From positions 3,005 through 67,004 of the forward strand of contig DATDGI010000158.1 in assembly GCA_036522155.1 (NCBI GenBank): DNA of 64,000 bases. Reading direction: 5' to 3'. Shown in pieces: positions 1-64,000 of this stretch (within the stretch, counting starts at the first letter, position 1; every line of letters starts with the position of its first letter). The notes below the pieces were generated by a model, which was not told the origin of the DNA, made no database searches, and saw only the letters and a program-made list of their open reading frames with translations. Source of the stretch: Streptosporangiaceae bacterium (GTDB taxonomy: Bacteria > Actinomycetota > Actinomycetes > Streptosporangiales > Streptosporangiaceae). The translations under genes and the position numbers were made by a program.

Positions 1-267
1 CTGAACGCGTTCGGCCAGTCGCTGGCGATCGCGCTGGCCCCGCACCGGATCGCGGTCGCCACCGTGGCGCCGGGTTTCGTGGACACCGACATGGCGGCCA
101 GTCATCTCGCCGGGCCAGCGGGCGACCGGATCCGCGCGCAGAGCCCGTTCGGCCGGGTCGCCCGCCCGGACGAGGTCGCCGCCGCCGTGGTCTATCTGGC
201 CGCGGCCGGGTCCGAATGGGCGAGCGGCACCATCCTGGATCTCAACGGCGCCTCCTACCTGCGCTGA
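1..267 (+). CDS. Short-chain dehydrogenase/reductase (FabG-like), 3' part; 5' end lies outside the window
   Basis: Frame 1 is open from nt 1 ([31 protein letters not shown]...[34 protein letters not shown]), a typical SDR C-terminal region. Confidence 0.85.
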
Positions 268-300
268 CCCGCCCGCCGCCGGGCGGAGGCGCCCGCCGGG

Positions 301-1110
301 TCAGCGCAGCAGGCCGGCGGTGGCGAGCACGGCCAGCGCGCCGAACGCGCACGCCACGGCGGTGAACCTGGTCATCGCGCGGGGCCCCGGCGCCAGCCGC
401 TCGGCGGTGACCGCCCCGGCCAGCCCGGCCATCCACAGGAGCTGCCCGGCGGGCGCGGCCACCATCACCAGCATCAGGCACCAGCACGAGCCGAGGCAGG
501 CAGCGCCGTTGCGAAGGCCAAAACGCAGCGAACCCCACTCGGCCCGCCACCCGCGCGGCGGCAGCGGCACGGACCGGTGGCAGGCGCGCAGGCAGCGCCG
601 TTTGGCCGGACTCAGCTGCCAGGCGGCCGCCGCGGCCAGCACGGCGGCGAGCGCGGCCGGGCCGGGGATGCGCGGCAGCGCGGCGGCCGCCAGGGCCAGC
701 ACGCCGAACCCCGCCCACACCGCCAGGTAGGCCGCCGCGAACTCGGTCATCGCGCGCGCGCGCCGCCAGCGCAGGCTGTTCAGCCCGGTGTGCCTGATCC
801 CGGCCAGGGCGGCCGGGCCCATCATCGCCACCGTCATCAGCAGCCAGCCGGGCACGCCGCCGGCGGCGGCCGCCCACGGGCCGGCCGCAGCCGGGCGGGC
901 CGGGCCCATGCCGGGCATCCCGGCCATGCCCGCGGCCGGGCCGCCCAGCGCGGGCCAGGCGGCACCGGCCAGCAGCATGAGCCACGCGGCCGACACCACC
1001 ACCGCGGCGGGCAGTTCCGGGTGGCGCAGCAGCAGCCGCCGCCCCGGCGCCCGGAACTGGCGGGCGGCCGGCTGCGGTGGCCGGGCCAGGGCCGCGCCGG
1101 TCACCGCCAT
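301..1110 (-). CDS. Polytopic membrane protein, DUF2182-like (predicted metal-binding membrane protein)
   Basis: Several hydrophobic helices and a KRRCLRACHRSVPLP motif as in DUF2182. The ATG overlaps the stop of the upstream tyrosinase gene (TGATG). Confidence 0.65.
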   Translation of the reverse strand: MAVTGAALARPPQPAARQFRAPGRRLLLRHPELPAAVVVSAAWLMLLAGAAWPALGGPAAGMAGMPGMGPARPAAAGPWAAAAGGVPGWLLMTVAMMGPAALAGIRHTGLNSLRWRRARAMTEFAAAYLAVWAGFGVLALAAAALPRIPGPAALAAVLAAAAAWQLSPAKRRCLRACHRSVPLPPRGWRAEWGSLRFGLRNGAACLGSCWCLMLVMVAAPAGQLLWMAGLAGAVTAERLAPGPRAMTRFTAVACAFGALAVLATAGLLR

Positions 1111-2642
1111 CAGGCGTAGAAGACGCTGATCCGGCCGATGGTGATCGGCAGGTCGGGATGGGCGGTGGCCGCCAGCTCGGCGGCCAGCTCCGGCTGGCCG
1201 GGCGGCGGCTCCAGGGTGATCGGCGCCAGCGTCACCATGAGCTGGTGGCCGTCCTGCCAGCTGCCGTCGGCGGCGAGCTGGTCGAGCAGGCCGGTGATCT
1301 CCAGCGAGGCGCGCAGCCCGTGCGGCTGCTGGTCACCACGCGGGTTGCTGGCGCGCTCGACGCCGAACAGCGAGATGTTGCCCACGTGGTGGGCGGCCAG
1401 GTCGGCATCGCCCGGCTGGTCCGGCAGGTTCACGAACACGCCGTACACCTGGCCCGGATTCCGGGCGGCCTCGATGTCCTCGAAGTCGAGGAACGCCCGG
1501 TGCTGGGCGGGCTGGGCGGCGGCCGCCAGCGCCGCGGCCCGGTCGTCGATCGTGACCGGCACGGTCACGGCGCTGCCCACCAGCTGGACCGGCTGCGTGG
1601 TCGCGCCGAGCAGCTGGCGGACGGCGGGCTCGCCGGTGTCCGGAAGCGGCGCCGCCGGGCGGGCGGGCCAGGGTGATGGCCAGGCCATGGCTGCTCCCTC
1701 CTGCGCGCCCGGCGGCAGGCCCGGAGCGGCGGGCGCGCCCGGCGCGGGCGGCGGGGCCGGGGACGGTGGCGGCGCCGGAGCCGGGGCCTGCGCGGCCGGC
1801 TGGACGTAGCTGTAGCCGAGCGTGCTGATGTTCTTCACGTGCGCGCAGGTGAGCGCGGCCGCCTTGCCGTTGGCATCGATGAAGCTGAACGACTGCGCCG
1901 TCCACCTCTTGTCGGTGGGGTCGGTGTGGTGCTGGGACCACTGCCACCACAGCCGGTCGATGTTGGCGTGGTGCAGCCAGAAGATCGGATCCTGGGCGGC
2001 GGTGTCCGGGTCACCCATCAGGCCGCCGATGCTGTCGTGCACCGCGTTGTGGGGGGTCATCTCGAGCTGCCCGTACTGGGCCCAGAACTGGCCCAGGGCG
2101 GGGGTGATGCCGCCGCCGAACTCGGTGTCGCCGGTGAACGAGGGCCGGGCCAGCGCCTTGGCCGCGGAGGTGACCAGCGGCCGCAGCCCGGCGCCTGCGT
2201 TGATGCCGGGGTTGCGTTCGGCCACGTACAGCGCGTTGTGGGTGCCGTCGGCGCTGGTGGGGGCGCGGAACGCGGTGGGCAGGCTGTTGTGGCCGCCGCC
2301 GCCGTCGTAGTTCCAGTACGGCAGAGCCCAGTTGGCCGGCCCGCCGTCGGCGATGACCTGCGCCCGCACGATCCGCTCGAAGTAGTACAGGTACATCCGG
2401 TGCCAGGCGAGGAAGAACCAGGTGCCGTGCCGGCACTGGTTGGCATAGGCGGGCGGGGACGCGGCGATGCTGCCGTGGATGGCGGCCTGGTAGGCCCAGC
2501 TGGCCGGGTGGTTCGCCGGTTTGGCCTGCATGGCGGCGACCGCCTTGCGGTAGGCGGTGACGATCGGGTCGCCGGCGGCCAGGGTCCAGATGTCGGCCCG
2601 AACGAATGCCTCAGCCATTGCCCAGCCCCCCAAGGTCGCCAC
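1110..2642 (-). CDS. Tyrosinase/polyphenol-oxidase family type-3 copper protein with long C-terminal extension
   Basis: CuA-like HGTWFFLAWHRMYLYYFE and CuB-like PHNAVHDSIGG...DPIFWLHHANIDRLWW motifs. A Pro/Ala-rich linker is followed by a ~190 aa C-terminal domain. The start may instead be the ATG at 2618 (MAEAF). Confidence 0.9.
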   Translation of the reverse strand: MATLGGWAMAEAFVRADIWTLAAGDPIVTAYRKAVAAMQAKPANHPASWAYQAAIHGSIAASPPAYANQCRHGTWFFLAWHRMYLYYFERIVRAQVIADGGPANWALPYWNYDGGGGHNSLPTAFRAPTSADGTHNALYVAERNPGINAGAGLRPLVTSAAKALARPSFTGDTEFGGGITPALGQFWAQYGQLEMTPHNAVHDSIGGLMGDPDTAAQDPIFWLHHANIDRLWWQWSQHHTDPTDKRWTAQSFSFIDANGKAAALTCAHVKNISTLGYSYVQPAAQAPAPAPPPSPAPPPAPGAPAAPGLPPGAQEGAAMAWPSPWPARPAAPLPDTGEPAVRQLLGATTQPVQLVGSAVTVPVTIDDRAAALAAAAQPAQHRAFLDFEDIEAARNPGQVYGVFVNLPDQPGDADLAAHHVGNISLFGVERASNPRGDQQPHGLRASLEITGLLDQLAADGSWQDGHQLMVTLAPITLEPPPGQPELAAELAATAHPDLPITIGRISVFYA

Positions 2643-2703
2643 GGTCCGGCTCAGCGTAATCCCGGCGCGGGAAGGGCGTCGAGGACCGGCCGCGCCGGTG
2701 TCG

Positions 2704-3255
2704 TCAGCCGCCGGGCCCGCGGGCGGGCCGGGCGCCGGCCGCGTGCCGCCGGGCCAATTCCCGGTAGATCCCGGGGTTGGACTCCACCCACTGCTTCGCC
2801 CCGCCGCTGACCTCGCGGACGATCCGGGCCGGCACCCCGGCGGCGAGCATGCCGTCGGGGACGGTCATCCCCGGCGGCACCGTGCACCCGGCCGCGACCA
2901 GGGCGTGGCGGCCGACGACCGCCCCGTCGAGCACGGTGGCGCCGTTGCCGATCAGCGCCTCGAAGCCGATCACGGCCCCGTGGACCACGCACAGGTGGCC
3001 GACGGTGGCCCCCTCCCCGACCTCGGTCACCGGATCGGCGCCGCCGTGCAGGACCGAGCCGTCCTGGACATTGGCACCCCGGCGGACGATGATCCGGCCG
3101 AAATCGGCCCGCAGCACGGCCCCGTACCAGATCGATGCCTCCGCCTCTACCTGCACGTCGCCGACCAGGGTGGCGGTGGGCGCGATCCAGGCGGCCGGGC
3201 TGACGGCGGGCGCGCGGCCCTCGAACTCAAACAGCGGCATCCGCCCATGATGCAC
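2704..3255 (-). CDS. Gamma-carbonic-anhydrase-like hexapeptide-repeat protein (YrdA/PaaY family)
   Basis: MPLFEFEGRAPAVSPAAWIAPTATLVGDV...IWYGAVLRADFGRIIVRRGANVQDGSVLHG, a left-handed beta-helix signature. The likely true start is MPLFEF at 3240. Confidence 0.85.
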   Translation of the reverse strand: MHHGRMPLFEFEGRAPAVSPAAWIAPTATLVGDVQVEAEASIWYGAVLRADFGRIIVRRGANVQDGSVLHGGADPVTEVGEGATVGHLCVVHGAVIGFEALIGNGATVLDGAVVGRHALVAAGCTVPPGMTVPDGMLAAGVPARIVREVSGGAKQWVESNPGIYRELARRHAAGARPARGPGG

Positions 3256-3359
3256 CTGCCGGTGCTCACACCGAACTCACACACAATCCGCGCAGTGCCC
3301 CCAGATGGGCCGCCGATGATGCTGCGGAAGGGTCAGCCGGGCGACGATGGGACGACGGC

Positions 3360-3866
3360 ATGGGTGACGGCACCGGGGGCAGCCATGGCCGGCGGGGCCG
3401 CCTGGTGCCGGTGCTGGCCACCGTGCTGACCGGGACCGCGCTGCTGGCGTCGTGCGGCGGCGGGCCGGCCCCGGCCGGGACCACCGCCTTCCAGCAGGCG
3501 CAGGCCTATGCCCGGTGCATGCGGGCGCACGGGGAGCCGCGCTGGCCCAGCCCGGACAGCCAGGGCCAGTTCCTGATCGCCGGGAAGGGCCAGATCGCCA
3601 TGGGCACCCGGCTGCTGACCGCCAGCCAGGCTTGCCAGCATCTGCTGCTGGCTGGCGGGCAGCTGCTCACGGCCCAGGTGCGGCGGGCGCTCAGCCGGGC
3701 CCAGAACTTTGCCGCCTGCATGCGCAGGCACGGGATCGCGGACTTCCCCGGGCCCGTGGTCAACTCCCAGGGCGTGATTATCCGCGGGGCGGCTGGCTAC
3801 GGCCTCAGCTCGGCCCGGCTTCGCTCGGCGGGCCAGATTTGCCAGTCACTTCTGCCAGGGCGGTGA
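3360..3866 (+). CDS. Secreted lipoprotein with two internal Cys-containing repeats
   Basis: Signal peptide with lipobox LLASCGG. The module (A)CMR(A/R)HG...(W/F)P(S/G)P...SQG...QxCQxLL occurs twice. Confidence 0.6.
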   Translation: MGDGTGGSHGRRGRLVPVLATVLTGTALLASCGGGPAPAGTTAFQQAQAYARCMRAHGEPRWPSPDSQGQFLIAGKGQIAMGTRLLTASQACQHLLLAGGQLLTAQVRRALSRAQNFAACMRRHGIADFPGPVVNSQGVIIRGAAGYGLSSARLRSAGQICQSLLPGR

Positions 3867-3869
3867 GGG

Positions 3870-5027
3870 ATGAGCAGCACGGTTTCTTCCGGGCAGGCGG
3901 CCGGGACGGGCCGATCCGGGCAGCCGGGGCACCGGCGGCGCGCCGGGCGCTGGTGGCTGGTGGCCGTGGTGCTGGTGGTGGTGGCCGGCGTGGTGGGGGC
4001 CGCGGTGGCGGGCGCGTTCGGCACCGGCTCGCCGGGCAGCGGGTCGCCGGTCACCGGCTACCGGACCTCGACCGCTCCGGTGCAGCGGCGGACCCTGGTG
4101 GCGCAGATGACGGTGAATGCGACGCTCGGGGACAGCGGCTCCTACAGCGTGGTCAACCAGGCCGCGGGGACGCTCACGTCGCTGCCCGCGGTGGGCCAGA
4201 TCGTGTCCCAGGGCCAGGTGCTCTACCAGGTCAGCGGCAGCCCGGTGGTGCTGCTGAAGGGCACCGTGCCCGCCTACCGGGATCTGTCCGAGGGAGTGAC
4301 GCCCGGGCCGGACGTAACCGAGCTCAACGCCGACCTGGTGAGGCTGGGCTACGCCACCCGGGCGCTGCTGGGGCCACGGTCGGGCTGGGATGTCTACAGC
4401 GCCGAGACCGCGTACGCGGTGGAGCTCCTGCAGACCGCGCTGGGGATCACCAGCCCCACTGGCAGCCTGGCCCTGGGGGATGCGGTGTTCCTCCCGGTCA
4501 GCTCGGTGAAGGTGACCGCTCTGTCCACCGGGGTGGCGCTGGGCACGGCGGCCACGCCGGCGGCCGCGGTGCTGACCGTCACCTCGACCGTGCCGGTCGT
4601 CACCATCAAGCTGGACTCCGCTGACCAGGGCGAGGTGAAGGCGGGCGACAAGGTGACCATCACCCTGCCGAACGGGCAGGGGACGCCCGGCGTGATTGCC
4701 TCGGTGGGCACGGTCGCCACCAGCGGCTCCAGCGGGTCCACCATCACCGTGCTGGTCGCGCTCACCGACCCGAAGGCGGCCGGCCAGCTTGACCAGGCGC
4801 CGGTGACGGTCTCGATCACCACCGGCGGGGTGAGCAACGTGCTGGTGGTGCCGGTGGCCGCACTGCTGGCCCGGGCCAGCGGCGGGTACGCGGTGGAGGT
4901 GACCGGGCCCGGTGGGCACCACCTGGTGCGGGTGAACGTGGGCATGTTCGACGACGCCGCGGGCGTGGTCCAGGTGTCCGGCGCCGGGCTGGCGGCCGGC
5001 CAGCGTGTCGTGGTGCCGCAGATATGA
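3870..5027 (+). CDS. Efflux periplasmic adaptor (HlyD/MacA-like) with peptidoglycan-binding-like segment
   Basis: N-terminal TM anchor, [14 protein letters not shown] (PG-binding-like), and a beta-barrel/lipoyl-like C-terminal region. The stop overlaps the start of the ABC ATPase gene. Confidence 0.7.
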
Positions 5028-5851
5028 GCACGACTCACCGCCTGCCGGCCAGCGCCGCGGGTGGCCGGGGACCGGCGCCGGGTGCGGACGGCGGGCCGGG
5101 GGTGGTGCTGGAACTGGCCGGCGTGACCAAGATCTATCCCAGTTCGCCGCCGGTGACCGCGCTGGCCGGGGTGAGCCTGTCGGTCCGGGCGGGCGAGCTG
5201 GTCGCGGTGGCCGGGCCGTCCGGCTCGGGGAAGACCACGCTGCTGCACCTGATGGGCACCCTGGACCGGCCCACCAGCGGCAATGTCCGGGTGACCGGGC
5301 TGGACCTGGCCGGGCTGCGGGACCGGGACCTGGCCGGGCTGCGGGCATCGTCGATCGGGTTCGTGTTCCAGCAGTTCTTCCTGGCCGAGTACCAGACCGC
5401 GCTGGACAACGTCGCCGACGGGCTGCTCTATGCGGGGGCTGGCCTGGCCGAGCGGCGGGAGCGGGCGGCCGCGGCGCTGGTACGGGTGGGGCTGGGCCAC
5501 AAGCTGCAGGCCCGCCCCACCCAGCTGTCCGGGGGTGAGCGGCAGCGGGTCGCGATCGCCCGGGCGGTGGCCGGGCAGCCGGCCATCGTCCTGGCCGACG
5601 AGCCCACCGGCAACCTGGACTCGGCGACCGGCGCTGCCCTGCTGGAACTGCTGGAAGAGCTGAACGCGGCCGGGGTGACCATCGTCGTGGTCACGCACGA
5701 CCATGCCATCGCCGCCCGCATGCGCCGCCGGCTGGCCATGCTGGACGGGCGCATCGTCGATGACACCGCGGTAGTCCCGGCGCCCCCGCCCGCCGGGAAT
5801 CCCCCGCCGCCCGCCGGGAACCCGGCGCCCTCGTCCGGGGAGACGCGATGA
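5024..5851 (+). CDS. ABC transporter ATP-binding protein (MacB/FtsE-like)
   Basis: Walker [13 protein letters not shown], signature [14 protein letters not shown], Walker [13 protein letters not shown]. Confidence 0.9.
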
Positions 5852-7053
5852 CCGCGGTGGCGCCTGCGCCTGCCCGGCTCCGCCTGGCCGACCTGGCCCG
5901 GCTGGCCTCGGTCGGCCTGCGCACCCGCAAGCTGCGGGCCGGCCTGTCGGCGCTGGGGATATCCATCGGCGTGGCGGCGATCGTCGCAGTGCTGGGCCTG
6001 TCCGCGTCCTCGCAGGCCGGCCTGCTGGCCGAGATCGCCCAGCTCGGCACGAACCTGCTGACCGTGCAGAACGGGCAGAACTTCCTCGGCGGCACCGCGC
6101 AGCTGCCCAAGTCGGCCCCGGCGATGATCGCCCGCATGCCCGGCGTGACCATGGTCCAGGACACCGGCGCTATTCAGAACGTGAACGTGTACCGCAGCCC
6201 GGCCATCCCCGCCATCGACACCAATGCCCTCACCCTCCAGGCGGCCAGCCTCGGCCTGCTGCCCGCCGTGGGCACCACCGTGGCCCGGGGCGCGTATCTC
6301 AACGCCGCCACGGCACGGGAGCCGGTGGCCGTGCTCGGCGCCGCCGCCGCCCAGCGGCTGGGGATCGACCGGATCTGGCCGGGCGAGCGGATCTGGGTGA
6401 ACGGCATGTGGTTCTACGTGGTCGGCACCCTCAAGCCCGCCGCGCTGGCCCCGGAGATCGACTCATCGGTGCTGATCGGTTTCCCGGCCGCGCACACCTA
6501 CCTGGGCTACGGCGGTCACCCCTCGACCATCTACCTGCGGACCACCACCGGCGCCGTGAACAGCGTGGACAACCTGCTGGCCGCCCAGGCCAACCCGCAG
6601 AACCCGCAGCAGGTCAACGTGTCCCAGCCGTCGGCCGCGCTCACCGCGCAGGCCGACGCGGCGGGCGCCTTCGACGTGCTGTTCCTCGGCCTGGGCGCGG
6701 TCGCGCTGCTGGTCGGCGCGGTCGGGGTGGCCAACATCATGGTCATATCCGTCCTCGAACGCCGGTCCGAGATTGGGCTGCGCCGGGCGCTCGGCGCCAC
6801 CCGGGGGCACATCCGGATCCAGTTCCTGTCCGAGGCCATCCTGCTGGCGCTGGCCGGCGGCGTCGCCGGGGTGGTCTTCGGCGTGGTCGCCACCACTGTT
6901 TACGCCCACACCAAGGGCTGGGCCACCGTCATCCCGCCGGTGGCCTGGGCCGGGGGCATCGGCGCCGCCCTGGTCATCGGGGCCGTGGCCGGCCTGCTGC
7001 CCGCCCTGCGGGCCGCCCGGCTGTCACCCACCGAGGCCCTCTGGACCCTGTGA
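5848..7053 (+). CDS. ABC transporter permease, FtsX/MacB-type
   Basis: One N-terminal TM, a large extracytoplasmic domain and a C-terminal FtsX-like 3-TM bundle ([19 protein letters not shown]). Start overlaps the upstream stop. Confidence 0.9.
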
Positions 7054-7148
7054 TCCCTCGCTCCTCCGCTGGCCCTCCCGGCTGGGGGTTATCCCCCTGG
7101 TGAAGACGGGCGGTAACCGCGTTCCGCGCGGCCGCCGCCGTTCCTAGC

Positions 7149-7910
7149 GTGATGGGCATGATCGAGGTCCGTAACCTGACCAAACGCTATGGCGGCACGA
7201 TCGCGGTCGATGCGCTCAGCTTCGACCTCCGGCCGGGGATGGTGACCGGGTTCCTGGGTCCCAACGGATCCGGCAAGTCCACCACCCTTCGGCTGATCCT
7301 GGGGCTGGACCGGCCCAACGCCGGGCAGGCCCGGATCGGCGGCCGCCGCTACCGTGACCTGCGCTGGCCGCTGCGGGAGGCCGGGGCGCTGCTGGAGGCC
7401 AAGGCCTTTCCCCCGGGCCGCAGCGCCCGGGATCACCTGGCCGCGCTGGCCGCCAGCAACGCGATCGCCCGGAGCCGGGTGGACGAGGTGCTCGGCCTGG
7501 TCGGCCTGGCCGGCGCGGGCCGCCGCCGCGCGGGGAAGTTCTCACTCGGCATGGCGCAGCGGCTGGGCATCGCCGCCGCCCTGCTCGGGGACCCGCCGGT
7601 GCTGCTGCTGGACGAGCCGGTCAACGGCCTGGACCCGGCCGGCATCCACTGGCTGCGCGAACTGCTGACCTCGCTGGCCCGCCAGGGCCGCATCGTGTTC
7701 GTGTCCAGCCACCTGATCAGCGAGATGGCGCTGATGGCGGAGCGGCTGGTAGTGATCGGCCAGGGACGGCTGCTGGCCGACACCTCGGTCGCCGAACTGG
7801 CCGCCCGCGGGCCATCGCTGGAGGCCGCGTTCCTGGATCTGACCAGCGGCAGCACCGAGTACCGGGCGGCGCAGCCGCCCGCCGTCCGGCATCCGGAGGC
7901 ATCGTCATGA
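7149..7910 (+). CDS. ABC-2-type transporter ATP-binding protein
   Basis: GPNGSGKSTTLRLI, FSLGMAQRLGIAAAL, LLLDEPVNGLD. Confidence 0.9.
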   Translation: MMGMIEVRNLTKRYGGTIAVDALSFDLRPGMVTGFLGPNGSGKSTTLRLILGLDRPNAGQARIGGRRYRDLRWPLREAGALLEAKAFPPGRSARDHLAALAASNAIARSRVDEVLGLVGLAGAGRRRAGKFSLGMAQRLGIAAALLGDPPVLLLDEPVNGLDPAGIHWLRELLTSLARQGRIVFVSSHLISEMALMAERLVVIGQGRLLADTSVAELAARGPSLEAAFLDLTSGSTEYRAAQPPAVRHPEASS

Positions 7911-8704
7911 CCACGTTCAGCGCCCGCGTCCCGGCCGGCCGCTACCGGTTCCGGCACGCCGCCCGGATGGAATGGATCAAACTGCGGAGCCTGCGCTCCA
8001 CCTGGTGGACGCTGGTGGTGGCGGCCGTGGGCGCGGTCGGCATCGCCGTCACGGTGGGGCTCAACACCGAGAACGCGGCCGGCGATCTGACCAACAACGC
8101 GCTGGCGGGGATCATCCCGTCGCTGCTGCTGACCGGCGTGCTCGGGGTGGTCTTCATGACCAGCGAGTACTCCTCAGGGATGATCCGGGCGACGCTCGCC
8201 GCGATCCCGCGGCGGCCGGTGCTGCTGGCCGCGAAGGCGGCCGTGCTCGCGGTGCTGGCACTGACCCTCGGCGAGGCGGCGGCCTTCATCGCGTTCTTCG
8301 CGGGCGGCGCCACCCTGCCGGCCGGCATCGCCGCGCCGGCCCTGGGCCAGCCGGGCGTGCTCCGCGCGGTGCTGCTGTCGGGCACCAGCTTCTGCCTGAT
8401 CGGGCTGCTCGGCCTCGGGCTCGGGGCCATCATCCGGCACACCGCGGCCGCGGTGGCCGTGCTGGTCGGCGGCGTCTACCTGGCCCCGTCGATCCTCGGC
8501 TTCGCCACCCATCACATCGCGGCCTACACGCCGATCCTGATCATCGGGAACTCGCTGAGCACCACCAAGCCGGTGCTGTGTGGGGCAGCCGCCGCCCAGT
8601 GCCCGCACTTCCTGCCGCCGCTGGCCGGCCTCGGGGTGCTCTGCCTGTATGCCGCGGCCGCCCTCGGGGCCGGCTGGTGGCTGTTCGCCCGCCGGGATGC
8701 CTGA
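7907..8704 (+). CDS. ABC-2 family permease
   Basis: Six hydrophobic segments. Overlaps the ATPase stop, as in the usual ABC-2 arrangement. Confidence 0.8.
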   Translation: MTTFSARVPAGRYRFRHAARMEWIKLRSLRSTWWTLVVAAVGAVGIAVTVGLNTENAAGDLTNNALAGIIPSLLLTGVLGVVFMTSEYSSGMIRATLAAIPRRPVLLAAKAAVLAVLALTLGEAAAFIAFFAGGATLPAGIAAPALGQPGVLRAVLLSGTSFCLIGLLGLGLGAIIRHTAAAVAVLVGGVYLAPSILGFATHHIAAYTPILIIGNSLSTTKPVLCGAAAAQCPHFLPPLAGLGVLCLYAAAALGAGWWLFARRDA

Positions 8705-10142
8705 GCGGGACAATGGTGAGGTGGCTACCACCGGCTCGGTGAACCCGGTGAGCGCGCCCGGCCCGTCCCGGCGGCACGGCGCCGCCGCCCTGAGCCGCGA
8801 CCTGCTCCGGGCGCCGGTCACCGGCCGGGCCCGCCGGGATCTGCTGTTCTGCCTGGCGGAATCGGCCCTCGCGGTGGTGGTCCTGGCCGGCCTCGGTGCG
8901 CTGCCCGGGCTGCCGCTGGCCGTGACCCTGCTGGTAAGCGGCGGCCAGCCGGTGCCGCCGCCGTCGCACGCGCATCCGGCCGGGGTGGTGCCGGTGTTCG
9001 CCCTCACGGTCATCGGCGCGCTGCTGCTGCTCGTGCTGCTGGCCCCGCGGGCGGGCCGCGGGCTGGCGGCCGTGCACGGCCGGCTGGCCGCCCGGCTGCT
9101 GGGCGTGCGGCTGGCGGGCCTGCCGCCGGTCCCGGCCGCCCGAGGCCCGTTTGGGTGGCTGGCCGCCACCGCCCGGGACGGCCCCGGCTGGCGCGCGGTG
9201 GCCTGCCTGGTGCTGAAATTGCCGGTCGCGGTGGCCGAAGGTTGCGCCGTCTTCCTGGCCATCTTCGGGCCGGTCAACATGACCTACCCGTTCTGGTGGC
9301 GCCTGTTCCGCAACCACCCGCCGGGGGTCCACCTGCAGCCCGCGGTCGCGCTGACCCCGTTCGGCTCGCTGCCGGTCGCCACCTTCGCCGGCAGCTTCGC
9401 GGCGTTCGCCGCCGGGGCGGCCATGCTGCTCGCCGCCCCCTGGCTGGCCCGGGCCGCCGCCGCGGCCGACTGCTGGCTGATGCGGGCCATGCTGGGCCCG
9501 GGCCGGCTGACGCAGCGGGTCGCCGATCTGGAACAGACCAGGGCGCAGGCGGTGCAGGACTCGGCCGCGCTGCTGCGCCGGCTGGAACGCGACCTGCACG
9601 ACGGCGCACAGGTGCGGCTGGCCACGCTGGCCATGAACCTCGGGCTGGCCCGGGAGAAGCTGGGGCCGGGCGCTGACCCGGCCGTCCGCGAACTGGTCGA
9701 CGCCGCCCATCGCGGCGCCAAGGACGCGCTGGCCGAACTGCGCGGCCTGGCCCGGGGCATCCACCCGCCGGTGCTGGACAACGGGCTGCCCGACGCACTG
9801 GCCACCCTGGCCGCGGGCAGCCCGCTGCCGGTCCGGCTGACGACGGCCCTGCCCCGGCGCCCGGCGCCCGCCATCGAGACGATCGCCTACTTCTGCGCGG
9901 CCGAGCTGCTCGCCAACGCGACCAAGCACAGCCGGGCCAACCAGGTCACCATCGACGTGGCCGCGTCCGGGGAGGTGCTCGAACTGCGGGTCGGCGACGA
10001 CGGGTGCGGCGGGGCCGACCCGTCCGGCGGCGGCCTGTCCGGGCTGGCCCAGCGGGTCAGCGTGGTCGACGGCCAGGTACGGACGGTCAGCCCGCCGGGC
10101 GGCCCGACGCAGATCACCGTCACCCTGCCGATGCAGGCGTGA
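8697..10142 (+). CDS. Sensor histidine kinase (HisKA_3/NarL-partner type)
   Basis: LERDLHDGAQVRLATLAMNL H-box and a HATPase region (AAELLANATKHS...DDGCGGAD). I chose the ATG at 8697, which overlaps the permease stop, rather than the track start at 8580. Confidence 0.85.
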   Translation: MPERDNGEVATTGSVNPVSAPGPSRRHGAAALSRDLLRAPVTGRARRDLLFCLAESALAVVVLAGLGALPGLPLAVTLLVSGGQPVPPPSHAHPAGVVPVFALTVIGALLLLVLLAPRAGRGLAAVHGRLAARLLGVRLAGLPPVPAARGPFGWLAATARDGPGWRAVACLVLKLPVAVAEGCAVFLAIFGPVNMTYPFWWRLFRNHPPGVHLQPAVALTPFGSLPVATFAGSFAAFAAGAAMLLAAPWLARAAAAADCWLMRAMLGPGRLTQRVADLEQTRAQAVQDSAALLRRLERDLHDGAQVRLATLAMNLGLAREKLGPGADPAVRELVDAAHRGAKDALAELRGLARGIHPPVLDNGLPDALATLAAGSPLPVRLTTALPRRPAPAIETIAYFCAAELLANATKHSRANQVTIDVAASGEVLELRVGDDGCGGADPSGGGLSGLAQRVSVVDGQVRTVSPPGGPTQITVTLPMQA

Positions 10143-10152
10143 GGCAGCTGCC

Positions 10153-10839
10153 ATGGCATCGCCGCAGCGCGCCCCCGCCCGGCCGGGACGGGTCATGCGG
10201 GTCGTGATCGCCGAGGACGCGGCCCTGTTCCGGGAGGGCCTGGCCCGGCTGCTCGCCGACCGGGGCTATCAGGTGGCCGCCGCGGTGGCCGACGGCGAGG
10301 CGCTGCGGGCCGCGGTGGCCACGCACCGGCCCGACATCGCGGTGGCCGACATCAGGATGCCGCCGACCCACACCGACGAGGGGCTGCGGGCCGCCATCGA
10401 CATCCGGCGGGATCATCCCGGCACCGGGGTGCTGGTGCTGTCGCAGTACATCGAGACCAGATACGCCGCCCGGCTGCTGGCGGGCAACGCGGCCGGGGTC
10501 GGTTACCTGCTCAAGGACCGGGTGGCCGACGTGGCCGAGTTCACCGACGCGCTCACGCGGGTGGCGGCGGGCGGCACCGCGCTCGATCCCGAAGTAGTCA
10601 GCCAGCTGCTCCGGGCCAGCCGCTACGCCGATGGCCTGGCCGCGCTCACCGCCCGGGAGCGCGAGGTGCTCGCCCTGATCGCCGAGGGCCGGTCCAACGC
10701 GGGCATCGCGGCCGCCCTGGTCGTCTCGGCCGGGGTGGTGGAGAAGCACGTGGCCGGCATCTTCGGCAAGCTGGGCCTGCCGCCGGGGGAGGCCGACAAC
10801 CGGCGCGTGCTCGCCGTCCTGCGCTACCTCGGCGCCTGA
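10153..10839 (+). CDS. Response regulator, NarL/LuxR family
   Basis: Receiver domain (VVIAEDAALFREGL...DIRMPP) plus a LuxR HTH (LTAREREVLALIAEGRSNAGIAAAL). The start may be the MRVVIAED codon at 10195. Confidence 0.9.
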   Translation: MASPQRAPARPGRVMRVVIAEDAALFREGLARLLADRGYQVAAAVADGEALRAAVATHRPDIAVADIRMPPTHTDEGLRAAIDIRRDHPGTGVLVLSQYIETRYAARLLAGNAAGVGYLLKDRVADVAEFTDALTRVAAGGTALDPEVVSQLLRASRYADGLAALTAREREVLALIAEGRSNAGIAAALVVSAGVVEKHVAGIFGKLGLPPGEADNRRVLAVLRYLGA

Positions 10840-11147
10840 CCGGGCCGCACGTGCCCGCGGTTCCCGGAACCGGCCGTGCCGCTCCGTGACTCTTGCCGGT
10901 GAGATCGCCCGCCACCGGACGCGTTCCGTCACCGCACACGATTGCGCACGGCCCGGAAATCCGGACAAGCTTCCCGAACAATCGGTTACCGCATAGTTTA
11001 GATAATCCAGAATTATCCGGTATATGCCCGAGACCATATCCTTTCCGGGCAAAAACATTTGGCCAATCCGAAAAGGGCCTGCCGGGACATCTGACGTGCT
11101 ATATATCGGTATCGCGGCTATCCGGATTCCGGTAGGAGGGGGCCGTT

Positions 11148-13475
11148 GTGGCAGCGAAGGTGATCCGTCTGCGATCAGGTAACTTCGGGTTACCGGACGA
11201 TCCGGCGGAGAGCATCCCTTCGGCCGCCGATGACAGCGAAAGCGATGGCGGCGGCTGGCCGCATTCGGCCCGGCACGCGCGGGCCGAGGGGGAGACGAGC
11301 CCGGTTTCCTACCTCCCGATCCGGTCCGTCGAGTGGCGGCGCTGGGCACTGGAACTGATGGAACCGGCCACCGCCGGGCTGGTCCTGCACGGGATCGGCG
11401 GCATCGGCAAGTCCCGGCTGGCCGCGGAGATCGCCGCCCGGGTCGGCAGGCTCGAGCCCGACCGCCTGATCGCGGTCATCACCGGCGAGGTGTCGGTCGA
11501 CACCTTCCTGGCCGGGCTGGCCGCCGGGCTCCGCCGCCATCCGGCGCTGGCCGGCCATAACCGGGTCCAGGCGGAAGCGGTCAAGGCGGCCGACCGGTCC
11601 GACCTCCCCTGGTCCCAGCGGATGGCGCTGCTCCGCGAGCATGTGCTCAGCCAGGTGCCGGTGCTGGTGGTGCTGGACGGCTTCGACGAGAACCTGCTGT
11701 CCGAGTCCGGCCGGTGCATGGTCCGGGATCCGGCCCTGGCCTGCCTGCTCGCGGGCGGGGGCGCACCCCGGCAGATCAAATTGCTCATCACCTGCCGCCG
11801 GCCGTTCAGCCTGCCCGGCACCAGCGGTGCGCTCAGGTTCCGGCACCTGGGCCCGCTGTCCAGGTCGGGTGCCGCGGCGCTGGCCGCCGCGCTGCCCGCG
11901 CTCGGCCAGCTGGACGAGCAGGAACTGGACCGGGCGTGGCGGCTGGTGGGCGGCCATCCCCGCGCCCTGGAGTATCTGGACGCGCTGCTCGCCACCGGCC
12001 AGGACGGTTTCCCTGACGTGGCCCGGCGACTGGCTGGCGCGCTGCAGGAGCGGGCCGGCCAGCCGGCCCTGCGCAAGGGCCCGGAGGCGCCCACCGGACT
12101 GCCGCCCGCCACCGCCGAGACGATCGCCGGCATCGCCGGGGACCTGCTGCTCGGTGAGCTGTTCGGCCGCCTCAGCGCGGACGCGCAGGACCTGCTCATC
12201 GGCGCCTCGGTGTACCGGACGCCGGTCGGCTGCGACGTCCTGCTGCTGCCCGGTGACGACCGCCACACCCGGGCCCCGAAGCTGGCCGGCCTGGTCGCCG
12301 AATGTGGCGCGACCGGGCTGCTCGCCGCGGGCGGCAGCGACCCGCCGCCGGTCTTCGTGCCCCGGTGGACCGCCGGTGAACTGCACCGCCGCCTGGCCGG
12401 GGAGCACCGCGGCGACGAGATCACCGACGCGCACCGGCGGGCCGCCGAATACTGGCGGCAGCAGATCGTCGCCGCCCCGCAGAACCGGCGGGCCCCGCTG
12501 GAGGCCAGCTACCACCTGCTCCAGGCGGGCGACCTGGCCCGCCAGTACCAGTCGGCCCGGCGCGGGCTCGGCCTGAGATGGCGGCTGGGCCTGATCGGCC
12601 TGGCCGCCGCGGCCATGCTCGCGATCGCGTTCGTGGCGGTGCAGGGGCTGGGAGCGTTCTCCGCCCGGCCGTCCGCGGTGCCGCCAGGACCGCCCGGGCC
12701 GGGCGTCGCGGCCGCGACCGGCCGGGCGGCCGCCGTCCGCGGCCAGGCGGCGGCCTGGGTCGCCCAGCAGGTCAGCCGGGACGCGATGGTGGCCTGTGAC
12801 CCGGCCATGTGCGCCGCGCTGCAGGCCCAGGGGGTCGCGGCCAGCAGCCTGCTGAAGCTGGAGCCGTCCGCGCCCGATCCGCTCGGCTCCGACGTGGTGA
12901 TGGCCACGGCCGCGATCCGCAGCCAGTTCGGCGCCCGGCTGGCTAGCGTGTACGCGCCCGCGGTGCTGGCCCGGTTCGGCTCCGGCCAGCTGCGGATCGA
13001 TGTCCGGGCGGTGGCCGCGGACGGGGCGGCCGCCTACCGGACCATGCTCGCCGCGGACATCGCGGCCCGCCGCAACGCCGGCCGCCAGTTGCTGCGCAAC
13101 CCGCGGCTCGAAATCCCGGTGACCGCCCGCGGTGAACTCGCCGCCGGGCAGGTGGATATGCGGCTGCTGACCACGCTGGCGAACCTGACCGCCGCGGGGC
13201 GGGTGCGGGTCGTCGCGCTCGCGGGGGCCGGCCCGGGCGCCAGTGCCGGGGTACCGGTGCGGGCCGCCGAGGTGACCGGCTGGCCGCGGGCCAGTCCCGC
13301 CCGGCTGCGGCGGATGCTCGCCCGCGTGCGCACGCAGTGGCCGCCGTACCGGCCGGCCCGGGCGGCCATCACCCAGACCGCGGCGGGCGTGCCCGTGCTC
13401 GACATCCTGTTCCCCGCGCCCAGCCTGATGGACCTGCTCGGGACGCAGCCCGCCCCGTACCCGCCGCACACCTGA
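11148..13475 (+). CDS. NB-ARC/STAND-type P-loop NTPase with one transmembrane helix and a ~270 aa extracytoplasmic C-terminal domain
   Basis: Strong RBS GGAGGGGG upstream of the GTG. Motifs: Walker A GIGGIGKS (aa 82-89), Walker B VLVVLDGFDE, LLITCRRPF, GGHPRALEYL (GxP-like). TM LGLIGLAAAAMLAIAFVAV lies near aa 478-500. Confidence 0.75.
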   Translation: MAAKVIRLRSGNFGLPDDPAESIPSAADDSESDGGGWPHSARHARAEGETSPVSYLPIRSVEWRRWALELMEPATAGLVLHGIGGIGKSRLAAEIAARVGRLEPDRLIAVITGEVSVDTFLAGLAAGLRRHPALAGHNRVQAEAVKAADRSDLPWSQRMALLREHVLSQVPVLVVLDGFDENLLSESGRCMVRDPALACLLAGGGAPRQIKLLITCRRPFSLPGTSGALRFRHLGPLSRSGAAALAAALPALGQLDEQELDRAWRLVGGHPRALEYLDALLATGQDGFPDVARRLAGALQERAGQPALRKGPEAPTGLPPATAETIAGIAGDLLLGELFGRLSADAQDLLIGASVYRTPVGCDVLLLPGDDRHTRAPKLAGLVAECGATGLLAAGGSDPPPVFVPRWTAGELHRRLAGEHRGDEITDAHRRAAEYWRQQIVAAPQNRRAPLEASYHLLQAGDLARQYQSARRGLGLRWRLGLIGLAAAAMLAIAFVAVQGLGAFSARPSAVPPGPPGPGVAAATGRAAAVRGQAAAWVAQQVSRDAMVACDPAMCAALQAQGVAASSLLKLEPSAPDPLGSDVVMATAAIRSQFGARLASVYAPAVLARFGSGQLRIDVRAVAADGAAAYRTMLAADIAARRNAGRQLLRNPRLEIPVTARGELAAGQVDMRLLTTLANLTAAGRVRVVALAGAGPGASAGVPVRAAEVTGWPRASPARLRRMLARVRTQWPPYRPARAAITQTAAGVPVLDILFPAPSLMDLLGTQPAPYPPHT

Positions 13476-13526
13476 TCACTGCCAAACGACACAATCCCGC
13501 GGCCGGCCGGTCCTGGCCGGGCGCAC

Positions 13527-14399
13527 GTGAAGAGGGGAACGAGATCGATGAGATTGCCAGGCAAGGCCGTCCGGCTGCTGTTGGGGGCGGCCGTACTGAT
13601 ATCCGCGGGACTGGCCGGCGCCGTCCCGGCGGCCGCGTCCACCGGGTACGGATGGGTGCGGCTGGCGCACCTGTCGCCCAACACCCCAGCGGTGGACGTG
13701 TACCTGTACAACTTCGGTAACCCCAGCGCCCGGCTGGTGCTGCACCACGTCAGCTACGGCACGGTCTCCCCGTACGAGCAGGTCCCGCCGGGGGACTACA
13801 CGGTGTCGATGCGCGCGGCGGGCGCCTCGCCGAAGGCCCAGCCGGTGCTGTCGACCGGGTTCTGGGTCAGCGCCGGGGACGCCTACACCGTGGCCGGCAT
13901 GGGTCCCGCGTCGGGCCTGCGGCTGCAGGTCCTACCGGACACCCTGACCATTCCTAACGGCCGTGCCCTGGTCCGGGTCATCCAGGCGTCGCTGCGCGAG
14001 CACGTGGTCAGTGTCCGGCTCGGCGGGCTGATGCTCGCGCGGAAACTGCCGTTCGCCAGCCTGGCACCGTACCGGGCGGTCCGGGCCGGCACCCGGATGG
14101 TGCGGGTCGCCGGGGAAACCGAGCAGGCCACGACGGGGGTCTCGCTTACGGCGGACACCGTGCACACCCTGGTGGTGCTGGACGGTGCGAGCGGCCTGCA
14201 GATCACCGACCTGAGCGACGCCGCGGGCAGCCAGGTGCAGCCGGGGGGTGGCGCGGCGACCGGGCTCGGTGGTACCGCACCCCGGCCGGCCGGCTCGCTG
14301 CTGCCCTGGCTGGCCGTGATCGCCGCCGGCGCGCTGCTGGCTGGTGGCGGCGCCCGCCAGTACCGGCACCACCGGCAGTCTGGTCCGCGCCCATCGTGA
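13527..14399 (+). CDS. Secreted DUF4397-domain protein with C-terminal hydrophobic anchor and basic tail
   Basis: Signal peptide; WVRLAHLSPNTPAVDVYLYN and a second repeat typical of DUF4397. The C-terminus is LLPWLAVIAAGALLAGGGARQYRHHRQ. Confidence 0.75.
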   Translation: MKRGTRSMRLPGKAVRLLLGAAVLISAGLAGAVPAAASTGYGWVRLAHLSPNTPAVDVYLYNFGNPSARLVLHHVSYGTVSPYEQVPPGDYTVSMRAAGASPKAQPVLSTGFWVSAGDAYTVAGMGPASGLRLQVLPDTLTIPNGRALVRVIQASLREHVVSVRLGGLMLARKLPFASLAPYRAVRAGTRMVRVAGETEQATTGVSLTADTVHTLVVLDGASGLQITDLSDAAGSQVQPGGGAATGLGGTAPRPAGSLLPWLAVIAAGALLAGGGARQYRHHRQSGPRPS

Positions 14400-14402
14400 C
14401 GG

Positions 14403-15269
14403 GTGCCGGGGACGAGTGACAGGGCGGGCGTGCCTGCGCTGCCAGCGGCCACGCTCCCGGCCGGCGGGCGGCACCGCGCCGGGGGCCGCCACCGCAGCCA
14501 CCGGCGGGCGGCGATCATCGCGGCCTGGGTGCTCGCCGGTGGCCTGGCCGTGACCGCGGCCGGTGCGGCCGGCCTGGCGCTGTCCCGTGGTGGCGGGACG
14601 CCAGCCAGGCCGGCCGTGGCCCGGGTCCCCGCCCCGGCTGGCCCGGCCGCCGCGATCCCGTGGCCGTCGGCGGGCCGGCCGGTGGCCCGGCCGGTCGCGC
14701 TGACCATCCCGGCCATCGGCGTTCGCACCCCGCTGGTCCGGCTGGGCCTCACCCCGGCCGGCGCGTTGCAGGTACCGGCCAGTCCAGCCGTCGCCGGCTG
14801 GTATGACCGCAGTCCCCGGCCCGGCGCGACCGGTTCGGCGATCATCGCTGGCCACATCGACAGCCTGTCCGGGCCGGGTGTGTTCTTCCGGCTATCCAGC
14901 CTGCGCCCGGGCGACCGGGTGTACGTCCGCCGGGCGGACGGCACGCTGGCCGAGTTCCGCGTCACCACTGTCCGCAGTTATCTCAAGGCGAGCTTTCCCA
15001 CCGCCGCCGTCTACGGCCCGGCGCCCAGCCCCCAGCTCCGCCTGATCACCTGCGGCGGCGCCTTCGACCAGGCCCTGGGTTCGTACCTCAGCAACGTCGT
15101 CGTGTACGCGACCGCCATCAGCGGCAGCGCCGCCCGCCCCATCCGGCTGCGTGGGTCAGGCCGGCTCCGCACATCGCACCGGCGCCGCGGGTTGCGCGCA
15201 CTCCGCGGATCGTGGCGGCTCCGCGCCGCACGCCGGCTCCGGTTCTCACCCCGGCTCCGCCTGATATAG
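14403..15269 (+). CDS. Class F sortase
   Basis: N-terminal TM, IIAGHIDS (catalytic His region), LRLITCGG (catalytic Cys). The Arg-rich repetitive C-terminal tail after VVVYATAI may not be functional. Confidence 0.8.
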   Translation: MPGTSDRAGVPALPAATLPAGGRHRAGGRHRSHRRAAIIAAWVLAGGLAVTAAGAAGLALSRGGGTPARPAVARVPAPAGPAAAIPWPSAGRPVARPVALTIPAIGVRTPLVRLGLTPAGALQVPASPAVAGWYDRSPRPGATGSAIIAGHIDSLSGPGVFFRLSSLRPGDRVYVRRADGTLAEFRVTTVRSYLKASFPTAAVYGPAPSPQLRLITCGGAFDQALGSYLSNVVVYATAISGSAARPIRLRGSGRLRTSHRRRGLRALRGSWRLRAARRLRFSPRLRLI

Positions 15270-15402
15270 CCCGGCGCGCGGCTGCACATTCCCGGCAGAC
15301 CCGGCACCGGTGAGCCCTTTCCCGTGCTATGTGAACTCCTGGCGGGTACGCCAGCGGGCACAGCCGGCCGCCAGCGCGGCCGGGAACGAGAGAGGTGGAC
15401 GG

Positions 15403-15606
15403 GTGAAGAGCTTTTTCGGGCTGATCGCGGCCGGGCCGGCCTTCTTCGTCAGCGCCTGGGTGCTGATGATCTTCGCCGGGATCACCGGCAGCGACGTCGG
15501 CATCCGGCCGTTCGGCTACATCACGTCCATGGTCGTCACCATCGGGCTGTGGCTCACCCTGGCGCCCGCCATCGGCGCGATCGCCCGGGTCAGCAGGAAG
15601 AACTGA
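15403..15606 (+). CDS. Small two-TM membrane protein
   Basis: A GTG preceded by GAGAGAGGTGGA. Sequence VKSFFGLIAAGPAFFVSAWVLMIFAG...MVVTIGLWLTLAPAIGAIA. No recognisable family. Confidence 0.45.
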   Translation: MKSFFGLIAAGPAFFVSAWVLMIFAGITGSDVGIRPFGYITSMVVTIGLWLTLAPAIGAIARVSRKN

Positions 15607-15660
15607 CCGGGCCTCTCCCTCTGCCCGGTGCGGGCAGGTATGGCACGTTCTGCCGGTTGA

Positions 15661-16032
15661 CACCCCAACAACCGCACGCTCGCCCTGACCAGCCAGACCC
15701 GTGGGCTGATCGGCGCGGCCGAACTGGCCGCGATGGCACCCGGCGCGTGGCTGGTCAATGTGGCCCGCGGCGGCCTGGTCGACACCGGTGCGCTGGTGGA
15801 CGCGCTGCGGGCGGGCCGGATCGGCGGGGCGGCGCTGGACGTGACCGAGCCGGAGCCACTGCCGGCCGGGCATCCGCTGTGGGACCTGGGCAATTGCCTG
15901 ATCACCCCCCACACCGCCGACACCGAGGAGATGACCCGGCCGATGCTGGCCGACCGGATCACCGATAATGTCCGGCGGCTGATCGCGGGGGAGAAGCTGG
16001 CCGGGCTGGTGGATCCCGATCTCGGCTACTGA
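15661..16032 (+). pseudogene. Remnant (C-terminal ~120 aa) of a D-isomer-specific 2-hydroxyacid dehydrogenase
   Basis: [70 protein letters not shown]...ITPHTA. An in-frame TGA sits at 15658, and the whole N-terminal catalytic and NAD-binding part is missing. Confidence 0.75.
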
Positions 16033-16168
16033 CCGGCGGTGTGGGTCGGCTCACTGCGCGCGGCCGGGATCCCGGCGTAGCTTGCTGATGTGTTACCTAC
16101 CGGGCCGCGCCGGCTGGCCGCGCCTCGCCGCTGGCCGGCCACGCCCCGCCCGAACGGAGGATGAGCAG

Positions 16169-16585
16169 ATGGCAGACGGTGTCCGGCTCGCCTCGGCGAT
16201 TATGTTCGTCCAGGACCTGGACCGGTCGGTGCAGTTCTACACCGAACTGCTCGCCCTGGAGGTCACCGACCGCAGTTCCACTGCTGCCCTGCTGAGCAGC
16301 CCGGCCGGATCACATCTGATCTTGCGCGCCATGGGCGGGCACGGCGGGCACGCGCTGGGCAACGTGGGCATCCAGTATGTCGTCTGGACCGCGGCCTCCA
16401 GAGACGATCTCGGCCGGTGCGAGCGGGTGCTGAAGAAGCACGGGGCCCACCGGGATACCCGCACCACCGGGCACACGACCGCGGTCGAGGGCCTTGACCC
16501 TGACAACATCGTGGTCCTCATCGCCTACCCGGGCCCGGACGAGATCCCGATGCGCGAACTCCCGGTGCGTGTCTACGGGTGGTAA
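16169..16585 (+). CDS. VOC/glyoxalase-bleomycin-resistance family protein
   Basis: RBS GGAGGA precedes the ATG. IMFVQDLDRSVQFYTELLALEV is typical of the VOC fold. Confidence 0.75.
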   Translation: MADGVRLASAIMFVQDLDRSVQFYTELLALEVTDRSSTAALLSSPAGSHLILRAMGGHGGHALGNVGIQYVVWTAASRDDLGRCERVLKKHGAHRDTRTTGHTTAVEGLDPDNIVVLIAYPGPDEIPMRELPVRVYGW

Positions 16586-16603
16586 CCCGGCGTGCGGCCA
16601 GGG

Positions 16604-17425
16604 CTAAGGCTTGCGGGCGACGCCGCAGAATTCGTCGACCTCGACGGGCAGGCCCACCTGTGGGAGATCGTCGGGGCGCCAGCGGGAGCATGACACGACC
16701 CCCGGTTCCACCAGTTCCAGCCCGTCGAAGAAGCCCGCGATCTGCTCCGGGGTGCGCAGCGTCATCGACGGCGTGCCGACCTTGTTCCAGTGCGCGACCG
16801 CCTCTTCCATGGCCGCACCGGAGATGGCGCTGGTCGAATGGTTGATGGTGAGGAAGCTGCCCGGGGCCAGCGCCGCCACCAGCCGGCGGACGATCGAGCG
16901 CGCCTCGTCGGTGTCGGGGATGTGGTGCAGCACACCCAGCAGCATGAGCCCGACCGGCTGGGTGAAGTCGAGGGTCCGCTCCGCCTCGCGGAGGACATGC
17001 TCTGGGTCGCGCAGATCGCCGTCGATGTAGTCACAGGCGCCCTCCGGGCTGCTGGTGAGCAGCGCCCGGGCGTGTGCCAGGACCAGCGGGTCGTTGTCGG
17101 CGTAGACGATCCGCGCTTCCGGTGCCACCCGCTGGGCCACCTCGTGCGTGTTGTCCGCCGTTGGCAGCCCGGTGCCGATGTCGAGGAACTGCCGGATGCC
17201 CATCTCGCCGGCCAGGAAGCGGATGGCCCGGCCGAGGAAGGCCCGGTCCGCCCGGGCCTGGGTGACGATGATGGGCAGCATCGCGGCGACCTTGTCGCCG
17301 GCGATCCGGTCGGCCTCGTAGTTGTCCTTGCCGCCCAGCCAGTAATTCCAGATCCTGGCCGAATGCGACACCGTGGTGTCGAACGCCGGATCCAGATGTG
17401 CCTGGGCAGGCGTGTGGTCCGCCAC
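16604..17425 (-). CDS. SAM-dependent methyltransferase (actinobacterial DUF574/Methyltransf_19 type)
   Basis: SARIWNYWLGGKDNYEADR...FLDIGTGLPT...IVYADNDPLV is characteristic of this family. Confidence 0.85.
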   Translation of the reverse strand: MADHTPAQAHLDPAFDTTVSHSARIWNYWLGGKDNYEADRIAGDKVAAMLPIIVTQARADRAFLGRAIRFLAGEMGIRQFLDIGTGLPTADNTHEVAQRVAPEARIVYADNDPLVLAHARALLTSSPEGACDYIDGDLRDPEHVLREAERTLDFTQPVGLMLLGVLHHIPDTDEARSIVRRLVAALAPGSFLTINHSTSAISGAAMEEAVAHWNKVGTPSMTLRTPEQIAGFFDGLELVEPGVVSCSRWRPDDLPQVGLPVEVDEFCGVARKP

Positions 17426-17566
17426 AGGAGACCATCTCCCATCATCTGTGAATGGCTTGCCGCGCGACCCCGTAGCGCTGCTGGTGCCAATGAGACCATA
17501 CTGCCCGGATCTCGGCGAAATGACAGACCGAAGGGTGACCCTGGGCGCCGCCCGGCCACCGTGCGG

Positions 17567-18238
17567 TTAGGCCGGCTGCCAGATGACCGTGCGCTTGATG
17601 TCGGCATCCTCCAGCGCGCTCAGGCCGGGCACGTCGTAGGCGGCCAGTGGGACCAGGCGGTCCCGGGGCAGGTAGGCCCGGCCGAGGTCACCGATCAGCA
17701 CGGCGGCACCGCGGGCCCGGGCCCGGTCCAGGAACCGCATCACCCGGTCGGCCAGTTCGCGCTGGTAGAAGGCGTCACCGACCAGCACCACGCCGGGTCC
17801 GGCGGGCAGTGACGCGTCGTCCAGAACGTCGGCGCAGGTAGCGGTAACCGTCTCGCCGTTGGCCGCGGCGTTGGCGGCGATGGCCGCGGCGGCGAGTGGG
17901 TCGGTGTCGTAGGCGGTCACCGACGCTGCTCCGGCCCGGGCGGCGGCAATGGCTACCAGCCCGGAACCGGAGCCGATGTCGATCGCGTGCTGGCCGCTGA
18001 CGGCCGCCGGGTGGTCGAGCAGGTAGCGCGCCAGCGCCTGGCCACCGGCCCAGGCGAAGGCCCAGAAGGGCGGGGCGAGACCGGTCCGGCCGGCGGCCAG
18101 TTCGGTGTGCTCCCACAGGCTGATCGGCTCGCTGGCCTGGTGCAGCAGGATCTCCGGCACCAGCGGCACGCGCGCCAGCCGGGTGGCCGTCCGGATCAGC
18201 GGCGGCGCGGGGGATTCCGGCCGCGTGCGGCGGGCCAT
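17567..18238 (-). CDS. Class I SAM-dependent methyltransferase (PrmA/small-domain-like)
   Basis: AIDIGSGSGLVAIAAARAGAASVTAYDTDPLA motif I/II. Confidence 0.75.
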   Translation of the reverse strand: MARRTRPESPAPPLIRTATRLARVPLVPEILLHQASEPISLWEHTELAAGRTGLAPPFWAFAWAGGQALARYLLDHPAAVSGQHAIDIGSGSGLVAIAAARAGAASVTAYDTDPLAAAAIAANAAANGETVTATCADVLDDASLPAGPGVVLVGDAFYQRELADRVMRFLDRARARGAAVLIGDLGRAYLPRDRLVPLAAYDVPGLSALEDADIKRTVIWQPA

Positions 18239-18432
18239 GGGGTCCTCCCGGCGGCTTGACGGCCAGCGACGCCAATGAGCCTACTCAGGCGGGAGCCGGC
18301 CCTCCCCCCGGCCGATTCACGTCCCGCAATCACCCGCTTCGTTGCATACTGAGCCGACGGGGGAACGGCGGTGGCCTTTTGGCCGATTGGTCGCTCCCGG
18401 GCCATACCTGGATAAAGCACCTGGAGGCATAA

Positions 18433-19137
18433 ATGCTGATCGCCATTCTCAACCAGTCAACCCTGGTGTCCAATGCGGACGCCGCGACAATGACCCAGGC
18501 GGTCGCCACCCAGGTCCAGCTGGATGCCGCTCCGCTGTGGGACAGGACACCCGCGGCCGTGGTGTTCTACACCGACCCGGGTGCCGTCCCGGCCACCGCC
18601 CACGGGATCGCGATCGTGGACACCATCCAGAACCAGCCGCAGGGCGTGCTCGGCTTCCACACCGAGGACCAGGGCGGGAAGCTCTGGGGCGTGGTCGCGG
18701 CCAAGCCCGAGCTTGACAACGGCGGCCAGGTGACGACCGGCAACTGGAGCGTGTCGAGCGTGCTGTCGCACGAGGTGCTGGAGATGTTCGTCGACCCCAA
18801 CTGCAATTTGTGGGCCAACGACGGCAAGGGGTCGGCCTACAGCTTCGAGGTGTGTGACCCGGTCGAGGCGCCCAGCTACACGGTCAGCGGCGTGTCGGTG
18901 TCGAACTTCGTCACCCCGTCGTGGTTCGACCCGCTGGCCCCGGCCACCGCCCAGTTCGACAAGCTGGGCCTGCTCACCGCGCCGTTCAGCATCCTCAAGG
19001 GTGGCTATGTGGTGTATGAGTCCGCCGGCCAGCAGCAGCAGAAATTCGGCGACGAATTCCCCGAATGGCGCAAGGAGATGAAGTCCGGGCCGATGGCGCG
19101 CACGCGGCGCCGGCTGGCGCAGGCGGCCTCGTTCTGA
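18433..19137 (+). CDS. Hypothetical cytoplasmic protein with HEVLE...CDPVE motifs
   Basis: Good RBS (GGAGG) and coding-like composition. I recognise no family. Confidence 0.55.
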   Translation: MLIAILNQSTLVSNADAATMTQAVATQVQLDAAPLWDRTPAAVVFYTDPGAVPATAHGIAIVDTIQNQPQGVLGFHTEDQGGKLWGVVAAKPELDNGGQVTTGNWSVSSVLSHEVLEMFVDPNCNLWANDGKGSAYSFEVCDPVEAPSYTVSGVSVSNFVTPSWFDPLAPATAQFDKLGLLTAPFSILKGGYVVYESAGQQQQKFGDEFPEWRKEMKSGPMARTRRRLAQAASF

Positions 19138-19262
19138 ACCGCCCGCCTTTTTGATCATCCGGCCGGCTGTTCGGCCTTGCCGTCCGCCCGTTCTAGCGGA
19201 ATAGTGGATGCCGCCTGCCTCACGGCACCCGGCAACCGTGTGATCTTCGTGAGGAACTGCAG

Positions 19263-19661
19263 ATGTGCAACCAGAACGAGTGGATCGTGCGCGAGGCCTT
19301 CCTGGCCTACGACCGTGGGGACCTCGCGCGGATGATGGACTTTGTGGATCCCGAGCTGGACTGGACCTATCTCGATCCGGACCTGCCTGACCCGCGCCCG
19401 CAGACCTGCCACGGCCGCGGCGAACTGGAAAAGGCGCTGCGGCGGCAGGCCGAACTGGGGCTGCGCGCCCAGCTCGAAGAGGTCATCGCGGCCGGTGACC
19501 AGGTGATGCTGGTGATGCGGACCCCGGGGGTGGACAAGTACCGGCAGCGGCAGGCGGACGACCGGACCTACGATGTGATCACAATGCGGGACGGGCTGAT
19601 CGCCGGGCTGCACGCCTGCCGTGACCGCAGCGAGGCACGCTCGCTCGCGGGCATCAGCTGA
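19263..19661 (+). CDS. SnoaL/NTF2-like fold protein
   Basis: NEWIVREAFLAYDRGDLARMMDFVDPELDW, typical of SnoaL-like/ketosteroid isomerase-like proteins. Confidence 0.7.
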   Translation: MCNQNEWIVREAFLAYDRGDLARMMDFVDPELDWTYLDPDLPDPRPQTCHGRGELEKALRRQAELGLRAQLEEVIAAGDQVMLVMRTPGVDKYRQRQADDRTYDVITMRDGLIAGLHACRDRSEARSLAGIS

Positions 19662-19714
19662 ATCCAGGCCGAAAGCCCGGCGCCGGGCGGATCGCGCCGC
19701 TCTACAATCGCCCG

Positions 19715-20509
19715 GTGGAGCAGTACGTGATCAGGGGCGGCAAGGAGGGCTACGAGCGTCTCCTGCTGCTGTCGCACGAGCGCTGGCCCGGCACCGCGGC
19801 CCTGTTCGGGCGGGCTGGCCTGTCCCCGGGGATGCGGTGCGTCGATCTGGGCTGTGGTGGCGGCGAGGTCACGCTGGAGATGGCCAGGCTCGTCGGGCCG
19901 GGGGGATCGGCCGTCGGCGTCGACATGGACGCGGTCAAGCTCGACCTGGGGTGCCAGGCGGCCGCGGCCCGTGGGCTGCGTAACGTGGAGTTCCGGCAGC
20001 TCAACGTCAACGACTGGGATGAGCCCGGCGGATACGACGCCGTCTTCTGCCGGTTCCTGCTCCAGCACCTGAGCCAGCCGGTCGGCCTGCTGCGCCGGAT
20101 GTGGGCGGGTGTCCGCCCGGGCGGGGTGCTCATGGCCGAGGACGCCGACTTCGACGGCTGGTGCTGCCATCCACCCAACGCCGGGTTCGACTTCTTCGTG
20201 CGCAGCTACCGCGAGGTGGCCCGGCGGCGGGGCGGGGATCACGCGGCCGGGCGCAAGCTGTACGCCTACTTCCTGGCCCTGGGTATTCCGGATCCTGAGG
20301 TGAGCCTGGCCCAGCCGGTATATCTGCGCGGGGAGGGGAAGACGCTGGCCTGGTCGACGCTGGATGCGACCAGGGAAGCGATCGTGGCGGAGGGGGTTGC
20401 GTCTTCCGATGAGGTGACGGACGCGCTCGCCAGCCTGGCGGAGTTCACCGCCGATCCGGAGACGCTCATCGGCGGTCCCCGCATCTTCCAGCTCTGGTCG
20501 CGAAGGTAG
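19715..20509 (+). CDS. Class I SAM-dependent methyltransferase
   Basis: CVDLGCGGGEVTLEMARLVGPGGSAVGVDMD motif I and post-I. Confidence 0.8.
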   Translation: MEQYVIRGGKEGYERLLLLSHERWPGTAALFGRAGLSPGMRCVDLGCGGGEVTLEMARLVGPGGSAVGVDMDAVKLDLGCQAAAARGLRNVEFRQLNVNDWDEPGGYDAVFCRFLLQHLSQPVGLLRRMWAGVRPGGVLMAEDADFDGWCCHPPNAGFDFFVRSYREVARRRGGDHAAGRKLYAYFLALGIPDPEVSLAQPVYLRGEGKTLAWSTLDATREAIVAEGVASSDEVTDALASLAEFTADPETLIGGPRIFQLWSRR

Positions 20510-20552
20510 GCGCGGGGCCGGGACTGAGCGCAGGCTCGGGCCAGGATCATGA

Positions 20553-21341
20553 CTAATAGCGCTGCCACTGCACAGCGAAATCCGTCCCGTCTGAGGCAGG
20601 ATCCCAGGTCACATCTTTCGCCAGCGGGAACAGGGTGTTGGTGTAAATCGTGTACTGGGTGAGATTCGCGCCGAGGTCCAGTGCCGTCTGCGGGCCATTT
20701 TGCACCCAGTAACAGTTCTTGAAGACGACATTCTTCGTGAACTGCGGCCACGTCGCATTGCCCGGATCCTCCACGATCCATTCACCGGTCTGCGGGACAG
20801 CGCTGGAGCTTTGGTTGATCATGATCTTGGTGTAGTGCCAGTGCTTCGTGTTGTCGAATATCCTGAGGACGAAGTAACCGGCGCCCTGATCAGTAACGTC
20901 CGCGCGCATGGAGTCATTGACCGAGACGGGGTATTTACCGTTCGCGGTGATATGAACGGGAGGCTTTGGCGGGAACTCGTACCAGGCCCAGTAGGTGGCC
21001 TTCCCGTTGATGCACTGGCTGTCCGTCCCAGTCTGCTCAAGATTGTTGCCAGATTTTGCACCTCCGAGGCCAGGCCAAACCGAGACCTGCCCAGAGATCG
21101 GCTTACCGTTCCTGCTGCAGTTGACCGAGGGTACAGTCCAGGTACCGCTAACACTGAGCGGTGTATCCGAGGGGTTCGTAAAGTCGAGGCCGTAGCCCGC
21201 CCAGACCTGATTAGGATGATCCGTGATATCAACCCGTGCGAGGGCTGCGGTTGGCAGCCACATGGCTCCACAGGTTATGAGGGCTACGCTCATCGCCGAA
21301 GATCCGAGCAGCCGCCCGAGCCATTTTCGTGCCACGCCCAC
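20553..21341 (-). CDS. Secreted glutamic peptidase, G1 (eqolisin/peptidase A4) family
   Basis: Signal peptide; NQVWAGYGL, VSGTWTVPSV, VWPGLGG, LEQTG (candidate catalytic Gln), YWAWYEF, GEWIVEDP (candidate catalytic Glu). G+C is visibly lower than in the neighbours. Confidence 0.75.
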   Translation of the reverse strand: MGVARKWLGRLLGSSAMSVALITCGAMWLPTAALARVDITDHPNQVWAGYGLDFTNPSDTPLSVSGTWTVPSVNCSRNGKPISGQVSVWPGLGGAKSGNNLEQTGTDSQCINGKATYWAWYEFPPKPPVHITANGKYPVSVNDSMRADVTDQGAGYFVLRIFDNTKHWHYTKIMINQSSSAVPQTGEWIVEDPGNATWPQFTKNVVFKNCYWVQNGPQTALDLGANLTQYTIYTNTLFPLAKDVTWDPASDGTDFAVQWQRY

Positions 21342-21525
21342 CCCTTAGCCATCGCTTCACAGGTTCAGTCATGAGACTGAGCGAAGCGCCCTTATTCCGC
21401 AGTCGCGCCGTGACCCTTATACCGAGAAGCGGGGCTTGCCGGGATCTTCGTTAGCTCTATGACGCCTCAGTTCAGCCGGAGGATGACAAGACCCGGCCCC
21501 TTGCTGGTCTGGGACGGCTGGGCGG

Positions 21526-22665
21526 TCAGCGGTTGGCGGCCCGGGCGGCGACGGGCCAGCGGTCGATGACGTGCCCCGAGTCGGCGACCATGAGTTCGGG
21601 GACGAGGTTGACGGCGGTGCAGACATGGTTGGGTACCACGGCGACCACGTCCCCTAGCGACGGGGAGCTCCCGTCAATGGAGACCACGGCGTGGTGCTCC
21701 CACAGTCCGGTGATCCGGGCGTCGGGCCAGTCGGCGAGCCGTCCGTAGCCGCTGGCCCAGGCCGGCCGGTCTGGGCCGAGCACCTTGGACCCAGCGTCGA
21801 GAACGATCCGTCCCGGTGCTGGGCGGCTGACCACGGTGGCGGCCACCATCAGCGCCACCTCGTCCATCGAGACGGTCCCCAGCTCGACCTGCTGGGCGTC
21901 GTTGAGCGCATAAACGCCGGGCCGCAGCTCGGTGAGCGCACCGGTCCGGGCCAGGCGGGCGCTCGGCGTCGAGCCGCCGCTTCGCTCCACGTCCCTGAAC
22001 CCGGCGGCGGCCAGCCCGGCGGCGGCCTGGTCCAGGGCGGTGGCCTCATCGGCGGCGGCAGCCGCCGCGGCGCCCGGCGCGTAGCTGTGGCCGGGGAAGG
22101 TGAACACCCCGCTGACCTCCAGGCCGGCCTGCTGTGCCGCTTGGGCAACGCCGGCGGCGCCGGCCGGCTGCACACCACTGCGGCTCAGGCCGCAGTCGAC
22201 TTCGACCATGACCCGCACCCTCCCGGCCAGTGGGGCCAGCCGCTCGGCCGCCGCGACGGAATCGGTCCCGACGGTGACCTGGACCCGCTCGGCTAGCTCA
22301 CCCAGCCGCGTGACCAAGTCCCCTGCCGGCCACAGCGGGTAGGCGATGAAGATGTCCTGTACCTCAGGCCCGGCCTGAACCGCTCCGCTGCGGCCGGCCA
22401 GGCTCTCAGCCTCACCGACGGTGGCCACACTCAGGCCCCGGGCACCCAGAGCCATCTGCCGGCGCGCGATCTGCGGGCACTTGTGCGTCTTGGCATGCGG
22501 TCGCAGCGCCACCCCGGCACCGGCCGCAAACGCCGACATGCCCGACAGGTTGCTTTCCAGCCGGTCCGCCAGCACCAGCGTCGCCGGAGTGGCCAGGCCG
22601 CCCGGCAGAAGACCGCCGATCCCCATCCCCCCATCATCACCCGCAGGCCTGACTAGGCCGCGCAA
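21526..22665 (-). CDS. PLP-dependent D-threonine aldolase/D-serine dehydratase-like enzyme (alanine racemase N-terminal fold)
   Basis: LRPHAKTHKCPQIARRQMALGARGLSVATVGEAE contains the PLP-lysine motif of this family. Confidence 0.8.
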   Translation of the reverse strand: MRGLVRPAGDDGGMGIGGLLPGGLATPATLVLADRLESNLSGMSAFAAGAGVALRPHAKTHKCPQIARRQMALGARGLSVATVGEAESLAGRSGAVQAGPEVQDIFIAYPLWPAGDLVTRLGELAERVQVTVGTDSVAAAERLAPLAGRVRVMVEVDCGLSRSGVQPAGAAGVAQAAQQAGLEVSGVFTFPGHSYAPGAAAAAAADEATALDQAAAGLAAAGFRDVERSGGSTPSARLARTGALTELRPGVYALNDAQQVELGTVSMDEVALMVAATVVSRPAPGRIVLDAGSKVLGPDRPAWASGYGRLADWPDARITGLWEHHAVVSIDGSSPSLGDVVAVVPNHVCTAVNLVPELMVADSGHVIDRWPVAARAANR

Positions 22666-22687
22666 TTCAGGATCGTGCGTTGTGCTC

Positions 22688-23194
22688 CTACGGCGGCGGC
22701 AGGGTGATGGCGAGTTTGCGCAACAGCCCGGCGAGCTGGCTTTGTTCTGTCGCGGTCAGGCCGCTGAGGATGCGCTGCTCGTTGGCCACGTGCTGGCCGG
22801 CCGCTTGGTCGATCCGGCTGAGGCCCTTGGGCGTCAGCGTGATCAGGACGCCGCGCCGGTCACTCGGATCGGGCCCGCGGGTGATGTGGCCGGCGGCCTC
22901 GAGCCGGTCGAGCCGTTTGGTAGTGCCGGACGAGGTCAGCATCAAGGTCGCGGCGAAGTCGGTCGGGCGCAGCCGGTAGGGCGGCCCGGCGCGGCGCAGC
23001 GTGGCGAGGACGTCGTACCAGCCGGGTTCCAGGCCGCTGGCGGCGTACACGGGATCGAGCCGGCGCTCGATCTCCCGGCAGAGGCGGGAGATCCGGCCGA
23101 TCACGGCGATCGGCGAGGTATCGAGGTCGGGCCGCTCGCGCTGCCACTGGTCGAGGATCGCATCGACGCCATCGGTGTCTGCCATGAGCCGCAC
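22688..23194 (-). CDS. MarR family transcriptional regulator
   Basis: Winged-helix region LRPTDFAATLMLTSSGTTKRLDRLEAAGHITRGPDPSDRRGVLITLTPKG. Confidence 0.9.
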   Translation of the reverse strand: MRLMADTDGVDAILDQWQRERPDLDTSPIAVIGRISRLCREIERRLDPVYAASGLEPGWYDVLATLRRAGPPYRLRPTDFAATLMLTSSGTTKRLDRLEAAGHITRGPDPSDRRGVLITLTPKGLSRIDQAAGQHVANEQRILSGLTATEQSQLAGLLRKLAITLPPP

Positions 23195-23247
23195 TGTAAC
23201 CCGGCCGGGCTGTATGCCGTCTGCGGACGTAATCTCTTGAGGTTTAG

Positions 23248-23289
23248 CTTCCTAGGATGTATCTTTCTAAGAAATAACGTCCTAGGAAG
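23248..23289. promoter_or_regulatory. Nested palindrome (two TCCTAGGA boxes 30 bp apart) in the marR promoter region; candidate MarR operator
   Basis: CTTCCTAGGA (23248-23257) and TCCTAGGAAG (23280-23289) are exact reverse complements. An inner TTTCT-A-AGAAA palindrome is centred at ~23269. The site lies 54-95 bp upstream of the marR start, in an AT-rich gap. Confidence 0.5.
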
Positions 23290-23408
23290 GGTAGGCCGGA
23301 ACGATGCTCTCACCACTCATCTCCAGTCTCAAGCGACGTGGCCAGCGCCTGCGCGTCCGGCGCCTTCCCGGCTACCGGGCCGAGCCGATGCCGCGGATGC
23401 GGTGGTAC

Positions 23409-25574
23409 TCATGACCCCATCCAGGAGCTCGTGAGGATGACGAGTCGCTGGGTCGCCCGGGTCATCGCGACATAACGGTCGACCGCTCCTTCGATCCCCT
23501 CGCCGAACGCCTCTAGGTCGATGAGGACGACCAGGTCGAACTCGAGCCCCTTCGACAGCTCCGGGGTCAGCGACCGGACGCGGGACGTCGCCCGGAACGC
23601 GGGATCGCCGATGACGCAGGCGATCCCTTCGGCGTGCGCGGCGAGCCAGCCGTCGAGTACCGGGCCTAGGTCCGCGGCGGATCCGTGGACGACGGGGAGG
23701 CCGCTGCGGCGGATGGAGACCGGTACGTTGGCGTCCGGGAGCACGGCCCGGATGACCGGCTCGGCTTCCACCATGACCTCTTCGGGCGTCCGGTAGTTGA
23801 TGTTCAGGGAGGCCAGGCGGATCTGGTCGAGCCCGATCCGCTTGAGCCGTTCCTGCCACGACTCCGTGAACCCGTGCCGGGCCTGGGCCCGGTCCCCGAC
23901 GATGGTGAAGCTCCGGGACGGGCAGCGGAGCAGCAGCATCTGCCACTCCGCGTCGGTCAGTTCCTGAGCCTCGTCCACGACGATGTGCGCGAACGGGCCG
24001 GCGAGCCGGTCCGGATCGGCAACGGGCAGTGCGGCCTCATTGACCAGGGCGTCCTGGAAGTCCTCGCCGCGCAGCATCGTCACCAGACCTACGCCGTACT
24101 CGTCGTCCGCGGCCTCGATCAGGTCGTCGACGACCCGGGCCATCTGCTCGCGTTCAGCGGCGACCGCGGCGTCATGCCGGCGCTTGCGTCGTGATGCCTG
24201 CGGGTCGCCCAGCCGCTGCCGTGCCGCGTCCAGGAGCGGCAGGTCGGACACCGTCCAGGCCTGGGCGTCCCCGCGCTGCAGCTTCTGAACCTCATCGCGG
24301 CTGAGCCAGGGCGCGCACAGGCGCAGGTAGGCAGGGACCGACCACAGGTCTCCGACGAGGTCAGCCGCCTCGATCAGCGGCCACGCGCGGTTGAGGGCCG
24401 TGAGCAGCTCCTCGTTCCGCAGCAGCGACTTGCGGAGCAGGTCAGCCGAGACGTCGCCGTCGTACTTGTCCTTCAGGATCGCGAGCAACCGCTCCCAGAT
24501 CTGGTCGCGCGCCTCGTTGTGCGGAGTACCTGGTTCTGGCGTTTCGAACGCCTCGGCCCAGTCCTCGGCGCTCAGCCAGATGTCGGACCAGTGGGTCTCG
24601 ACCGTCATCCCCCTGGTGGGCGGCTTCTCGTAGAACCTGACGGCCGGCTCGATGGCCTTCACCAGGTCCGCGGACGACTTCAGACGGGCCACCTCGGGGT
24701 CGGTCTCGATCGCTGCCGCGGCTCCCTCGGCGACGAGGCCCCGCAGGGTGCAGGTCTGCACGCCCTCCTCTCCGAGGCTGGGGAGGACGTCCGCGACGTA
24801 GGCCAGGTAGGGCTGGTGCGGACCGACGAACAGCACGCCGCCCCGGTGGTGACCGAGGCGAGGGTCGGAGTAGAGGAGGTAGGCGGAGCGGTGCAGCGCG
24901 ACGACGGTCTTCCCCGTACCCGGACCGCCGTCGACGACGAGAGCGCCGCGGGATCCCGCGCGGATGATGGCGTCCTGGTCGGCCTGGATGGTGGCGAGCA
25001 CGTCTCGCATCCGGGCCGACCGGCTGCTGCCCAGGCTGGCGATGAAGGCGGACTGGTCGTCGAGCGCGGCGTGCCCTGCAAGCCCGTCCGAGGTGAACAC
25101 CTCGTCCCAGTAGTCGCTGATCCGGCCGCCGGTCCAGCGATACCTGCGGCGGCTTACCAGGCCCATCGGGTTGGCGTGGGTCGCCCCGAAGAAGGGCTCA
25201 GCCGCGGGGGAGCGCCAGTCGATCAGCAGCCGGCGACCCGCGCGGTCCGTCAAGCCAAGCCGGCCGACGTACACGGGCTCAGGATTGTCTGCGCCGACCA
25301 TGCGTCCGAGGCACAGGTCCAAACCGAAGCGGCGCAGGACGCGCAGGCGAGCGGACAGCCGGTGGATCTCCAGGTCCCGGTCCATCGCTTCCTGGCCGAT
25401 GCCGCCGGGCGCCTTGCGCTCGGCATCGAGGCGGTCGGACAGGTCGGCGATCGTCTGCTCGAGGCTCTCCGCGATGGCCGCGAAGTGCCGCTCGTCGCCG
25501 GCGATCAGTGCCGGGTCGGCCTTGGCGGAGAGGCGGTCGGGAAGGTCGAACGCGCTGGTAGTCAGGGGATTCAC
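23409..25574 (-). CDS. helR: HelD-family RNA-polymerase-associated helicase-like protein (HelR-like)
   Basis: UvrD-like ATPase motifs (VVDGGPGTGKTVVALHRSAYLLY; HIVVDEAQELT; LNINYRTP; VAMTRATQRLVIL). I chose the GTG at 25574, which has GGAG 9 nt upstream; the track ORF extends further upstream spuriously. The symbol rests on the upstream RAE-like palindrome. Confidence 0.8.
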   Translation of the reverse strand: MNPLTTSAFDLPDRLSAKADPALIAGDERHFAAIAESLEQTIADLSDRLDAERKAPGGIGQEAMDRDLEIHRLSARLRVLRRFGLDLCLGRMVGADNPEPVYVGRLGLTDRAGRRLLIDWRSPAAEPFFGATHANPMGLVSRRRYRWTGGRISDYWDEVFTSDGLAGHAALDDQSAFIASLGSSRSARMRDVLATIQADQDAIIRAGSRGALVVDGGPGTGKTVVALHRSAYLLYSDPRLGHHRGGVLFVGPHQPYLAYVADVLPSLGEEGVQTCTLRGLVAEGAAAAIETDPEVARLKSSADLVKAIEPAVRFYEKPPTRGMTVETHWSDIWLSAEDWAEAFETPEPGTPHNEARDQIWERLLAILKDKYDGDVSADLLRKSLLRNEELLTALNRAWPLIEAADLVGDLWSVPAYLRLCAPWLSRDEVQKLQRGDAQAWTVSDLPLLDAARQRLGDPQASRRKRRHDAAVAAEREQMARVVDDLIEAADDEYGVGLVTMLRGEDFQDALVNEAALPVADPDRLAGPFAHIVVDEAQELTDAEWQMLLLRCPSRSFTIVGDRAQARHGFTESWQERLKRIGLDQIRLASLNINYRTPEEVMVEAEPVIRAVLPDANVPVSIRRSGLPVVHGSAADLGPVLDGWLAAHAEGIACVIGDPAFRATSRVRSLTPELSKGLEFDLVVLIDLEAFGEGIEGAVDRYVAMTRATQRLVILTSSWMGS

Positions 25575-25735
25575 GTTATCGGCTCCGGTCCGCGCCGAGT
25601 GCCCGCAACCGCACCGCGAGTCCCATCGGCGGCTCGACGTCCCCGCGCGACCCATACCTCGGCAGCAACACACGCATTCCGCGACCCCCCATTTCCGCGG
25701 GTTCTGGCCCGGCCAGCGATTATGCGGCACGACCC

Positions 25736-25754
25736 GGGTCTTGCCGCAAGCCCC
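25736..25754 (-). promoter_or_regulatory. Rifamycin-associated-element (RAE)-like 19-bp inverted repeat
   Basis: The minus strand reads GGGGCTTGC-G-GCAAGACCC (9-bp arms, one mismatch). It is followed 11 nt later by CATAAT (25719-25724) and lies about 160-180 bp upstream of the helD-like start. Confidence 0.6.
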
Positions 25755-25889
25755 CCGGTCCGCTATACGTTGAAAGTGGAGGGGAGTGGGTGCTCTCCAG
25801 CAAGGCCGGCTCGAACGTCGTCGAGAGCGCGGCCAACCCGGCCCACCTCCTCGCCAGGCACAAGCCTGGCCAGGACAGGTCAGCAAGGT

Positions 25890-25957
25890 GTCGCACATCA
25901 GCCGAAGCCAGCGTCGCGCATCAGCCGGAACCGCGTCGCACATCAGCCGGAGCCAGA
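25890..25957. repeat. Three tandem 22-23 bp direct repeats
   Basis: GTCGCACATCAGCCGAAGCCAGC / GTCGCGCATCAGCCGGAACCGC / GTCGCACATCAGCCGGAGCCAGA, between the tRNA-Lys 3' end and the RAE-like site. Confidence 0.8.
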
Positions 25958-25990
25958 ATGCCGCACCTCACCCGGGACCACACCGTTTGC

Positions 25991-26065
25991 TGGTGGGGCG
26001 CCAGGGGCTCGAACCCTGAACCAACGGATTAAAAGTCCGCTGCTCTACCGTTGAGCTAGCACCCC
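25991..26065 (-). tRNA. tRNA-Lys (anticodon UUU), CCA encoded
   Basis: Reverse complement GGGGTGC-TA-GCTC..GAGC-A-GCGGA-CTTTTAA-TCCGT...CAGGG-TTCGAGC-CCCTG-GCGCCCC-A-CCA folds as a cloverleaf. Confidence 0.9.
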
Positions 26066-26136
26066 GCAAGAATAAGCTAGCTAACCTGCTATTTGTTTCA
26101 TATCGGTGCCCTCCAGGTCAGTAAAGCTCACCTCTT

Positions 26137-26500
26137 ATGGCGCTCCCGGATTTCGCTGGAACGTTGATCCTTGCTGACCTGCTCCCGTCATGGAAGCTGG
26201 CTCTCAAGGTTGCCAGCCAGTCACCCAAGACCATCGTTTCCTACCTGGACTCCATGAAGCGCCTAGCAGACTACCTTGCGAGCGAGGGCCCTGAGCGGGC
26301 GCTCCAGGCATCAGCAGCTTCCTCACCCGGAGCTAGGCTGTCCGGCCAGCGTCAGCAGCGAAGCACCACCGCAACCCGCGCGTCTACTTCCGCTGGCTGA
26401 CCGCTGGGGGAGAACCATGACGCGGTTGGACAAGCCCAAGGTGACCTGGCCGCTCCGCCGGGGTGACCAGGCCGTTAGCGCCGGTCGGCCTAGCAGCTAC
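26137..26500 (+). pseudogene. N-terminal fragment of a tyrosine recombinase (SAM-like domain), frameshifted and truncated
   Basis: LLPSWKLALKVASQSPKTIVSYLDSMKRLADYLASEG, then RVYFRWLTAGGE and MTRLDKPKVT in other frames. There is no catalytic domain. Confidence 0.55.
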
Positions 26501-27795
26501 GGCGTGGCAGGCGGGTAGTACCAGAAGTACACGCCGACGGGGGTCGGCGCATTCCAGTCACGCGTGCGCTCATATCGCCGCAGCACGGCTGGCAGCTGTT
26601 CGTGGTGGTAAGCATTGGTGACGGTAATGATGTGCCACGGGGTGACGTGCACGGCCGCGGATATCGCACTGAGCGGCTGACCTTTCGACAGGAAGGGGGT
26701 GATCAGTGTGGCTCCGTCAAAAGGCGGGCACGCGGGAAGGGCCGGCGGCGGGTGGTATAGCCAGGGGATGAGCGGTGGGTACTGTTGAGGCTGGTCCGGC
26801 ATTATCGGCTGGCAGACAGAACGGCTCACAACATCATCCGTGTGTAGATAAGTGATAGTCCTGCTCTCGGCCAGCAACACGGTAAACCACGTCACGTCGG
26901 ATGTCAGGACATAGCCATAATATATATGGCGATTCTTCAGCACGATCTTTTCCGCGGGCAGCCACATCGCATGTGCCGCTTCCACATAGTAATTGCGATG
27001 CTGCGGAGCTGGATATATGTAGTGCACGTAAGGAAAGAGGGCAACGGTCGCCGCTACGGCCACCACGACGCCAAGTAGCCAGGGCACGACCCCCGTGATC
27101 ACCCCCGTGAGCAGGGTCACACCTTCTCCTGCCAGCGATTCAAAACTCTCTGAGAGTGCCGGTAGGACGATGAACACAATGACGAACCCAATGGCGACCC
27201 ACGTCAGGACCACGAGTATCGTGTGCCAGGGGATTCCGTAGGAGGTGACCTGGGCGACCACGCGATGTTCCACGCGCCGGTCATTGGCACTTGCCAGGCG
27301 CAGTGGCACCGGTAGGTGTGCGCGGGGCAGGGCAAAGAAGAGGGCGAGGGCGGCAGCCGAAAACAGGATGATGCTCGCCGCCTCAGCAAAGCTTCGGTTA
27401 TATGCCCAGAGCAGGGCGAGGATCACCAGCAGGGAGACGATGGCCGGCGTCCGGAAATCGGCTGCACGAGCGGCCAGCTGGTGCCAGTCTGCCTTGGCTA
27501 GGCTCAGCGCTTGCGGCAGCGTTATGGAAGTAGGGGAAATAAAGGCTGCGAATGCGAAAACAATTAGGCTGAGCAGGAAGCGCCGGAAGAGCAAGAGAAG
27601 AAGTGCCAGGTAAGGTATGAAGACGGGAACGAGCGGGATCACCGTACCCAGCAGTGTGTTAACAAGTCCGCCGGACGTGGCGATCGTCACGGCCGTTGTC
27701 GTATTGAAGTTCGCGATGACAATCAGTCTGCCAGCAGAAATGAGCAGGATGCCCAGCGGCGAGAGGATCCAGGCAATTGACGCTCTGGTCGACAT
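26497..27795 (-). CDS. Orphan polytopic membrane protein with ~170 aa C-terminal soluble domain; low G+C
   Basis: About 8 hydrophobic helices, then a Tyr/Pro/His-rich domain. Composition is clearly more AT-rich than the flanks. No family recognised. Confidence 0.55.
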   Translation of the reverse strand: MSTRASIAWILSPLGILLISAGRLIVIANFNTTTAVTIATSGGLVNTLLGTVIPLVPVFIPYLALLLLLFRRFLLSLIVFAFAAFISPTSITLPQALSLAKADWHQLAARAADFRTPAIVSLLVILALLWAYNRSFAEAASIILFSAAALALFFALPRAHLPVPLRLASANDRRVEHRVVAQVTSYGIPWHTILVVLTWVAIGFVIVFIVLPALSESFESLAGEGVTLLTGVITGVVPWLLGVVVAVAATVALFPYVHYIYPAPQHRNYYVEAAHAMWLPAEKIVLKNRHIYYGYVLTSDVTWFTVLLAESRTITYLHTDDVVSRSVCQPIMPDQPQQYPPLIPWLYHPPPALPACPPFDGATLITPFLSKGQPLSAISAAVHVTPWHIITVTNAYHHEQLPAVLRRYERTRDWNAPTPVGVYFWYYPPATP

Positions 27796-28034
27796 CGGCA
27801 GCTACCGGTAGGCTAGACCACGACATTCGATAGGCAAGAGAAGCTGGCGGCACCCGCCACTTCTCCTGACGCAAATAGTTAATTGCGTGTATAAGACGCT
27901 CAGGCCAACCGAACGTATGACGAACAAATGTTGCGATATGGTAACAAATGGTCAGGTTCGGTGTGTAGTGGCGTTTGCAGCAGTGGCGGAGGCCGCAGCC
28001 ACCGGTCGTGAGCCAGTCGGCTGAGCCCACCTGG

Positions 28035-29213
28035 TCAGCGGTAGGCGGCCAGGCCGGTGAGGGCCTGGCCGACGGCCAGCGCGTGGATCTCCTCGGTGCC
28101 CTCGTAGGTCAGCACGGACTCCAGGTTGTTCGCGTGCCGGATGACCGGGTACTCCAGCGTGATCCCGTTCGCGCCGAGGATGGTGCGCGCCTGCCGTGCG
28201 ATCTCGATCGCCGCCCGCACGTTGGCCATCTTGGCCAGGCTGACCTGCTCGGGCACGACCCGGCCCGCCTCTTTCAGGCGGCCCAGGTGCAGGGCCAGCA
28301 GCTGCGCGCGGGTCAGATCGGCCAGCATCCAGGCCAGCTTGCCCTGGGTGAGCTGGAAGCCGCCGATCGGCTTGCCGAACTGCTCACGGGTGCGCGCGTA
28401 CTCGACCGCGGCCTCCAGGCACGACCGGGCTGCCCCGGTGACCCCCCACACGATGCCAAACCTGGCCTCGTTCAGGCACGACAGCGGACCCTTCAGCCCG
28501 GTGACGCCGGGCAGGACCGCATCGGCGGGCAGCTTCACGTCATCGAAGTGCAGTTCCGCGGTGACCGAGGCGCGCAACGACAGCTTTTTGTGGATCGACC
28601 GGGCGGTGAAGCCGCGGGCGCCACGGGGCACCAGGAAGCCGCGGATGCCGTCAGGGGTGCTGGCCCAGACCACGGCGACATCGGCGATCGACCCGTTCGT
28701 GATCCACATCTTGGTTCCCGAGAGCACCCAGGCACCGCCGTTAAGTACCGCCCTGGTTGTCATGCCGGCCGGGTCAGACCCGTGGTCGGGCTCGGTGAGG
28801 CCGAAGCAGCCGATCGCCTCGCCCGCCGCCATGCGGGGGAGCCATTCCTCTTTTTGCGCCTCGGAGCCGTAGCGCCAGATCGGGTACATCGCCAGCGAGC
28901 CCTGCACCGAGACGACGCTGCGCAGGCCGGAGTCGGCGGCCTCCAGTTCGCGGCAGGCGACGCCGTAGGCGATCGCACCCATGCCCGCGCAGCCGTAGCC
29001 GGTCAGGTGCATGCCGAGCAGGCCCAGCTTGCCCAGTTCGGGGACCAGCTCGCGGGGGAGCGTGCCGGCCTCGAACCAGTCGGCGATGTGCGGGAGCACC
29101 CGGTCGGCGGCATAGCTGCGCACGGTGTCCCGGACCAGCCGCTCGTCCGCGGTGAGCTGGTCGTCGATCTGCAGCAGGTCAAGGAGGCCAGGCGGGGCTG
29201 CGCGCGGCGGCAT
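28035..29213 (-). CDS. gcdH: Glutaryl-CoA dehydrogenase-type acyl-CoA dehydrogenase
   Basis: DDQLTADERLVRDTVRSYA...YGCAGMGAIAYGVACRELEAADSGLRSVVSVQGSLAMYPI...IGCFGLTEPDHGSDPAGMTTRA closely matches the GCDH pattern. Confidence 0.8.
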   Translation of the reverse strand: MPPRAAPPGLLDLLQIDDQLTADERLVRDTVRSYAADRVLPHIADWFEAGTLPRELVPELGKLGLLGMHLTGYGCAGMGAIAYGVACRELEAADSGLRSVVSVQGSLAMYPIWRYGSEAQKEEWLPRMAAGEAIGCFGLTEPDHGSDPAGMTTRAVLNGGAWVLSGTKMWITNGSIADVAVVWASTPDGIRGFLVPRGARGFTARSIHKKLSLRASVTAELHFDDVKLPADAVLPGVTGLKGPLSCLNEARFGIVWGVTGAARSCLEAAVEYARTREQFGKPIGGFQLTQGKLAWMLADLTRAQLLALHLGRLKEAGRVVPEQVSLAKMANVRAAIEIARQARTILGANGITLEYPVIRHANNLESVLTYEGTEEIHALAVGQALTGLAAYR

Positions 29214-29314
29214 CGGCGGGTCCTCTCTGTCGCCGCCCGGAAGGGCGGATGACTATCAGCGTAAGCGTGCGCCGATTCGCTGTATGCGGCGGCGGCCGGG
29301 GGCATCATCGGGGT

Positions 29315-29563
29315 ATGGACGCAATGGATGGCCGCAAGCAGCTGATCCGGCCGCGGGACGGCCGCATGGTCGCCGGCGTGTGCGCCGGGATAGGCGAGTA
29401 TCTGGGCGTCGACGCCAACGTCATCCGGGTGCTGTTCGCCGCGCTCACGATCTTCAGCGTCGGGGCGGGCGCGCTGGTGTACCTGGTGGCCTGGGCGGTC
29501 GTGCCCGAGGAGGGCGAGAAGAAGTCGATCGCCGAGACCTACCTGGACAAGGGCAAGAGCTAG
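29315..29563 (+). CDS. PspC-domain membrane protein
   Basis: LIRPRDGRMVAGVCAGIGEYLGVDANVIRVLFAALTIFSVGAGALVYLVAWAVVP. Confidence 0.8.
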   Translation: MDAMDGRKQLIRPRDGRMVAGVCAGIGEYLGVDANVIRVLFAALTIFSVGAGALVYLVAWAVVPEEGEKKSIAETYLDKGKS

Positions 29564-29606
29564 CCGCCGCGGTCTGGACTCCCGGGGCCGGCTGGTCCGC
29601 GCGGGG

Positions 29607-30893
29607 CTAGCTGGTCCGCGCGCGGGGCCGGGCGGGCGGCTGGCTGGGCAGCGTGCCGGCGTGGAAGGCCCAGCGGGCCGCCAGGATCGCCGCCGCGCCC
29701 ACGCCGGCGATCCCAGCGATCCCCACCACCGCCTGCGGCCCGAGCCGGGCGGCGGCCGCCCCCGCGGCCAGGATTCCGACTCCCTGCGCAGTCAGCAGCC
29801 CCGTCTGCGCGATGCTGACCGCCCGCCCGCGCGCCGCTCCCGGTAGCGCCTTAACGAAGGCGGCCGCCGCCGCGAGCTGGTAGGCGCCGGCCACCCCCGC
29901 TAGCGCCCACAGGGGCACCAGCACCCATAACGGCGGCTGGAGCAGGCTGAACGCCAGCGGGGCGCAGGACAGCATCGCCAGCGGGCCCAGCATCCGCATC
30001 CCCCGGGCCGGGCCGGCCAGCTGGCCGACCGCCAGCCCGCCGGCCACCATCCCGGCCGGCATGGCCGCCATGAGCAGGCCCACGGTGAGCGGCCCGCCGC
30101 CGAGCGCGTGAGCGTACGGCGCGGCCAGCCCTTCGGGCACGATCGCGAACCCGGCCAGCCAGCCCATCAGGACCAGCGTGCGCAACCCGGCGTGGCCGAA
30201 AACCACATCGTGTGCATAACGAGCGGTGCCCCGGAGCGTGTGCCGCGGTTGGCTCGCGGCAGGGGGAAGGGTGCGGTTCCGCACCCAGGTGGCGATGAGC
30301 ACCGCGGACAGGCAGAACGACAGTGCGTCCAGCGCGAGGGCCCGGTGCGGGCCGAGCAGGGCCACCGCGGCGCCGCCGCCAAGGAAGCCGCCGACCTGGC
30401 CGGCCTGGAAGGTGATGTTGCCGACGGTGACGCCCTGGACAAGAGTGTCCGGTGGGACGACTTCGGGGAGCAGAGCTGACCGGGCGGCGGCGAACGGCGG
30501 CCCGAGCAGGACGGTCGCGAGCAGGAGTGTGCAGACGAGGGCCAGTGGCGCCCGCGGCAGCGCCATGATCGTCACCAGCCCGGCCCTGACCAGGTCCAGT
30601 GCGATCATCAGCTGGCGGCGCGGGACCAGGTCGGCGAGCCCTGATAACAGCGGCGCGCCGGCCAGCGGGGCGAGATAGGTCAGTGAGTAGGCCAGGGCGG
30701 TGATGGCCGGTGATCCGGTCCGGGCGAAGACCAGCACGGCCATCGCGACCTGGGCGAGCTGGTCACCCGCGTAGGACAGGGTTTGCGCCGACCACAAGGC
30801 GCGGAACTCGGGGTTGGTGAAGAGGTGGCGGTAAGTTGCGCCTGGCTGTGGGGTGGCCTCGTGGTGGCTAGTGCCCTCGGCTGTCGCACTCAT
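29607..30893 (-). CDS. MFS transporter
   Basis: 12 predicted TM helices and MFS-like loop motifs. The chosen start is MSATAEG. Confidence 0.85.
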   Translation of the reverse strand: MSATAEGTSHHEATPQPGATYRHLFTNPEFRALWSAQTLSYAGDQLAQVAMAVLVFARTGSPAITALAYSLTYLAPLAGAPLLSGLADLVPRRQLMIALDLVRAGLVTIMALPRAPLALVCTLLLATVLLGPPFAAARSALLPEVVPPDTLVQGVTVGNITFQAGQVGGFLGGGAAVALLGPHRALALDALSFCLSAVLIATWVRNRTLPPAASQPRHTLRGTARYAHDVVFGHAGLRTLVLMGWLAGFAIVPEGLAAPYAHALGGGPLTVGLLMAAMPAGMVAGGLAVGQLAGPARGMRMLGPLAMLSCAPLAFSLLQPPLWVLVPLWALAGVAGAYQLAAAAAFVKALPGAARGRAVSIAQTGLLTAQGVGILAAGAAAARLGPQAVVGIAGIAGVGAAAILAARWAFHAGTLPSQPPARPRARTS

Positions 30894-31227
30894 CCTCCGC
30901 GCCCCCTCTGGTGGCCGCTTCGCCGTTGACCTTGGTGGTATTACTCTCTGCTGTCGCACTGATGCGTTTTGACAACAGGCAGTAGTGACTGAGCGTTGTG
31001 TGTCGATTGCTAACCGTGTCGGAATTCGCCTGGGCGCGCAAGCGGTATGGCGCGATTGCTGGGTTGGGCCCGGTCAGTTGTGGCCGGGACTGGCGTGGGG
31101 TCGGGCGGGCTGGCCACGGGAGGGGTCGCGCCGGGCGCGCTTTGCCGGGCGTGGCCTCCGTCCCCTATGCTGGGGCGGTCCCCGACGGCGGGCGCCACGG
31201 GTCCGGGGCGGCTGGGTTGCCGTCAGG

Positions 31228-31300
31228 GCCCCCATCGTCTAGCGGCCTAGGACACCGCCCTTTCAAGGCGGCGGCACGGGTTCGAATCCCGTTGGGGGCA
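31228..31300 (+). tRNA. tRNA-Glu (UUC)
   Basis: GCCCCCA acceptor, anticodon loop CTTTCAA, T-arm ACGGG-TTCGAAT-CCCGT. Confidence 0.92.
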
Positions 31301-31332
31301 CGCTGCTGGCCCGGGAGGCAAGCAGTACATAT

Positions 31333-31407
31333 GGTCCTGTAGAGCAGCTTGGAGTGCTCGCCACCCTGTCAAGGTGGAGGTCGCGGGTTCAAATCCCGTC
31401 AGGACCG
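31333..31407 (+). tRNA. tRNA-Asp (GUC)
   Basis: GGTCCTG acceptor, anticodon loop CTGTCAA, T-arm GCGGG-TTCAAAT-CCCGT. Confidence 0.92.
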
Positions 31408-31442
31408 CTCTGGCTCTGGCCCGGGAAGGGCGGGCCGGGCGA

Positions 31443-31519
31443 GGTCAGGTAGCTCAGTCGGTATGAGCGTCCGCCTGAAAAGCGGAAGGTCGGCGGTTCG
31501 ACCCCGCCCCTGACCACCA
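31443..31519 (+). tRNA. tRNA-Phe (GAA), CCA encoded; integration target
   Basis: GGTCAGG acceptor, anticodon loop CTGAAAA, T-arm GGCGG-TTCGACC-CCGCC. Its 3' 44-45 nt recur three times downstream. Confidence 0.92.
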
Positions 31520-31568
31520 CTTCTGAGCAGCGCAAACGCTGCTCTTGTTCTTTCTGGCCGTAGTGCCT

Positions 31569-31587
31569 TGCTAACACCTTTGCTAAC
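31569..31587 (+). repeat. Two TGCTAAC direct repeats (candidate integrase arm-type sites), tRNA-proximal arm
   Basis: TGCTAAC at 31569-31575 and 31581-31587, between the tRNA-Phe end and the int stop. Confidence 0.45.
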
Positions 31588-32762
31588 GCGCGCCGTTGAC
31601 GGCTTGGGCGAAGATGTCTCCGACGCCTGCCGCGTGCTCGCGGAGGACGTGTGAGTAGACGCGAAGTGTCACGGCCGGGTCGGCGTGGCCGAGTCGTGCG
31701 GCGACGACGTGGACCGGGACTCCTGCTAGGAGCAGTGTGGTGGCATGCAGGTGGCGCAGGTCGTGGAGCCTTGCGTGAGGTAGCCGTTCGGCTGGGGGAG
31801 TGGTCGGCTTGTTGTGCCGTCTGATCAGCTTGGTCATGAGAGCGGTCACGGTGTCGGGGTAGAGCGGTTCGCCCCACTTGGTGACGAAGACCAGGCCGCT
31901 GCTGTCGTTCCACGCTGACCCGGCGGCGAGGCGTTCTTCGGTCTGCCGGCGGCGGTGGTCACGGAGCACGGCCACGGTGTCGCGGTCGAGGCTGATCGTG
32001 CGGGACCGGCCGCCTTTGGTGGTGCCTTCGATTCTTTGGCCGCGTACGACGGCTGTTGAACCGCCGAAGGTGACCTCGGCCGCGTCGAGGTCCACGGCGT
32101 CCCACCGGAGGTAGAGAAGTTCCCCGCGCCTGGCCCCGGTGTAGGCGGCCAGGCGGTAGAAGGCGAACAGGCGGTGATTCCGCGCAGCGGTGAGGAACGT
32201 GCCGAGCTGGTGGGCGGTCCAGACCTGTATGGGCTCGGCCCGGCCGGTTCTCGGCCTCTTCGACCGGGCGGCGGGGTTGGCGGCCAGCAGTTGTTCCACG
32301 TCCACGGCGTCAGCGAGCGCCTTGCGGAGCGTGCGGTGGATATGAGAGACGGTGGTGGCTGACAAGGCCCGGCCGTCCCGGCCACCGTGCTCGGCCAGGT
32401 CGCGGTAGAGCTTGGAGACCACGGCCGGTCGCAGGGCCTTGCAGCCGCATCCGTCCGATGCGGGGCACGATGTAGTGGTCGATGTCGTGACGGTAGCCAG
32501 CGAAGGTCTTGGGCTTCACGGTTGCGGCGTGGGCCTCTAACCACTCCGTGAGGTAGTCCGCGACGGTCGATGTGGACCTGGTGACGTACTCGCCGCGCCG
32601 GGCGCGAACGCGGGCCTCATCGCGGGCGGCCTTGGCGGCTTCCTCGGTGGGGAAGCCGCCGACCCATTTGGGCTTTGTCACACCGGTAGCAGGGTCGGGA
32701 ACGCGGATCACATACGACCATGACCCGCCTCGTCTGATCACTCCGTCACGAAGCTTTGGCAT
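31583..32762 (-). pseudogene. int: Tyrosine integrase disrupted by a single-base frameshift
   Basis: N-terminal part MPKLRDGVIRRGGSWSYVIRV...HYIVPRIGRMRLQ (32310..32795 frame). C-terminal part ALRPAVVSKLYRDL...HDLRHLHATTLLLAGVPVHVVAARLGHADPAVTLRVYSHV (31583..32422 frame). The frames switch at about 32436-32442. Confidence 0.8.
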
Positions 32763-32946
32763 CGGTGGTTCCTTCCTGGTTGAGCAGGGTGGCAACGTAG
32801 GTTTCGAGCGCTTCGACGGGAACGCGGCGGGACCCGTCGATGCGGACCGAGCGCACCAGCCCGGCCGCGATCAGCTCGTAGAGCTTGCTGCGGGAGATAG
32901 CCAGGGCCTCGGCGGCCTCGGGAACGGTCAGCAACAGCCGAGTCAT
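32746..32946 (-). CDS. xis: Excisionase-family HTH DNA-binding protein
   Basis: MTRLLLTVPEAAEALAISRSKLYELIAAGLVRSVRIDGSRRVPVEAL. The ATG overlaps the rep stop (ATGA). Confidence 0.75.
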   Translation of the reverse strand: MTRLLLTVPEAAEALAISRSKLYELIAAGLVRSVRIDGSRRVPVEALETYVATLLNQEGTTDAKAS

Positions 32947-34313
32947 GCCGCACCTCCCGTCAGAGGCGGGAGCATGACTGGCGATTGGCCACATCCGGTG
33001 AAGTGCCAGTCGGCGCGAACGACCGTGGTCTCGCTGGCGAGATCTGGCAGGAGCCCGGCGGCGACGGCCAGCTCACGCTGGTACGCGGCGCGTTCGGCGC
33101 GAAGCGCACCGAGGGTGGTGGAGTAGGCGCGGCTCTTGGTGGAGAAGTGGCCGGAGAAGCCAAGCATGTGTGCCCAAGCGGCCAGGTGCAGGTCTACCAG
33201 GCCGGGGAGCTTGCTGAGCCGAATGCATTCGGCAATGTGGCGGCGAGCGTGCTCGCGGACGGGGAGCACGTCGAGCTGGTCGGCCGTGGTGATGCGGCGG
33301 TCGAGGGTGTCGGTGCATTCCGCGGCCTTGGTGGCGTACTTGGCGACGTACGCGGCGACCCTGGTCTCGGTCAGCTCACCGGTCGTGGTGATGGGCCGGA
33401 TGTCGAGTTCGCGTCCCCAGGCCAGGGTTCGCGCGGTCAGGCCGGGAGTGGCGGGAGCTTCAAGGTGGACGGTGCGGGCCGCCTGGTCGATGGCGGTAGT
33501 GAGCAGGTCGAGGGTTGCCCACGCGGGCGGGGCAGCGGCCGGACCGCCAGGGCCGTCCAGACGGATGATGGCATGGAAGTGGACGACGCCGCGCCGCTGG
33601 TATTCAGCAACCTTGGCGTAGGAGACCCGCAGTTGAGCGGCAAGCTGCTTGCCGGACAGCCCGGCCTGACGGGCGAGCGTCCTTCGGAGGGTGATGGTGA
33701 ACCGCCGCCATAGTTCGGGAGCGCAGGCGTTGAACAGGACCGCGCCCGTGTAGTCGTAGCAGTCCGGGCACAGCGGTTCACCAAGCCGGACATCGTCCCT
33801 GGCGTGTCTTTCGGGGCACGAGAGCTGGTTGCCGTGCGGGCAGGTCAGGCTGCGCCGTCGTGGTCGGCATCGCAGTGCCCGGCCTTTTTTCTCGCGTTGG
33901 ACATGAACTGGGCCGAACGATGGTGCGGTAAGCGTGACGAACACGCACGGGTGCCCGGCGACGGTTGCCGGGACGCCCTTGCCGCCGGACAGTCCGGCTC
34001 GGATGAGCTGGTAGGTGTCGGCCTGGTAGACCTCGGCGCAGGGCCGGCAGCGGGAAGCGCGGCGGGTCTTGCACGCGATGGGCAGAACCCCGCCGGGCTC
34101 GTGGACGGTGGTGTAACGGTGCAGGAGTTCCCCAGTGGCACCGTCGATGTGATCGACGCGGCCACGCAGCAGAACGGGTTGCAGGCACCCGCCAGCGCGC
34201 CGGGGCGTGCTCGCGGGGAAGGAATCGGTGGGCAAAGGCGGTACTCCTCTCGTCGCGTCCTTGCGGGCGGTGTGGACGAGCGAGGCAGACCTGTCACCAG
34301 GCGAGTGAGTCAT
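32943..34313 (-). CDS. RepSA-like replication initiator of actinomycete integrative and conjugative elements
   Basis: 456 aa. CKTRRASRCRPCAEVYQADTYQLIRAGL, VFVTLTAPSFGPVH and VVHFHAIIRLDG are typical of the pSAM2 RepSA family. Confidence 0.8.
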   Translation of the reverse strand: MTHSPGDRSASLVHTARKDATRGVPPLPTDSFPASTPRRAGGCLQPVLLRGRVDHIDGATGELLHRYTTVHEPGGVLPIACKTRRASRCRPCAEVYQADTYQLIRAGLSGGKGVPATVAGHPCVFVTLTAPSFGPVHVQREKKGRALRCRPRRRSLTCPHGNQLSCPERHARDDVRLGEPLCPDCYDYTGAVLFNACAPELWRRFTITLRRTLARQAGLSGKQLAAQLRVSYAKVAEYQRRGVVHFHAIIRLDGPGGPAAAPPAWATLDLLTTAIDQAARTVHLEAPATPGLTARTLAWGRELDIRPITTTGELTETRVAAYVAKYATKAAECTDTLDRRITTADQLDVLPVREHARRHIAECIRLSKLPGLVDLHLAAWAHMLGFSGHFSTKSRAYSTTLGALRAERAAYQRELAVAAGLLPDLASETTVVRADWHFTGCGQSPVMLPPLTGGAA

Positions 34314-34512
34314 GGGTTCGTTGATCAGCGGTGCTATGCCGCGTGGCCTGGGTCAGGTTGCCTGCCGCTCAGGGCCTTTGATGTGGCTTTGGCACCGTGA
34401 CCGGGCTCCCGGTGACTCACCGGCCCGGCGGTTCACGGTCATCCCTCGCTACCGAGGGTCGCTTGCTCCCGATTCTACCCGTATCTAGAGTCTGTTAAAC
34501 GTACTAAAAGTA

Positions 34513-35733
34513 TCAGGATCGCAAGCGGACTGCGCCGACCCGCCCGGCCAGCTCCCGCAGTTCGGCCGAGGGCGGGTCTTGCATGGCCAGCAGGTCGGAG
34601 ACGACCTGGCGCACCTGTTCATGCCCGGCCACCAATTCCCGGCTGATGTCCCCGGCCTGTCGCAGCGCCGAGACCGCCTCTGTGACCTGGCGGCGCTGGG
34701 TATGCGCGCGGGCGACATCGATCAACATCCGAGCGCGGCGCTCAGCGGACAGGCCACTGGCATCGACGGCGGCAGCGGCCCGCAGGGCGCGGCCCGCATC
34801 GCCTAGCTCGACGGCAACCGCGATCTCATGCAAGCCAACGTTCGCCGGGCCAAACTCGGTGTTGAAGTCGTTACGTCCCTCACCGAGGCGCGCAGCGGCC
34901 TGGCCAGCGTGTTCCAGGTGGGAGTAGGCAGCGCCCGGGTCGTTGATCCGGGAGCCGATGACGGCGCGCTGCAACGTCAGCCCGCCCCACAATGACATGG
35001 CCTCTGGCTCACCTTGGTCGGCCCGTGATTGCAGGGCCTCTGCGGCGGTGCGGGCGGTTTCCTCGGCCTGGTCGTAATGGTGCGCTGCGAGGAACACGTG
35101 CACCAGCCGAAAGGCACCAGCGGCCACCAGCAGCGCGTTACCTGCCCGCTCAGCGGCGGCCATCGCGCGGTCGGCGGCGATCCACGCGGCCTCGGGTTCA
35201 CCGAGCTTGGCCAGGGCAGCCGAGCACGCCTGATAGGTCGTCGCCATCAGCTCGAAGACTTCGGGCCGCTGTGCCTCCGGCAGGGCACGAGCGGCAGTCT
35301 CCAGGTCGGGCACGAGCCCGCGCAACAAGTCGGCCAGATCGGTGTACTGACCGGCATGAGTCAGGTTCCACGCCTTACGGCCCTTGGTCCGCAGTGTGCT
35401 GATTGCGGCCGGGTGGCGGCCATCGAGCATGGCCCGCAGCGCGTAGGCACCTGACAACACCAGCCGCAGCCCCGCCGTTCCGGGCGGTTCCTCGGTCACC
35501 GCGGCGACCACCGGAGCCTCTGCGGCCAGCTCGTACAACGGCACTTCCAGCGCGGTGGCGACGGTTTCCAGGACCGACATCCGGTCGATCTTCCGCACGC
35601 CACGTTCGACCTGGGACACCCACGCCACCGACCGGCCCAGCAACCGGGCCAACTCTGGCTGCGACAGCCCTCGTCGGCGCCGCTCGGCGGCGATCTTCCG
35701 GCCAAGAGCTTGCTGGTAGGACGGAGCACTCAC
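34513..35733 (-). CDS. XRE-family HTH regulator with large helical (TPR-like) C-terminal domain
   Basis: LGRKIAAERRRRGLSQPELARLLGRSVAWVSQVERGVRKI. Confidence 0.8.
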   Translation of the reverse strand: MSAPSYQQALGRKIAAERRRRGLSQPELARLLGRSVAWVSQVERGVRKIDRMSVLETVATALEVPLYELAAEAPVVAAVTEEPPGTAGLRLVLSGAYALRAMLDGRHPAAISTLRTKGRKAWNLTHAGQYTDLADLLRGLVPDLETAARALPEAQRPEVFELMATTYQACSAALAKLGEPEAAWIAADRAMAAAERAGNALLVAAGAFRLVHVFLAAHHYDQAEETARTAAEALQSRADQGEPEAMSLWGGLTLQRAVIGSRINDPGAAYSHLEHAGQAAARLGEGRNDFNTEFGPANVGLHEIAVAVELGDAGRALRAAAAVDASGLSAERRARMLIDVARAHTQRRQVTEAVSALRQAGDISRELVAGHEQVRQVVSDLLAMQDPPSAELRELAGRVGAVRLRS

Positions 35734-36038
35734 CCGCCGGTGCCCTTGCCAGTTTGGAGGGTCAGCCAGTCCACTTCGGTGCTGGCTAGGTACTGGTCTC
35801 GCTCGTCGAGGTAGCGGCGGGTGTGCCGGGCGGCCTCGTGGGCGTGGAAGGCTTCTTCGTCGCGGTACAGCTCGTAGAAGATCCGCTGCAACGGCTGCCC
35901 GTCCACCAGGTGGGAGGCATACACCAGGGTTCCCGGTTCGTGGGCCTTGATGGCTTCGATGGTCTCGGCGACCAGCCGGTCATACGCCTTGGCGCCGGTC
36001 TCGTCCTTGCACGTGAACCGCACGCACAGACCGAACAT
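35730..36038 (-). CDS. Antibiotic-biosynthesis-monooxygenase (ABM) fold protein
   Basis: MFGLCVRFTCKDETGAKAYDRLVAETIEAIKAHEPGTLVYASH...LYRDEEAFHAHE. Its stop overlaps the start of the XRE gene. Confidence 0.7.
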   Translation of the reverse strand: MFGLCVRFTCKDETGAKAYDRLVAETIEAIKAHEPGTLVYASHLVDGQPLQRIFYELYRDEEAFHAHEAARHTRRYLDERDQYLASTEVDWLTLQTGKGTGG

Positions 36039-36092
36039 GCTGCTGCCTCCCAGGTACTCGTGACGCCATGCTCGCACTCCATGTGCCGCACC

Positions 36093-36125
36093 AGTACGTC
36101 AAATCACACGTACTTATAGTACGTG
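36093..36125. promoter_or_regulatory. AGTACGT/ACGTACT half-site cluster in divergent promoter region (candidate operator)
   Basis: AGTACGT (36093-36099) and CACGTACT-TAT-AGTACGTG (36107-36125; exact 8-bp arms), between the ABM-XRE operon and the ATPase-like gene. Confidence 0.4.
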
Positions 36126-36191
36126 ACTAAGACCAAGAGTACGATCAGTCTTGATGTGAAGCCATGACCGGGCGCAACCCAGCGAGGAGCC

Positions 36192-37013
36192 ATGCAACCC
36201 ACAGCATCCGAACTACTCGCCCTGCGCGCCCGAGAGACCACCTACCCAGGCGCAGCCGAACACATCAGCAGCGTCAGAGCTGACCTCCGCCCCTTACTGC
36301 ACGACTGCCCTGTAGCAAACGACGTGATCCTCTGCGCTTCCGAGCTGGCCGCCAACGCCGCCAAACACAGCAACTCCAGCCTGCCCGGCGGCACCTTCAC
36401 CGTCCGCATCCTCATCAGCCGAGGCGACTTCGTCCGCATTGAGGTCCAGGACAACGGCGGCCCGTGGACCCCAGCCGTCGCCGATCCGACCGGACACCAC
36501 GGACTCGACATCGTTCGCGCGCTGGCTGACAAGTGGGGTACGGACGGCAACCACACCACACGAACCACCTGGGCTATCTTCAACTGGCCACGTGACCCGG
36601 AGACCGGCGGCGACCCATCGGCACCGACGAGCACGCTTATCGCACGTGAGCGCGTGAGGAGTTTCTTCACAATCATCAAGGGCGCGCTGGCGCGCGCCAG
36701 GGGTAGTGGGCAGGCCGCAGCGGACTTGACAAGGGAACCCTCGCGGCGGCCCACATCGGGCTATAGGCGGGCAGGCCAGATGCCGCCCGATCGCCGGACA
36801 GCTTACGGGCCGCCGCCCCTTGTCAAGTCCGCTGCTCCGTCCGCGCGGGGTGCCAGAAGCCGGATGGTTCAGGCGCGAGGATGCGGCGAGACGATGACGA
36901 CCAGGGCGACGGCCTCGACAGGGAATGACGGGGGACGGCCCGCGCCGGGGGCGTCGGCAGAAGCCGCGCCCTGCCGGGCGGGAGCCCTACGGGCGCGGCA
37001 AGCCGACGCCTAG
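36192..37013 (+). CDS. HATPase_c-like ATP-binding protein (anti-sigma-factor/kinase-like)
   Basis: ILCASELAANAAKHSNS...VRIEVQDNGGPW...GHHGLDIVRALADKWG within the first ~135 aa. The remaining ~135 aa are Arg/Ala/Gly/Pro-rich and overlap a long hairpin element, so the true C-terminus is doubtful. Confidence 0.6.
   Translation: MQPTASELLALRARETTYPGAAEHISSVRADLRPLLHDCPVANDVILCASELAANAAKHSNSSLPGGTFTVRILISRGDFVRIEVQDNGGPWTPAVADPTGHHGLDIVRALADKWGTDGNHTTRTTWAIFNWPRDPETGGDPSAPTSTLIARERVRSFFTIIKGALARARGSGQAAADLTREPSRRPTSGYRRAGQMPPDRRTAYGPPPLVKSAAPSARGARSRMVQARGCGETMTTRATASTGNDGGRPAPGASAEAAPCRAGALRARQADA
36717..36835. repeat. 119-bp imperfect hairpin (19-bp perfect outer stem plus 10-bp inner stem)
   Basis: GCAGCGGACTTGACAAGGG (36717-36735) pairs with CCCTTGTCAAGTCCGCTGC (36817-36835). 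GCGGCGGCCC (36743-36752) pairs with GGGCCGCCGC (36807-36816). The 54-nt loop contains a further ATCGGGC/GCCCGAT pairing. Confidence 0.8.
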
Positions 37014-37203
37014 CGGCCGTCCCCGCTTCCCCCGGCCCGCTGGTATCTCGCCGTTACGCGGCAACCGGCACCGGTCCCGCACGTAAAGCAGCGGTTGACA
37101 GTGGCCGAGCCCAAGCTGTCCGGCGCCTATCAGGCGGACGGAACAGCGTCGATCAAACCCGCTGGCTAGCGCTCCGGGGCGCCCGCCCCTCTTGACGGCA
37201 ACC

Positions 37204-37229
37204 CTATCAAAGTGATATCACTTTGATAG
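37204..37229. promoter_or_regulatory. Perfect 26-bp palindrome (candidate operator)
   Basis: CTATCAAAGTGAT|ATCACTTTGATAG. A TTGACG hexamer lies 7 bp upstream (37192-37197). The ATG of a small membrane ORF is 45 bp downstream. Confidence 0.5.
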
Positions 37230-37273
37230 GTGACCGGAGTGGCCGGACACCACAGCCGACGGGAGTCACCCCG

Positions 37274-37576
37274 ATGAACGCATCCAATGACAACACTGCT
37301 CCCAAAGGCCTGCGCGGGCGGTGGGCATCTCCCCCGCGATCCGGCATGCAACGCATAATCGCGCCATGGGAGTACCGCCACCTGCGCTTCTGGGCAGGCG
37401 TACGCATTTGCGCTGGTATCGTCTTGGCCGGCCTTGGCGCCGTTACGCTCGTGGGGGGTTCCTTCACAACGAAGGCTGTCGTGTGGGCGATGCTCTTCCT
37501 GGCGGCGGCGGCGGCAAGCTTCGCGTGGGCCGCTTGGGACCTGGCTATCGCTCGTTCCGCATCTGCCCGAACCTGA
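37274..37576 (+). CDS. Small two-TM membrane protein (hypothetical)
   Basis: ATG with GGGAG 9 nt upstream. FWAGVRICAGIVLAGLGAVTLVGG and VVWAMLFLAAAAASFAWAAW helices. No family recognised. Confidence 0.4.
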   Translation: MNASNDNTAPKGLRGRWASPPRSGMQRIIAPWEYRHLRFWAGVRICAGIVLAGLGAVTLVGGSFTTKAVVWAMLFLAAAAASFAWAAWDLAIARSASART

Positions 37577-38002
37577 GCCCTGCGCGACTCGCACTGGGCC
37601 TGGCGGGTGCTAGACGAGCTGGCTTCGGAGCCGAAGGCCAAGCGCACCCACCTGAGCGCACGCGCATCGAAGAGCAGACACCGCCCGTGCCACATCCCGT
37701 GCCAGAACCGGGCTGGCCAAAGGTCGAGCGGGCAGCAGTCTCTCGCCAGCACCCGCCAAGACCGAGTAACCAAGTGAGTAACGATGGTCGTCACCAGCGG
37801 CGGACGCCAGCGGACGCCAGTGGACGGCACTTCGCAGGTCAGACAGGCTGCTGCCCTGGCTGGCCGTCTGGCTACTTGGCTTCGGGACGAAGAAGCCGCC
37901 GGTTGAAAGCGGAAGCAGTGCAGCACCAAAGTGCAGCAACCAGACCGGCCCTGCCAGTCGGTCAATGTCATGTTCGAGCACTGACCGACTGGCCAGCCGC
38001 GA

Positions 38003-38524
38003 TCACCCGAAGCGGTTAGGGCCGGGGGTGCCTTCCATTACGGTGAGGACGAGGAGCCAGATGCCGCCGATGAACGGCACGAAGGCGATGAAATACCAGA
38101 ACCCGGACTTGTCCTGGTCGTGCAGGCGGCGGATGGTCAGCGACAGGCTCAGGAGGAACGCGGCGACGGCCGCGGCCAGGTACAGCAGGATGCCGAGGAC
38201 CGGGACGTGGACGGCCGAGAAGATGGCGGCGAGGATTAGTACGCCCACCCAGCCGATCAGTTCCGCCAGGGCGAACCACCAGTAGGCCGACCGTGACGCG
38301 CGGCCTTTGTACTCGAAGATGTTCTGGAACGCCAGCTTGATCGCGTCGGTGAAGCCGACCGGGCCGCCCTGCAGGTAACCGCGCGGGCCGTCGGCGGGCG
38401 CGTAACCTCCCTGCTGCTGCGGGTAGGGGGCGTAGCCGCCGCCCTGGGGTGGTGGGTAGCCGCCTTGCGGAGCGTTGCCGCCCTGCTGCTGACCAGGGTC
38501 GTAAGGGCTGTGGGGAGTACTCAC
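38003..38524 (-). CDS. DUF805-family membrane protein with Gly/Pro/Gln/Tyr-rich N-terminus
   Basis: YKGRASRSAYWWFAL...LSLTIRRLHDQDKSGFWYFIAFVPFIGGIWLLVL is the DUF805 signature. Confidence 0.8.
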   Translation of the reverse strand: MSTPHSPYDPGQQQGGNAPQGGYPPPQGGGYAPYPQQQGGYAPADGPRGYLQGGPVGFTDAIKLAFQNIFEYKGRASRSAYWWFALAELIGWVGVLILAAIFSAVHVPVLGILLYLAAAVAAFLLSLSLTIRRLHDQDKSGFWYFIAFVPFIGGIWLLVLTVMEGTPGPNRFG

Positions 38525-38877
38525 GTCTTACCTCAGATTCCCCGTTCGGTGTCCGATGGACAGAGCAAACTGATTCTGTAGGCGTTTGAGCTGCCCGCGC
38601 AACACAATCCTCACATTGCTGCCTTTAAAGGTGCTCAAGTGAGGTGCATTGTCATAGTTTGCAACATTTTGCTTATGGTAGGAGCTCTGACCCGTTAGTT
38701 ACCTGGCCACGGTAACACCTTGTCCGGGCTGCTGGCGCTGGCCACCCGGTTGGCCCATGACATCGTCGGTCCCGCGAGCTGATCCTCGTCATGGCGGTGA
38801 CATTCGTCTCGCTCGCATGCCGTCGACTCCCCGCCCATGGAGCGGAAGGTCATCGGTCTCCGGTTACAGAGGTCAGC

Positions 38878-38895
38878 TGCTAACGCTGTGCTAAC
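38878..38895 (+). repeat. Two TGCTAAC direct repeats (candidate arm-type sites), distal arm of the element
   Basis: TGCTAAC at 38878-38884 and 38889-38895, in the same orientation as the pair at 31569-31587. Confidence 0.45.
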
Positions 38896-39001
38896 AACGG
38901 TTGTGGACACGTGGGGTCAATCCTGGACGCCGAGATGCCCGGGCAGGTCATCTGGCCTGATCAGGTGGCCTGTGGTGGACTCACCTGCACTAGCCAAGCC
39001 T

Positions 39002-39045
39002 CCTGAAAAGCGGAAGGTCGGCGGTTCGACCCCGCCCCTGACCAC
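39002..39045 (+). repeat. att repeat 2: exact 44-bp copy of the tRNA-Phe 3' part
   Basis: CCTGAAAAGCGGAAGGTCGGCGGTTCGACCCCGCCCCTGACCAC is identical to 31474-31517 of the tRNA. Confidence 0.88.
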
Positions 39046-39228
39046 AAGTCAACTAGCAACCTGCGGTCCTTTGACCAGTGCAAACGCAGGTTGGAACTCT
39101 GGCCCGTCGAACTCGGCAGGTAACCGCTGGTGCCCGTTGGTGACCGCATTCAGCCGGGCACTGGGGCACGCGGGGGGCACGGCTGTCCACTCGATGCCAA
39201 CTGCATCGTCGGACGGGCATAGAGGCCG

Positions 39229-39780
39229 ATGATGATCGATCTCGATCCGTCTCTTAGCCGCTACTGCCTGCTTCCCCTTCTCTCGGCTCGGGGAGCGTGG
39301 CTGGACTCTCTCTCTGCCGTGTCCACCACTACCATCAGACCCATGGCTCTGGATGCAGATGACGTGGCCGCCGGAACTGTCCGCAAGGAAGTAGCGGGGT
39401 GGCTCGCGGGTGAACTTCATGATGTCGCTCAGTTGGCCAGGACCGAGGAAGACCTTCGAATAGCGGCTGAGGCGAAACTCCGAGAAGCGCTGGCCAGGAT
39501 TGGTGTCACGACAACTCCCAGCTACGAAAGAACGTATGCCGATCATGGGGGTCGAGCGGATGCAGTATACGGCCGCGTCGTTATTGAATACGAAGCAGTC
39601 GGAGCGTTGGCAACTAACAGCGGTGTTTAGCATGCGGCGGAACAGCTTGAGCGGTATCTACGAGCCGAAGTTGAGGGTGCCAGCGGGTTCGATGCACTGA
39701 AACGGGTGGTCGGTGTCGGACTTGACGGTCACGAGATTTTCTTTCTTCGGTTTCGTGTCCTATTGCAGCGACCTGAAGGC
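39229..39780 (+). pseudogene. Remnant of a restriction-enzyme-N-terminal-like (HSDR_N/PD-(D/E)xK-like) gene with an in-frame TAG
   Basis: ...GRADAVYGRVVIEYEAVGALATNSGV*HAAEQLERYLRAE...VVGVGLDGHEIFFLRF. ORFs 39229..39630 and 39706..39903 share a frame and are separated by the TAG at 39631. The family call is tentative. Confidence 0.35.
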
Positions 39781-40360
39781 GGTCACCAGCAGGTGGTTTT
39801 ACGCTCCAGTGTTTGCCGCTGCAGCTGTTGTGGCCATGATGGTCGCAGGGTGCGCACCGAGCAACTCCGGACCTACCAGCACCGGCAGCCACCCGGCGTC
39901 TAGCGCGCCGGCTGCCAGCCATTCATCAGTGCCAGCGTCACAGCGATCATCATCCAGCCAGCCCGTGGCTGGTGGCGGTAGTTCTTCGGACGCGAAGCCC
40001 TGCAACCTGATGAGCACCTCGGACATCGACGCCTTTACTGGTTCACCGGTGCCGAACGCGTTGGTTTCGTCTTCTACGGCAGATTCGAACGACAACGGCG
40101 TCGACTACTCCTGCAAGTTCGAGTACTGGTCCGGTGGATCAGCGAATGCGGGAACCATGACTCTGCGCGGGATGCTCGAGTTCGTTTGCGGCCCAAGCGC
40201 CGTGGGAAACTCGGCTGTGACCTACCCCAACTCGCGATTTTTCAAGATCGGCTCGATGCCGGCCTCGATCGTCGTGGGACTGAATGGCAACAACCCCGGG
40301 ACTGTTCCAGCCTCAGTGCTCGATCGCGCTGAAAGCTTGGCGAAATCCGAAGGGTGCTAG
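39713..40360 (+). CDS. Putative secreted lipoprotein
   Basis: AAAVVAMMVAGCAPS lipobox, a Ser/Pro-rich linker, then KPCNLMSTSDIDAFTG. The real start is probably downstream of 39713. The TAG stop coincides with the IS630 target CTAG. Confidence 0.5.
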   Translation: MSDLTVTRFSFFGFVSYCSDLKAVTSRWFYAPVFAAAAVVAMMVAGCAPSNSGPTSTGSHPASSAPAASHSSVPASQRSSSSQPVAGGGSSSDAKPCNLMSTSDIDAFTGSPVPNALVSSSTADSNDNGVDYSCKFEYWSGGSANAGTMTLRGMLEFVCGPSAVGNSAVTYPNSRFFKIGSMPASIVVGLNGNNPGTVPASVLDRAESLAKSEGC

Positions 40361-41576
40361 TGCCGCTTCAGGCTACGTTTGCCCGCTCCACGATGCGGCG
40401 GAGTCGTTCGTCGTAGGCGTGGTTGTTGCGCCAGATGATGTATCGGCGGATCATGCTGGCCTGCTCCTCGTGGCTGGCGTGGTCGGTCCCGTCGAGTGCG
40501 AAGTACCGCAGCGCGGTGAACTGCGCCTCCACGCGGTTTAACCAGGACGAATTCGTCGGCGTGTAGGCGATCTCGGCGTTGTTGGCCGCAGCCCACTGCC
40601 CGACGCGGTTGTCTTTGCCGGTCGTCAGGTGCGGGCTGAAGTTGTCGCAGACGATCGCGATCTTGACCTGAGGCGGGTAGAGGGAGCGCAAGTAGCGGCA
40701 GAACTCCAGGAACCGGGCCCGGTTCTTGCGCGGCTTGATGTGCCCAAACAGTTTGTCCTCGCCCAGCTCGTAAGCGGCGAACAGGTGCCGCACCCCGGCG
40801 GTGCGGGTATAGGTGGCGCGCCGGCGGGGCCGGGGCTTGCGGCCTGGTTCCTTGTGCTTGCCGCTGACCGCCGCCCACCGCCGGCCCGGGTGGGGCTGGA
40901 GGTTCAGCGGCCCGAATTCGTCCACGCAGAAGATCACCTCTGGCTCGCCGGGCTCGGGGATGACCTCCCGGTCGGCAATCGCGTACAGGTGCTCGATGCG
41001 GGCCTTCTTGGCCGCGTAGTCCGGGTCGGTGGAGGCTTTCCAGGTCTTTACTGATTGAAAACTGACGCCCTCCTCACACAGCAGCATGCGCAGGCCCTCG
41101 TGGCTGATGCCGCGGCCACCCCCTCAGCCACCAGGAACTCGCCCAGCTTGGCCAGGCTCCAGGTGGAAAACGGCAGGCCATGCTCGGCCGGCCTGGACTT
41201 GGCGATCTTCTTGATCTCCCGCCGCTGGCCCAGCGTGAACTTCGGCGGCCGGCCACCTTTGTACTTCGGGTACAGGGAGCTGAACCCATCGGCGTTAAAG
41301 TTGTGGATCACATCGCGGACCCGGTCCTCGCTGGTGAACGCCACCTTCGCGATCCCGGCCACATCCATCCCCTGAGCCGACAGCAGCACCATCTGCGCCC
41401 GCCGCCACGTCACCACCGACCCACTGTCACGGCGCACGATCCGCACCAGCCGACGGCCCTCATCATCATCGATCTCACGCACCCGCACACGCCCGGCCAC
41501 CGGCCCAGTCTGAACGCCCGCCGTTCACCAGACCAGTGCCCAGCCCACAGGGCAAACCTGACCGGCTACGGCACTA
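40358..41576 (-). mobile_element. IS630-family insertion sequence A (with flanking TA)
   Basis: Imperfect terminal IRs (GTGCCG...GTTTGCCC at both ends) flanked by TA within CTAG at 40357-40360 and 41574-41577. HTH and DDE_3 transposase reading frames. Confidence 0.85.
40368..41500 (-). CDS. IS630 transposase A, two frames needing a -1 shift
   Basis: orfA 41048..41500 (HTH; GRPPKFTLGQRREI). orfB 40368..41087 (DDE_3; FCVDEFGPLNLQP...IVCDNFSPH...WLNRVE). The frames can only be joined within ~15 nt starting at a G5 run (plus-strand C5 at 41119-41123). Confidence 0.75.
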
Positions 41577-42822
41577 GTAGTGTGTCGCTGCTTAGTTCGG
41601 GCGTGTCTTTTGCGAGGCTGGTTGCTGGCAGATCTTCCCTTCCCCTCTGCCAGACAGGACTGTCATGCCTTCGCGGAAGAAGCGGCCGGTCACCTTGACC
41701 GCAGGTGATCGTGAGTTCTTGGTCCGGCTGACTACTACGGGTGTGCATCCGGCGTCGATGATCCGGCGTGCGCAGGTGCTGCTGGCTTTGGACACCTCGG
41801 CCGGAGTAGTCGATGAGAAGGAGGTGATCGCGGCCCGGCTTGGGGTCTCGGGCGAGACGGTCCGCCTGGTGGCCAAGCGCTTCGCCGGGACGAGCCAGGA
41901 CGTGGAGGCCACCATCGGGCGCAAGAAACGCGAGCATCCGCCGGTGCCCTCACGAATCACCGGCGAGGTCGAGGCTCGGCTGATCGCGATGGCCTGCTCC
42001 CAGCCTCCCCAGGGTCATGCCCGGTGGTCGCTGCGACTGTTGGAGAAGCACGTGGCGCTGGCCGGGGACATCCCCGGCCTGGACCACTCCACCATCGGCC
42101 GGGTGTTAAAAAAACGAGACTTCGCCCTCATCTGAAGAAGTGCTGGACCATCCCGCCGAAGGCGAACGCGGAGTTCGCGGCGCGAATGGAGGACGTGCTC
42201 AGCGTCTACGCCCGGATCTATGACCCGGGGCGTCCGGTGGTGTGCATGGACGAGAAGCCCTGCCAACTGCTCGATCACGCCCGCGACCCCATCGCGGCCA
42301 AGCCGGGGCGGGACCGCTGCGAGGACAGCGAGTACGTGCGCGGCGGGACCTGCTCGATCTTCTGCTGGGCCGGGCCGCTGCGCGGGTGGCGCCGAGTCGA
42401 CGCCCAGCCCCGGCGCACCAGGGCCGACTGGGCTCACCAGGTCGAGCGGCTGCTCGAGGTGGACTATCCCGGCGCCGAGACCGTGGTGCTGGTCATGGAC
42501 AACCTCAACACCCACGGCATCGCCTCCTTGTACGAGGCGTTCGATCCCGCGACGGCATTCGCACTCGCCCAGCGCCTGGACATCCACCACACTCCCAAAC
42601 ACGGATCCTGGCTCAACATCGCCGAGATCGAGCTATCGGTACTGACCCGGCAGTGCCTGGACCGCCGAATCGGTGACCTCGGCCTCCTCAACCGCGAGCT
42701 GGCCGCTTGGCAGCAGCAGACCAACACCGGCCAACGCCACGTTGACTGGCACTTCACCACCCACGACGCACGAGTCAAACTCCGCCACCTATATCCCAAT
42801 AGTTAGCAGCGACGCTCTACTA
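41575..42822 (+). mobile_element. IS630-family insertion sequence B (with flanking TA)
   Basis: IRs GTAGTGTGTCGCTGCT / reverse complement GTAGAGCGTCGCTGCT, flanked by TA in CTAG at 41574-41577 and 42820-42823. Shares its left TA with IS A. Confidence 0.9.
41665..42806 (+). CDS. IS630 transposase B with canonical -1 programmed frameshift
   Basis: orfA ends ...GRVLKK on an A7 run (42108-42114; TT-A-AAA-AAA-C). The -1 frame continues [15 protein letters not shown]...CMDEKPCQL...VMDNLNTH...WLNIAEIE (DDE). Confidence 0.85.
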
Positions 42823-42918
42823 GTTCGATTCGTCGGAGCCACCGCCCTCTGGTAGCTCCCGTACGTAGGCCGTGGCGAGACCGCGGATCGTCTCTGCGGG
42901 CAGTGCGCCAGCCAATGC

Positions 42919-42960
42919 CCTGACCACCTTCTGACCTGCGAGGACGTGCGCGTCATGAGT
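42919..42960 (+). repeat. Truncated att-like remnant plus flank, repeated at 50238-50280
   Basis: CCCTGACCACC (the last 11 nt of tRNA-Phe) followed by TTCTGACCTGCGAGGACGTGCGCGTCATGAGT. The same ~42 bp, with 3 substitutions, follows att copy 4. Confidence 0.7.
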
Positions 42961-42980
42961 ATGACGCCGGCTACAGGAGC

Positions 42981-43829
42981 TCATGGCGTGCCGGGCTCAG
43001 CGCGGCGCTCGGCGCCGGGAGCGGGCGGGCCGCCGGCCACGGAGCCTGGATAGCAGGCGGCCGGCGGCGCGGCCTGGCCGACCGGGGGTTTCCTGGCCCG
43101 CCGCTCCCGCCAGGAATGCCAGAGCGGCGGCGCGATCATCGCGGCGACCAGCACGCAGACGGTCGCGAACGCATACCGCGAGGCCAGGTTGGCCAAAGTG
43201 ACCCCCTCGCTGCCGAGCAGATACCCGCCGGTGGCGAGCAGGGCGGTCCAGGCGGCGGAGCCGAGCGTGTCGAACAGGATGAATGGGAGCAGCGGCAGGC
43301 CCGCCCAGCCCGCTGCGGCGTAGACGGCCGTCGAGGCGCCGCTTGGCAGGAAGGCGGCCAGCGCCACCAGCGGGCCAGCGAACCGCCTGCCCCGCGTTTC
43401 GACGAAGCTCGCCAGCGCGGCCGACCGCGGACTCCGGTGGCCGAGCCGTACCACGATGCTGTGGCCCCAGAGCCGGCCCGCCCACCAGTACACCCAGTCG
43501 AATCGCATCATTCCCGGCAGCGCCGCGGCGACCACGACGGCCAGCGGGAGCTTGCTGCCCACATCGGAGAACGCGCCCGCCGCCACGATCGAGGAGTTCG
43601 ACCCCGTGAGCAGCTCGAGCAGCACCGGGTGGGTGGCGATCAGGGCCGGGGTCAGCGGGATGGTCGCCACCGCGTAGACGGCGCTCACCACGATCGCGAT
43701 GCCACAGCACACGTCACGGGCGCGCGGGCGGCCGTGCCAGGGAACCCAGCCGGCCAAACGCGCCCGGGGGCCGCTGCCCTGCGCCTGGCCCGGCGGGCTG
43801 GGCGGCTGCGGCGGGTCCAGCGCGGTCAT
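42981..43829 (-). CDS. DedA/SNARE-associated (VTT domain) membrane protein
   Basis: Multi-TM. PGMMRFDWVYWWAGRLWGHSIV and AAFLPSGASTAVYAAAGW resemble DedA family loops. Confidence 0.6.
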   Translation of the reverse strand: MTALDPPQPPSPPGQAQGSGPRARLAGWVPWHGRPRARDVCCGIAIVVSAVYAVATIPLTPALIATHPVLLELLTGSNSSIVAAGAFSDVGSKLPLAVVVAAALPGMMRFDWVYWWAGRLWGHSIVVRLGHRSPRSAALASFVETRGRRFAGPLVALAAFLPSGASTAVYAAAGWAGLPLLPFILFDTLGSAAWTALLATGGYLLGSEGVTLANLASRYAFATVCVLVAAMIAPPLWHSWRERRARKPPVGQAAPPAACYPGSVAGGPPAPGAERRAEPGTP

Positions 43830-44428
43830 GTGGCCCCTATCCAGCTTGGTGGTGACCCCAAATTAAGCGCCAGCACCACCGGCGTCGACCCCGCCGGGGA
43901 AGGCCGGCCCGGCCCGGGCCGGCCGCCCCCGCATCACGTCCAAATCCTCGGTGCTCCTCAGCCGGCCAGCCGTAGGGCTGCTGGCGATCGCGCAGCTCCA
44001 CATCGCCATCTGGCCGGCCAGCCGGCAACAGCGACCGCAGCGTCTGCCTGTCCTCGCCCACCGCCACCTCAACGGCTTATCCAGTTCGGCGGCGGCCAGC
44101 CGTCGGGCGCGCTCGATCGTCTCCGCGGCCAGCCAGATGTGGTGCCCGACCATCCTGGTCAGCAGGTCCATAGCAGTCACCTTCGCCCGGGCGGGCAGCC
44201 ACAGGCTGCCCGGCGGTAGAAGTGCACACCGTTCGGGGCGCCGAGCTGGATCTGGCGCGGTGCCGCCCGCCACGCCGCCGCCGCCACGCCGCGCGGCCGC
44301 TACCGGGACATGTCTGCGTGTCTGGTGTCATGCGTATCCGGGTCCACCCGGCAGCCGCCCGGCGTGATCGGTGCGGGGCGCCGGAAAATCCGGCAGAGAG
44401 TGCCGGGCAGTCTGGTTAGGCTCGGCGC

Positions 44429-44809
44429 ATGGCGCGCCTTTTCCACGTCAGTTCTGCCGTGAACCGGGAGTCGATCCTGGCGCACGGCCTGGACTGGACC
44501 CGGATGGGGGCCGCTCCGGGTATCGCTGGCAGCGTGGTGCCCGAGGAGCACGGCGTGTTCTTGTGCCGGGACGAGTTCGAGGCCGGCTGGTTCGTGCAGA
44601 TGAACAGCACCGGCGGCCCGGTGGATGTGTGGGCGGTCGCGGGCATTGACGAGCAGCAGCTCATCACGGCTGGCTCTGGGTTCAGGTACCTTCCCGCCCC
44701 GATCCCGCGCAGCCAGGTCACTCTGCTGGAGCGGTCACCGGACCAGCCTGCGCCTGCCCGCCGCAGGCACCACACGAACAAACAGCAGAAGCAGCCGCCA
44801 GCCCGGTAA
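44429..44809 (+). CDS. Hypothetical protein
   Basis: Only ORF length and coding-like composition support it. No family recognised. Confidence 0.3.
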   Translation: MARLFHVSSAVNRESILAHGLDWTRMGAAPGIAGSVVPEEHGVFLCRDEFEAGWFVQMNSTGGPVDVWAVAGIDEQQLITAGSGFRYLPAPIPRSQVTLLERSPDQPAPARRRHHTNKQQKQPPAR

Positions 44810-45292
44810 GAGAACCATCGCGTCAGCGGGCTGTCCCCGGGTTGCGCGCCACCTGTGGCCGCATGGCGCGTGGCGGAGACCGGGATCACCGCCCCAGGGC
44901 GCCCTGTTCTGTGCGCCTGCGCGGCCGGCCAGCCGACCGGGAGCGACGCGCAGATCGGCGGGAGTCTGCCGGAATGGGGCGCCCAGCGCCGCGGCGCCAA
45001 AGCGCCAGGCGGGTGCCTGGTGGGCAGCTGATGAGGCACAGATGGCCTTTTGGTGCGCGCGGAGGCTACGCGGCCACGACTTGATACGGTCCCGGCAGGA
45101 TGACGCGAGCGACCGTGCTTAGGCTCACGTTCGCCGGACGCATCGCAACGTGCGCGACCCGCGGCGTCCGGATGTGTTGCCCGCCTCTGAGCCGCGGGTG
45201 GTATGGCCCTGGTGGACCAGGGATCACCTGGTTCATGAAAAGCAAGTAGGTTCAGCTGTGAATGTGACCCCTAGCCACGAGGAACGCATGCC

Positions 45293-46246
45293 GTGACGCT
45301 GGCGATTCAGGCTGAGGGCCTGGTCAAGCGGTTCGGGAAGACGCTGGCAGTGGACGGCGTCGATCTGGCTGTCCGGCCGGGCATGGTGCTGGGCCTGCTG
45401 GGACCGAACGGGGCAGGGAAGACCACTGTGGTCCGGATGCTGGCCACGTTGCTGCGGCCCGATGCCGGTTACGCCCGGGTCTGTGGCGCAGACATCGTCG
45501 CCCAGGCTGCCCGGGTCCGTGAGCTTATCGGGCTGACCGGGCAGTACGCGGCGGTCGATGAGGACCTGACTGGTTTTGAGAACCTGCTGCTTATCGGGCG
45601 GCTGCTGGAGGTTCCCCGGGCGGAGGCGAAGCGGCGGTCGGTCGAGCTGCTGGAGCGGTTCGGCCTGGGCGACGCCGCCGGGCGTTCGGTCAAGACCTAT
45701 TCCGGCGGCATGCGGCGCCGGCTCGACCTGGCTGCGAGCCTGGTCCAGCGGCCTCAGGTGCTGTTCCTGGACGAGCCGACCACCGGCCTGGATCCGCGCG
45801 GCCGGGGTGAGGTGTGGGCCATGATCAGGACGCTGGTCGCCGAGGGTACGACCGTGCTGCTGACCACGCAGTACCTGGATGAGGCCGACCGGCTGGCCAG
45901 TGAGATCGCGGTCATTGACCATGGCCGGGTGATCGCGACTGGCACTCCCGCCGAGCTGAAGGCCAAAATCGGCCGGCAGACCCTCGACGTGCGCCCGGCC
46001 GATCCGGCGGACCTGACGCTGGTCGCCGGGATCGTCACGGCCGCCGTTGGCCGCGCCCCGGCCAGGACGGAGGAGGATCCGGGCCTGCTGTCGGTCCCCA
46101 TCGATGACGCCCAAGTCCTGCCGGCCGTGGTCAGCGCGCTGCAGGCCGGGCGGATCGAGGTCACCGAGCTCGCGCTGAGGCTGGCCAGCCTGGATGAGGT
46201 CTTCATGGCACTCACCGGGCTTGCGGCGGAGGAAGGCACCCGATGA
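45293..46246 (+). CDS. DrrA-family ABC transporter ATP-binding protein
   Basis: GPNGAGKTTVVRML, YSGGMRRRLDLAASL, LFLDEPTTGLDP, plus the DrrA-type C-terminal domain. Confidence 0.9.
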   Translation: MTLAIQAEGLVKRFGKTLAVDGVDLAVRPGMVLGLLGPNGAGKTTVVRMLATLLRPDAGYARVCGADIVAQAARVRELIGLTGQYAAVDEDLTGFENLLLIGRLLEVPRAEAKRRSVELLERFGLGDAAGRSVKTYSGGMRRRLDLAASLVQRPQVLFLDEPTTGLDPRGRGEVWAMIRTLVAEGTTVLLTTQYLDEADRLASEIAVIDHGRVIATGTPAELKAKIGRQTLDVRPADPADLTLVAGIVTAAVGRAPARTEEDPGLLSVPIDDAQVLPAVVSALQAGRIEVTELALRLASLDEVFMALTGLAAEEGTR

Positions 46247-47052
46247 CCGCCACAACCGCGGCCGAGCCGGGCCGGGCCCGGAGCATGACCCCGGCCCGCG
46301 CCCTGCGGCACGCGCTGACCCTGGCGTGGCGGGCACTGGTGCGGATCAGGCGCAACCCGGAACAGCTGCTCGACGTCACGCTGCAGCCGATCGTGTTCGT
46401 GACGCTGTTCGTATTCTTGTTCGGCGGCGCGATCAAGGGCGAGAGCAGGCACACCTACCTGGAGTACGTGCTGCCGGGCATCATGGTGATGACGGTGGTG
46501 TTCGCGAGCATGGGCACCGGCATCGGGCTCAACACCGACGTCACCAAGGGCATCTTCGACCGGTTCCGGAGCCTGCCCATCTCCCGCTCAGCTCCCTTGA
46601 CGGGGACGATCATGGGGGATTTCATCCGCTACCTCGTCTCGGTCGCGATGGTCTTCGCGTACGGGTCGCTGCTGGGATTCCGGATCGCCGCCAGTGCGCT
46701 GTCCGCGCTTGCTGCGGTGGGACTGATGTTCGTCTTCGGCTTCGCCGTCGGCTGGATCTGGGTGCTCCTCGGCCTGTACGTGAAGTCCCCGCAGAGCCTG
46801 CAAGGATTCGGGTTCATCGTCCTGTTCCCGCTCGCGTTCGGCAGCAACGTGTTCATCCCTGCCGCCACCCTGCCCGGCTGGCTGCAAGCCTGGGTCAAGA
46901 TCAACCCGGTGACCGCGCTGGCCAGCGCCAGTCGCGGCCTCATGCTGGGCGGACCGGCCGCCACTCCGGCCTGGCACTCCATCGCCTGGAGCATCGCGAT
47001 CACCGCCGTCTTCGCCCCGCTGGCGGTACGCCGCTACCGCCACGTCGGCTAG
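46243..47052 (+). CDS. ABC-2 (DrrB-like) permease
   Basis: Six TM helices. Start overlaps the ATPase stop (ATGA). Confidence 0.85.
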   Translation: MTATTAAEPGRARSMTPARALRHALTLAWRALVRIRRNPEQLLDVTLQPIVFVTLFVFLFGGAIKGESRHTYLEYVLPGIMVMTVVFASMGTGIGLNTDVTKGIFDRFRSLPISRSAPLTGTIMGDFIRYLVSVAMVFAYGSLLGFRIAASALSALAAVGLMFVFGFAVGWIWVLLGLYVKSPQSLQGFGFIVLFPLAFGSNVFIPAATLPGWLQAWVKINPVTALASASRGLMLGGPAATPAWHSIAWSIAITAVFAPLAVRRYRHVG

Positions 47053-47430
47053 CCGCAGCTAGCCCGGGCCGAGATCCTGATCCCGGCCGCCTGCACGCCT
47101 CCCGCGAACCCGGGGAGCAGACCAGCGATCCTGCTGTCACCGCCTTTCGGCGCGCAGAAGGTGCAGATCTCGGCTAATCAGCGTCTTGACCGGCCTCGAG
47201 AAGACAACTGCGCAGGCGGCTGCGGTGTGCGCCCGACGCCGACAGCCCATCACTGAACGCGACCACGCTGACGGCCAGCGATGTTGGGCGACGGCGCCGA
47301 GCGCCGAGTATGCGCTTTCTGTCGATGGCGCGTTTGCCGTGGCCGAGCGATATGGAACGGCCAGTTCTGGGGCCATCTCCTCTTCGGTCCACGGTTCATG
47401 AGATCGCGAGCGCTGCAGTCGTGCAGGTGG

Positions 47431-48213
47431 CTAGGTCAGGAACTCCAGCAGCAACGGGGCGAGAGCGGCTGGGCTGACATTGTGGTCCTGACCCTCCAGG
47501 GCCCGCAGCTCGCCATGCGGCATTGCCAGTTGCAGATTCCTGGCGGTCTCGGCCATGAACGGGAAGCTGGCCGTTCCGTACAGCACCAGCGCCGGGACGG
47601 ACAGCCGGGCTGCTCGCTCGAGCGGCACGGCCGCGTCCGTGCCGAGGATGGCTGTGTGGTCATAGGCGAGGGTGGGCCCCAGCGCCGCCATGGCGGGCCA
47701 GAAGTCTTGCTGACGCATGCCGTCGATCTGCTCGGCCGGGGTCCCGACGTAGGCCATGAACAGCGCCACCGCGTCACCGTGGCGGTCGGCCGCCAGCGCC
47801 TCGGTCAGCTGCTCGAGGTAGCGGCGCCACGCCTGCCGGGCGGCTGGATCGTCGTTGTAGGGCGGTTCGTACATGGCAATCCTGGTGACGCTGTCGCCTA
47901 GCTGGAGGGCCGCGTCCAGCGCGAGCGCCGCGCCGGAGGAGTGGCCGTACAGGGCTGCGGTCCCGCCGGCCACCTCGATCAGCGCCTGGATGTCATCGAT
48001 CTCCCGGTCCAGCGCGTACGGGAGGGTATCGCCGCTGTCGCCCCGCCCCCTGCGGTCATAGCCGAATACGGTTAGCTGCGGCGCGAGCAACGCGCGGAGC
48101 GCGGCCTTGCCGCCGCGGGTACTCATCGCGCCGTCGACGACGATCAGCGCGGGGCCAGAGCCCTGCTGCTCGTAGGCGATCAGGGTGCCGTCCGCCGATG
48201 TCACTGATCTCAT
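47431..48213 (-). CDS. Alpha/beta hydrolase
   Basis: MRSVTSADGTLIAYEQQGSGPALIVVDGA... and nucleophile elbow YGHSSGA. I chose the ATG at 48213. Confidence 0.85.
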   Translation of the reverse strand: MRSVTSADGTLIAYEQQGSGPALIVVDGAMSTRGGKAALRALLAPQLTVFGYDRRGRGDSGDTLPYALDREIDDIQALIEVAGGTAALYGHSSGAALALDAALQLGDSVTRIAMYEPPYNDDPAARQAWRRYLEQLTEALAADRHGDAVALFMAYVGTPAEQIDGMRQQDFWPAMAALGPTLAYDHTAILGTDAAVPLERAARLSVPALVLYGTASFPFMAETARNLQLAMPHGELRALEGQDHNVSPAALAPLLLEFLT

Positions 48214-48878
48214 CGCTCGTCTCCTTACTACATCTGCTCGCTCGGGCCTGTTCTGACCGCCTGTATATCCACGCTTGATGCGAACCAGCCGGGGCATGGC
48301 CACTGCGAGGTCCTGGTCACCGATGGGGGAACGACCAGCCGCCGCGGGAGAAGCCGCGCCGGGATCCTCACCCCACCCGCCGGGTGCATGCATGACACCT
48401 TGGGGTCAGCGAGGCATTCATGTCAGCCACGTGATCGTCTCCTTCGGTTACGCGCGGTTCTTCGCACAGTTCGGACGGCCCGGCCACGGCAGACTCATCG
48501 CACCCGTCGGCATGCCTACCACTGGCACCACCACGGGTCCCACCGGTCACCACGATCGCTGCACGGCGGCTCCCGGACCCACGCTAGAGAGGTCGTGCAC
48601 CCAGATCGACCCGCTCTGGGCGCTTCAGTCGATGGACGCCGCGCTCGCGGCGGCCGCACCGAGCGGCGGCTATTCGCGCTGGCTCATCACGGTCGGCCGG
48701 TGACGTCTGTGGCCGATGAGCGGCCAGTCCATGCGCCGGTCCGAACCGCCGGAACGGGACGTGCCGGGTTGTGGCGGCGGACTTAATGGATGCCCCAGGT
48801 CGGCGGCGTGCCAGGATGCGGACTCCAGCCGGGTGGCCCCCGGCGACCCACTGCCGGTCCTGCACGGTGATCCCTAAT

Positions 48879-48923
48879 CCTGAAAAGCGGAAGGTCGGCG
48901 GTTCGACCCCGCCCCTGACCACC
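48879..48923 (+). repeat. att repeat 3: exact 45-bp copy of the tRNA-Phe 3' part
   Basis: CCTGAAAAGCGG...CCCCTGACCACC. It is followed at 48938-48953 by CTGAGCAGCGCAAACG, which also follows the tRNA itself at 31523-31538. Confidence 0.88.
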
Positions 48924-49219
48924 GAGTCTCTGTCGCGCTGAGCAGCGCAAACGGCCGTTATGGGCTCCCGTGGTTGTTAATGGGAGGCCCGCCCAAGCCC
49001 GCTCTTGTCTGCTGGGCGCCGCACGCTATCGCACGCGGATCGCACGGCCGTGACCTCTGCTTGCAAAGATCGTTCACGCGGCGACCCGACGTGGCCTGCT
49101 GCTGGCGGGAGGCCGCTAACGCATCTCTGAGGTTGACCGCGATTGACTGCGGGTTACCTTCCGATGGGGCACGCAACAGGCACGACCAGGCCGATCAGCG
49201 CAGGAACCAGCAGGTTGGG

Positions 49220-49987
49220 TCACGCTCGATTTGGTCCGGGTCCGGCGCCGCTTAGCGCGTGCTCAACCCAGATGTTGGGTTCTACGTAGACAGCATGGTC
49301 GTGTTCCGCATCGCAGTGCACGGGGACCAGCGCCTCTGGCACGATCACGTCGCCGGTACGGTCGAATGGCAGTCCGGTCCATTCCCGCCACTGCGCGAGC
49401 GAGCCAGCCATGACCATAGATGCTGGCGCTACCTGCCTGATCTTCCCGCCGGTTCTTACGTGTACTCGTAGCCACGGGTCGGCGGGCAAGCCGTCTTCTC
49501 GCACCATCGTGATGTATTTGGCCATCGGCAGAGTCGGATACCGGTGCTTGCCGGTTGGCCGCACGGGGGCCACCAGCCGGGTTAGCCCGGCGTCCCGGGC
49601 CGCGTCACGGAGCGCGGCTAGCATCCGGTGGGACAGGCCGCTTCCCCGGTATGGCTGCCCGACCGCGATTTCCACGGCGGAGGCGGTGTCTGGCGCGCGG
49701 TCGGCAAGCCGGTCGCTGAACGCCCATATCATCGCCCAGTCGAGGCCGCCGTCTGGCAGGGCGCCCCGGCCCGGCAGGTCAAAAGTGAACGCCATCGCCC
49801 GGCCGGTGGCGGCGACCGCGCCGCTGTCATCCGTTGCCACAGCGCACAAGTGGGGAAAGGTGCCCGCGACTTGCCCGAAGAAGGCGTTCATCACCGGATC
49901 AGCTCGCATGAACTCCGGCCAGTTGGAATCAACCTCGTACACGCGGTCAATCAGATCGGGTCGCTCGCTGAGGCGATGAATTATCAT
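49220..49987 (-). CDS. GNAT-family N-acetyltransferase
   Basis: VEIAVGQPYRGSGLSHRMLAALRDAARDAGLTRLVAPVRP (acetyl-CoA-binding motif A-like). The chosen start is MIIHRLSE. Confidence 0.6.
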   Translation of the reverse strand: MIIHRLSERPDLIDRVYEVDSNWPEFMRADPVMNAFFGQVAGTFPHLCAVATDDSGAVAATGRAMAFTFDLPGRGALPDGGLDWAMIWAFSDRLADRAPDTASAVEIAVGQPYRGSGLSHRMLAALRDAARDAGLTRLVAPVRPTGKHRYPTLPMAKYITMVREDGLPADPWLRVHVRTGGKIRQVAPASMVMAGSLAQWREWTGLPFDRTGDVIVPEALVPVHCDAEHDHAVYVEPNIWVEHALSGAGPGPNRA

Positions 49988-50208
49988 GTCGGTCCTGACT
50001 CTTACCCGTATGTCCACGCGATCTTGCGGAAGGCCTATGGGCGGGTCCCGGCGAGGCTACACCAGCCCGTTCCAGATCTGGACTGCTGGCCGCGCATGGC
50101 AACGCTGCGAAGCTTCCGAAGACGATCGTGGTGAAGCACTGATGTCGCACGCAGATCGCACGAACAGGCCCGGGGCAGGGCTGACCTGCGCAGGCGCGAC
50201 CCGCTGAT

Positions 50209-50280
50209 AAGCGGAAGGTCGGCGGTTCGACCCCGCCCCTGACCACCTTCTGACCTGCGAGAACGTGCGGGTCGTGAGTG
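50209..50280 (+). repeat. att repeat 4 (39-bp exact core, diverged anticodon-loop part) plus presumed chromosomal flank
   Basis: CCGC-TGATAAGCGGAAGGTCGGCGGTTCGACCCCGCCCCTGACCACC. The loop region differs from the tRNA (CTGAAAA becomes TGATAA). The flank TTCTGACCTGCGAGAACGTGCGGGTCGTGAGT is repeated at 42930-42960. Confidence 0.8.
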
Positions 50281-50563
50281 TCTGTGCAGTGCACCCCAGG
50301 AAGGACAGCCTTCCGCCTCCGCCACCGCCCGGGAACTTGATGAGCTGCCCACCCTGGTGTCGGCGGGGCATGGGTGGGTCTCACGCGCGTGATCGGTATG
50401 GGTTTCCCGGCCTGGAACGGTTCGCGCTTTCCTGAGACGGCAAGGCAGGCGGACGCTCCCACACGGTGGTACTACCGCTGGTCAGGCACGCGGCGATCGG
50501 CGGCTGGATTGTCACCAGATTCCGGTGATGCCGTCTCACCTGCCAGGGCCTGACCATCGAGGC

Positions 50564-51424
50564 ATGGAGCCACGACGTCATGTTCTCGGGCCGGTCACCG
50601 TGTCTCGCATTGGCTTCGGCGCGATGCAGCTGCCAGGTCCGGGGGTATTCGGTCCGCCGCGCGACCGCACAGCGGCCATCGCCGTCCTGCGCCGCGCGGT
50701 GGCGCTCGGCGTCGATCACATCGACACCGCCCAGTATTACGGCCCCGGCGTCGCCAATGAGCTGATCCGCACGGCGCTGCATCCCTACCCTGCAGGGCTG
50801 GCCCTGGTCAGCAAGGTCGGCGCGCGCCGGGATGCATCGGGCGGTGTGCTGCGATACGACCGGCCACCCGAGCTCCGGCAGGGAATCGAGGACAACTTGC
50901 GGAGCCTGGCCGTCGACCACCTCACCGTCGTCAATTTGCGCCTGATGGACGGCGCCCTGCCCGGCCAGTACTTCGATGACCAGCTCGCCGCCATGGTGGC
51001 GGCGCGCGAGGATGGCCTGATCGGCGGCATCGGCCTCAGCAACATCACGACCGCCCACCTCCGCCGCGCGCTGGCGATCACCGACATCGCCTGCGTGCAG
51101 AACCTGCTGAACCTGGCCGACCGGCGGTCCATGCCGGTACTCGAGGAGTGTCACGCCCGCGGCATCGCTTTCGTGCCGTTCTTCCCGCTCGGCTCCGGCT
51201 TCGCCCGCGCCGGCAACCTGGTCCGGGCCAGCCCAGCGGTTGCGGCCACCGCCGCCCGCCTGCGCTGCACGCCCGCCCAGGTGGCACTGGCCTGGCTGCT
51301 GGACCTGCGGCCAGAGGTGCTTTTGATCCCCGGCACGTCCTCGATCAGCCATCTCGAGGAGAACATGGCCGTCGCGAATATCGGGCTCGATTCGGAAGCC
51401 CGCGACCTCCTCGGCCAAAGCTGA
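50564..51424 (+). CDS. Aldo/keto reductase
   Basis: VSRIGFGAMQL, GVDHIDTAQYYG, IGLSNIT, IPGTSSISHLEENM. Confidence 0.85.
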   Translation: MEPRRHVLGPVTVSRIGFGAMQLPGPGVFGPPRDRTAAIAVLRRAVALGVDHIDTAQYYGPGVANELIRTALHPYPAGLALVSKVGARRDASGGVLRYDRPPELRQGIEDNLRSLAVDHLTVVNLRLMDGALPGQYFDDQLAAMVAAREDGLIGGIGLSNITTAHLRRALAITDIACVQNLLNLADRRSMPVLEECHARGIAFVPFFPLGSGFARAGNLVRASPAVAATAARLRCTPAQVALAWLLDLRPEVLLIPGTSSISHLEENMAVANIGLDSEARDLLGQS

Positions 51425-51511
51425 CGGGAAGTGAACCACGTCCGTTCGGATAAGAAATCACTCTCCAGAGCGGGCGGCGCGCCTTGGGCTTGCCGGCGGC
51501 GAGCCTCTTGT

Positions 51512-52153
51512 TCATGGCTGCGGGGCATCGGTCTCCCCTGCTGGCAGGGACCGCCCAGCTTCCTCGCCTTGGTCTGCGCCGAGTTGCCGGGCGATGGCCT
51601 GCAGCGCGGCGGCGAGGTCCGCGGCGGCCGGGGCCCGGTCGGGGTCGATGAGCCACTGGACAAGGACGCCGCTGAGCAGCGCTTGGTGCAGGGAGCCGAC
51701 CGCCCGCGCGACCCTGTGGTCGTCATCGTCGGGCTCTAGGCCGTAGAGGGCGCTCGCCCACAGCGACCGGCCGTCTTCGAGTCCCTGGGCCACTCCCGCC
51801 CGGATCTGGGGGTCGTGCTGCGCCACGCCGAACACGTCGAACGTGGCCCGCCACACTTCTGGGTTGGTGCGGAAGGAGTCGATGATGTGGGCCCAGAACC
51901 GCTGGAACCGTTCCAGTGCGGGTCCTCCCGGGCCGGCGTCGGCGCTCATGACCTGCCGCATCTCGGCGCCGAAGTCCTCCATGGCCTGGAAGACCGCCGC
52001 GTTGAGCAAGGCCTGGGTTGAGCCGTAGTGGTAGCCGATGGAGGCGAGGTTGGTGCCGGAGGCGGCCACGATGTCACGGGCGGTGGTCCGCGCGTATCCC
52101 TTCTCCCGCAGGCACCGGACCGCGCCGGCGAGCAAGTCTTCCCGATGGCCCAT
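51512..52153 (-). CDS. TetR family transcriptional regulator
   Basis: REDLLAGAVRCLREKGYARTTARDIVAASGTNLASIGYHYGS. Confidence 0.9.
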   Translation of the reverse strand: MGHREDLLAGAVRCLREKGYARTTARDIVAASGTNLASIGYHYGSTQALLNAAVFQAMEDFGAEMRQVMSADAGPGGPALERFQRFWAHIIDSFRTNPEVWRATFDVFGVAQHDPQIRAGVAQGLEDGRSLWASALYGLEPDDDDHRVARAVGSLHQALLSGVLVQWLIDPDRAPAAADLAAALQAIARQLGADQGEEAGRSLPAGETDAPQP

Positions 52154-52174
52154 GAAGCCAGCCTAGCAGACGAT

Positions 52175-52216
52175 CTATACAAATGTCCTATACAGATGTC
52201 ATAGACATATGTATAG
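52175..52216. promoter_or_regulatory. Candidate TetR operator: three 13-bp half-sites
   Basis: CTATACAAATGTC (52175-87), CTATACAGATGTC (52188-200), ATA, GACATATGTATAG (52204-16). The last two form a 29-bp palindrome with one mismatch, in the 71-bp divergent gap. Confidence 0.55.
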
Positions 52217-52224
52217 TCCGGGGT

Positions 52225-53406
52225 ATGGATCACAACCGGGACATCCTGATCTCCGGCGCCAGCGTCGCCGGGCCCGCCCTCGCCTGGTGGCTGAGCCGGC
52301 ACGGCTTTCACCCCACGGTCGTAGAACGGGCGCCGCGCCTGCGCGGCGGCGGTTATACGGTCGACTTCCGCGGCGCCGCCCACCTGAGCGTACTGGCCAA
52401 GATGGGCCTCCTGGACGCGGTCAAGGCCAGGCAGACCCGCCTGTCCCGCATCACCATCGTCGACCAGCAGGGCCGGCCGGTGGCGCGGATGCCCGCCCAC
52501 GTGTTCGCCGGCGATGTCGAGATCCTGCGCGGCGACCTGGCCCAGATCCTGTACGAGTCGACCCAGGGCACCATCGAGTACCTCTTCGGCGACTCGATCA
52601 CCCGCCTCGACGAGCGCCCCAGCGGCGTGCACGTCTGGTTCGAGCGCTCCCAGCCCAGGACGTTCAGCCTGGTCATCGGCGCCGACGGCCTGCACTCCAA
52701 TGTGCGCGCGCTGGCATTTGGCGAGCATGACCGGTTCATCGAAGACCTTGGCCTGTGCGTGTCGGTCTTCTCCATGCCGGGCTCGTTCGGGCTCGATCAC
52801 GCGGGGCTGCTGTGCAGCGTGCCGGGGCGGACCGCAGGGGTGTTCAGCGCCGGGGACAACCAGGCGATCGCGCAGCTGTACTTCGCCGCGCCCGGCGTCA
52901 GCTACGGCCGCGGCGACACCGACCGGCAGAAGCAGATCGTGGCCGAGGCGTTCGCGGGCATGGGGTGGCGGGTGCCGGAACTGCTAGCGGCCATGGAACA
53001 GGCGCCCGACTTCTACTTCGACACCATCAGCCAGGTGCACCTGGACAGCTGGTCGGCCGGGCGGGTCGCGCTCCTCGGCGACGCGGCGTGCGCGGCCGGG
53101 CCCGGCGGCAACGGCACCGGCAACGCCGTCGTCGCCGCCTACGTGCTGGCGGGCGAGCTGGCCATCACCGGCGGCGACCACCAGGCCGCTTTCGCGAGGT
53201 ACCAGCGGCTGCTGCGGCCGTACGTGGCCAAGGGCCAAAAACAGGCACGCGGCGCCATGGGCTTCCTCGCACCACCCACCCCGAAGAAGATCGCCCAGCT
53301 CCAGCGGTTTTACAAGATGCTGCCCTACCTGCCGGTCAAGCACCTGATGAAACACCTGACCACCCGCACCGCCACCGGCATCAAGCTCGCCAGCTACTCC
53401 CGCTAG
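52225..53406 (+). CDS. FAD-dependent aromatic-ring monooxygenase (PHBH fold)
   Basis: ILISGASVAGPALAWWLSRHGF (GxGxxG-like), VIGADGLHSNVR, ALLGDAACAAGPGGNGTG. Confidence 0.85.
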   Translation: MDHNRDILISGASVAGPALAWWLSRHGFHPTVVERAPRLRGGGYTVDFRGAAHLSVLAKMGLLDAVKARQTRLSRITIVDQQGRPVARMPAHVFAGDVEILRGDLAQILYESTQGTIEYLFGDSITRLDERPSGVHVWFERSQPRTFSLVIGADGLHSNVRALAFGEHDRFIEDLGLCVSVFSMPGSFGLDHAGLLCSVPGRTAGVFSAGDNQAIAQLYFAAPGVSYGRGDTDRQKQIVAEAFAGMGWRVPELLAAMEQAPDFYFDTISQVHLDSWSAGRVALLGDAACAAGPGGNGTGNAVVAAYVLAGELAITGGDHQAAFARYQRLLRPYVAKGQKQARGAMGFLAPPTPKKIAQLQRFYKMLPYLPVKHLMKHLTTRTATGIKLASYSR

Positions 53407-53552
53407 AACCTCAAGCCGGCGCAGTCATCTCTCCCACAATCACGCCGGATGGCCGATTCGGCAGCTCGTGCCGACGTTAGGTCGGGGCGTGCTGGTGTCG
53501 AGGTCGCCGATGTTCGGGGTTGTCGCCGGGGTCGTGACCTGCTTCGGACGCT

Positions 53553-53990
53553 TCAGCTGAGCTGCTCGGCCAGCGCGACGATGATGCCCTCGGGGCCGCG
53601 GACGTAGCAGAGCCGGTAGCTGTCCTCGTACTGGTCCAGCTCGCCAACGAGTTCGGCGCCATGGGCATGCAGGCGGGCAAGGACGTCCTCGATGTCTTCG
53701 ACGGCGAACATGATGCGACGTATGCCCAGCGTGTTCGCCGGTGCGTTCGGCTCAGCGCTGACCGCCGTCGGCGTGTGGAACTTCGTCAGCTCAAGCCGGC
53801 CGTGGCCGTCCGGAGTCCGCACCATTGCGATGTCGACCCGGACACCGTCGAGCCCGACGACGCGGTCCACCCACCGTCCCTCGACTGCCGCCTCCCCCTC
53901 CAGCTCCAGACCGAGTTCGACGAAGAACGCGGTGGCAGCCGCGAGGTCGTCGACAACAACGCCGACGTGATCCATCCGCTGGATCGTCAT
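53553..53990 (-). CDS. VOC/glyoxalase family protein
   Basis: MDHVGVVVDDLAAATAFFVELGLEL...IRRIMFAVEDIEDV. Confidence 0.8.
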   Translation of the reverse strand: MTIQRMDHVGVVVDDLAAATAFFVELGLELEGEAAVEGRWVDRVVGLDGVRVDIAMVRTPDGHGRLELTKFHTPTAVSAEPNAPANTLGIRRIMFAVEDIEDVLARLHAHGAELVGELDQYEDSYRLCYVRGPEGIIVALAEQLS

Positions 53991-54211
53991 GTCCTCAAGC
54001 GTAGCGACCCGGATGGTTCCAAGCTTTGGCGGCTCATCGTCGGGCTCGGTGGCTGCCGGCTCTTACTGGCCCCGGGGCCCCCAAGCTGACCCGAAGTGTG
54101 CAAGGCGGCGGCCGTGCTGCGACTGTCAACGCGTGCTGTGACCGCCTTGCCGGGCCGTCCTGGTCTGCCGCGGTGAACTGGCACTGGTGTGCGTGCAGCG
54201 GCAGACGCATT

Positions 54212-55183
54212 ATGAGGAGAATGTTGCCGTGCTGGAAGGTCCTTCGCGCAGCATGCCTTGGGCTAGCTGTGCTTTGTGCCGCGTGCACGAGCTCAGGCAA
54301 CTCTGTCCCACCCGATCAAGGACGAGCGACTGGACACCCTGGCACCGCCATCACAGTGGGATCGTTTGACTTCCCCGAGAGTGTCTTGCTCGCCTACCTC
54401 TACGCGGATGCTCTCGCCGCGAAGGGCTTTCCGGTCCGGGTCTTGCCGAACCTGGGCACCCGCGAATTGGTGGACCCGGCTCTCATGAATGGGCTGATCC
54501 AGCTTGTCCCCGAATACGCGGGATCGGCACTGGATTTCATGAGCCTGGGGCGGGTGCACGCGACTTCGAGCGCGGCGGCAACCTACCGGTCCCTGACCCG
54601 GTCGGCGGAGCGCCGCGGTCTTGTGGCAGCGCAGCCAGCCCCCGCGCAGGACGCCAATGCGATCGTGGTGACCGCGGCGACAGCTGCCCGCTATCACCTG
54701 CGATCGATCGCTGACCTGATGAGTGTTGCACCAGGCCTGGTGTTCGGCGGCCCGCCCGAATGCCGGGAGCGCGCCGACTGCCTGCTTGGGCTGGAGCGAA
54801 GCTACGGGCTGCGCTTCAAGGCCTTCACGCCGACCGACGCCGGTGGCCCGCTCACCCTGCAGGCGCTGGATTCAGGCCAGATCGGCGTGGGGCTGCTGTT
54901 CACTACCGATCCGAGCATCCCGGCGCAGCACCTGGTCATCCTGGCCGACGACCATGCCCTGCAGCCGGCCGAGAACGTCACTCCCCTTATCCGCCGGAGC
55001 ACTATGGACCGGTACGGTACTCGGCTGATCGCCACGCTCGACGCTGTTTCGGCCCGCCTGTCCACCGGCACGCTGCGCTCACTGGACGCACAGGTGGAAC
55101 TCGCCGGGCTGGACCCCCGCAGCGTGGCTGACGGCTGGCTGCGCGCGCAGGCGCTGATCCCGGCAGACCCGGGTGCGCCGTGA
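54212..55183 (+). CDS. OpuAC-like (glycine betaine/choline type) substrate-binding lipoprotein, orphan
   Basis: Signal peptide LGLAVLCAACTSSG. ITVGSFDFPESVLLAYLYADALAAKGFPV...LIQLVPEYAGS...FTTDP match the OpuAC-type fold. No cognate permease or ATPase is nearby. Confidence 0.75.
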   Translation: MRRMLPCWKVLRAACLGLAVLCAACTSSGNSVPPDQGRATGHPGTAITVGSFDFPESVLLAYLYADALAAKGFPVRVLPNLGTRELVDPALMNGLIQLVPEYAGSALDFMSLGRVHATSSAAATYRSLTRSAERRGLVAAQPAPAQDANAIVVTAATAARYHLRSIADLMSVAPGLVFGGPPECRERADCLLGLERSYGLRFKAFTPTDAGGPLTLQALDSGQIGVGLLFTTDPSIPAQHLVILADDHALQPAENVTPLIRRSTMDRYGTRLIATLDAVSARLSTGTLRSLDAQVELAGLDPRSVADGWLRAQALIPADPGAP

Positions 55184-57357
55184 CCGAGAACGCTGAGCGC
55201 ACCACAGCCCCGCCCAGCCCGCCGACGGGCCCCAGCATCCAGCGGGCACGCCGCCAGCGCCGCCCGACCGGTGCACCCCCGCCGCTGCCGCATCCGATCA
55301 CCATAAGCACCACGGCGTGGCTCCTGCTGGTGGTTGTCATCCTGACCGCCGCGTTCCTCATCTCGGAGCAGACGCCCTGGCTCCGGCAGGGTGATGGGGC
55401 CAGCACGTGGTTCCTGCGCCTGCTTGCGGGCGTGCGGACGCCGTGGCTCACCGATGTCGCCACCGTGATCAAGGCGGCTGGCTCGGGCTGGGGAGCCACT
55501 GCGGTCGGGCTGTCGGTGGTCGTGCTGACCATGATCTTCCGGCGCTGGCGGCACCTGCTGGTCTTCGTCTGCAGCCTCTTCTTCCTGGTGACCGTCGGCC
55601 AGTGGATCTACAACGGGCTGTCGCGGCCGCGCCCCTATGGTGTGCACATCATCGGCAGCTGGGGCGGGTACTCAGCGCCGTCTCCTCCCGTTGCCACGCT
55701 GACCATCTTCCTCATGGGCGCCGTTTACTGCCTGGTCGTGCCGGGCCGTCCGCGGACCTACGCCAAGATCGCGGCCGGCGTGATCATCGCCGTGTTCTGC
55801 CTGGCCCGCCTGTACCTGGCCGTTGATCACCCCGACGATGTGATGTTCGGCGTCGCGCTCGGGGTGGCGATACCGGTCACCGCGTTCCGGTTCTTCACCC
55901 CCAACGAGGTGTTCCCGGTCGTCTACCGGCGGGGCCGGACCGCCCATGTCGATGTCAGCGGCCGGCGTGGCGAGGCGATCCGGACGGCGCTGCGTGACCA
56001 GCTCGGGCTGACCGTGCTCGAGATCAAGCCGGTCGGCCTGGAATCGTCGGCCGGCTCAACCCCGCTGCGGCTGCGCGTCGAAGGGGGCCAGGAAGAGTAC
56101 CTGTTCGCCAAGCTGTACACGCAGGGACACGTCCGTGCTGATCGCTGGTACAAGCTCTGGCGGACCATCCTGTACGGCGCCCTGGAAGACGAGCACCCCT
56201 TCCAGACGGTGCGCCGGCTGGTCGAATACGAGGACTACGCCCTCCGTCTGCTGCAAGACATCGGGGTCCGCACGGCCAGGCCCTACGGCATCGTCGAGAT
56301 CACCCCCCAGCGCGAGTACCTGCTCGTCACCGAGTTCTTCGCCGGCGCCGCCGAAATCGGCGAAGCCGACATCGATGACGAGGTGATCGACCAGGGGCTG
56401 CTGCTGGTCCGCAAACTCTGGGACGCAGGGATCGCCCACCGCGATATCAAGCCGGGCAACCTCATGGTCCGCTCGGGGGAACTGCTGCTGATCGACGTGG
56501 CCTTCGTCCAGGTCCGCCCGTCACCCTGGCGGCAGGCGGTCGACCTGGGCAACATGATGCTGGTACTCGCCGTGCGCACCGACCCGGAACGGGTCTACCG
56601 GCAGGCGCTGCATTACTTCACCGCGAACGAGCTCGCCGAGGCGTTCGCCGCCACCCGGGGCGTGGCGAGCCCGACACAGCTGCGTGCGTTCATGAAGCGG
56701 GACCCACGTGACCTGCTTAGCGTGTTCCGTGCCCTGGCGCCTCCCCGGGAGCCGATCGTGCTGCAGCGCTGGGGCATCTGGCGGGTCAGCCTGGCCGTCG
56801 CGATGCTCGTGGCCACGGTCATCGTTGTCGTCATCGGCGGCAGGGCGTTCTTCCCGGCGGAGGATATCGGGGCCTACCCGCCGGTGTGCGGCACCGGCCA
56901 CTCGATGATCCTGGCTGCTCAGGCGGTCCCGTCGGCGGCGCTGGTGCCCTGCGTGGCCGCGCTCCCGTCGGGCTGGCACGCTGGCGGCGCCGACATCGCC
57001 AGCGGGCACGCCAGATTCTGGCTGGACTCCGACCAGGCCGGCATCCAGGCGGTGACGATCACCCTGACCGCGACCTGCGACACGTCCGGCGCCCAGCAGA
57101 TCCCCTCGGACCAGCCGGGCACGAAACGGTTCGAGCGCCCACTCAGCCTGCGCCCGCGGTTCCAAGACCTGCGCTTCTACACTTTCCCCGGTGGCTGCGC
57201 CACCTACGCGTTCAGTTTCGCGCCCGGCCAGTCTTCCCTCCTCGCCATCCCAGTCGACGGCGCGGTGTCGTTCGTGGCCAGGGCCAGGCTCGTGGCCCAC
57301 GTCAGGAACACCGAGGGCCTGGCGCTGTGCGGGCGGGGTGCGCCATGCCCGGGATGA
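55180..57357 (+). CDS. Membrane protein: degenerate PAP2-like N-terminal TM domain + protein-kinase-like domain + TM + Cys-rich extracytoplasmic domain
   Basis: LSRPRPY and ARLYLAVDHPDDV (PAP2-like C1/C3, altered). YLFAKLY, IAHRDIKPGNLMV, LIDVAF (kinase-like catalytic loop and metal-binding Asp). The GTG overlaps the SBP stop (GTGA). Confidence 0.7.
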   Translation: MTENAERTTAPPSPPTGPSIQRARRQRRPTGAPPPLPHPITISTTAWLLLVVVILTAAFLISEQTPWLRQGDGASTWFLRLLAGVRTPWLTDVATVIKAAGSGWGATAVGLSVVVLTMIFRRWRHLLVFVCSLFFLVTVGQWIYNGLSRPRPYGVHIIGSWGGYSAPSPPVATLTIFLMGAVYCLVVPGRPRTYAKIAAGVIIAVFCLARLYLAVDHPDDVMFGVALGVAIPVTAFRFFTPNEVFPVVYRRGRTAHVDVSGRRGEAIRTALRDQLGLTVLEIKPVGLESSAGSTPLRLRVEGGQEEYLFAKLYTQGHVRADRWYKLWRTILYGALEDEHPFQTVRRLVEYEDYALRLLQDIGVRTARPYGIVEITPQREYLLVTEFFAGAAEIGEADIDDEVIDQGLLLVRKLWDAGIAHRDIKPGNLMVRSGELLLIDVAFVQVRPSPWRQAVDLGNMMLVLAVRTDPERVYRQALHYFTANELAEAFAATRGVASPTQLRAFMKRDPRDLLSVFRALAPPREPIVLQRWGIWRVSLAVAMLVATVIVVVIGGRAFFPAEDIGAYPPVCGTGHSMILAAQAVPSAALVPCVAALPSGWHAGGADIASGHARFWLDSDQAGIQAVTITLTATCDTSGAQQIPSDQPGTKRFERPLSLRPRFQDLRFYTFPGGCATYAFSFAPGQSSLLAIPVDGAVSFVARARLVAHVRNTEGLALCGRGAPCPG

Positions 57358-58088
57358 GCCGCCCAGCGGGAGCCCGGCAGGCGGAGCACGCGCTCGTGGC
57401 CGCCCCGGGACGGGACATCGCCGTCACCGCCGTGGCGCTGGCGCTCACCGCGGGGGTGTTCGCCGCGGTCGCCGAGCGCGGCGTGCTGACGCACATCCAG
57501 CACACCGACGACGCCTGGCTCCGGCTCATGGTCTCGCACCGGTCAGCACCGGTGACGGGGATCGCCATATTCTTCAACCTGCTCGGGCTTGTCTACATAA
57601 CACTGCCGGTACGGATCGCGATTGCTGGATTCCTTGCCTGGCGCCGCAGGTGGTGGCATCTGGCCGCGTTCGCCGCCGCGGTCGTGCTGTCGGAGATCCT
57701 GATCGGCACGCTGAAAGGGATCTACGACCGGGCCAGGCCGCCCGGATCGCTGGTTGCCACCAGCGGCGCGTCGTTCCCCTCCGGGCACTCCATCGCCGCC
57801 TCGGTCACCGTCGTCGCCGCGGTCATCGCGCTGGTCCCCCCGGGACGGCGGCGCGCCGCGTGGGGGGCGGCCGCGGTGGCATTCTCGGCCCTGATGGCAC
57901 TCTCTCGCGCCTACCTCGGTGCCCACTGGCTGTCTGACGCCGTCGCCGGGGTTCTGCTCGGGACATCATGCGCGCTGCTGGCCGCGCTGGTGGTCGGCGA
58001 ATTCCAGCGCCGCCATAACGGGCGTGCGCAGCGCGGCCCCGGTCATGCGCCGGCTGCGGACGCAGCCTCGCCGGTGGACCGGCGATGA
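57345..58088 (+). CDS. PAP2-family phosphatase
   Basis: LKGIYDRARPP (C1), SFPSGHS (C2), SRAYLGAHWLSDAVAG (C3): all three acid-phosphatase motifs are intact. Confidence 0.85.
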   Translation: MPGMSRPAGARQAEHALVAAPGRDIAVTAVALALTAGVFAAVAERGVLTHIQHTDDAWLRLMVSHRSAPVTGIAIFFNLLGLVYITLPVRIAIAGFLAWRRRWWHLAAFAAAVVLSEILIGTLKGIYDRARPPGSLVATSGASFPSGHSIAASVTVVAAVIALVPPGRRRAAWGAAAVAFSALMALSRAYLGAHWLSDAVAGVLLGTSCALLAALVVGEFQRRHNGRAQRGPGHAPAADAASPVDRR

Positions 58089-60469
58089 GCGGGCACCCGT
58101 TCGCCGCCCGCCTGCGCCAGCTCCAGTCACCCTCCCGGTACCGTCACCCTGGAGACGTGATCCGCCTGATCGCCGGGGGCGTGGTGCTCGCCTGCGCGGC
58201 CGCGGCCTCGGCGGTGGCGTCCCGGTGGCTACTTGGCCCCGCCGCGCCCACCTTGGGGGGCCCCGGATCAGGTGCGGCCAGCCGGGTGCTCACCGGTATC
58301 GTCCAGCTGGCGTTCGTGGCCGCGGCCGCGGTGGCCGTCGCCGCTACGCTCCGCCGCCGCCGGTTCCGCTTGCTGGGCGGGCTGGCCGTGGCGGCCGCGG
58401 TCTCCGCCGGGATCGTGGCCGGGATCTTCTGGTTGCTGGGCGGCCAGCACCCCGATGCGCTCACGGACAACCTCGCGCGCGGCTCGTGGCTGGCCAGCGC
58501 CGCGTTCCCCGCCCCGGCGCTGATCGCGTCCGCGGTCGCGGTGATCGTGGCCGCCTCGCCCTGGATGAGCCGGCCGTGGCGCCGTACGGCGTGGCTCGCG
58601 CTGCTCCTGGTCGCCGCGGCGCGGATCGTCACCGGCACGATCTTGCCGATGGAGCTGATCATCGCGATCGCCACCGGGATGATGGTGGGCGCCGGGGTCT
58701 TGGTGGCGTTCGGGGTGCCCGACCAGCGGATGGGAGCCGGCGAGATCGCCGTGGCGCTGCGGTCGGCGGGCCTGCCGCTCGAGTCCGTCCGGGCTGCTGA
58801 GGTCGAGGCCAAGGGCTCGCGGCCGTTCGCGGCGGCCGGCGCGGACGGACGGCGGTGGTTCATCAAGGCCCTGGGCCCGGACCAGCGCGACGCCGACCTG
58901 CTGTACCGGGCCTACCGGGCGGTGCGGCTGCGGAACGTCGGCGACACCCGCCCGGCCGCGACGCTGTTCCAGGCGGTCGAGCACCAGGCCCTGGCCGGGG
59001 TCATGGCGGAACGGGCCGGCGTCAGAGTGCCGAAGGTCGATCGGGTCATCCGGGCCGGCGATACCGCGTTGCTGGTCCTGGACTGGGTGGACGGCAGCTC
59101 GCTGGCGCGGCTTCCGGCCGGCCAGATTACTGATGACCTGCTCGTGCGGTTGTGGGCCGAGGTGGACAAGCTGCACCGGGCCGGCATCGCCCACCGCTCG
59201 CTGCGGGCCGCAAACGTGATGGTCGACCAGGCCGGCCTGCCCGTGATCGCCGACTTCAGCTTCTCCGAGCTCGCCGCCACCCAGCGGCAGAAGGACTTGG
59301 ACGTGGCAGAATTGCTCGCCTCCCTGGCTACCCTGGCGGGTGAAGACCGGGCCGTGTCCGCCGCGGCCAAGGTCCTGGGCGCCGAGAAAGTGGCGCTGGC
59401 AGTGCCGCTGCTGCAGCCGCTGGCGCTGTCGGCCGGCACGCGCCGGGCTATCGCACGTCAGCCCGGCTTGCTCGCGCGGACCCGGGCGCAGGCCGCCGCC
59501 GTCAGCGGCCAGGCACCGCAAGAGCTGGCCCGGGTGGAGCGGGTGCGGCCCCGGACCCTGCTGGCCATCGCCGCCGCCAGCGCCGCGTTCTACTTCCTGC
59601 TGCCCGAGCTGGCGAAGGTCCCGAGCAGCTGGCGAGCCCTGCAGTCGGCGCACTGGATATGGCTGCCCGTGGTCATCGCCTTCTCGGTACTGACCTACCT
59701 GGCCAGCGCCATGGGGCTGCTCGGCGGCGTCTCGGTCCGGGTGCCGTTCTGGCCCACGGTCTTGGCCCAGGGTGCCTCCTCCTTCGTCAACCGGGTCTCG
59801 CCGTCCAACGTCGGCGGGATGGCGCTGAACGTCCGGTTCCTGCAGAAAGCCGGCGTCGAGCCAACGGCGGGCGTGGCCGCCGTTGGGGTCAACTCGCTCG
59901 CCGGGGCCGTGGTCCACGCGGCGCTCCTGGTGATCTTCTTCGCCTGGGCGGGCCGCAGCCCGGGCAAGGCGTTCAAGTTGCCGTCCAGCAGCACGCTGCT
60001 GGTGATCCTCGGGGTCGCGGCCGCGGTCATCGGCATCGTCATCGCCACCCGCCAGGGCCGCCGTTTCGCGGCTAGGAAGCTGCTGCCTCCATTGCGGTCA
60101 TCCCTGGCCAGCCTGCGGCGGGTGGCGCGGAGTCCAGTCAGGCTGACCATGCTGTTCGGCGGCTCGGCGCTGGTGACCCTGGCGTACGTGGGCGGCCTGG
60201 TCGCCTCCGTGCAGGCCTTCGGCGGCGGCGCGGGCATCGCGCGGATCGGCGCGGTCTACATGGCCAGTGCCGCCGTCGCCGCCGCCTCCCCCACCCCGGG
60301 CGGAGTGGGTGCCATCGAGACCTTGCTGATAGCTGGCCTGACCGCCCTCGGCATTGCGTCGGGCGCGGCCGTTTCCGCGGTGATCATCTACCGGCTGGCA
60401 ACGTACTGGCTTCCCGTGCCGCCCGGCTGGCTCTGCCTGCGCCAGCTCCAGCGCCTGGGTTATGTGTGA
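58085..60469 (+). CDS. Membrane protein: N-terminal TM domain + pseudokinase-like domain + C-terminal LPG-synthase-TM/flippase-like domain
   Basis: Paralogous to the 55180 gene through the kinase-like region, but the catalytic loop reads IAHRSLRAANVMV (Asp replaced by Ser). The C-terminal ~300 aa are multi-TM with SFVNRVSPSNVGGMALNVRFL, typical of the UPF0104/MprF flippase-like domain. The ATG overlaps the PAP2 stop (ATGA). Confidence 0.75.
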   Translation: MSGHPFAARLRQLQSPSRYRHPGDVIRLIAGGVVLACAAAASAVASRWLLGPAAPTLGGPGSGAASRVLTGIVQLAFVAAAAVAVAATLRRRRFRLLGGLAVAAAVSAGIVAGIFWLLGGQHPDALTDNLARGSWLASAAFPAPALIASAVAVIVAASPWMSRPWRRTAWLALLLVAAARIVTGTILPMELIIAIATGMMVGAGVLVAFGVPDQRMGAGEIAVALRSAGLPLESVRAAEVEAKGSRPFAAAGADGRRWFIKALGPDQRDADLLYRAYRAVRLRNVGDTRPAATLFQAVEHQALAGVMAERAGVRVPKVDRVIRAGDTALLVLDWVDGSSLARLPAGQITDDLLVRLWAEVDKLHRAGIAHRSLRAANVMVDQAGLPVIADFSFSELAATQRQKDLDVAELLASLATLAGEDRAVSAAAKVLGAEKVALAVPLLQPLALSAGTRRAIARQPGLLARTRAQAAAVSGQAPQELARVERVRPRTLLAIAAASAAFYFLLPELAKVPSSWRALQSAHWIWLPVVIAFSVLTYLASAMGLLGGVSVRVPFWPTVLAQGASSFVNRVSPSNVGGMALNVRFLQKAGVEPTAGVAAVGVNSLAGAVVHAALLVIFFAWAGRSPGKAFKLPSSSTLLVILGVAAAVIGIVIATRQGRRFAARKLLPPLRSSLASLRRVARSPVRLTMLFGGSALVTLAYVGGLVASVQAFGGGAGIARIGAVYMASAAVAAASPTPGGVGAIETLLIAGLTALGIASGAAVSAVIIYRLATYWLPVPPGWLCLRQLQRLGYV

Positions 60470-60696
60470 CCGGCGGGGCCTGCTCTTCTTCTGCCGCGCT
60501 GCTCATGATCTTGTTCCGGAAGAAGTACCCCTGTGGTGGTCCGGCTGGAACCTTGAGCTGCAGTTCCGGCTGGCCCAGTAAGGGAGCTGGGAGGTTATGG
60601 TGAAGGTCACCCAGGCTCCACCGGCGGCTGACGGCGACCACTGAGCGCGGGAGTGGGCCGAGGTTTCGCGTCCCGACCTGGAGGGGGCACGGCCGC

Positions 60697-63297
60697 ATGA
60701 TCGGGCAGGATCCTGCCGCAGGAGCGGGAGGCGCGGCCAGGCCGCCGATGCCGGAGGGAACGGTCACTTTCCTGCTCACGGATATCGAGGGATCGACCCG
60801 GATGTGGGAAGCGCATCCGGCTGCCATGAGACATGCTCTGGAACGGCACAACGGCTGCGTTAGGGCGGCGGTCGAAGGCCATGGCGGCACGGTGGTCACG
60901 AGCCGAGGGGAGGGAGATAGCTTCTTCGCGGTGTTCGCCAGTGCCGTCGCCGCGGTCGAAGCCGCCGCCGCCTGCCAGCACCGGCTGCTTGCCGAGCAGT
61001 GGCCGCCCGGGATCTCCATCCGGGTCCGCATGGCGCTTCACACCGGAGAAGCGGACCTCTGCGACGGCGAGTATCACGGTCATGCCGCAATCAATCGGTG
61101 CGCGCGAGTGCGGGGGGCGGCGCACGGTGGCCAGGTGCTGGTTACCAAGGCCACCCGCGACCTGGTCCTTTCCCATCTGGACGCTGGCTTGGGGTTCGAG
61201 GACCTCGGAGAACATCGCCTGCGCGACATCAGTGAGCCAGAGCGGATCTATCAGCTGACCCACCCGGGCCTGCCGCGGGAGTTCGGCCCCATCAGCACCC
61301 TCGATCGCCAGCGCGATAATCTGCCGGCCCAGGCGACCAGCTTCATCGGGCGCGGCGACGAGCTGGCTCACGCGCATGAGATCTTGTCACGGAACCGGAT
61401 CCTCACCTTGACCGGGCCGGGCGGGGCGGGGAAGACGCGGCTGGCGTTGCGGATCGCTGGCGAGCTCGCGGGCAGGTTCGCCGACGGGGCCTGGCTGGTG
61501 GAACTGGGAGCCCTCACCGACCCGGAGCTCGTGCCGCAGCAGGTGGCGGTCGTCTTGCGCCGCCCGGATCTGGAGCTCGGCGCGCTGCGGGATAAGAGGC
61601 TGCTGATCGTGCTCGACAATTGTGAGCATCTCATCGGGAGCTGCGCCGAACTAGTCACCTCCATGGTCAGTGCTTGTCCGGGTATCGCGGTGCTGTCGAC
61701 ATCCCGGGAGCCGCTGCAGGTGCCGGGTGAGGTGACCTTGGTGGTGCAACCGCTCGCTCCCACCGATGCGGCGCGGCTGTTCGCAGAGCGGTCGGCAGCG
61801 GTTCGTCCCGGCCTCGATCTCAGCCGCAGCTCTGCGACGGTTGAGGCGATCTGCCGGATGCTGGATGGGATGCCGCTGGCCATTGAGCTGGCCGCGGCGC
61901 GGACCCGGGCCATGACCCCGGCCGAGATCCTCGAGCGGCTTCACGACCGGTTCCGGCTGCTCACCGGCGGCAGCCGGACCGCGGCCGGGAGGCACCAGAC
62001 CCTGCGCGCCACCGTGGACTGGAGCTACGGCCTGCTCGATACCCATGAGAAGGCTCTCTTCCGGCGCTTGTCGGTGTTCGCCGGGAGCTGGCGCATGGCG
62101 TCAGCCGAGGCCGTGTGCGGCGACGGCGCTGGCGCTGACCTCGATGTGCCCGATCTGGTGCTCAGACTGGCCGACAAGTCCCTCGTGGGAGTCGAGGGTG
62201 ACGTGCGCAGCCGGTACCGGGTGCTGGAGACGCTGAGGCAATACGGGCTGGAGCGGCTCGACGAGGCAGGCGAGGCGGCGGAGTTCCGGCGCCGGCACGG
62301 GGAGCACTTCCTGGCCCTCACCATGTCGGATGACTGGCCTACCCAGACGTGGTGGCTCGACGCCCGGGTGCAGGCGGTCGCGCCCGAGCTTGACAACCTG
62401 CGGGCCGCGCTCGAGTGGAGCCAGGCCCAGCCAGCCGATGTCCAGCTCAGCCTCGTAATTGGCATGGCTCCGCTCTGGATGGCACAGGGACGGTTCGCCG
62501 AAGGAGCAAATGCGCTGCAAGGGGCGCTCGATCGCAGCCCTGAGCCCACTATGCTCCGGCTCCGGGCGCTTGAGCGGCTCGGATGGCTAGCGGTGGAGCA
62601 CGGCGATCTCTCCTCCGCCGCGGCCGCCGCAGAGGAGATGCTCGGGCTGAGCGAACACACCGGCGGTGGGGGGCGCGCCATCGCCCTCTCGCTCGCCGGG
62701 TACATCGCACTGCAGATGGGCGACCTGGCCCAGGCCAGCGACAGTCTCGCTGAGGGCCTGATCGGCTACCAGGCGGCCGGCGACCTGGTCGGTGTCGCGC
62801 AGGTCCGTCACACCCAGGGATCGGTTGCCCGGAGGCGAGCAGACCTCCCCGCCGCACAGTCCCTCTTCGCTGAGGTCATCTCGATTGCTGACAAGACCGG
62901 TGACCATGGCCTGGCCGTTTATGCGCTACTGAGCATGATCCCTATCTTGCTGGACCAGGGAGAAACCGCCGCGGCCCGCGACAGGTGGCAGCAAGCGCAT
63001 CACAAGACCAGGACGCGGGAATTGGCCGTGCTCAACCTAGCTTTGCTGGGCTACGCTGCCGCCATCGCCGCCGCCGACGGTCAGCCGGCCCGGGCCGTGA
63101 TCCTGGCCCAGGTCGCCCTGCGACTCCAGGCAGAGACAGGCTGGCAGGACGCCCAGCTACTGGAGTGGTTCTGGCGCACCCTCAGCCCCGCCTTCGAAAT
63201 CCTTGGCGAAGACACCGCCGCAGAGGCACAAGCGAAAGGTGATCTTATGACGGTCGGAGAGGCGCTGGACTATGCGGCTAGCGGCGATGACGACTGA
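60697..63297 (+). CDS. Class III adenylate/guanylate cyclase domain - NB-ARC-like ATPase - TPR protein
   Basis: GTVTFLLTDIEGSTRMWE...SRGEGDSFFAVF...MALHTGEA (cyclase). LTLTGPGGAGKTRLAL, LLIVLDNCEHL, GMPLAIELAA (STAND). The C-terminal region is helical-repeat. No LuxR HTH. Confidence 0.85.
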   Translation: MIGQDPAAGAGGAARPPMPEGTVTFLLTDIEGSTRMWEAHPAAMRHALERHNGCVRAAVEGHGGTVVTSRGEGDSFFAVFASAVAAVEAAAACQHRLLAEQWPPGISIRVRMALHTGEADLCDGEYHGHAAINRCARVRGAAHGGQVLVTKATRDLVLSHLDAGLGFEDLGEHRLRDISEPERIYQLTHPGLPREFGPISTLDRQRDNLPAQATSFIGRGDELAHAHEILSRNRILTLTGPGGAGKTRLALRIAGELAGRFADGAWLVELGALTDPELVPQQVAVVLRRPDLELGALRDKRLLIVLDNCEHLIGSCAELVTSMVSACPGIAVLSTSREPLQVPGEVTLVVQPLAPTDAARLFAERSAAVRPGLDLSRSSATVEAICRMLDGMPLAIELAAARTRAMTPAEILERLHDRFRLLTGGSRTAAGRHQTLRATVDWSYGLLDTHEKALFRRLSVFAGSWRMASAEAVCGDGAGADLDVPDLVLRLADKSLVGVEGDVRSRYRVLETLRQYGLERLDEAGEAAEFRRRHGEHFLALTMSDDWPTQTWWLDARVQAVAPELDNLRAALEWSQAQPADVQLSLVIGMAPLWMAQGRFAEGANALQGALDRSPEPTMLRLRALERLGWLAVEHGDLSSAAAAAEEMLGLSEHTGGGGRAIALSLAGYIALQMGDLAQASDSLAEGLIGYQAAGDLVGVAQVRHTQGSVARRRADLPAAQSLFAEVISIADKTGDHGLAVYALLSMIPILLDQGETAAARDRWQQAHHKTRTRELAVLNLALLGYAAAIAAADGQPARAVILAQVALRLQAETGWQDAQLLEWFWRTLSPAFEILGEDTAAEAQAKGDLMTVGEALDYAASGDDD

Positions 63298-63431
63298 CGC
63301 GGGCAGCGCATCGCCTCGGCCCTGGACAGGCCGCGGACGTGAATGCCCTGCTGCGGAAGTGACGCGTAACCTCGGCTAGTTCCTCTCCGTGCAGGCCACC
63401 CTCCCGGTGTGCCTTCCGGAGCTGGTCGTGG

Positions 63432-64000
63432 TCAGCCGGGAGGCCGGGCCGCCTGGATCAGGCGCTCGATGTCCACGCCGAATGTCCGGTCGCCATCGAT
63501 TGGGCCGATGACCCCGGCCAGCCAGTCCAGTACCGGCTGGCATCCTGCTGGCGGCTGGCGCCTGGACAGCTCCGCCGCCTGGTAGCCGGCGAGCAACTCA
63601 CATGCGGTGACCACGTGAGCGTGCCGCAGCGCGGTGCGGAGTTTCTCGGTGGCCTCCCAGGCGAAGGACTGCACGTCCTCCTGGCCGCCAGATGTCTCGA
63701 TCAGGCCGACCGGGGTGGCGGCCGCCAGGCGCCTCATCGCATGCACTTCCCCGGCGGCACGCTTATGGACTGGCGACAGGCCGGCCTGAGGACCTGGCTC
63801 GCGGGCCAGCTGCGCAGTCAGCCCGGTCACCGTGGGATCCATCAGCCGGTGGATGCGCGCCGCTGCCACCTCCGCCGCATGGCAGAACGCGGCCGTGAGC
63901 TGGTCGCAGTGTGCGGCCAGGTCGATGCCGTGGAACCCGGCGGTGCCGATGAACCTTCCGTCGAGATAGGCGGGGGAGTCGGTGACCCCGGTCAGGGCGC
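63432..64000 (-). CDS. Aromatic amino acid ammonia-lyase/aminomutase family (HAL/PAL-like), C-terminal part; 5' end outside the window
   Basis: The frame stays open to the window edge: TDSPAYLDGRFIGTAGFHGIDLAAH...RIHRLMDP...IETSGGQEDVQSF, as in lyase class I C-terminal regions. Confidence 0.75.
   Translation of the reverse strand, partial: ALTGVTDSPAYLDGRFIGTAGFHGIDLAAHCDQLTAAFCHAAEVAAARIHRLMDPTVTGLTAQLAREPGPQAGLSPVHKRAAGEVHAMRRLAAATPVGLIETSGGQEDVQSFAWEATEKLRTALRHAHVVTACELLAGYQAAELSRRQPPAGCQPVLDWLAGVIGPIDGDRTFGVDIERLIQAARPPG

Follow-up and report, generated by a model that had tools for sequence, protein, structure and literature searches.

A probable accretion array of integrating elements at the tRNA-Phe gene of an uncultured actinobacterium

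[quoted passage not shown] In Streptomyces, AICEs and defective AICEs have piled up at a hot spot in tRNA-Arg, and accretions that include remnants lacking traB have been described (Choufa et al. 2022, PMC9513070), while in S. avermitilis AICESav3728 and AICESav3708 lie in tandem with a 44-bp att between them (te Poele et al. 2008, PMC2440964). AICEs at tRNA-Phe are also known (PMC2440964), namely pMEA100, pSE211 and pMR2, the first two being RepAM/Prim-Pol based and conjugative (te Poele 2008, Table 1, PMC2440964). Another element, pSE101 of Saccharopolyspora erythraea, replicates without being conjugative, integrates at tRNA-Thr and has a replication protein that differs from the RepAM proteins of the pMEA elements (te Poele 2008, Table 1, PMC2440964). 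Lastly, cis-mobilisable elements (CIMEs) and ICESt3-type accretion-mobilisation are known from streptococci (Bellanger et al., as cited in PMC9513070 and PMC5704250).

Here we describe a 19-kb stretch that, in all likelihood, arose by accretion at a tRNA-Phe gene serving as an integration hot spot (Table 1). It lies in the window, i.e. the whole 64,000-nt stretch of DNA that was analyzed; relatives are denoted by L numbers. As in the Streptomyces accretions, several pSAM2-like families occupy one tRNA gene with direct att repeats of about 44 bp between them, poorly related integrases use the same site, and a traB-less remnant is present. Unlike those accretions, this one is found at tRNA-Phe in an uncultured, high-GC, non-Streptomyces soil actinobacterium, is further along in its decay, with five att-derived copies and not a single intact integrase, and is known without a sibling-strain population showing occupancy differences. 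With pSAM2 it shares the int-xis-repSA order, an int ending beside att, a RepSA-family initiator and an att identity block that covers the tRNA gene from its anticodon loop up to its 3' end. Unlike pSAM2, the element next to the tRNA (type A) has no traSA, spd, korSA, pra or pif in any of seven contexts. As far as their descriptions go, pMEA100, pSE211 and pMR2 resemble it in using the same actinomycete target gene family, and none of the three was among the plasmid BLAST matches. A similar likeness by description holds for pSE101, type A being integrating, presumably replicating and without conjugation function, and having in L009 a cousin that sits at tRNA-Thr.

Table 1. Features of the tRNA-Phe locus and the downstream array (window positions).
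Feature	Position	Strand	Basis or remark
tRNA-Glu(TTC)	31228-31301	+	ARAGORN, Rfam
tRNA-Asp(GTC)	31333-31408	+	ARAGORN, Rfam
tRNA-Phe(GAA), intact	31443-31519	+	ARAGORN, Rfam 71 bits
att identity block, attL of array	31474-31517	+	3' 44 nt of tRNA-Phe
P' arm of element A	31520-31587	+	hairpin, TGCTAAC repeats
Tyrosine integrase of element A	31583-32795	-	pseudogene as assembled; Pfam, tblastn, DNA alignment
Excisionase, 66 aa	32746-32946	-	Pfam HTH_17
RepSA rolling-circle replication initiator, 430 aa	32943-34235	-	Pfam RepSA, E 1e-156, 523 bits
XRE/HTH_31 protein	34513-35733	-	Pfam
ABM protein	35730-36038	-	Pfam
HATPase_c_2 protein	36192-36590 (ORF continues to 37013)	+	Pfam
Structured non-coding cassette	36676-37122	+	inverted repeat, fold, homology
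ORF, 254 aa	37207-37971	-	no family match, weak coding signal; variable cargo of element A
DUF805 membrane protein	38003-38524	-	Pfam, PHROGs; variable cargo of element A
P arm of element A, 124 bp	38878-39001	+	TGCTAAC repeats
att copy 2, attR of element A	39002-39045	+	exact 44 nt
Segment 2, decayed island	39046-42917		trailer, low-GC stretch, two IS630-family copies
DUF3558-like ORF	39713-40360	+	in low-GC stretch of segment 2
IS630-family copy 1	~40356-41508	-	Pfam DDE_3 + HTH_32, over two ORFs
IS630-family copy 2	41574-42823	+	Pfam DDE_3 + HTH_32, over two ORFs; TIRs
Truncated att copy (last 11 nt of tRNA) and 32-nt trailer	42918-42960	+	43-nt repeat
Segment 3, cargo only	42961-48878		host-like GC 0.70
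DedA/VTT protein	42981-43829	-	Pfam/NCBIfam
DrrA-like ABC ATPase	45293-46246	+	Pfam/NCBIfam
ABC-2 permease	46243-47052	+	Pfam/NCBIfam
Alpha/beta hydrolase	47431-48213	-	Pfam/NCBIfam
att copy 3	48879-48923	+	exact 45 nt, one base beyond the 44-mer
Segment 4 body	48924-50082		single weak GNAT ORF
GNAT acetyltransferase ORF, weak	49220-50017	-	Pfam Acetyltransf_1, 24 bits
Type-B AICE right-end relic	50083-50202	+	int 3' end and P arm
att copy 4 and 32-nt trailer	50203-50279	+	att 50203-50247, 2 mismatches

The tRNA-Phe gene and its att-derived copies

By searching the window with the 44-nt identity block (CCTGAAAAGCGGAAGGTCGGCGGTTCGACCCCGCCCCTGACCAC), we found exact matches at 31474-31517, 39002-39045 and 48879-48922 and one with two mismatches at 50203-50246, and no match in any of 100 shuffles. 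The exact recurrences that a sequence-only reading of this DNA had reported were thereby recovered, as was its diverged copy with an altered anticodon-loop part at 50209-50247, which is exact over that span and acquires its two mismatches, both at the extreme left in the anticodon-loop part, once extended to 50203. An 11-bp remnant noticed at 42919-42929, by itself no better than six other chance-level 11-mer matches, turned out to be real and longer. It is part of the 43-nt repeat at 42918-42960, which is 93% identical to 50237-50279 over 43 nt, the first 33 nt agreeing at 32 of 33 positions, and a pair like these 33 nt is absent from shuffles. Consequently, there are five att-derived copies, one of them truncated and all on the plus strand. 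The contig apparently stems from a metagenome assembly, and identical 44-nt repeats are possible mis-join points.

Both the window and the relatives have variants of a trailer hairpin motif, AG[C/T]GCAAACG, behind the majority of their tRNA-Phe or att copies. The 16-mer CTGAGCAGCGCAAACG, present at 31523 and 48938 only, the latter (48938-48953) within the trailer of copy 3, is part of this motif; its recurrence had been taken to make islands 1 and 3 kin, and both sites are there, but a motif with variants behind most att copies does not bear out the kinship. The 32-nt trailer after copy 4 is probably the native tRNA-Phe trailer, and in L020 the tRNA-Phe and an att copy both carry a similar one. 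The trailer common to 42918-42960 and 50237-50279 suggests that a single element may have spanned segments 3 and 4, which would leave the origin of copy 3 inside such an element unexplained. Identifiable junction arms occur at the tRNA and copy 2 (both of type A) and at copy 4 (type B, together with an int relic) only.

Type A and type B elements and their relatives

Segment 1 (31520-39001) is a member of a recurrent family of int-xis-RepSA elements without a transfer gene, its bounds being given by the identity of 31474-31517 to 39002-39045 and by conserved arms inside both ends. The P' arm has a trailer hairpin (GAGCAGCGcaaaCGCTGCTC) and two TGCTAAC repeats (31569 and 31581), a pairing that is kept in L003, L007, L008, L097 and L098. 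The P arm opens with two further TGCTAAC repeats (38878 and 38889), ends in GCCAAGCCT and is 79-84% identical in L003, L007 and L098, while the sequence 5' of it is unrelated. Within the window this paired pattern is confined to the two arms, with no match in shuffles. The repeats are candidates for integrase binding.

The proximal island was said to retain int, xis and rep, and all three are indeed present, but int, which reads towards the tRNA, is not intact as assembled. Owing to an extra G at 32437/32438, its N-terminal part (32310-32795) and its catalytic part (31583-32422) are read in different frames, with the Pfam domains Arm-DNA-bind_4 and SAM_3 in one and Phage_integrase in the other. 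The 1-nt insertion is visible in a DNA alignment with L003, L007 and L008, and int is intact in the relatives. When the intact 389-aa L003 Int was used as a tblastn query, the two frames gave 93% and 86% identity, and the motifs expected around the catalytic residues were readable in the aligned residues. The frameshift could be a sequencing error. The excisionase is 91% identical to its L003 counterpart, as is the full-length RepSA to P0002/L003.

Behind RepSA, the accessory module with its XRE, ABM and HATPase genes (34513-36590) recurs in L003, L007, L008, L009 and L097, but not in L098. It is followed by a cassette (36676-37122) marked by a perfect inverted repeat of 19 bp (36717-36735 / 36817-36835) with CTTGACA in it, by a second nested hairpin and by a DNA fold z-score of -4.7. 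This cassette is 83-87% identical to segments of the L007 type-B element and of L035, and it may be a replication origin or a transfer locus. In L098 the DUF805 block (37899-38645) has a 92.8% identical counterpart, located outside the attR of the element there. No ORF of 31520-39001 matched PF01580 (FtsK/SpoIIIE translocase), the L007 FtsK_SpoIIIE protein had no tblastn match in the window, and no FtsK/SpoIIIE-type gene was called in the type A elements of L003, L007, L009, L097 and L098. Having int, xis, RepSA and tRNA-derived repeats without such a translocase, type A falls short of a full AICE and, judged by its predicted genes, is a non-conjugative integrating replicon.

Type B is known in complete form from L007, in which an AICE with GntR, FtsK_SpoIIIE, RepSA, Xis and Int lies between the tRNA and an att copy, followed by a type-A element. 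The integrases of the two types are about 29% identical. Their RepSA proteins are only 47% identical, although the cassette they share is so similar. In the window, the last ~19 codons of a type-B integrase are found at 50083-50142 (LLAAHGNAAKLPKTIVVKH, then a stop), matching L007 IntB at 72% over 18 aa (tblastn), and the arm before copy 4 is 70-75% identical to those of L007 and L003 over about 160 nt (blastn). The same relic, 24 aa at 96%, precedes copy 3 of L003. The type-B int reads towards the distal att. In the outermost element, int lay at the distal end and not beside the tRNA.

The int-xis-RepSA backbone was found at tRNA-Phe in six other contig sets (L003/L004, L007, L008, L097 and L098). 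Element A is 85-86% identical to the window both in L097, whose host core is 92% identical, and in L003 and L098 (core 77-78%), and this independence of element from core identity points to horizontal movement of type A. In 12 metagenome contigs the order tRNA-Lys, acyl-CoA dehydrogenase, PspC, (MFS), tRNA Glu-Asp-Phe is kept, the Glu-Asp-Phe cluster being present also in L003, L007, L097 and L098. Downstream of tRNA-Phe the sequence differs in each of the 12, four of which end at the tRNA. Synteny with relatives is thus conserved upstream and lost exactly at tRNA-Phe, with differing occupants in L003, L007, L020, L027, L035 and L098, which points to this gene as a hot spot across a clade of uncultured relatives; the nearest named protein matches are Streptosporangiaceae-like MAG proteins. 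The comparison of this locus that had been proposed yielded alternative occupants but no empty site in any of the relatives examined, the closest at only 92% core identity, and no sibling genome with an empty or partly filled tRNA-Phe site was found. Sequential integration is for this reason indistinguishable here from arrival of a composite array, and for want of a sibling with such a site no segment-level indel between strains was demonstrated.

Cargo and insertion sequences in segments 2 to 4

Domain searches agreed with the earlier assignment of insertion sequences and cargo (DrrAB-like exporter, hydrolase and DedA) to the middle islands and of a GNAT gene to the distal one, the latter a weak match with which codon-position GC on the minus strand is consistent. 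Segment 2 begins with a trailer (39046-39087) and has a GC of 0.60 in its non-IS part. Its two IS630-family copies are 79-81% identical at the nucleotide level to annotated IS630 family transposases of Streptomyces and Rhodococcus plasmids (plasmid BLAST), with TIRs of about 24 bp found for copy 2 only.

Among all ORFs of at least 80 aa in segments 2-4, searched against Pfam, NCBIfam and PHROGs, there was no integrase, excisionase, replication or transfer gene. Furthermore, tblastn with the type A and type B proteins gave a sole match in segments 2-4, i.e. the 18-aa IntB relic, and no int, xis, rep or tra relic in segments 2-3. Segments 2-4 are thereby CIME-like, being att-flanked and free of recombination, replication and transfer genes, and, as CIMEs are summarized in the citing papers, they share with these the position of cargo beside an element using the same att. 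Unlike the streptococcal CIMEs and ICESt3-type systems as summarized there, they involve another element class and phylum, the neighboring integrase is frameshifted, and mobilisation would be hypothetical only. Segment 3 would count as a former element solely by virtue of its flanking att copies.

Origin of the array

Tandem accretion is well supported by the repeats and the junction arms, by the type-B relic, by the recurrent occurrence of type A and by synteny breaking off at the tRNA. In tyrosine-recombinase elements of the pSAM2/RepSA kind, attP would reproduce the 44 nt of the tRNA that run from its anticodon loop through its 3' end, in many cases together with a trailer-like hairpin. On recombining with the tRNA gene, an element would restore the gene at the proximal junction and leave a 44-nt copy at the distal one, and later arrivals, entering via the rebuilt tRNA or any att copy, would stack. 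At least two element types, A and B, appear to have taken part. Type A is represented by segment 1, almost intact apart from the int frameshift, and type B by its right arm and last ~19 int codons before copy 4, while segments 2-4 are probably att-bounded remnants stripped of recombination, replication and transfer genes. We infer both the recombination mechanism and the order of events, and the array is presumably immobile now because it encodes no intact integrase.

Accretion as such had been proposed by the sequence-only reading and is upheld, but its corollary that older elements were pushed outward, so that position tells age, is not. Neither can the most diverged att be called the oldest, since the two leftmost changes of copy 4 could be an original attP/attB difference. 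The identical start of the copies does not imply related integrases either, as the two poorly related integrase families here also yield the boundary at tRNA position 32/33.

That all or part of the array arrived ready-made, a donor integrase acting at the outermost att copies having moved several segments (accretion followed by cis-mobilisation), is improbable in our view, although relatives do hold composite arrays of the same blocks (A plus a type-B relic in L003, B plus A in L007), the trailer after copy 2 matches those after both L003 copies, and cis-mobilisation of tandem AICE/DAICE has been proposed (PMC9513070). Joint travel is unsupported, as the contents of segments 2-4 were found in no relative, and an intact integrase is absent now. 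Somewhat less probable still is that segment 3 is native chromosome, the array having once ended at 42918-42960 and copies 3 and 4 owing their position to the secondary rearrangement or duplication of an att-bearing piece. Its GC of 0.70 and GC3 of 0.86-0.93 are host-like, it has no mobility-gene relics, and the remnant's trailer is nearly that of copy 4, which resembles the native L020 trailer. However, in no relative do its genes lie beside tRNA-Phe, and the hydrolase block matches, at 89-92% identity, contigs whose flanks are unrelated. In four contigs the orthologue lies in a different, mutually conserved context (hydrolase, histidine kinase/response regulator, ABC transporter), which argues for relocation in the window. 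Moreover, core and trailer repeats also flank the type-B relics of L003, so that an extended repeat is an expected type-B leftover.

An assembly artefact, i.e. islands of co-occurring strains joined through the identical 44-nt att, could explain a tandem in which window protein P0001 comes from one single 67.9-kb contig, at a site where related contigs break often enough to suggest that assemblers struggle. We regard this as very improbable, given that the repeat is shorter than the final k-mers of common assemblers, that L003 and L004, independent assemblies of one relative, contain an identical three-copy array, that L007 has a two-element array, and that the junction arms on each side are of the expected type.

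Returning to accretion, the array is a clear but ordinary case of a known process, AICE accretion at tRNA genes having already been described, and it leaves the understanding of the mechanism unchanged. A tentative suggestion, for which the odds are rather low, is that type A is not a decayed AICE but a distinct lineage, free of transfer genes and replicating by RepSA, that rides on co-resident type-B AICEs; the shared tRNA-Phe att, the stacking with a complete type B in L007 and the common ~450-bp cassette all point this way. If so, the cassette would be a cis-acting site common to both types, serving as an origin or as a clt-like transfer locus, through which type A could be mobilised, be it in cis following accretion or in trans, and type A would correspond, in actinobacteria, to the integrative mobilisable elements of Firmicutes. 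More immediately, the analysis provides exact island boundaries for annotation of the contig, delimits an int-xis-RepSA family apparently without transfer genes, along with the arms of its members and the candidate repeats for integrase binding, and cautions that att position and att divergence are unreliable clocks. It thereby adds a well-resolved case of how tRNA genes of soil actinobacteria become layered graveyards of integrating elements.

The repeated 3' part of tRNA-Phe

An intact tRNA-Phe(GAA) gene heads the array, and the segments S1 to S4 follow it (see table). Its 3' part, the 44 nt that begin in the anticodon loop and run to the 3' end, has exact copies at 39002-39045 (copy 2) and 48879-48922 (copy 3, whose identity reaches one base further, 48923), and a diverged one, with two mismatches, at 50203-50246 (copy 4), in agreement with the repeats noted in the sequence-only reading. 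The 44-nt stretch had zero matches in shuffles of the window. By a k-mer walk, copies 2 and 3 are identical to the tRNA from position 32 onward, copy 4 from position 38. ARAGORN additionally called a "tRNA-Pyl(CTA)" at 38959-39045, which is att copy 2 plus the neighboring element arm and not a gene; it is without Rfam support, and the Rfam search returned tRNAs alone and no other RNA family.

A fifth remnant of 11 bp (42919-42929) had also been proposed. It could be taken for a chance match, as five other tRNA 11-mers also match the window, and this was overturned by the repeat finder, in which 42918-42960 and 50237-50279 are 93% identical over 43 nt. This longer repeat, of which the 11 bp are a part, is composed of the last 11 nt of the tRNA and the 32-nt trailer (the DNA immediately 3' of a tRNA-Phe or att copy) found after copy 4. 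Its first 33 nt are alike at 32 of 33 positions, and no equal pair occurred in any shuffle. The att-derived sequences thus number five, all in a common orientation.

Features of the tRNA-Phe array, with the shared cassette and the single-gene blocks (window positions unless a relative's locus is named)
Feature	Position	Description	Basis
tRNA-Phe(GAA), intact	31443-31519	preceded by tRNA-Glu, tRNA-Asp	ARAGORN and Rfam
S1	31520-39001	segment bounded by att-derived sequences	
S2	39046-42917	segment bounded by att-derived sequences	
S3	42961-48878	segment bounded by att-derived sequences	
S4	48924-50202	segment bounded by att-derived sequences	
Non-coding cassette	36676-37122	window	sequence identity
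Non-coding cassette	20367-20812	L007	sequence identity
Non-coding cassette	1232-1618	L035	sequence identity
Non-coding cassette	7394-7558	L003	sequence identity
Aldo-keto reductase	50477-51442	single-gene block	
Alpha/beta hydrolase	47294-48263	single-gene block	
DUF805	37899-38645	single-gene block	

S1 and the type A element family

On its tRNA side, S1 has genes for a tyrosine integrase, an HTH_17 excisionase and a RepSA initiator of full length (Pfam E 1e-156); beyond them come XRE/HTH_31, ABM and HATPase_c_2 proteins, with an unknown ORF and a gene for a DUF805 membrane protein at the end. The int-xis-rep gene set attributed earlier to the proximal island was thereby recovered with Pfam, but its integrase is not intact as assembled, being split over two reading frames. 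DNA alignment with the relatives' loci L003, L007 and L008 placed a single extra G at 32437/32438, as compared with the intact 389-aa L003 orthologue; otherwise the sequence is 86-93% identical, and the motifs expected near the catalytic residues are readable in the alignment. The same int-xis-RepSA backbone, here called type A, adjoins tRNA-Phe at 82-86% DNA identity in L003/L004, L007, L008, L097 and L098. A cousin situated at tRNA-Thr(CGT) instead of tRNA-Phe was found in L009 (7626-12897), with an 82% identical RepSA, fused ABM and HTH_31 domains and an Int of 417 aa.

The final 124 bp ahead of copy 2 (38878-39001) are kept in L003, L007 and L098, while the DNA immediately upstream is unrelated. 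Two TGCTAAC repeats at an 11-nt distance open this arm, and they recur in the tRNA-side arm of S1 at a distance of 12 nt (31569, 31581). Paired TGCTAAC is absent elsewhere in the window and from shuffles and occupies equivalent positions in relatives, and we infer that these repeats are putative arm-type integrase binding sites.

No FtsK/SpoIIIE-type transfer gene was found in S1, nor in type A of any relative. One of the features that define AICEs is thus missing, and non-conjugative integrating replicon is a better name for type A. Type A of the relatives is about 85-86% identical to the window copy both where the host core (acyl-CoA dehydrogenase and PspC, upstream of the tRNAs) is 92% identical (L097) and where it is 77-78% identical (L003, L098). 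Because element divergence is in this way uncoupled from core divergence, the comparison argues for horizontal movement of type A. In IMG/VR, scans with IntA, the type A integrase, and with the att core turned up a single 59% relative and zero exact att matches, and plasmid BLAST of S1 and of S2-S3 gave distant RepSA genes and IS630 copies, nothing else.

Type A shares a structured non-coding cassette with type B, the full AICE with FtsK_SpoIIIE found in relatives. Despite RepSA proteins that are only 47% identical between the two types, the window cassette is 83-87% identical to that of type B (L007, L035), the range across the type A and type B elements being 83-92%, and its orientation relative to rep is the same in both types; type A of L003 has its first hairpin alone. 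The cassette contains a 19-bp perfect inverted repeat that includes CTTGACA, resembling the pC194-type nick motif CTTGAT (PMC2440964), and a second, nested hairpin, in which L035 apparently shows a single compensatory change. In single-stranded form the cassette DNA is predicted to fold much more stably than shuffled versions (z = -4.7). Judged from sequence, it may be an exchangeable replication origin (sso/dso) or transfer locus. The HATPase_c_2 ORF at 36192-37013 is 273 aa long in the window as compared with 134-136 aa in relatives, and its extension, which runs into the cassette, is probably non-coding.

The type B relic and the origin of S2 to S4

In L007, tRNA-Phe is followed by a complete type B AICE, consisting of a GntR regulator, small ORFs, FtsK_SpoIIIE, RepSA, Xis and an Int that reads away from the tRNA and whose 3' end adjoins an att copy. 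Beyond it lie a type A element and a third att copy, making L007 a two-element stack. The 160 nt ahead of copy 4 in the window are 70-75% identical to the L007 arm and to the arm preceding copy 3 of L003, and encode LLAAHGNAAKLPKTIVVKH up to a stop codon, matching the final 18 residues of the L007 type B integrase (IntB); the IntB relic of L003 covers 24 residues at 96% identity. Since an L007-like arm and an IntB C-terminus stand ahead of it, copy 4 is, at the level of sequence, assigned as the distal junction of a type B AICE deleted except for the integrase 3' end.

This C-terminus is the only int, xis, rep or tra relic of types A or B identified in S2-S4. S2 opens with a trailer matching those 3' of both L003 att copies. 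A DUF3558-like ORF stands in a stretch of low GC (0.60), and S2 also has two oppositely oriented IS630-family copies, the second with recognisable terminal repeats. These two copies (40356-42823) differ from each other and stand back to back with a 65-bp gap, each transposase being split between two ORFs; one continuous 79% match in a Streptomyces plasmid (NZ_CP109481) spans both. S3, whose GC of 0.70 is the window average, encodes a DedA/VTT protein, a DrrA-like ATPase together with an ABC-2 permease, and an alpha/beta hydrolase of 260 aa, so the middle islands do hold IS elements and cargo, as had been described. S4 contains the GNAT ORF previously given as the sole content of the distal island, a weak match, but shares the segment with the IntB relic. 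NCBIfam and PHROGs gave no useful match for Pfam-negative ORFs.

The DedA-like ORF (42981-43829, minus strand) and the ORF upstream of it (43863-44273, minus strand) lie in the same frame with a 33-nt gap, and the codon-position GC signal runs unbroken from one into the other (42981-44273); they may be a single gene with an interrupting stop codon. The aldo-keto reductase, hydrolase and DUF805 blocks each match other soil contigs at 92-94% identity; the homology ends sharply at the block edges, and the DNA on either side is unrelated. In the window the DUF805 block is inside element A, whereas in L098 (core only 77% identical) it is found beyond attR of the element.

The remnant at 42918 and copy 4 have a common trailer, like the two L003 copies that flank its type B relic. 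The simplest reading is that one type B element formerly covered both S3 and S4, which leaves copy 3, in its interior, unaccounted for. The approximately 20 nt immediately ahead of copy 3 resemble the arm of the att copy in L020. Alternatively, S3 and S4 may be two separate elements. The shared start nucleotide of copies 2 and 3 holds, but it does not point to related integrases as had been suggested, because both integrase types (IntA and IntB, about 29% identical) give a boundary at position 32/33. An anticodon-loop boundary is usual for att sites of such elements. Nor does the 16-mer behind both the tRNA and copy 3 mark related islands, as its variants, AG[C/T]GCAAACG or CAGGCAA..GCCTG within a hairpin-like trailer, stand behind almost all tRNA-Phe genes and att copies of the window and its relatives. 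The attP of the elements may include a diverged version of the tRNA trailer, or else the trailers have a common ancestry; neither ties S1 specifically to S4.

The relative ages proposed for the islands need a different footing. Both altered bases of copy 4 are leftmost, and as the left bases of a distal junction derive from attP, they may never have matched the tRNA, so that divergence need not be a sign of age. Outward position is weak evidence too, since every att copy is open to integration and tandems can be moved as one. That S1 is nearly intact while S2-S4 are gutted speaks more strongly for S1 having arrived last. Tandem accretion at tRNA-Phe is well supported in outline, with several details corrected.

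The tRNA-Phe site in relatives and known accretions

With the acyl-CoA dehydrogenase as anchor, a metagenome scan gave 80 loci, 12 of which have the tRNA Glu-Asp-Phe cluster in matching upstream context (tRNA-Asp was not called in L035). Four of these contigs end at tRNA-Phe, and the other eight each have their own downstream DNA, unrelated to the window; with 8 of 8 differing, the region does not appear as conserved core devoid of att-bounded indels. Pairwise comparison of all relatives' flanks found no shared native downstream flank. The locus comparison suggested earlier did yield alternative occupants, namely a 1.07-kb att-bounded insert with a trailer resembling that of window copy 4 (L020), another integrase (L027) and the left end of a type B element (L035), but no empty site among the relatives compared and, likewise, no sibling strain. 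Exact-protein look-up of MFS, AKR and RepSA for sibling strains gave no identical record, and a contig scan with MFS gave 68% and 48% relatives only, both without tRNAs. Searching for empty sites via the distal neighbor of the array, the aldo-keto reductase (AKR, 50525-51424), and via the S3 hydrolase led to single-gene blocks, 89-94% identical and with unrelated flanks, uninformative on occupancy.

Many relatives have the MFS transporter gene that in the window (29607-30959) separates PspC from tRNA-Glu; L003 lacks it, and L097, which is the closest relative, retains a 75-nt trace of it. Between tRNA-Lys (25991-26065, minus strand) and the acyl-CoA dehydrogenase lies a 1.97-kb insert (26066-28034, GC 0.60), whose 432-aa ORF (26497-27795, minus strand) has no Pfam, NCBIfam or PHROGs match; the corresponding spacing is 70-250 bp in L097 and many other relatives. 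Integrase genes lie close 3' of tRNA-Lys in three relatives (L011 3711-4049, L023 4305-5015 and L032 3514-3930), making this tRNA a second integration hot spot of the clade. No tRNA-Lys att repeat was found in the window.

Comparable arrays have been described. A review of AICEs reports two in tandem in a single tRNA-Arg, with a 44-bp att between them, and also records tRNA-Phe-using AICEs, a replicating non-conjugative element at tRNA-Thr and AICE remnants (PMC2440964). In a Streptomyces population, AICEs and defective AICEs of different families have accreted at one tRNA-Arg, including a traB-less remnant, where integrases 39-88% identical use the same site; pervasive decay and possible cis-mobilisation were noted (PMC9513070). 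The accretion in the window is of this kind, here at tRNA-Phe and in an uncultured high-GC actinobacterium whose nearest named relatives are Streptosporangiaceae MAGs. The repeat observation at tRNA-Phe is confirmed and extended, and the window is a further instance of AICE accretion, a phenomenon already known, as is its mechanism.
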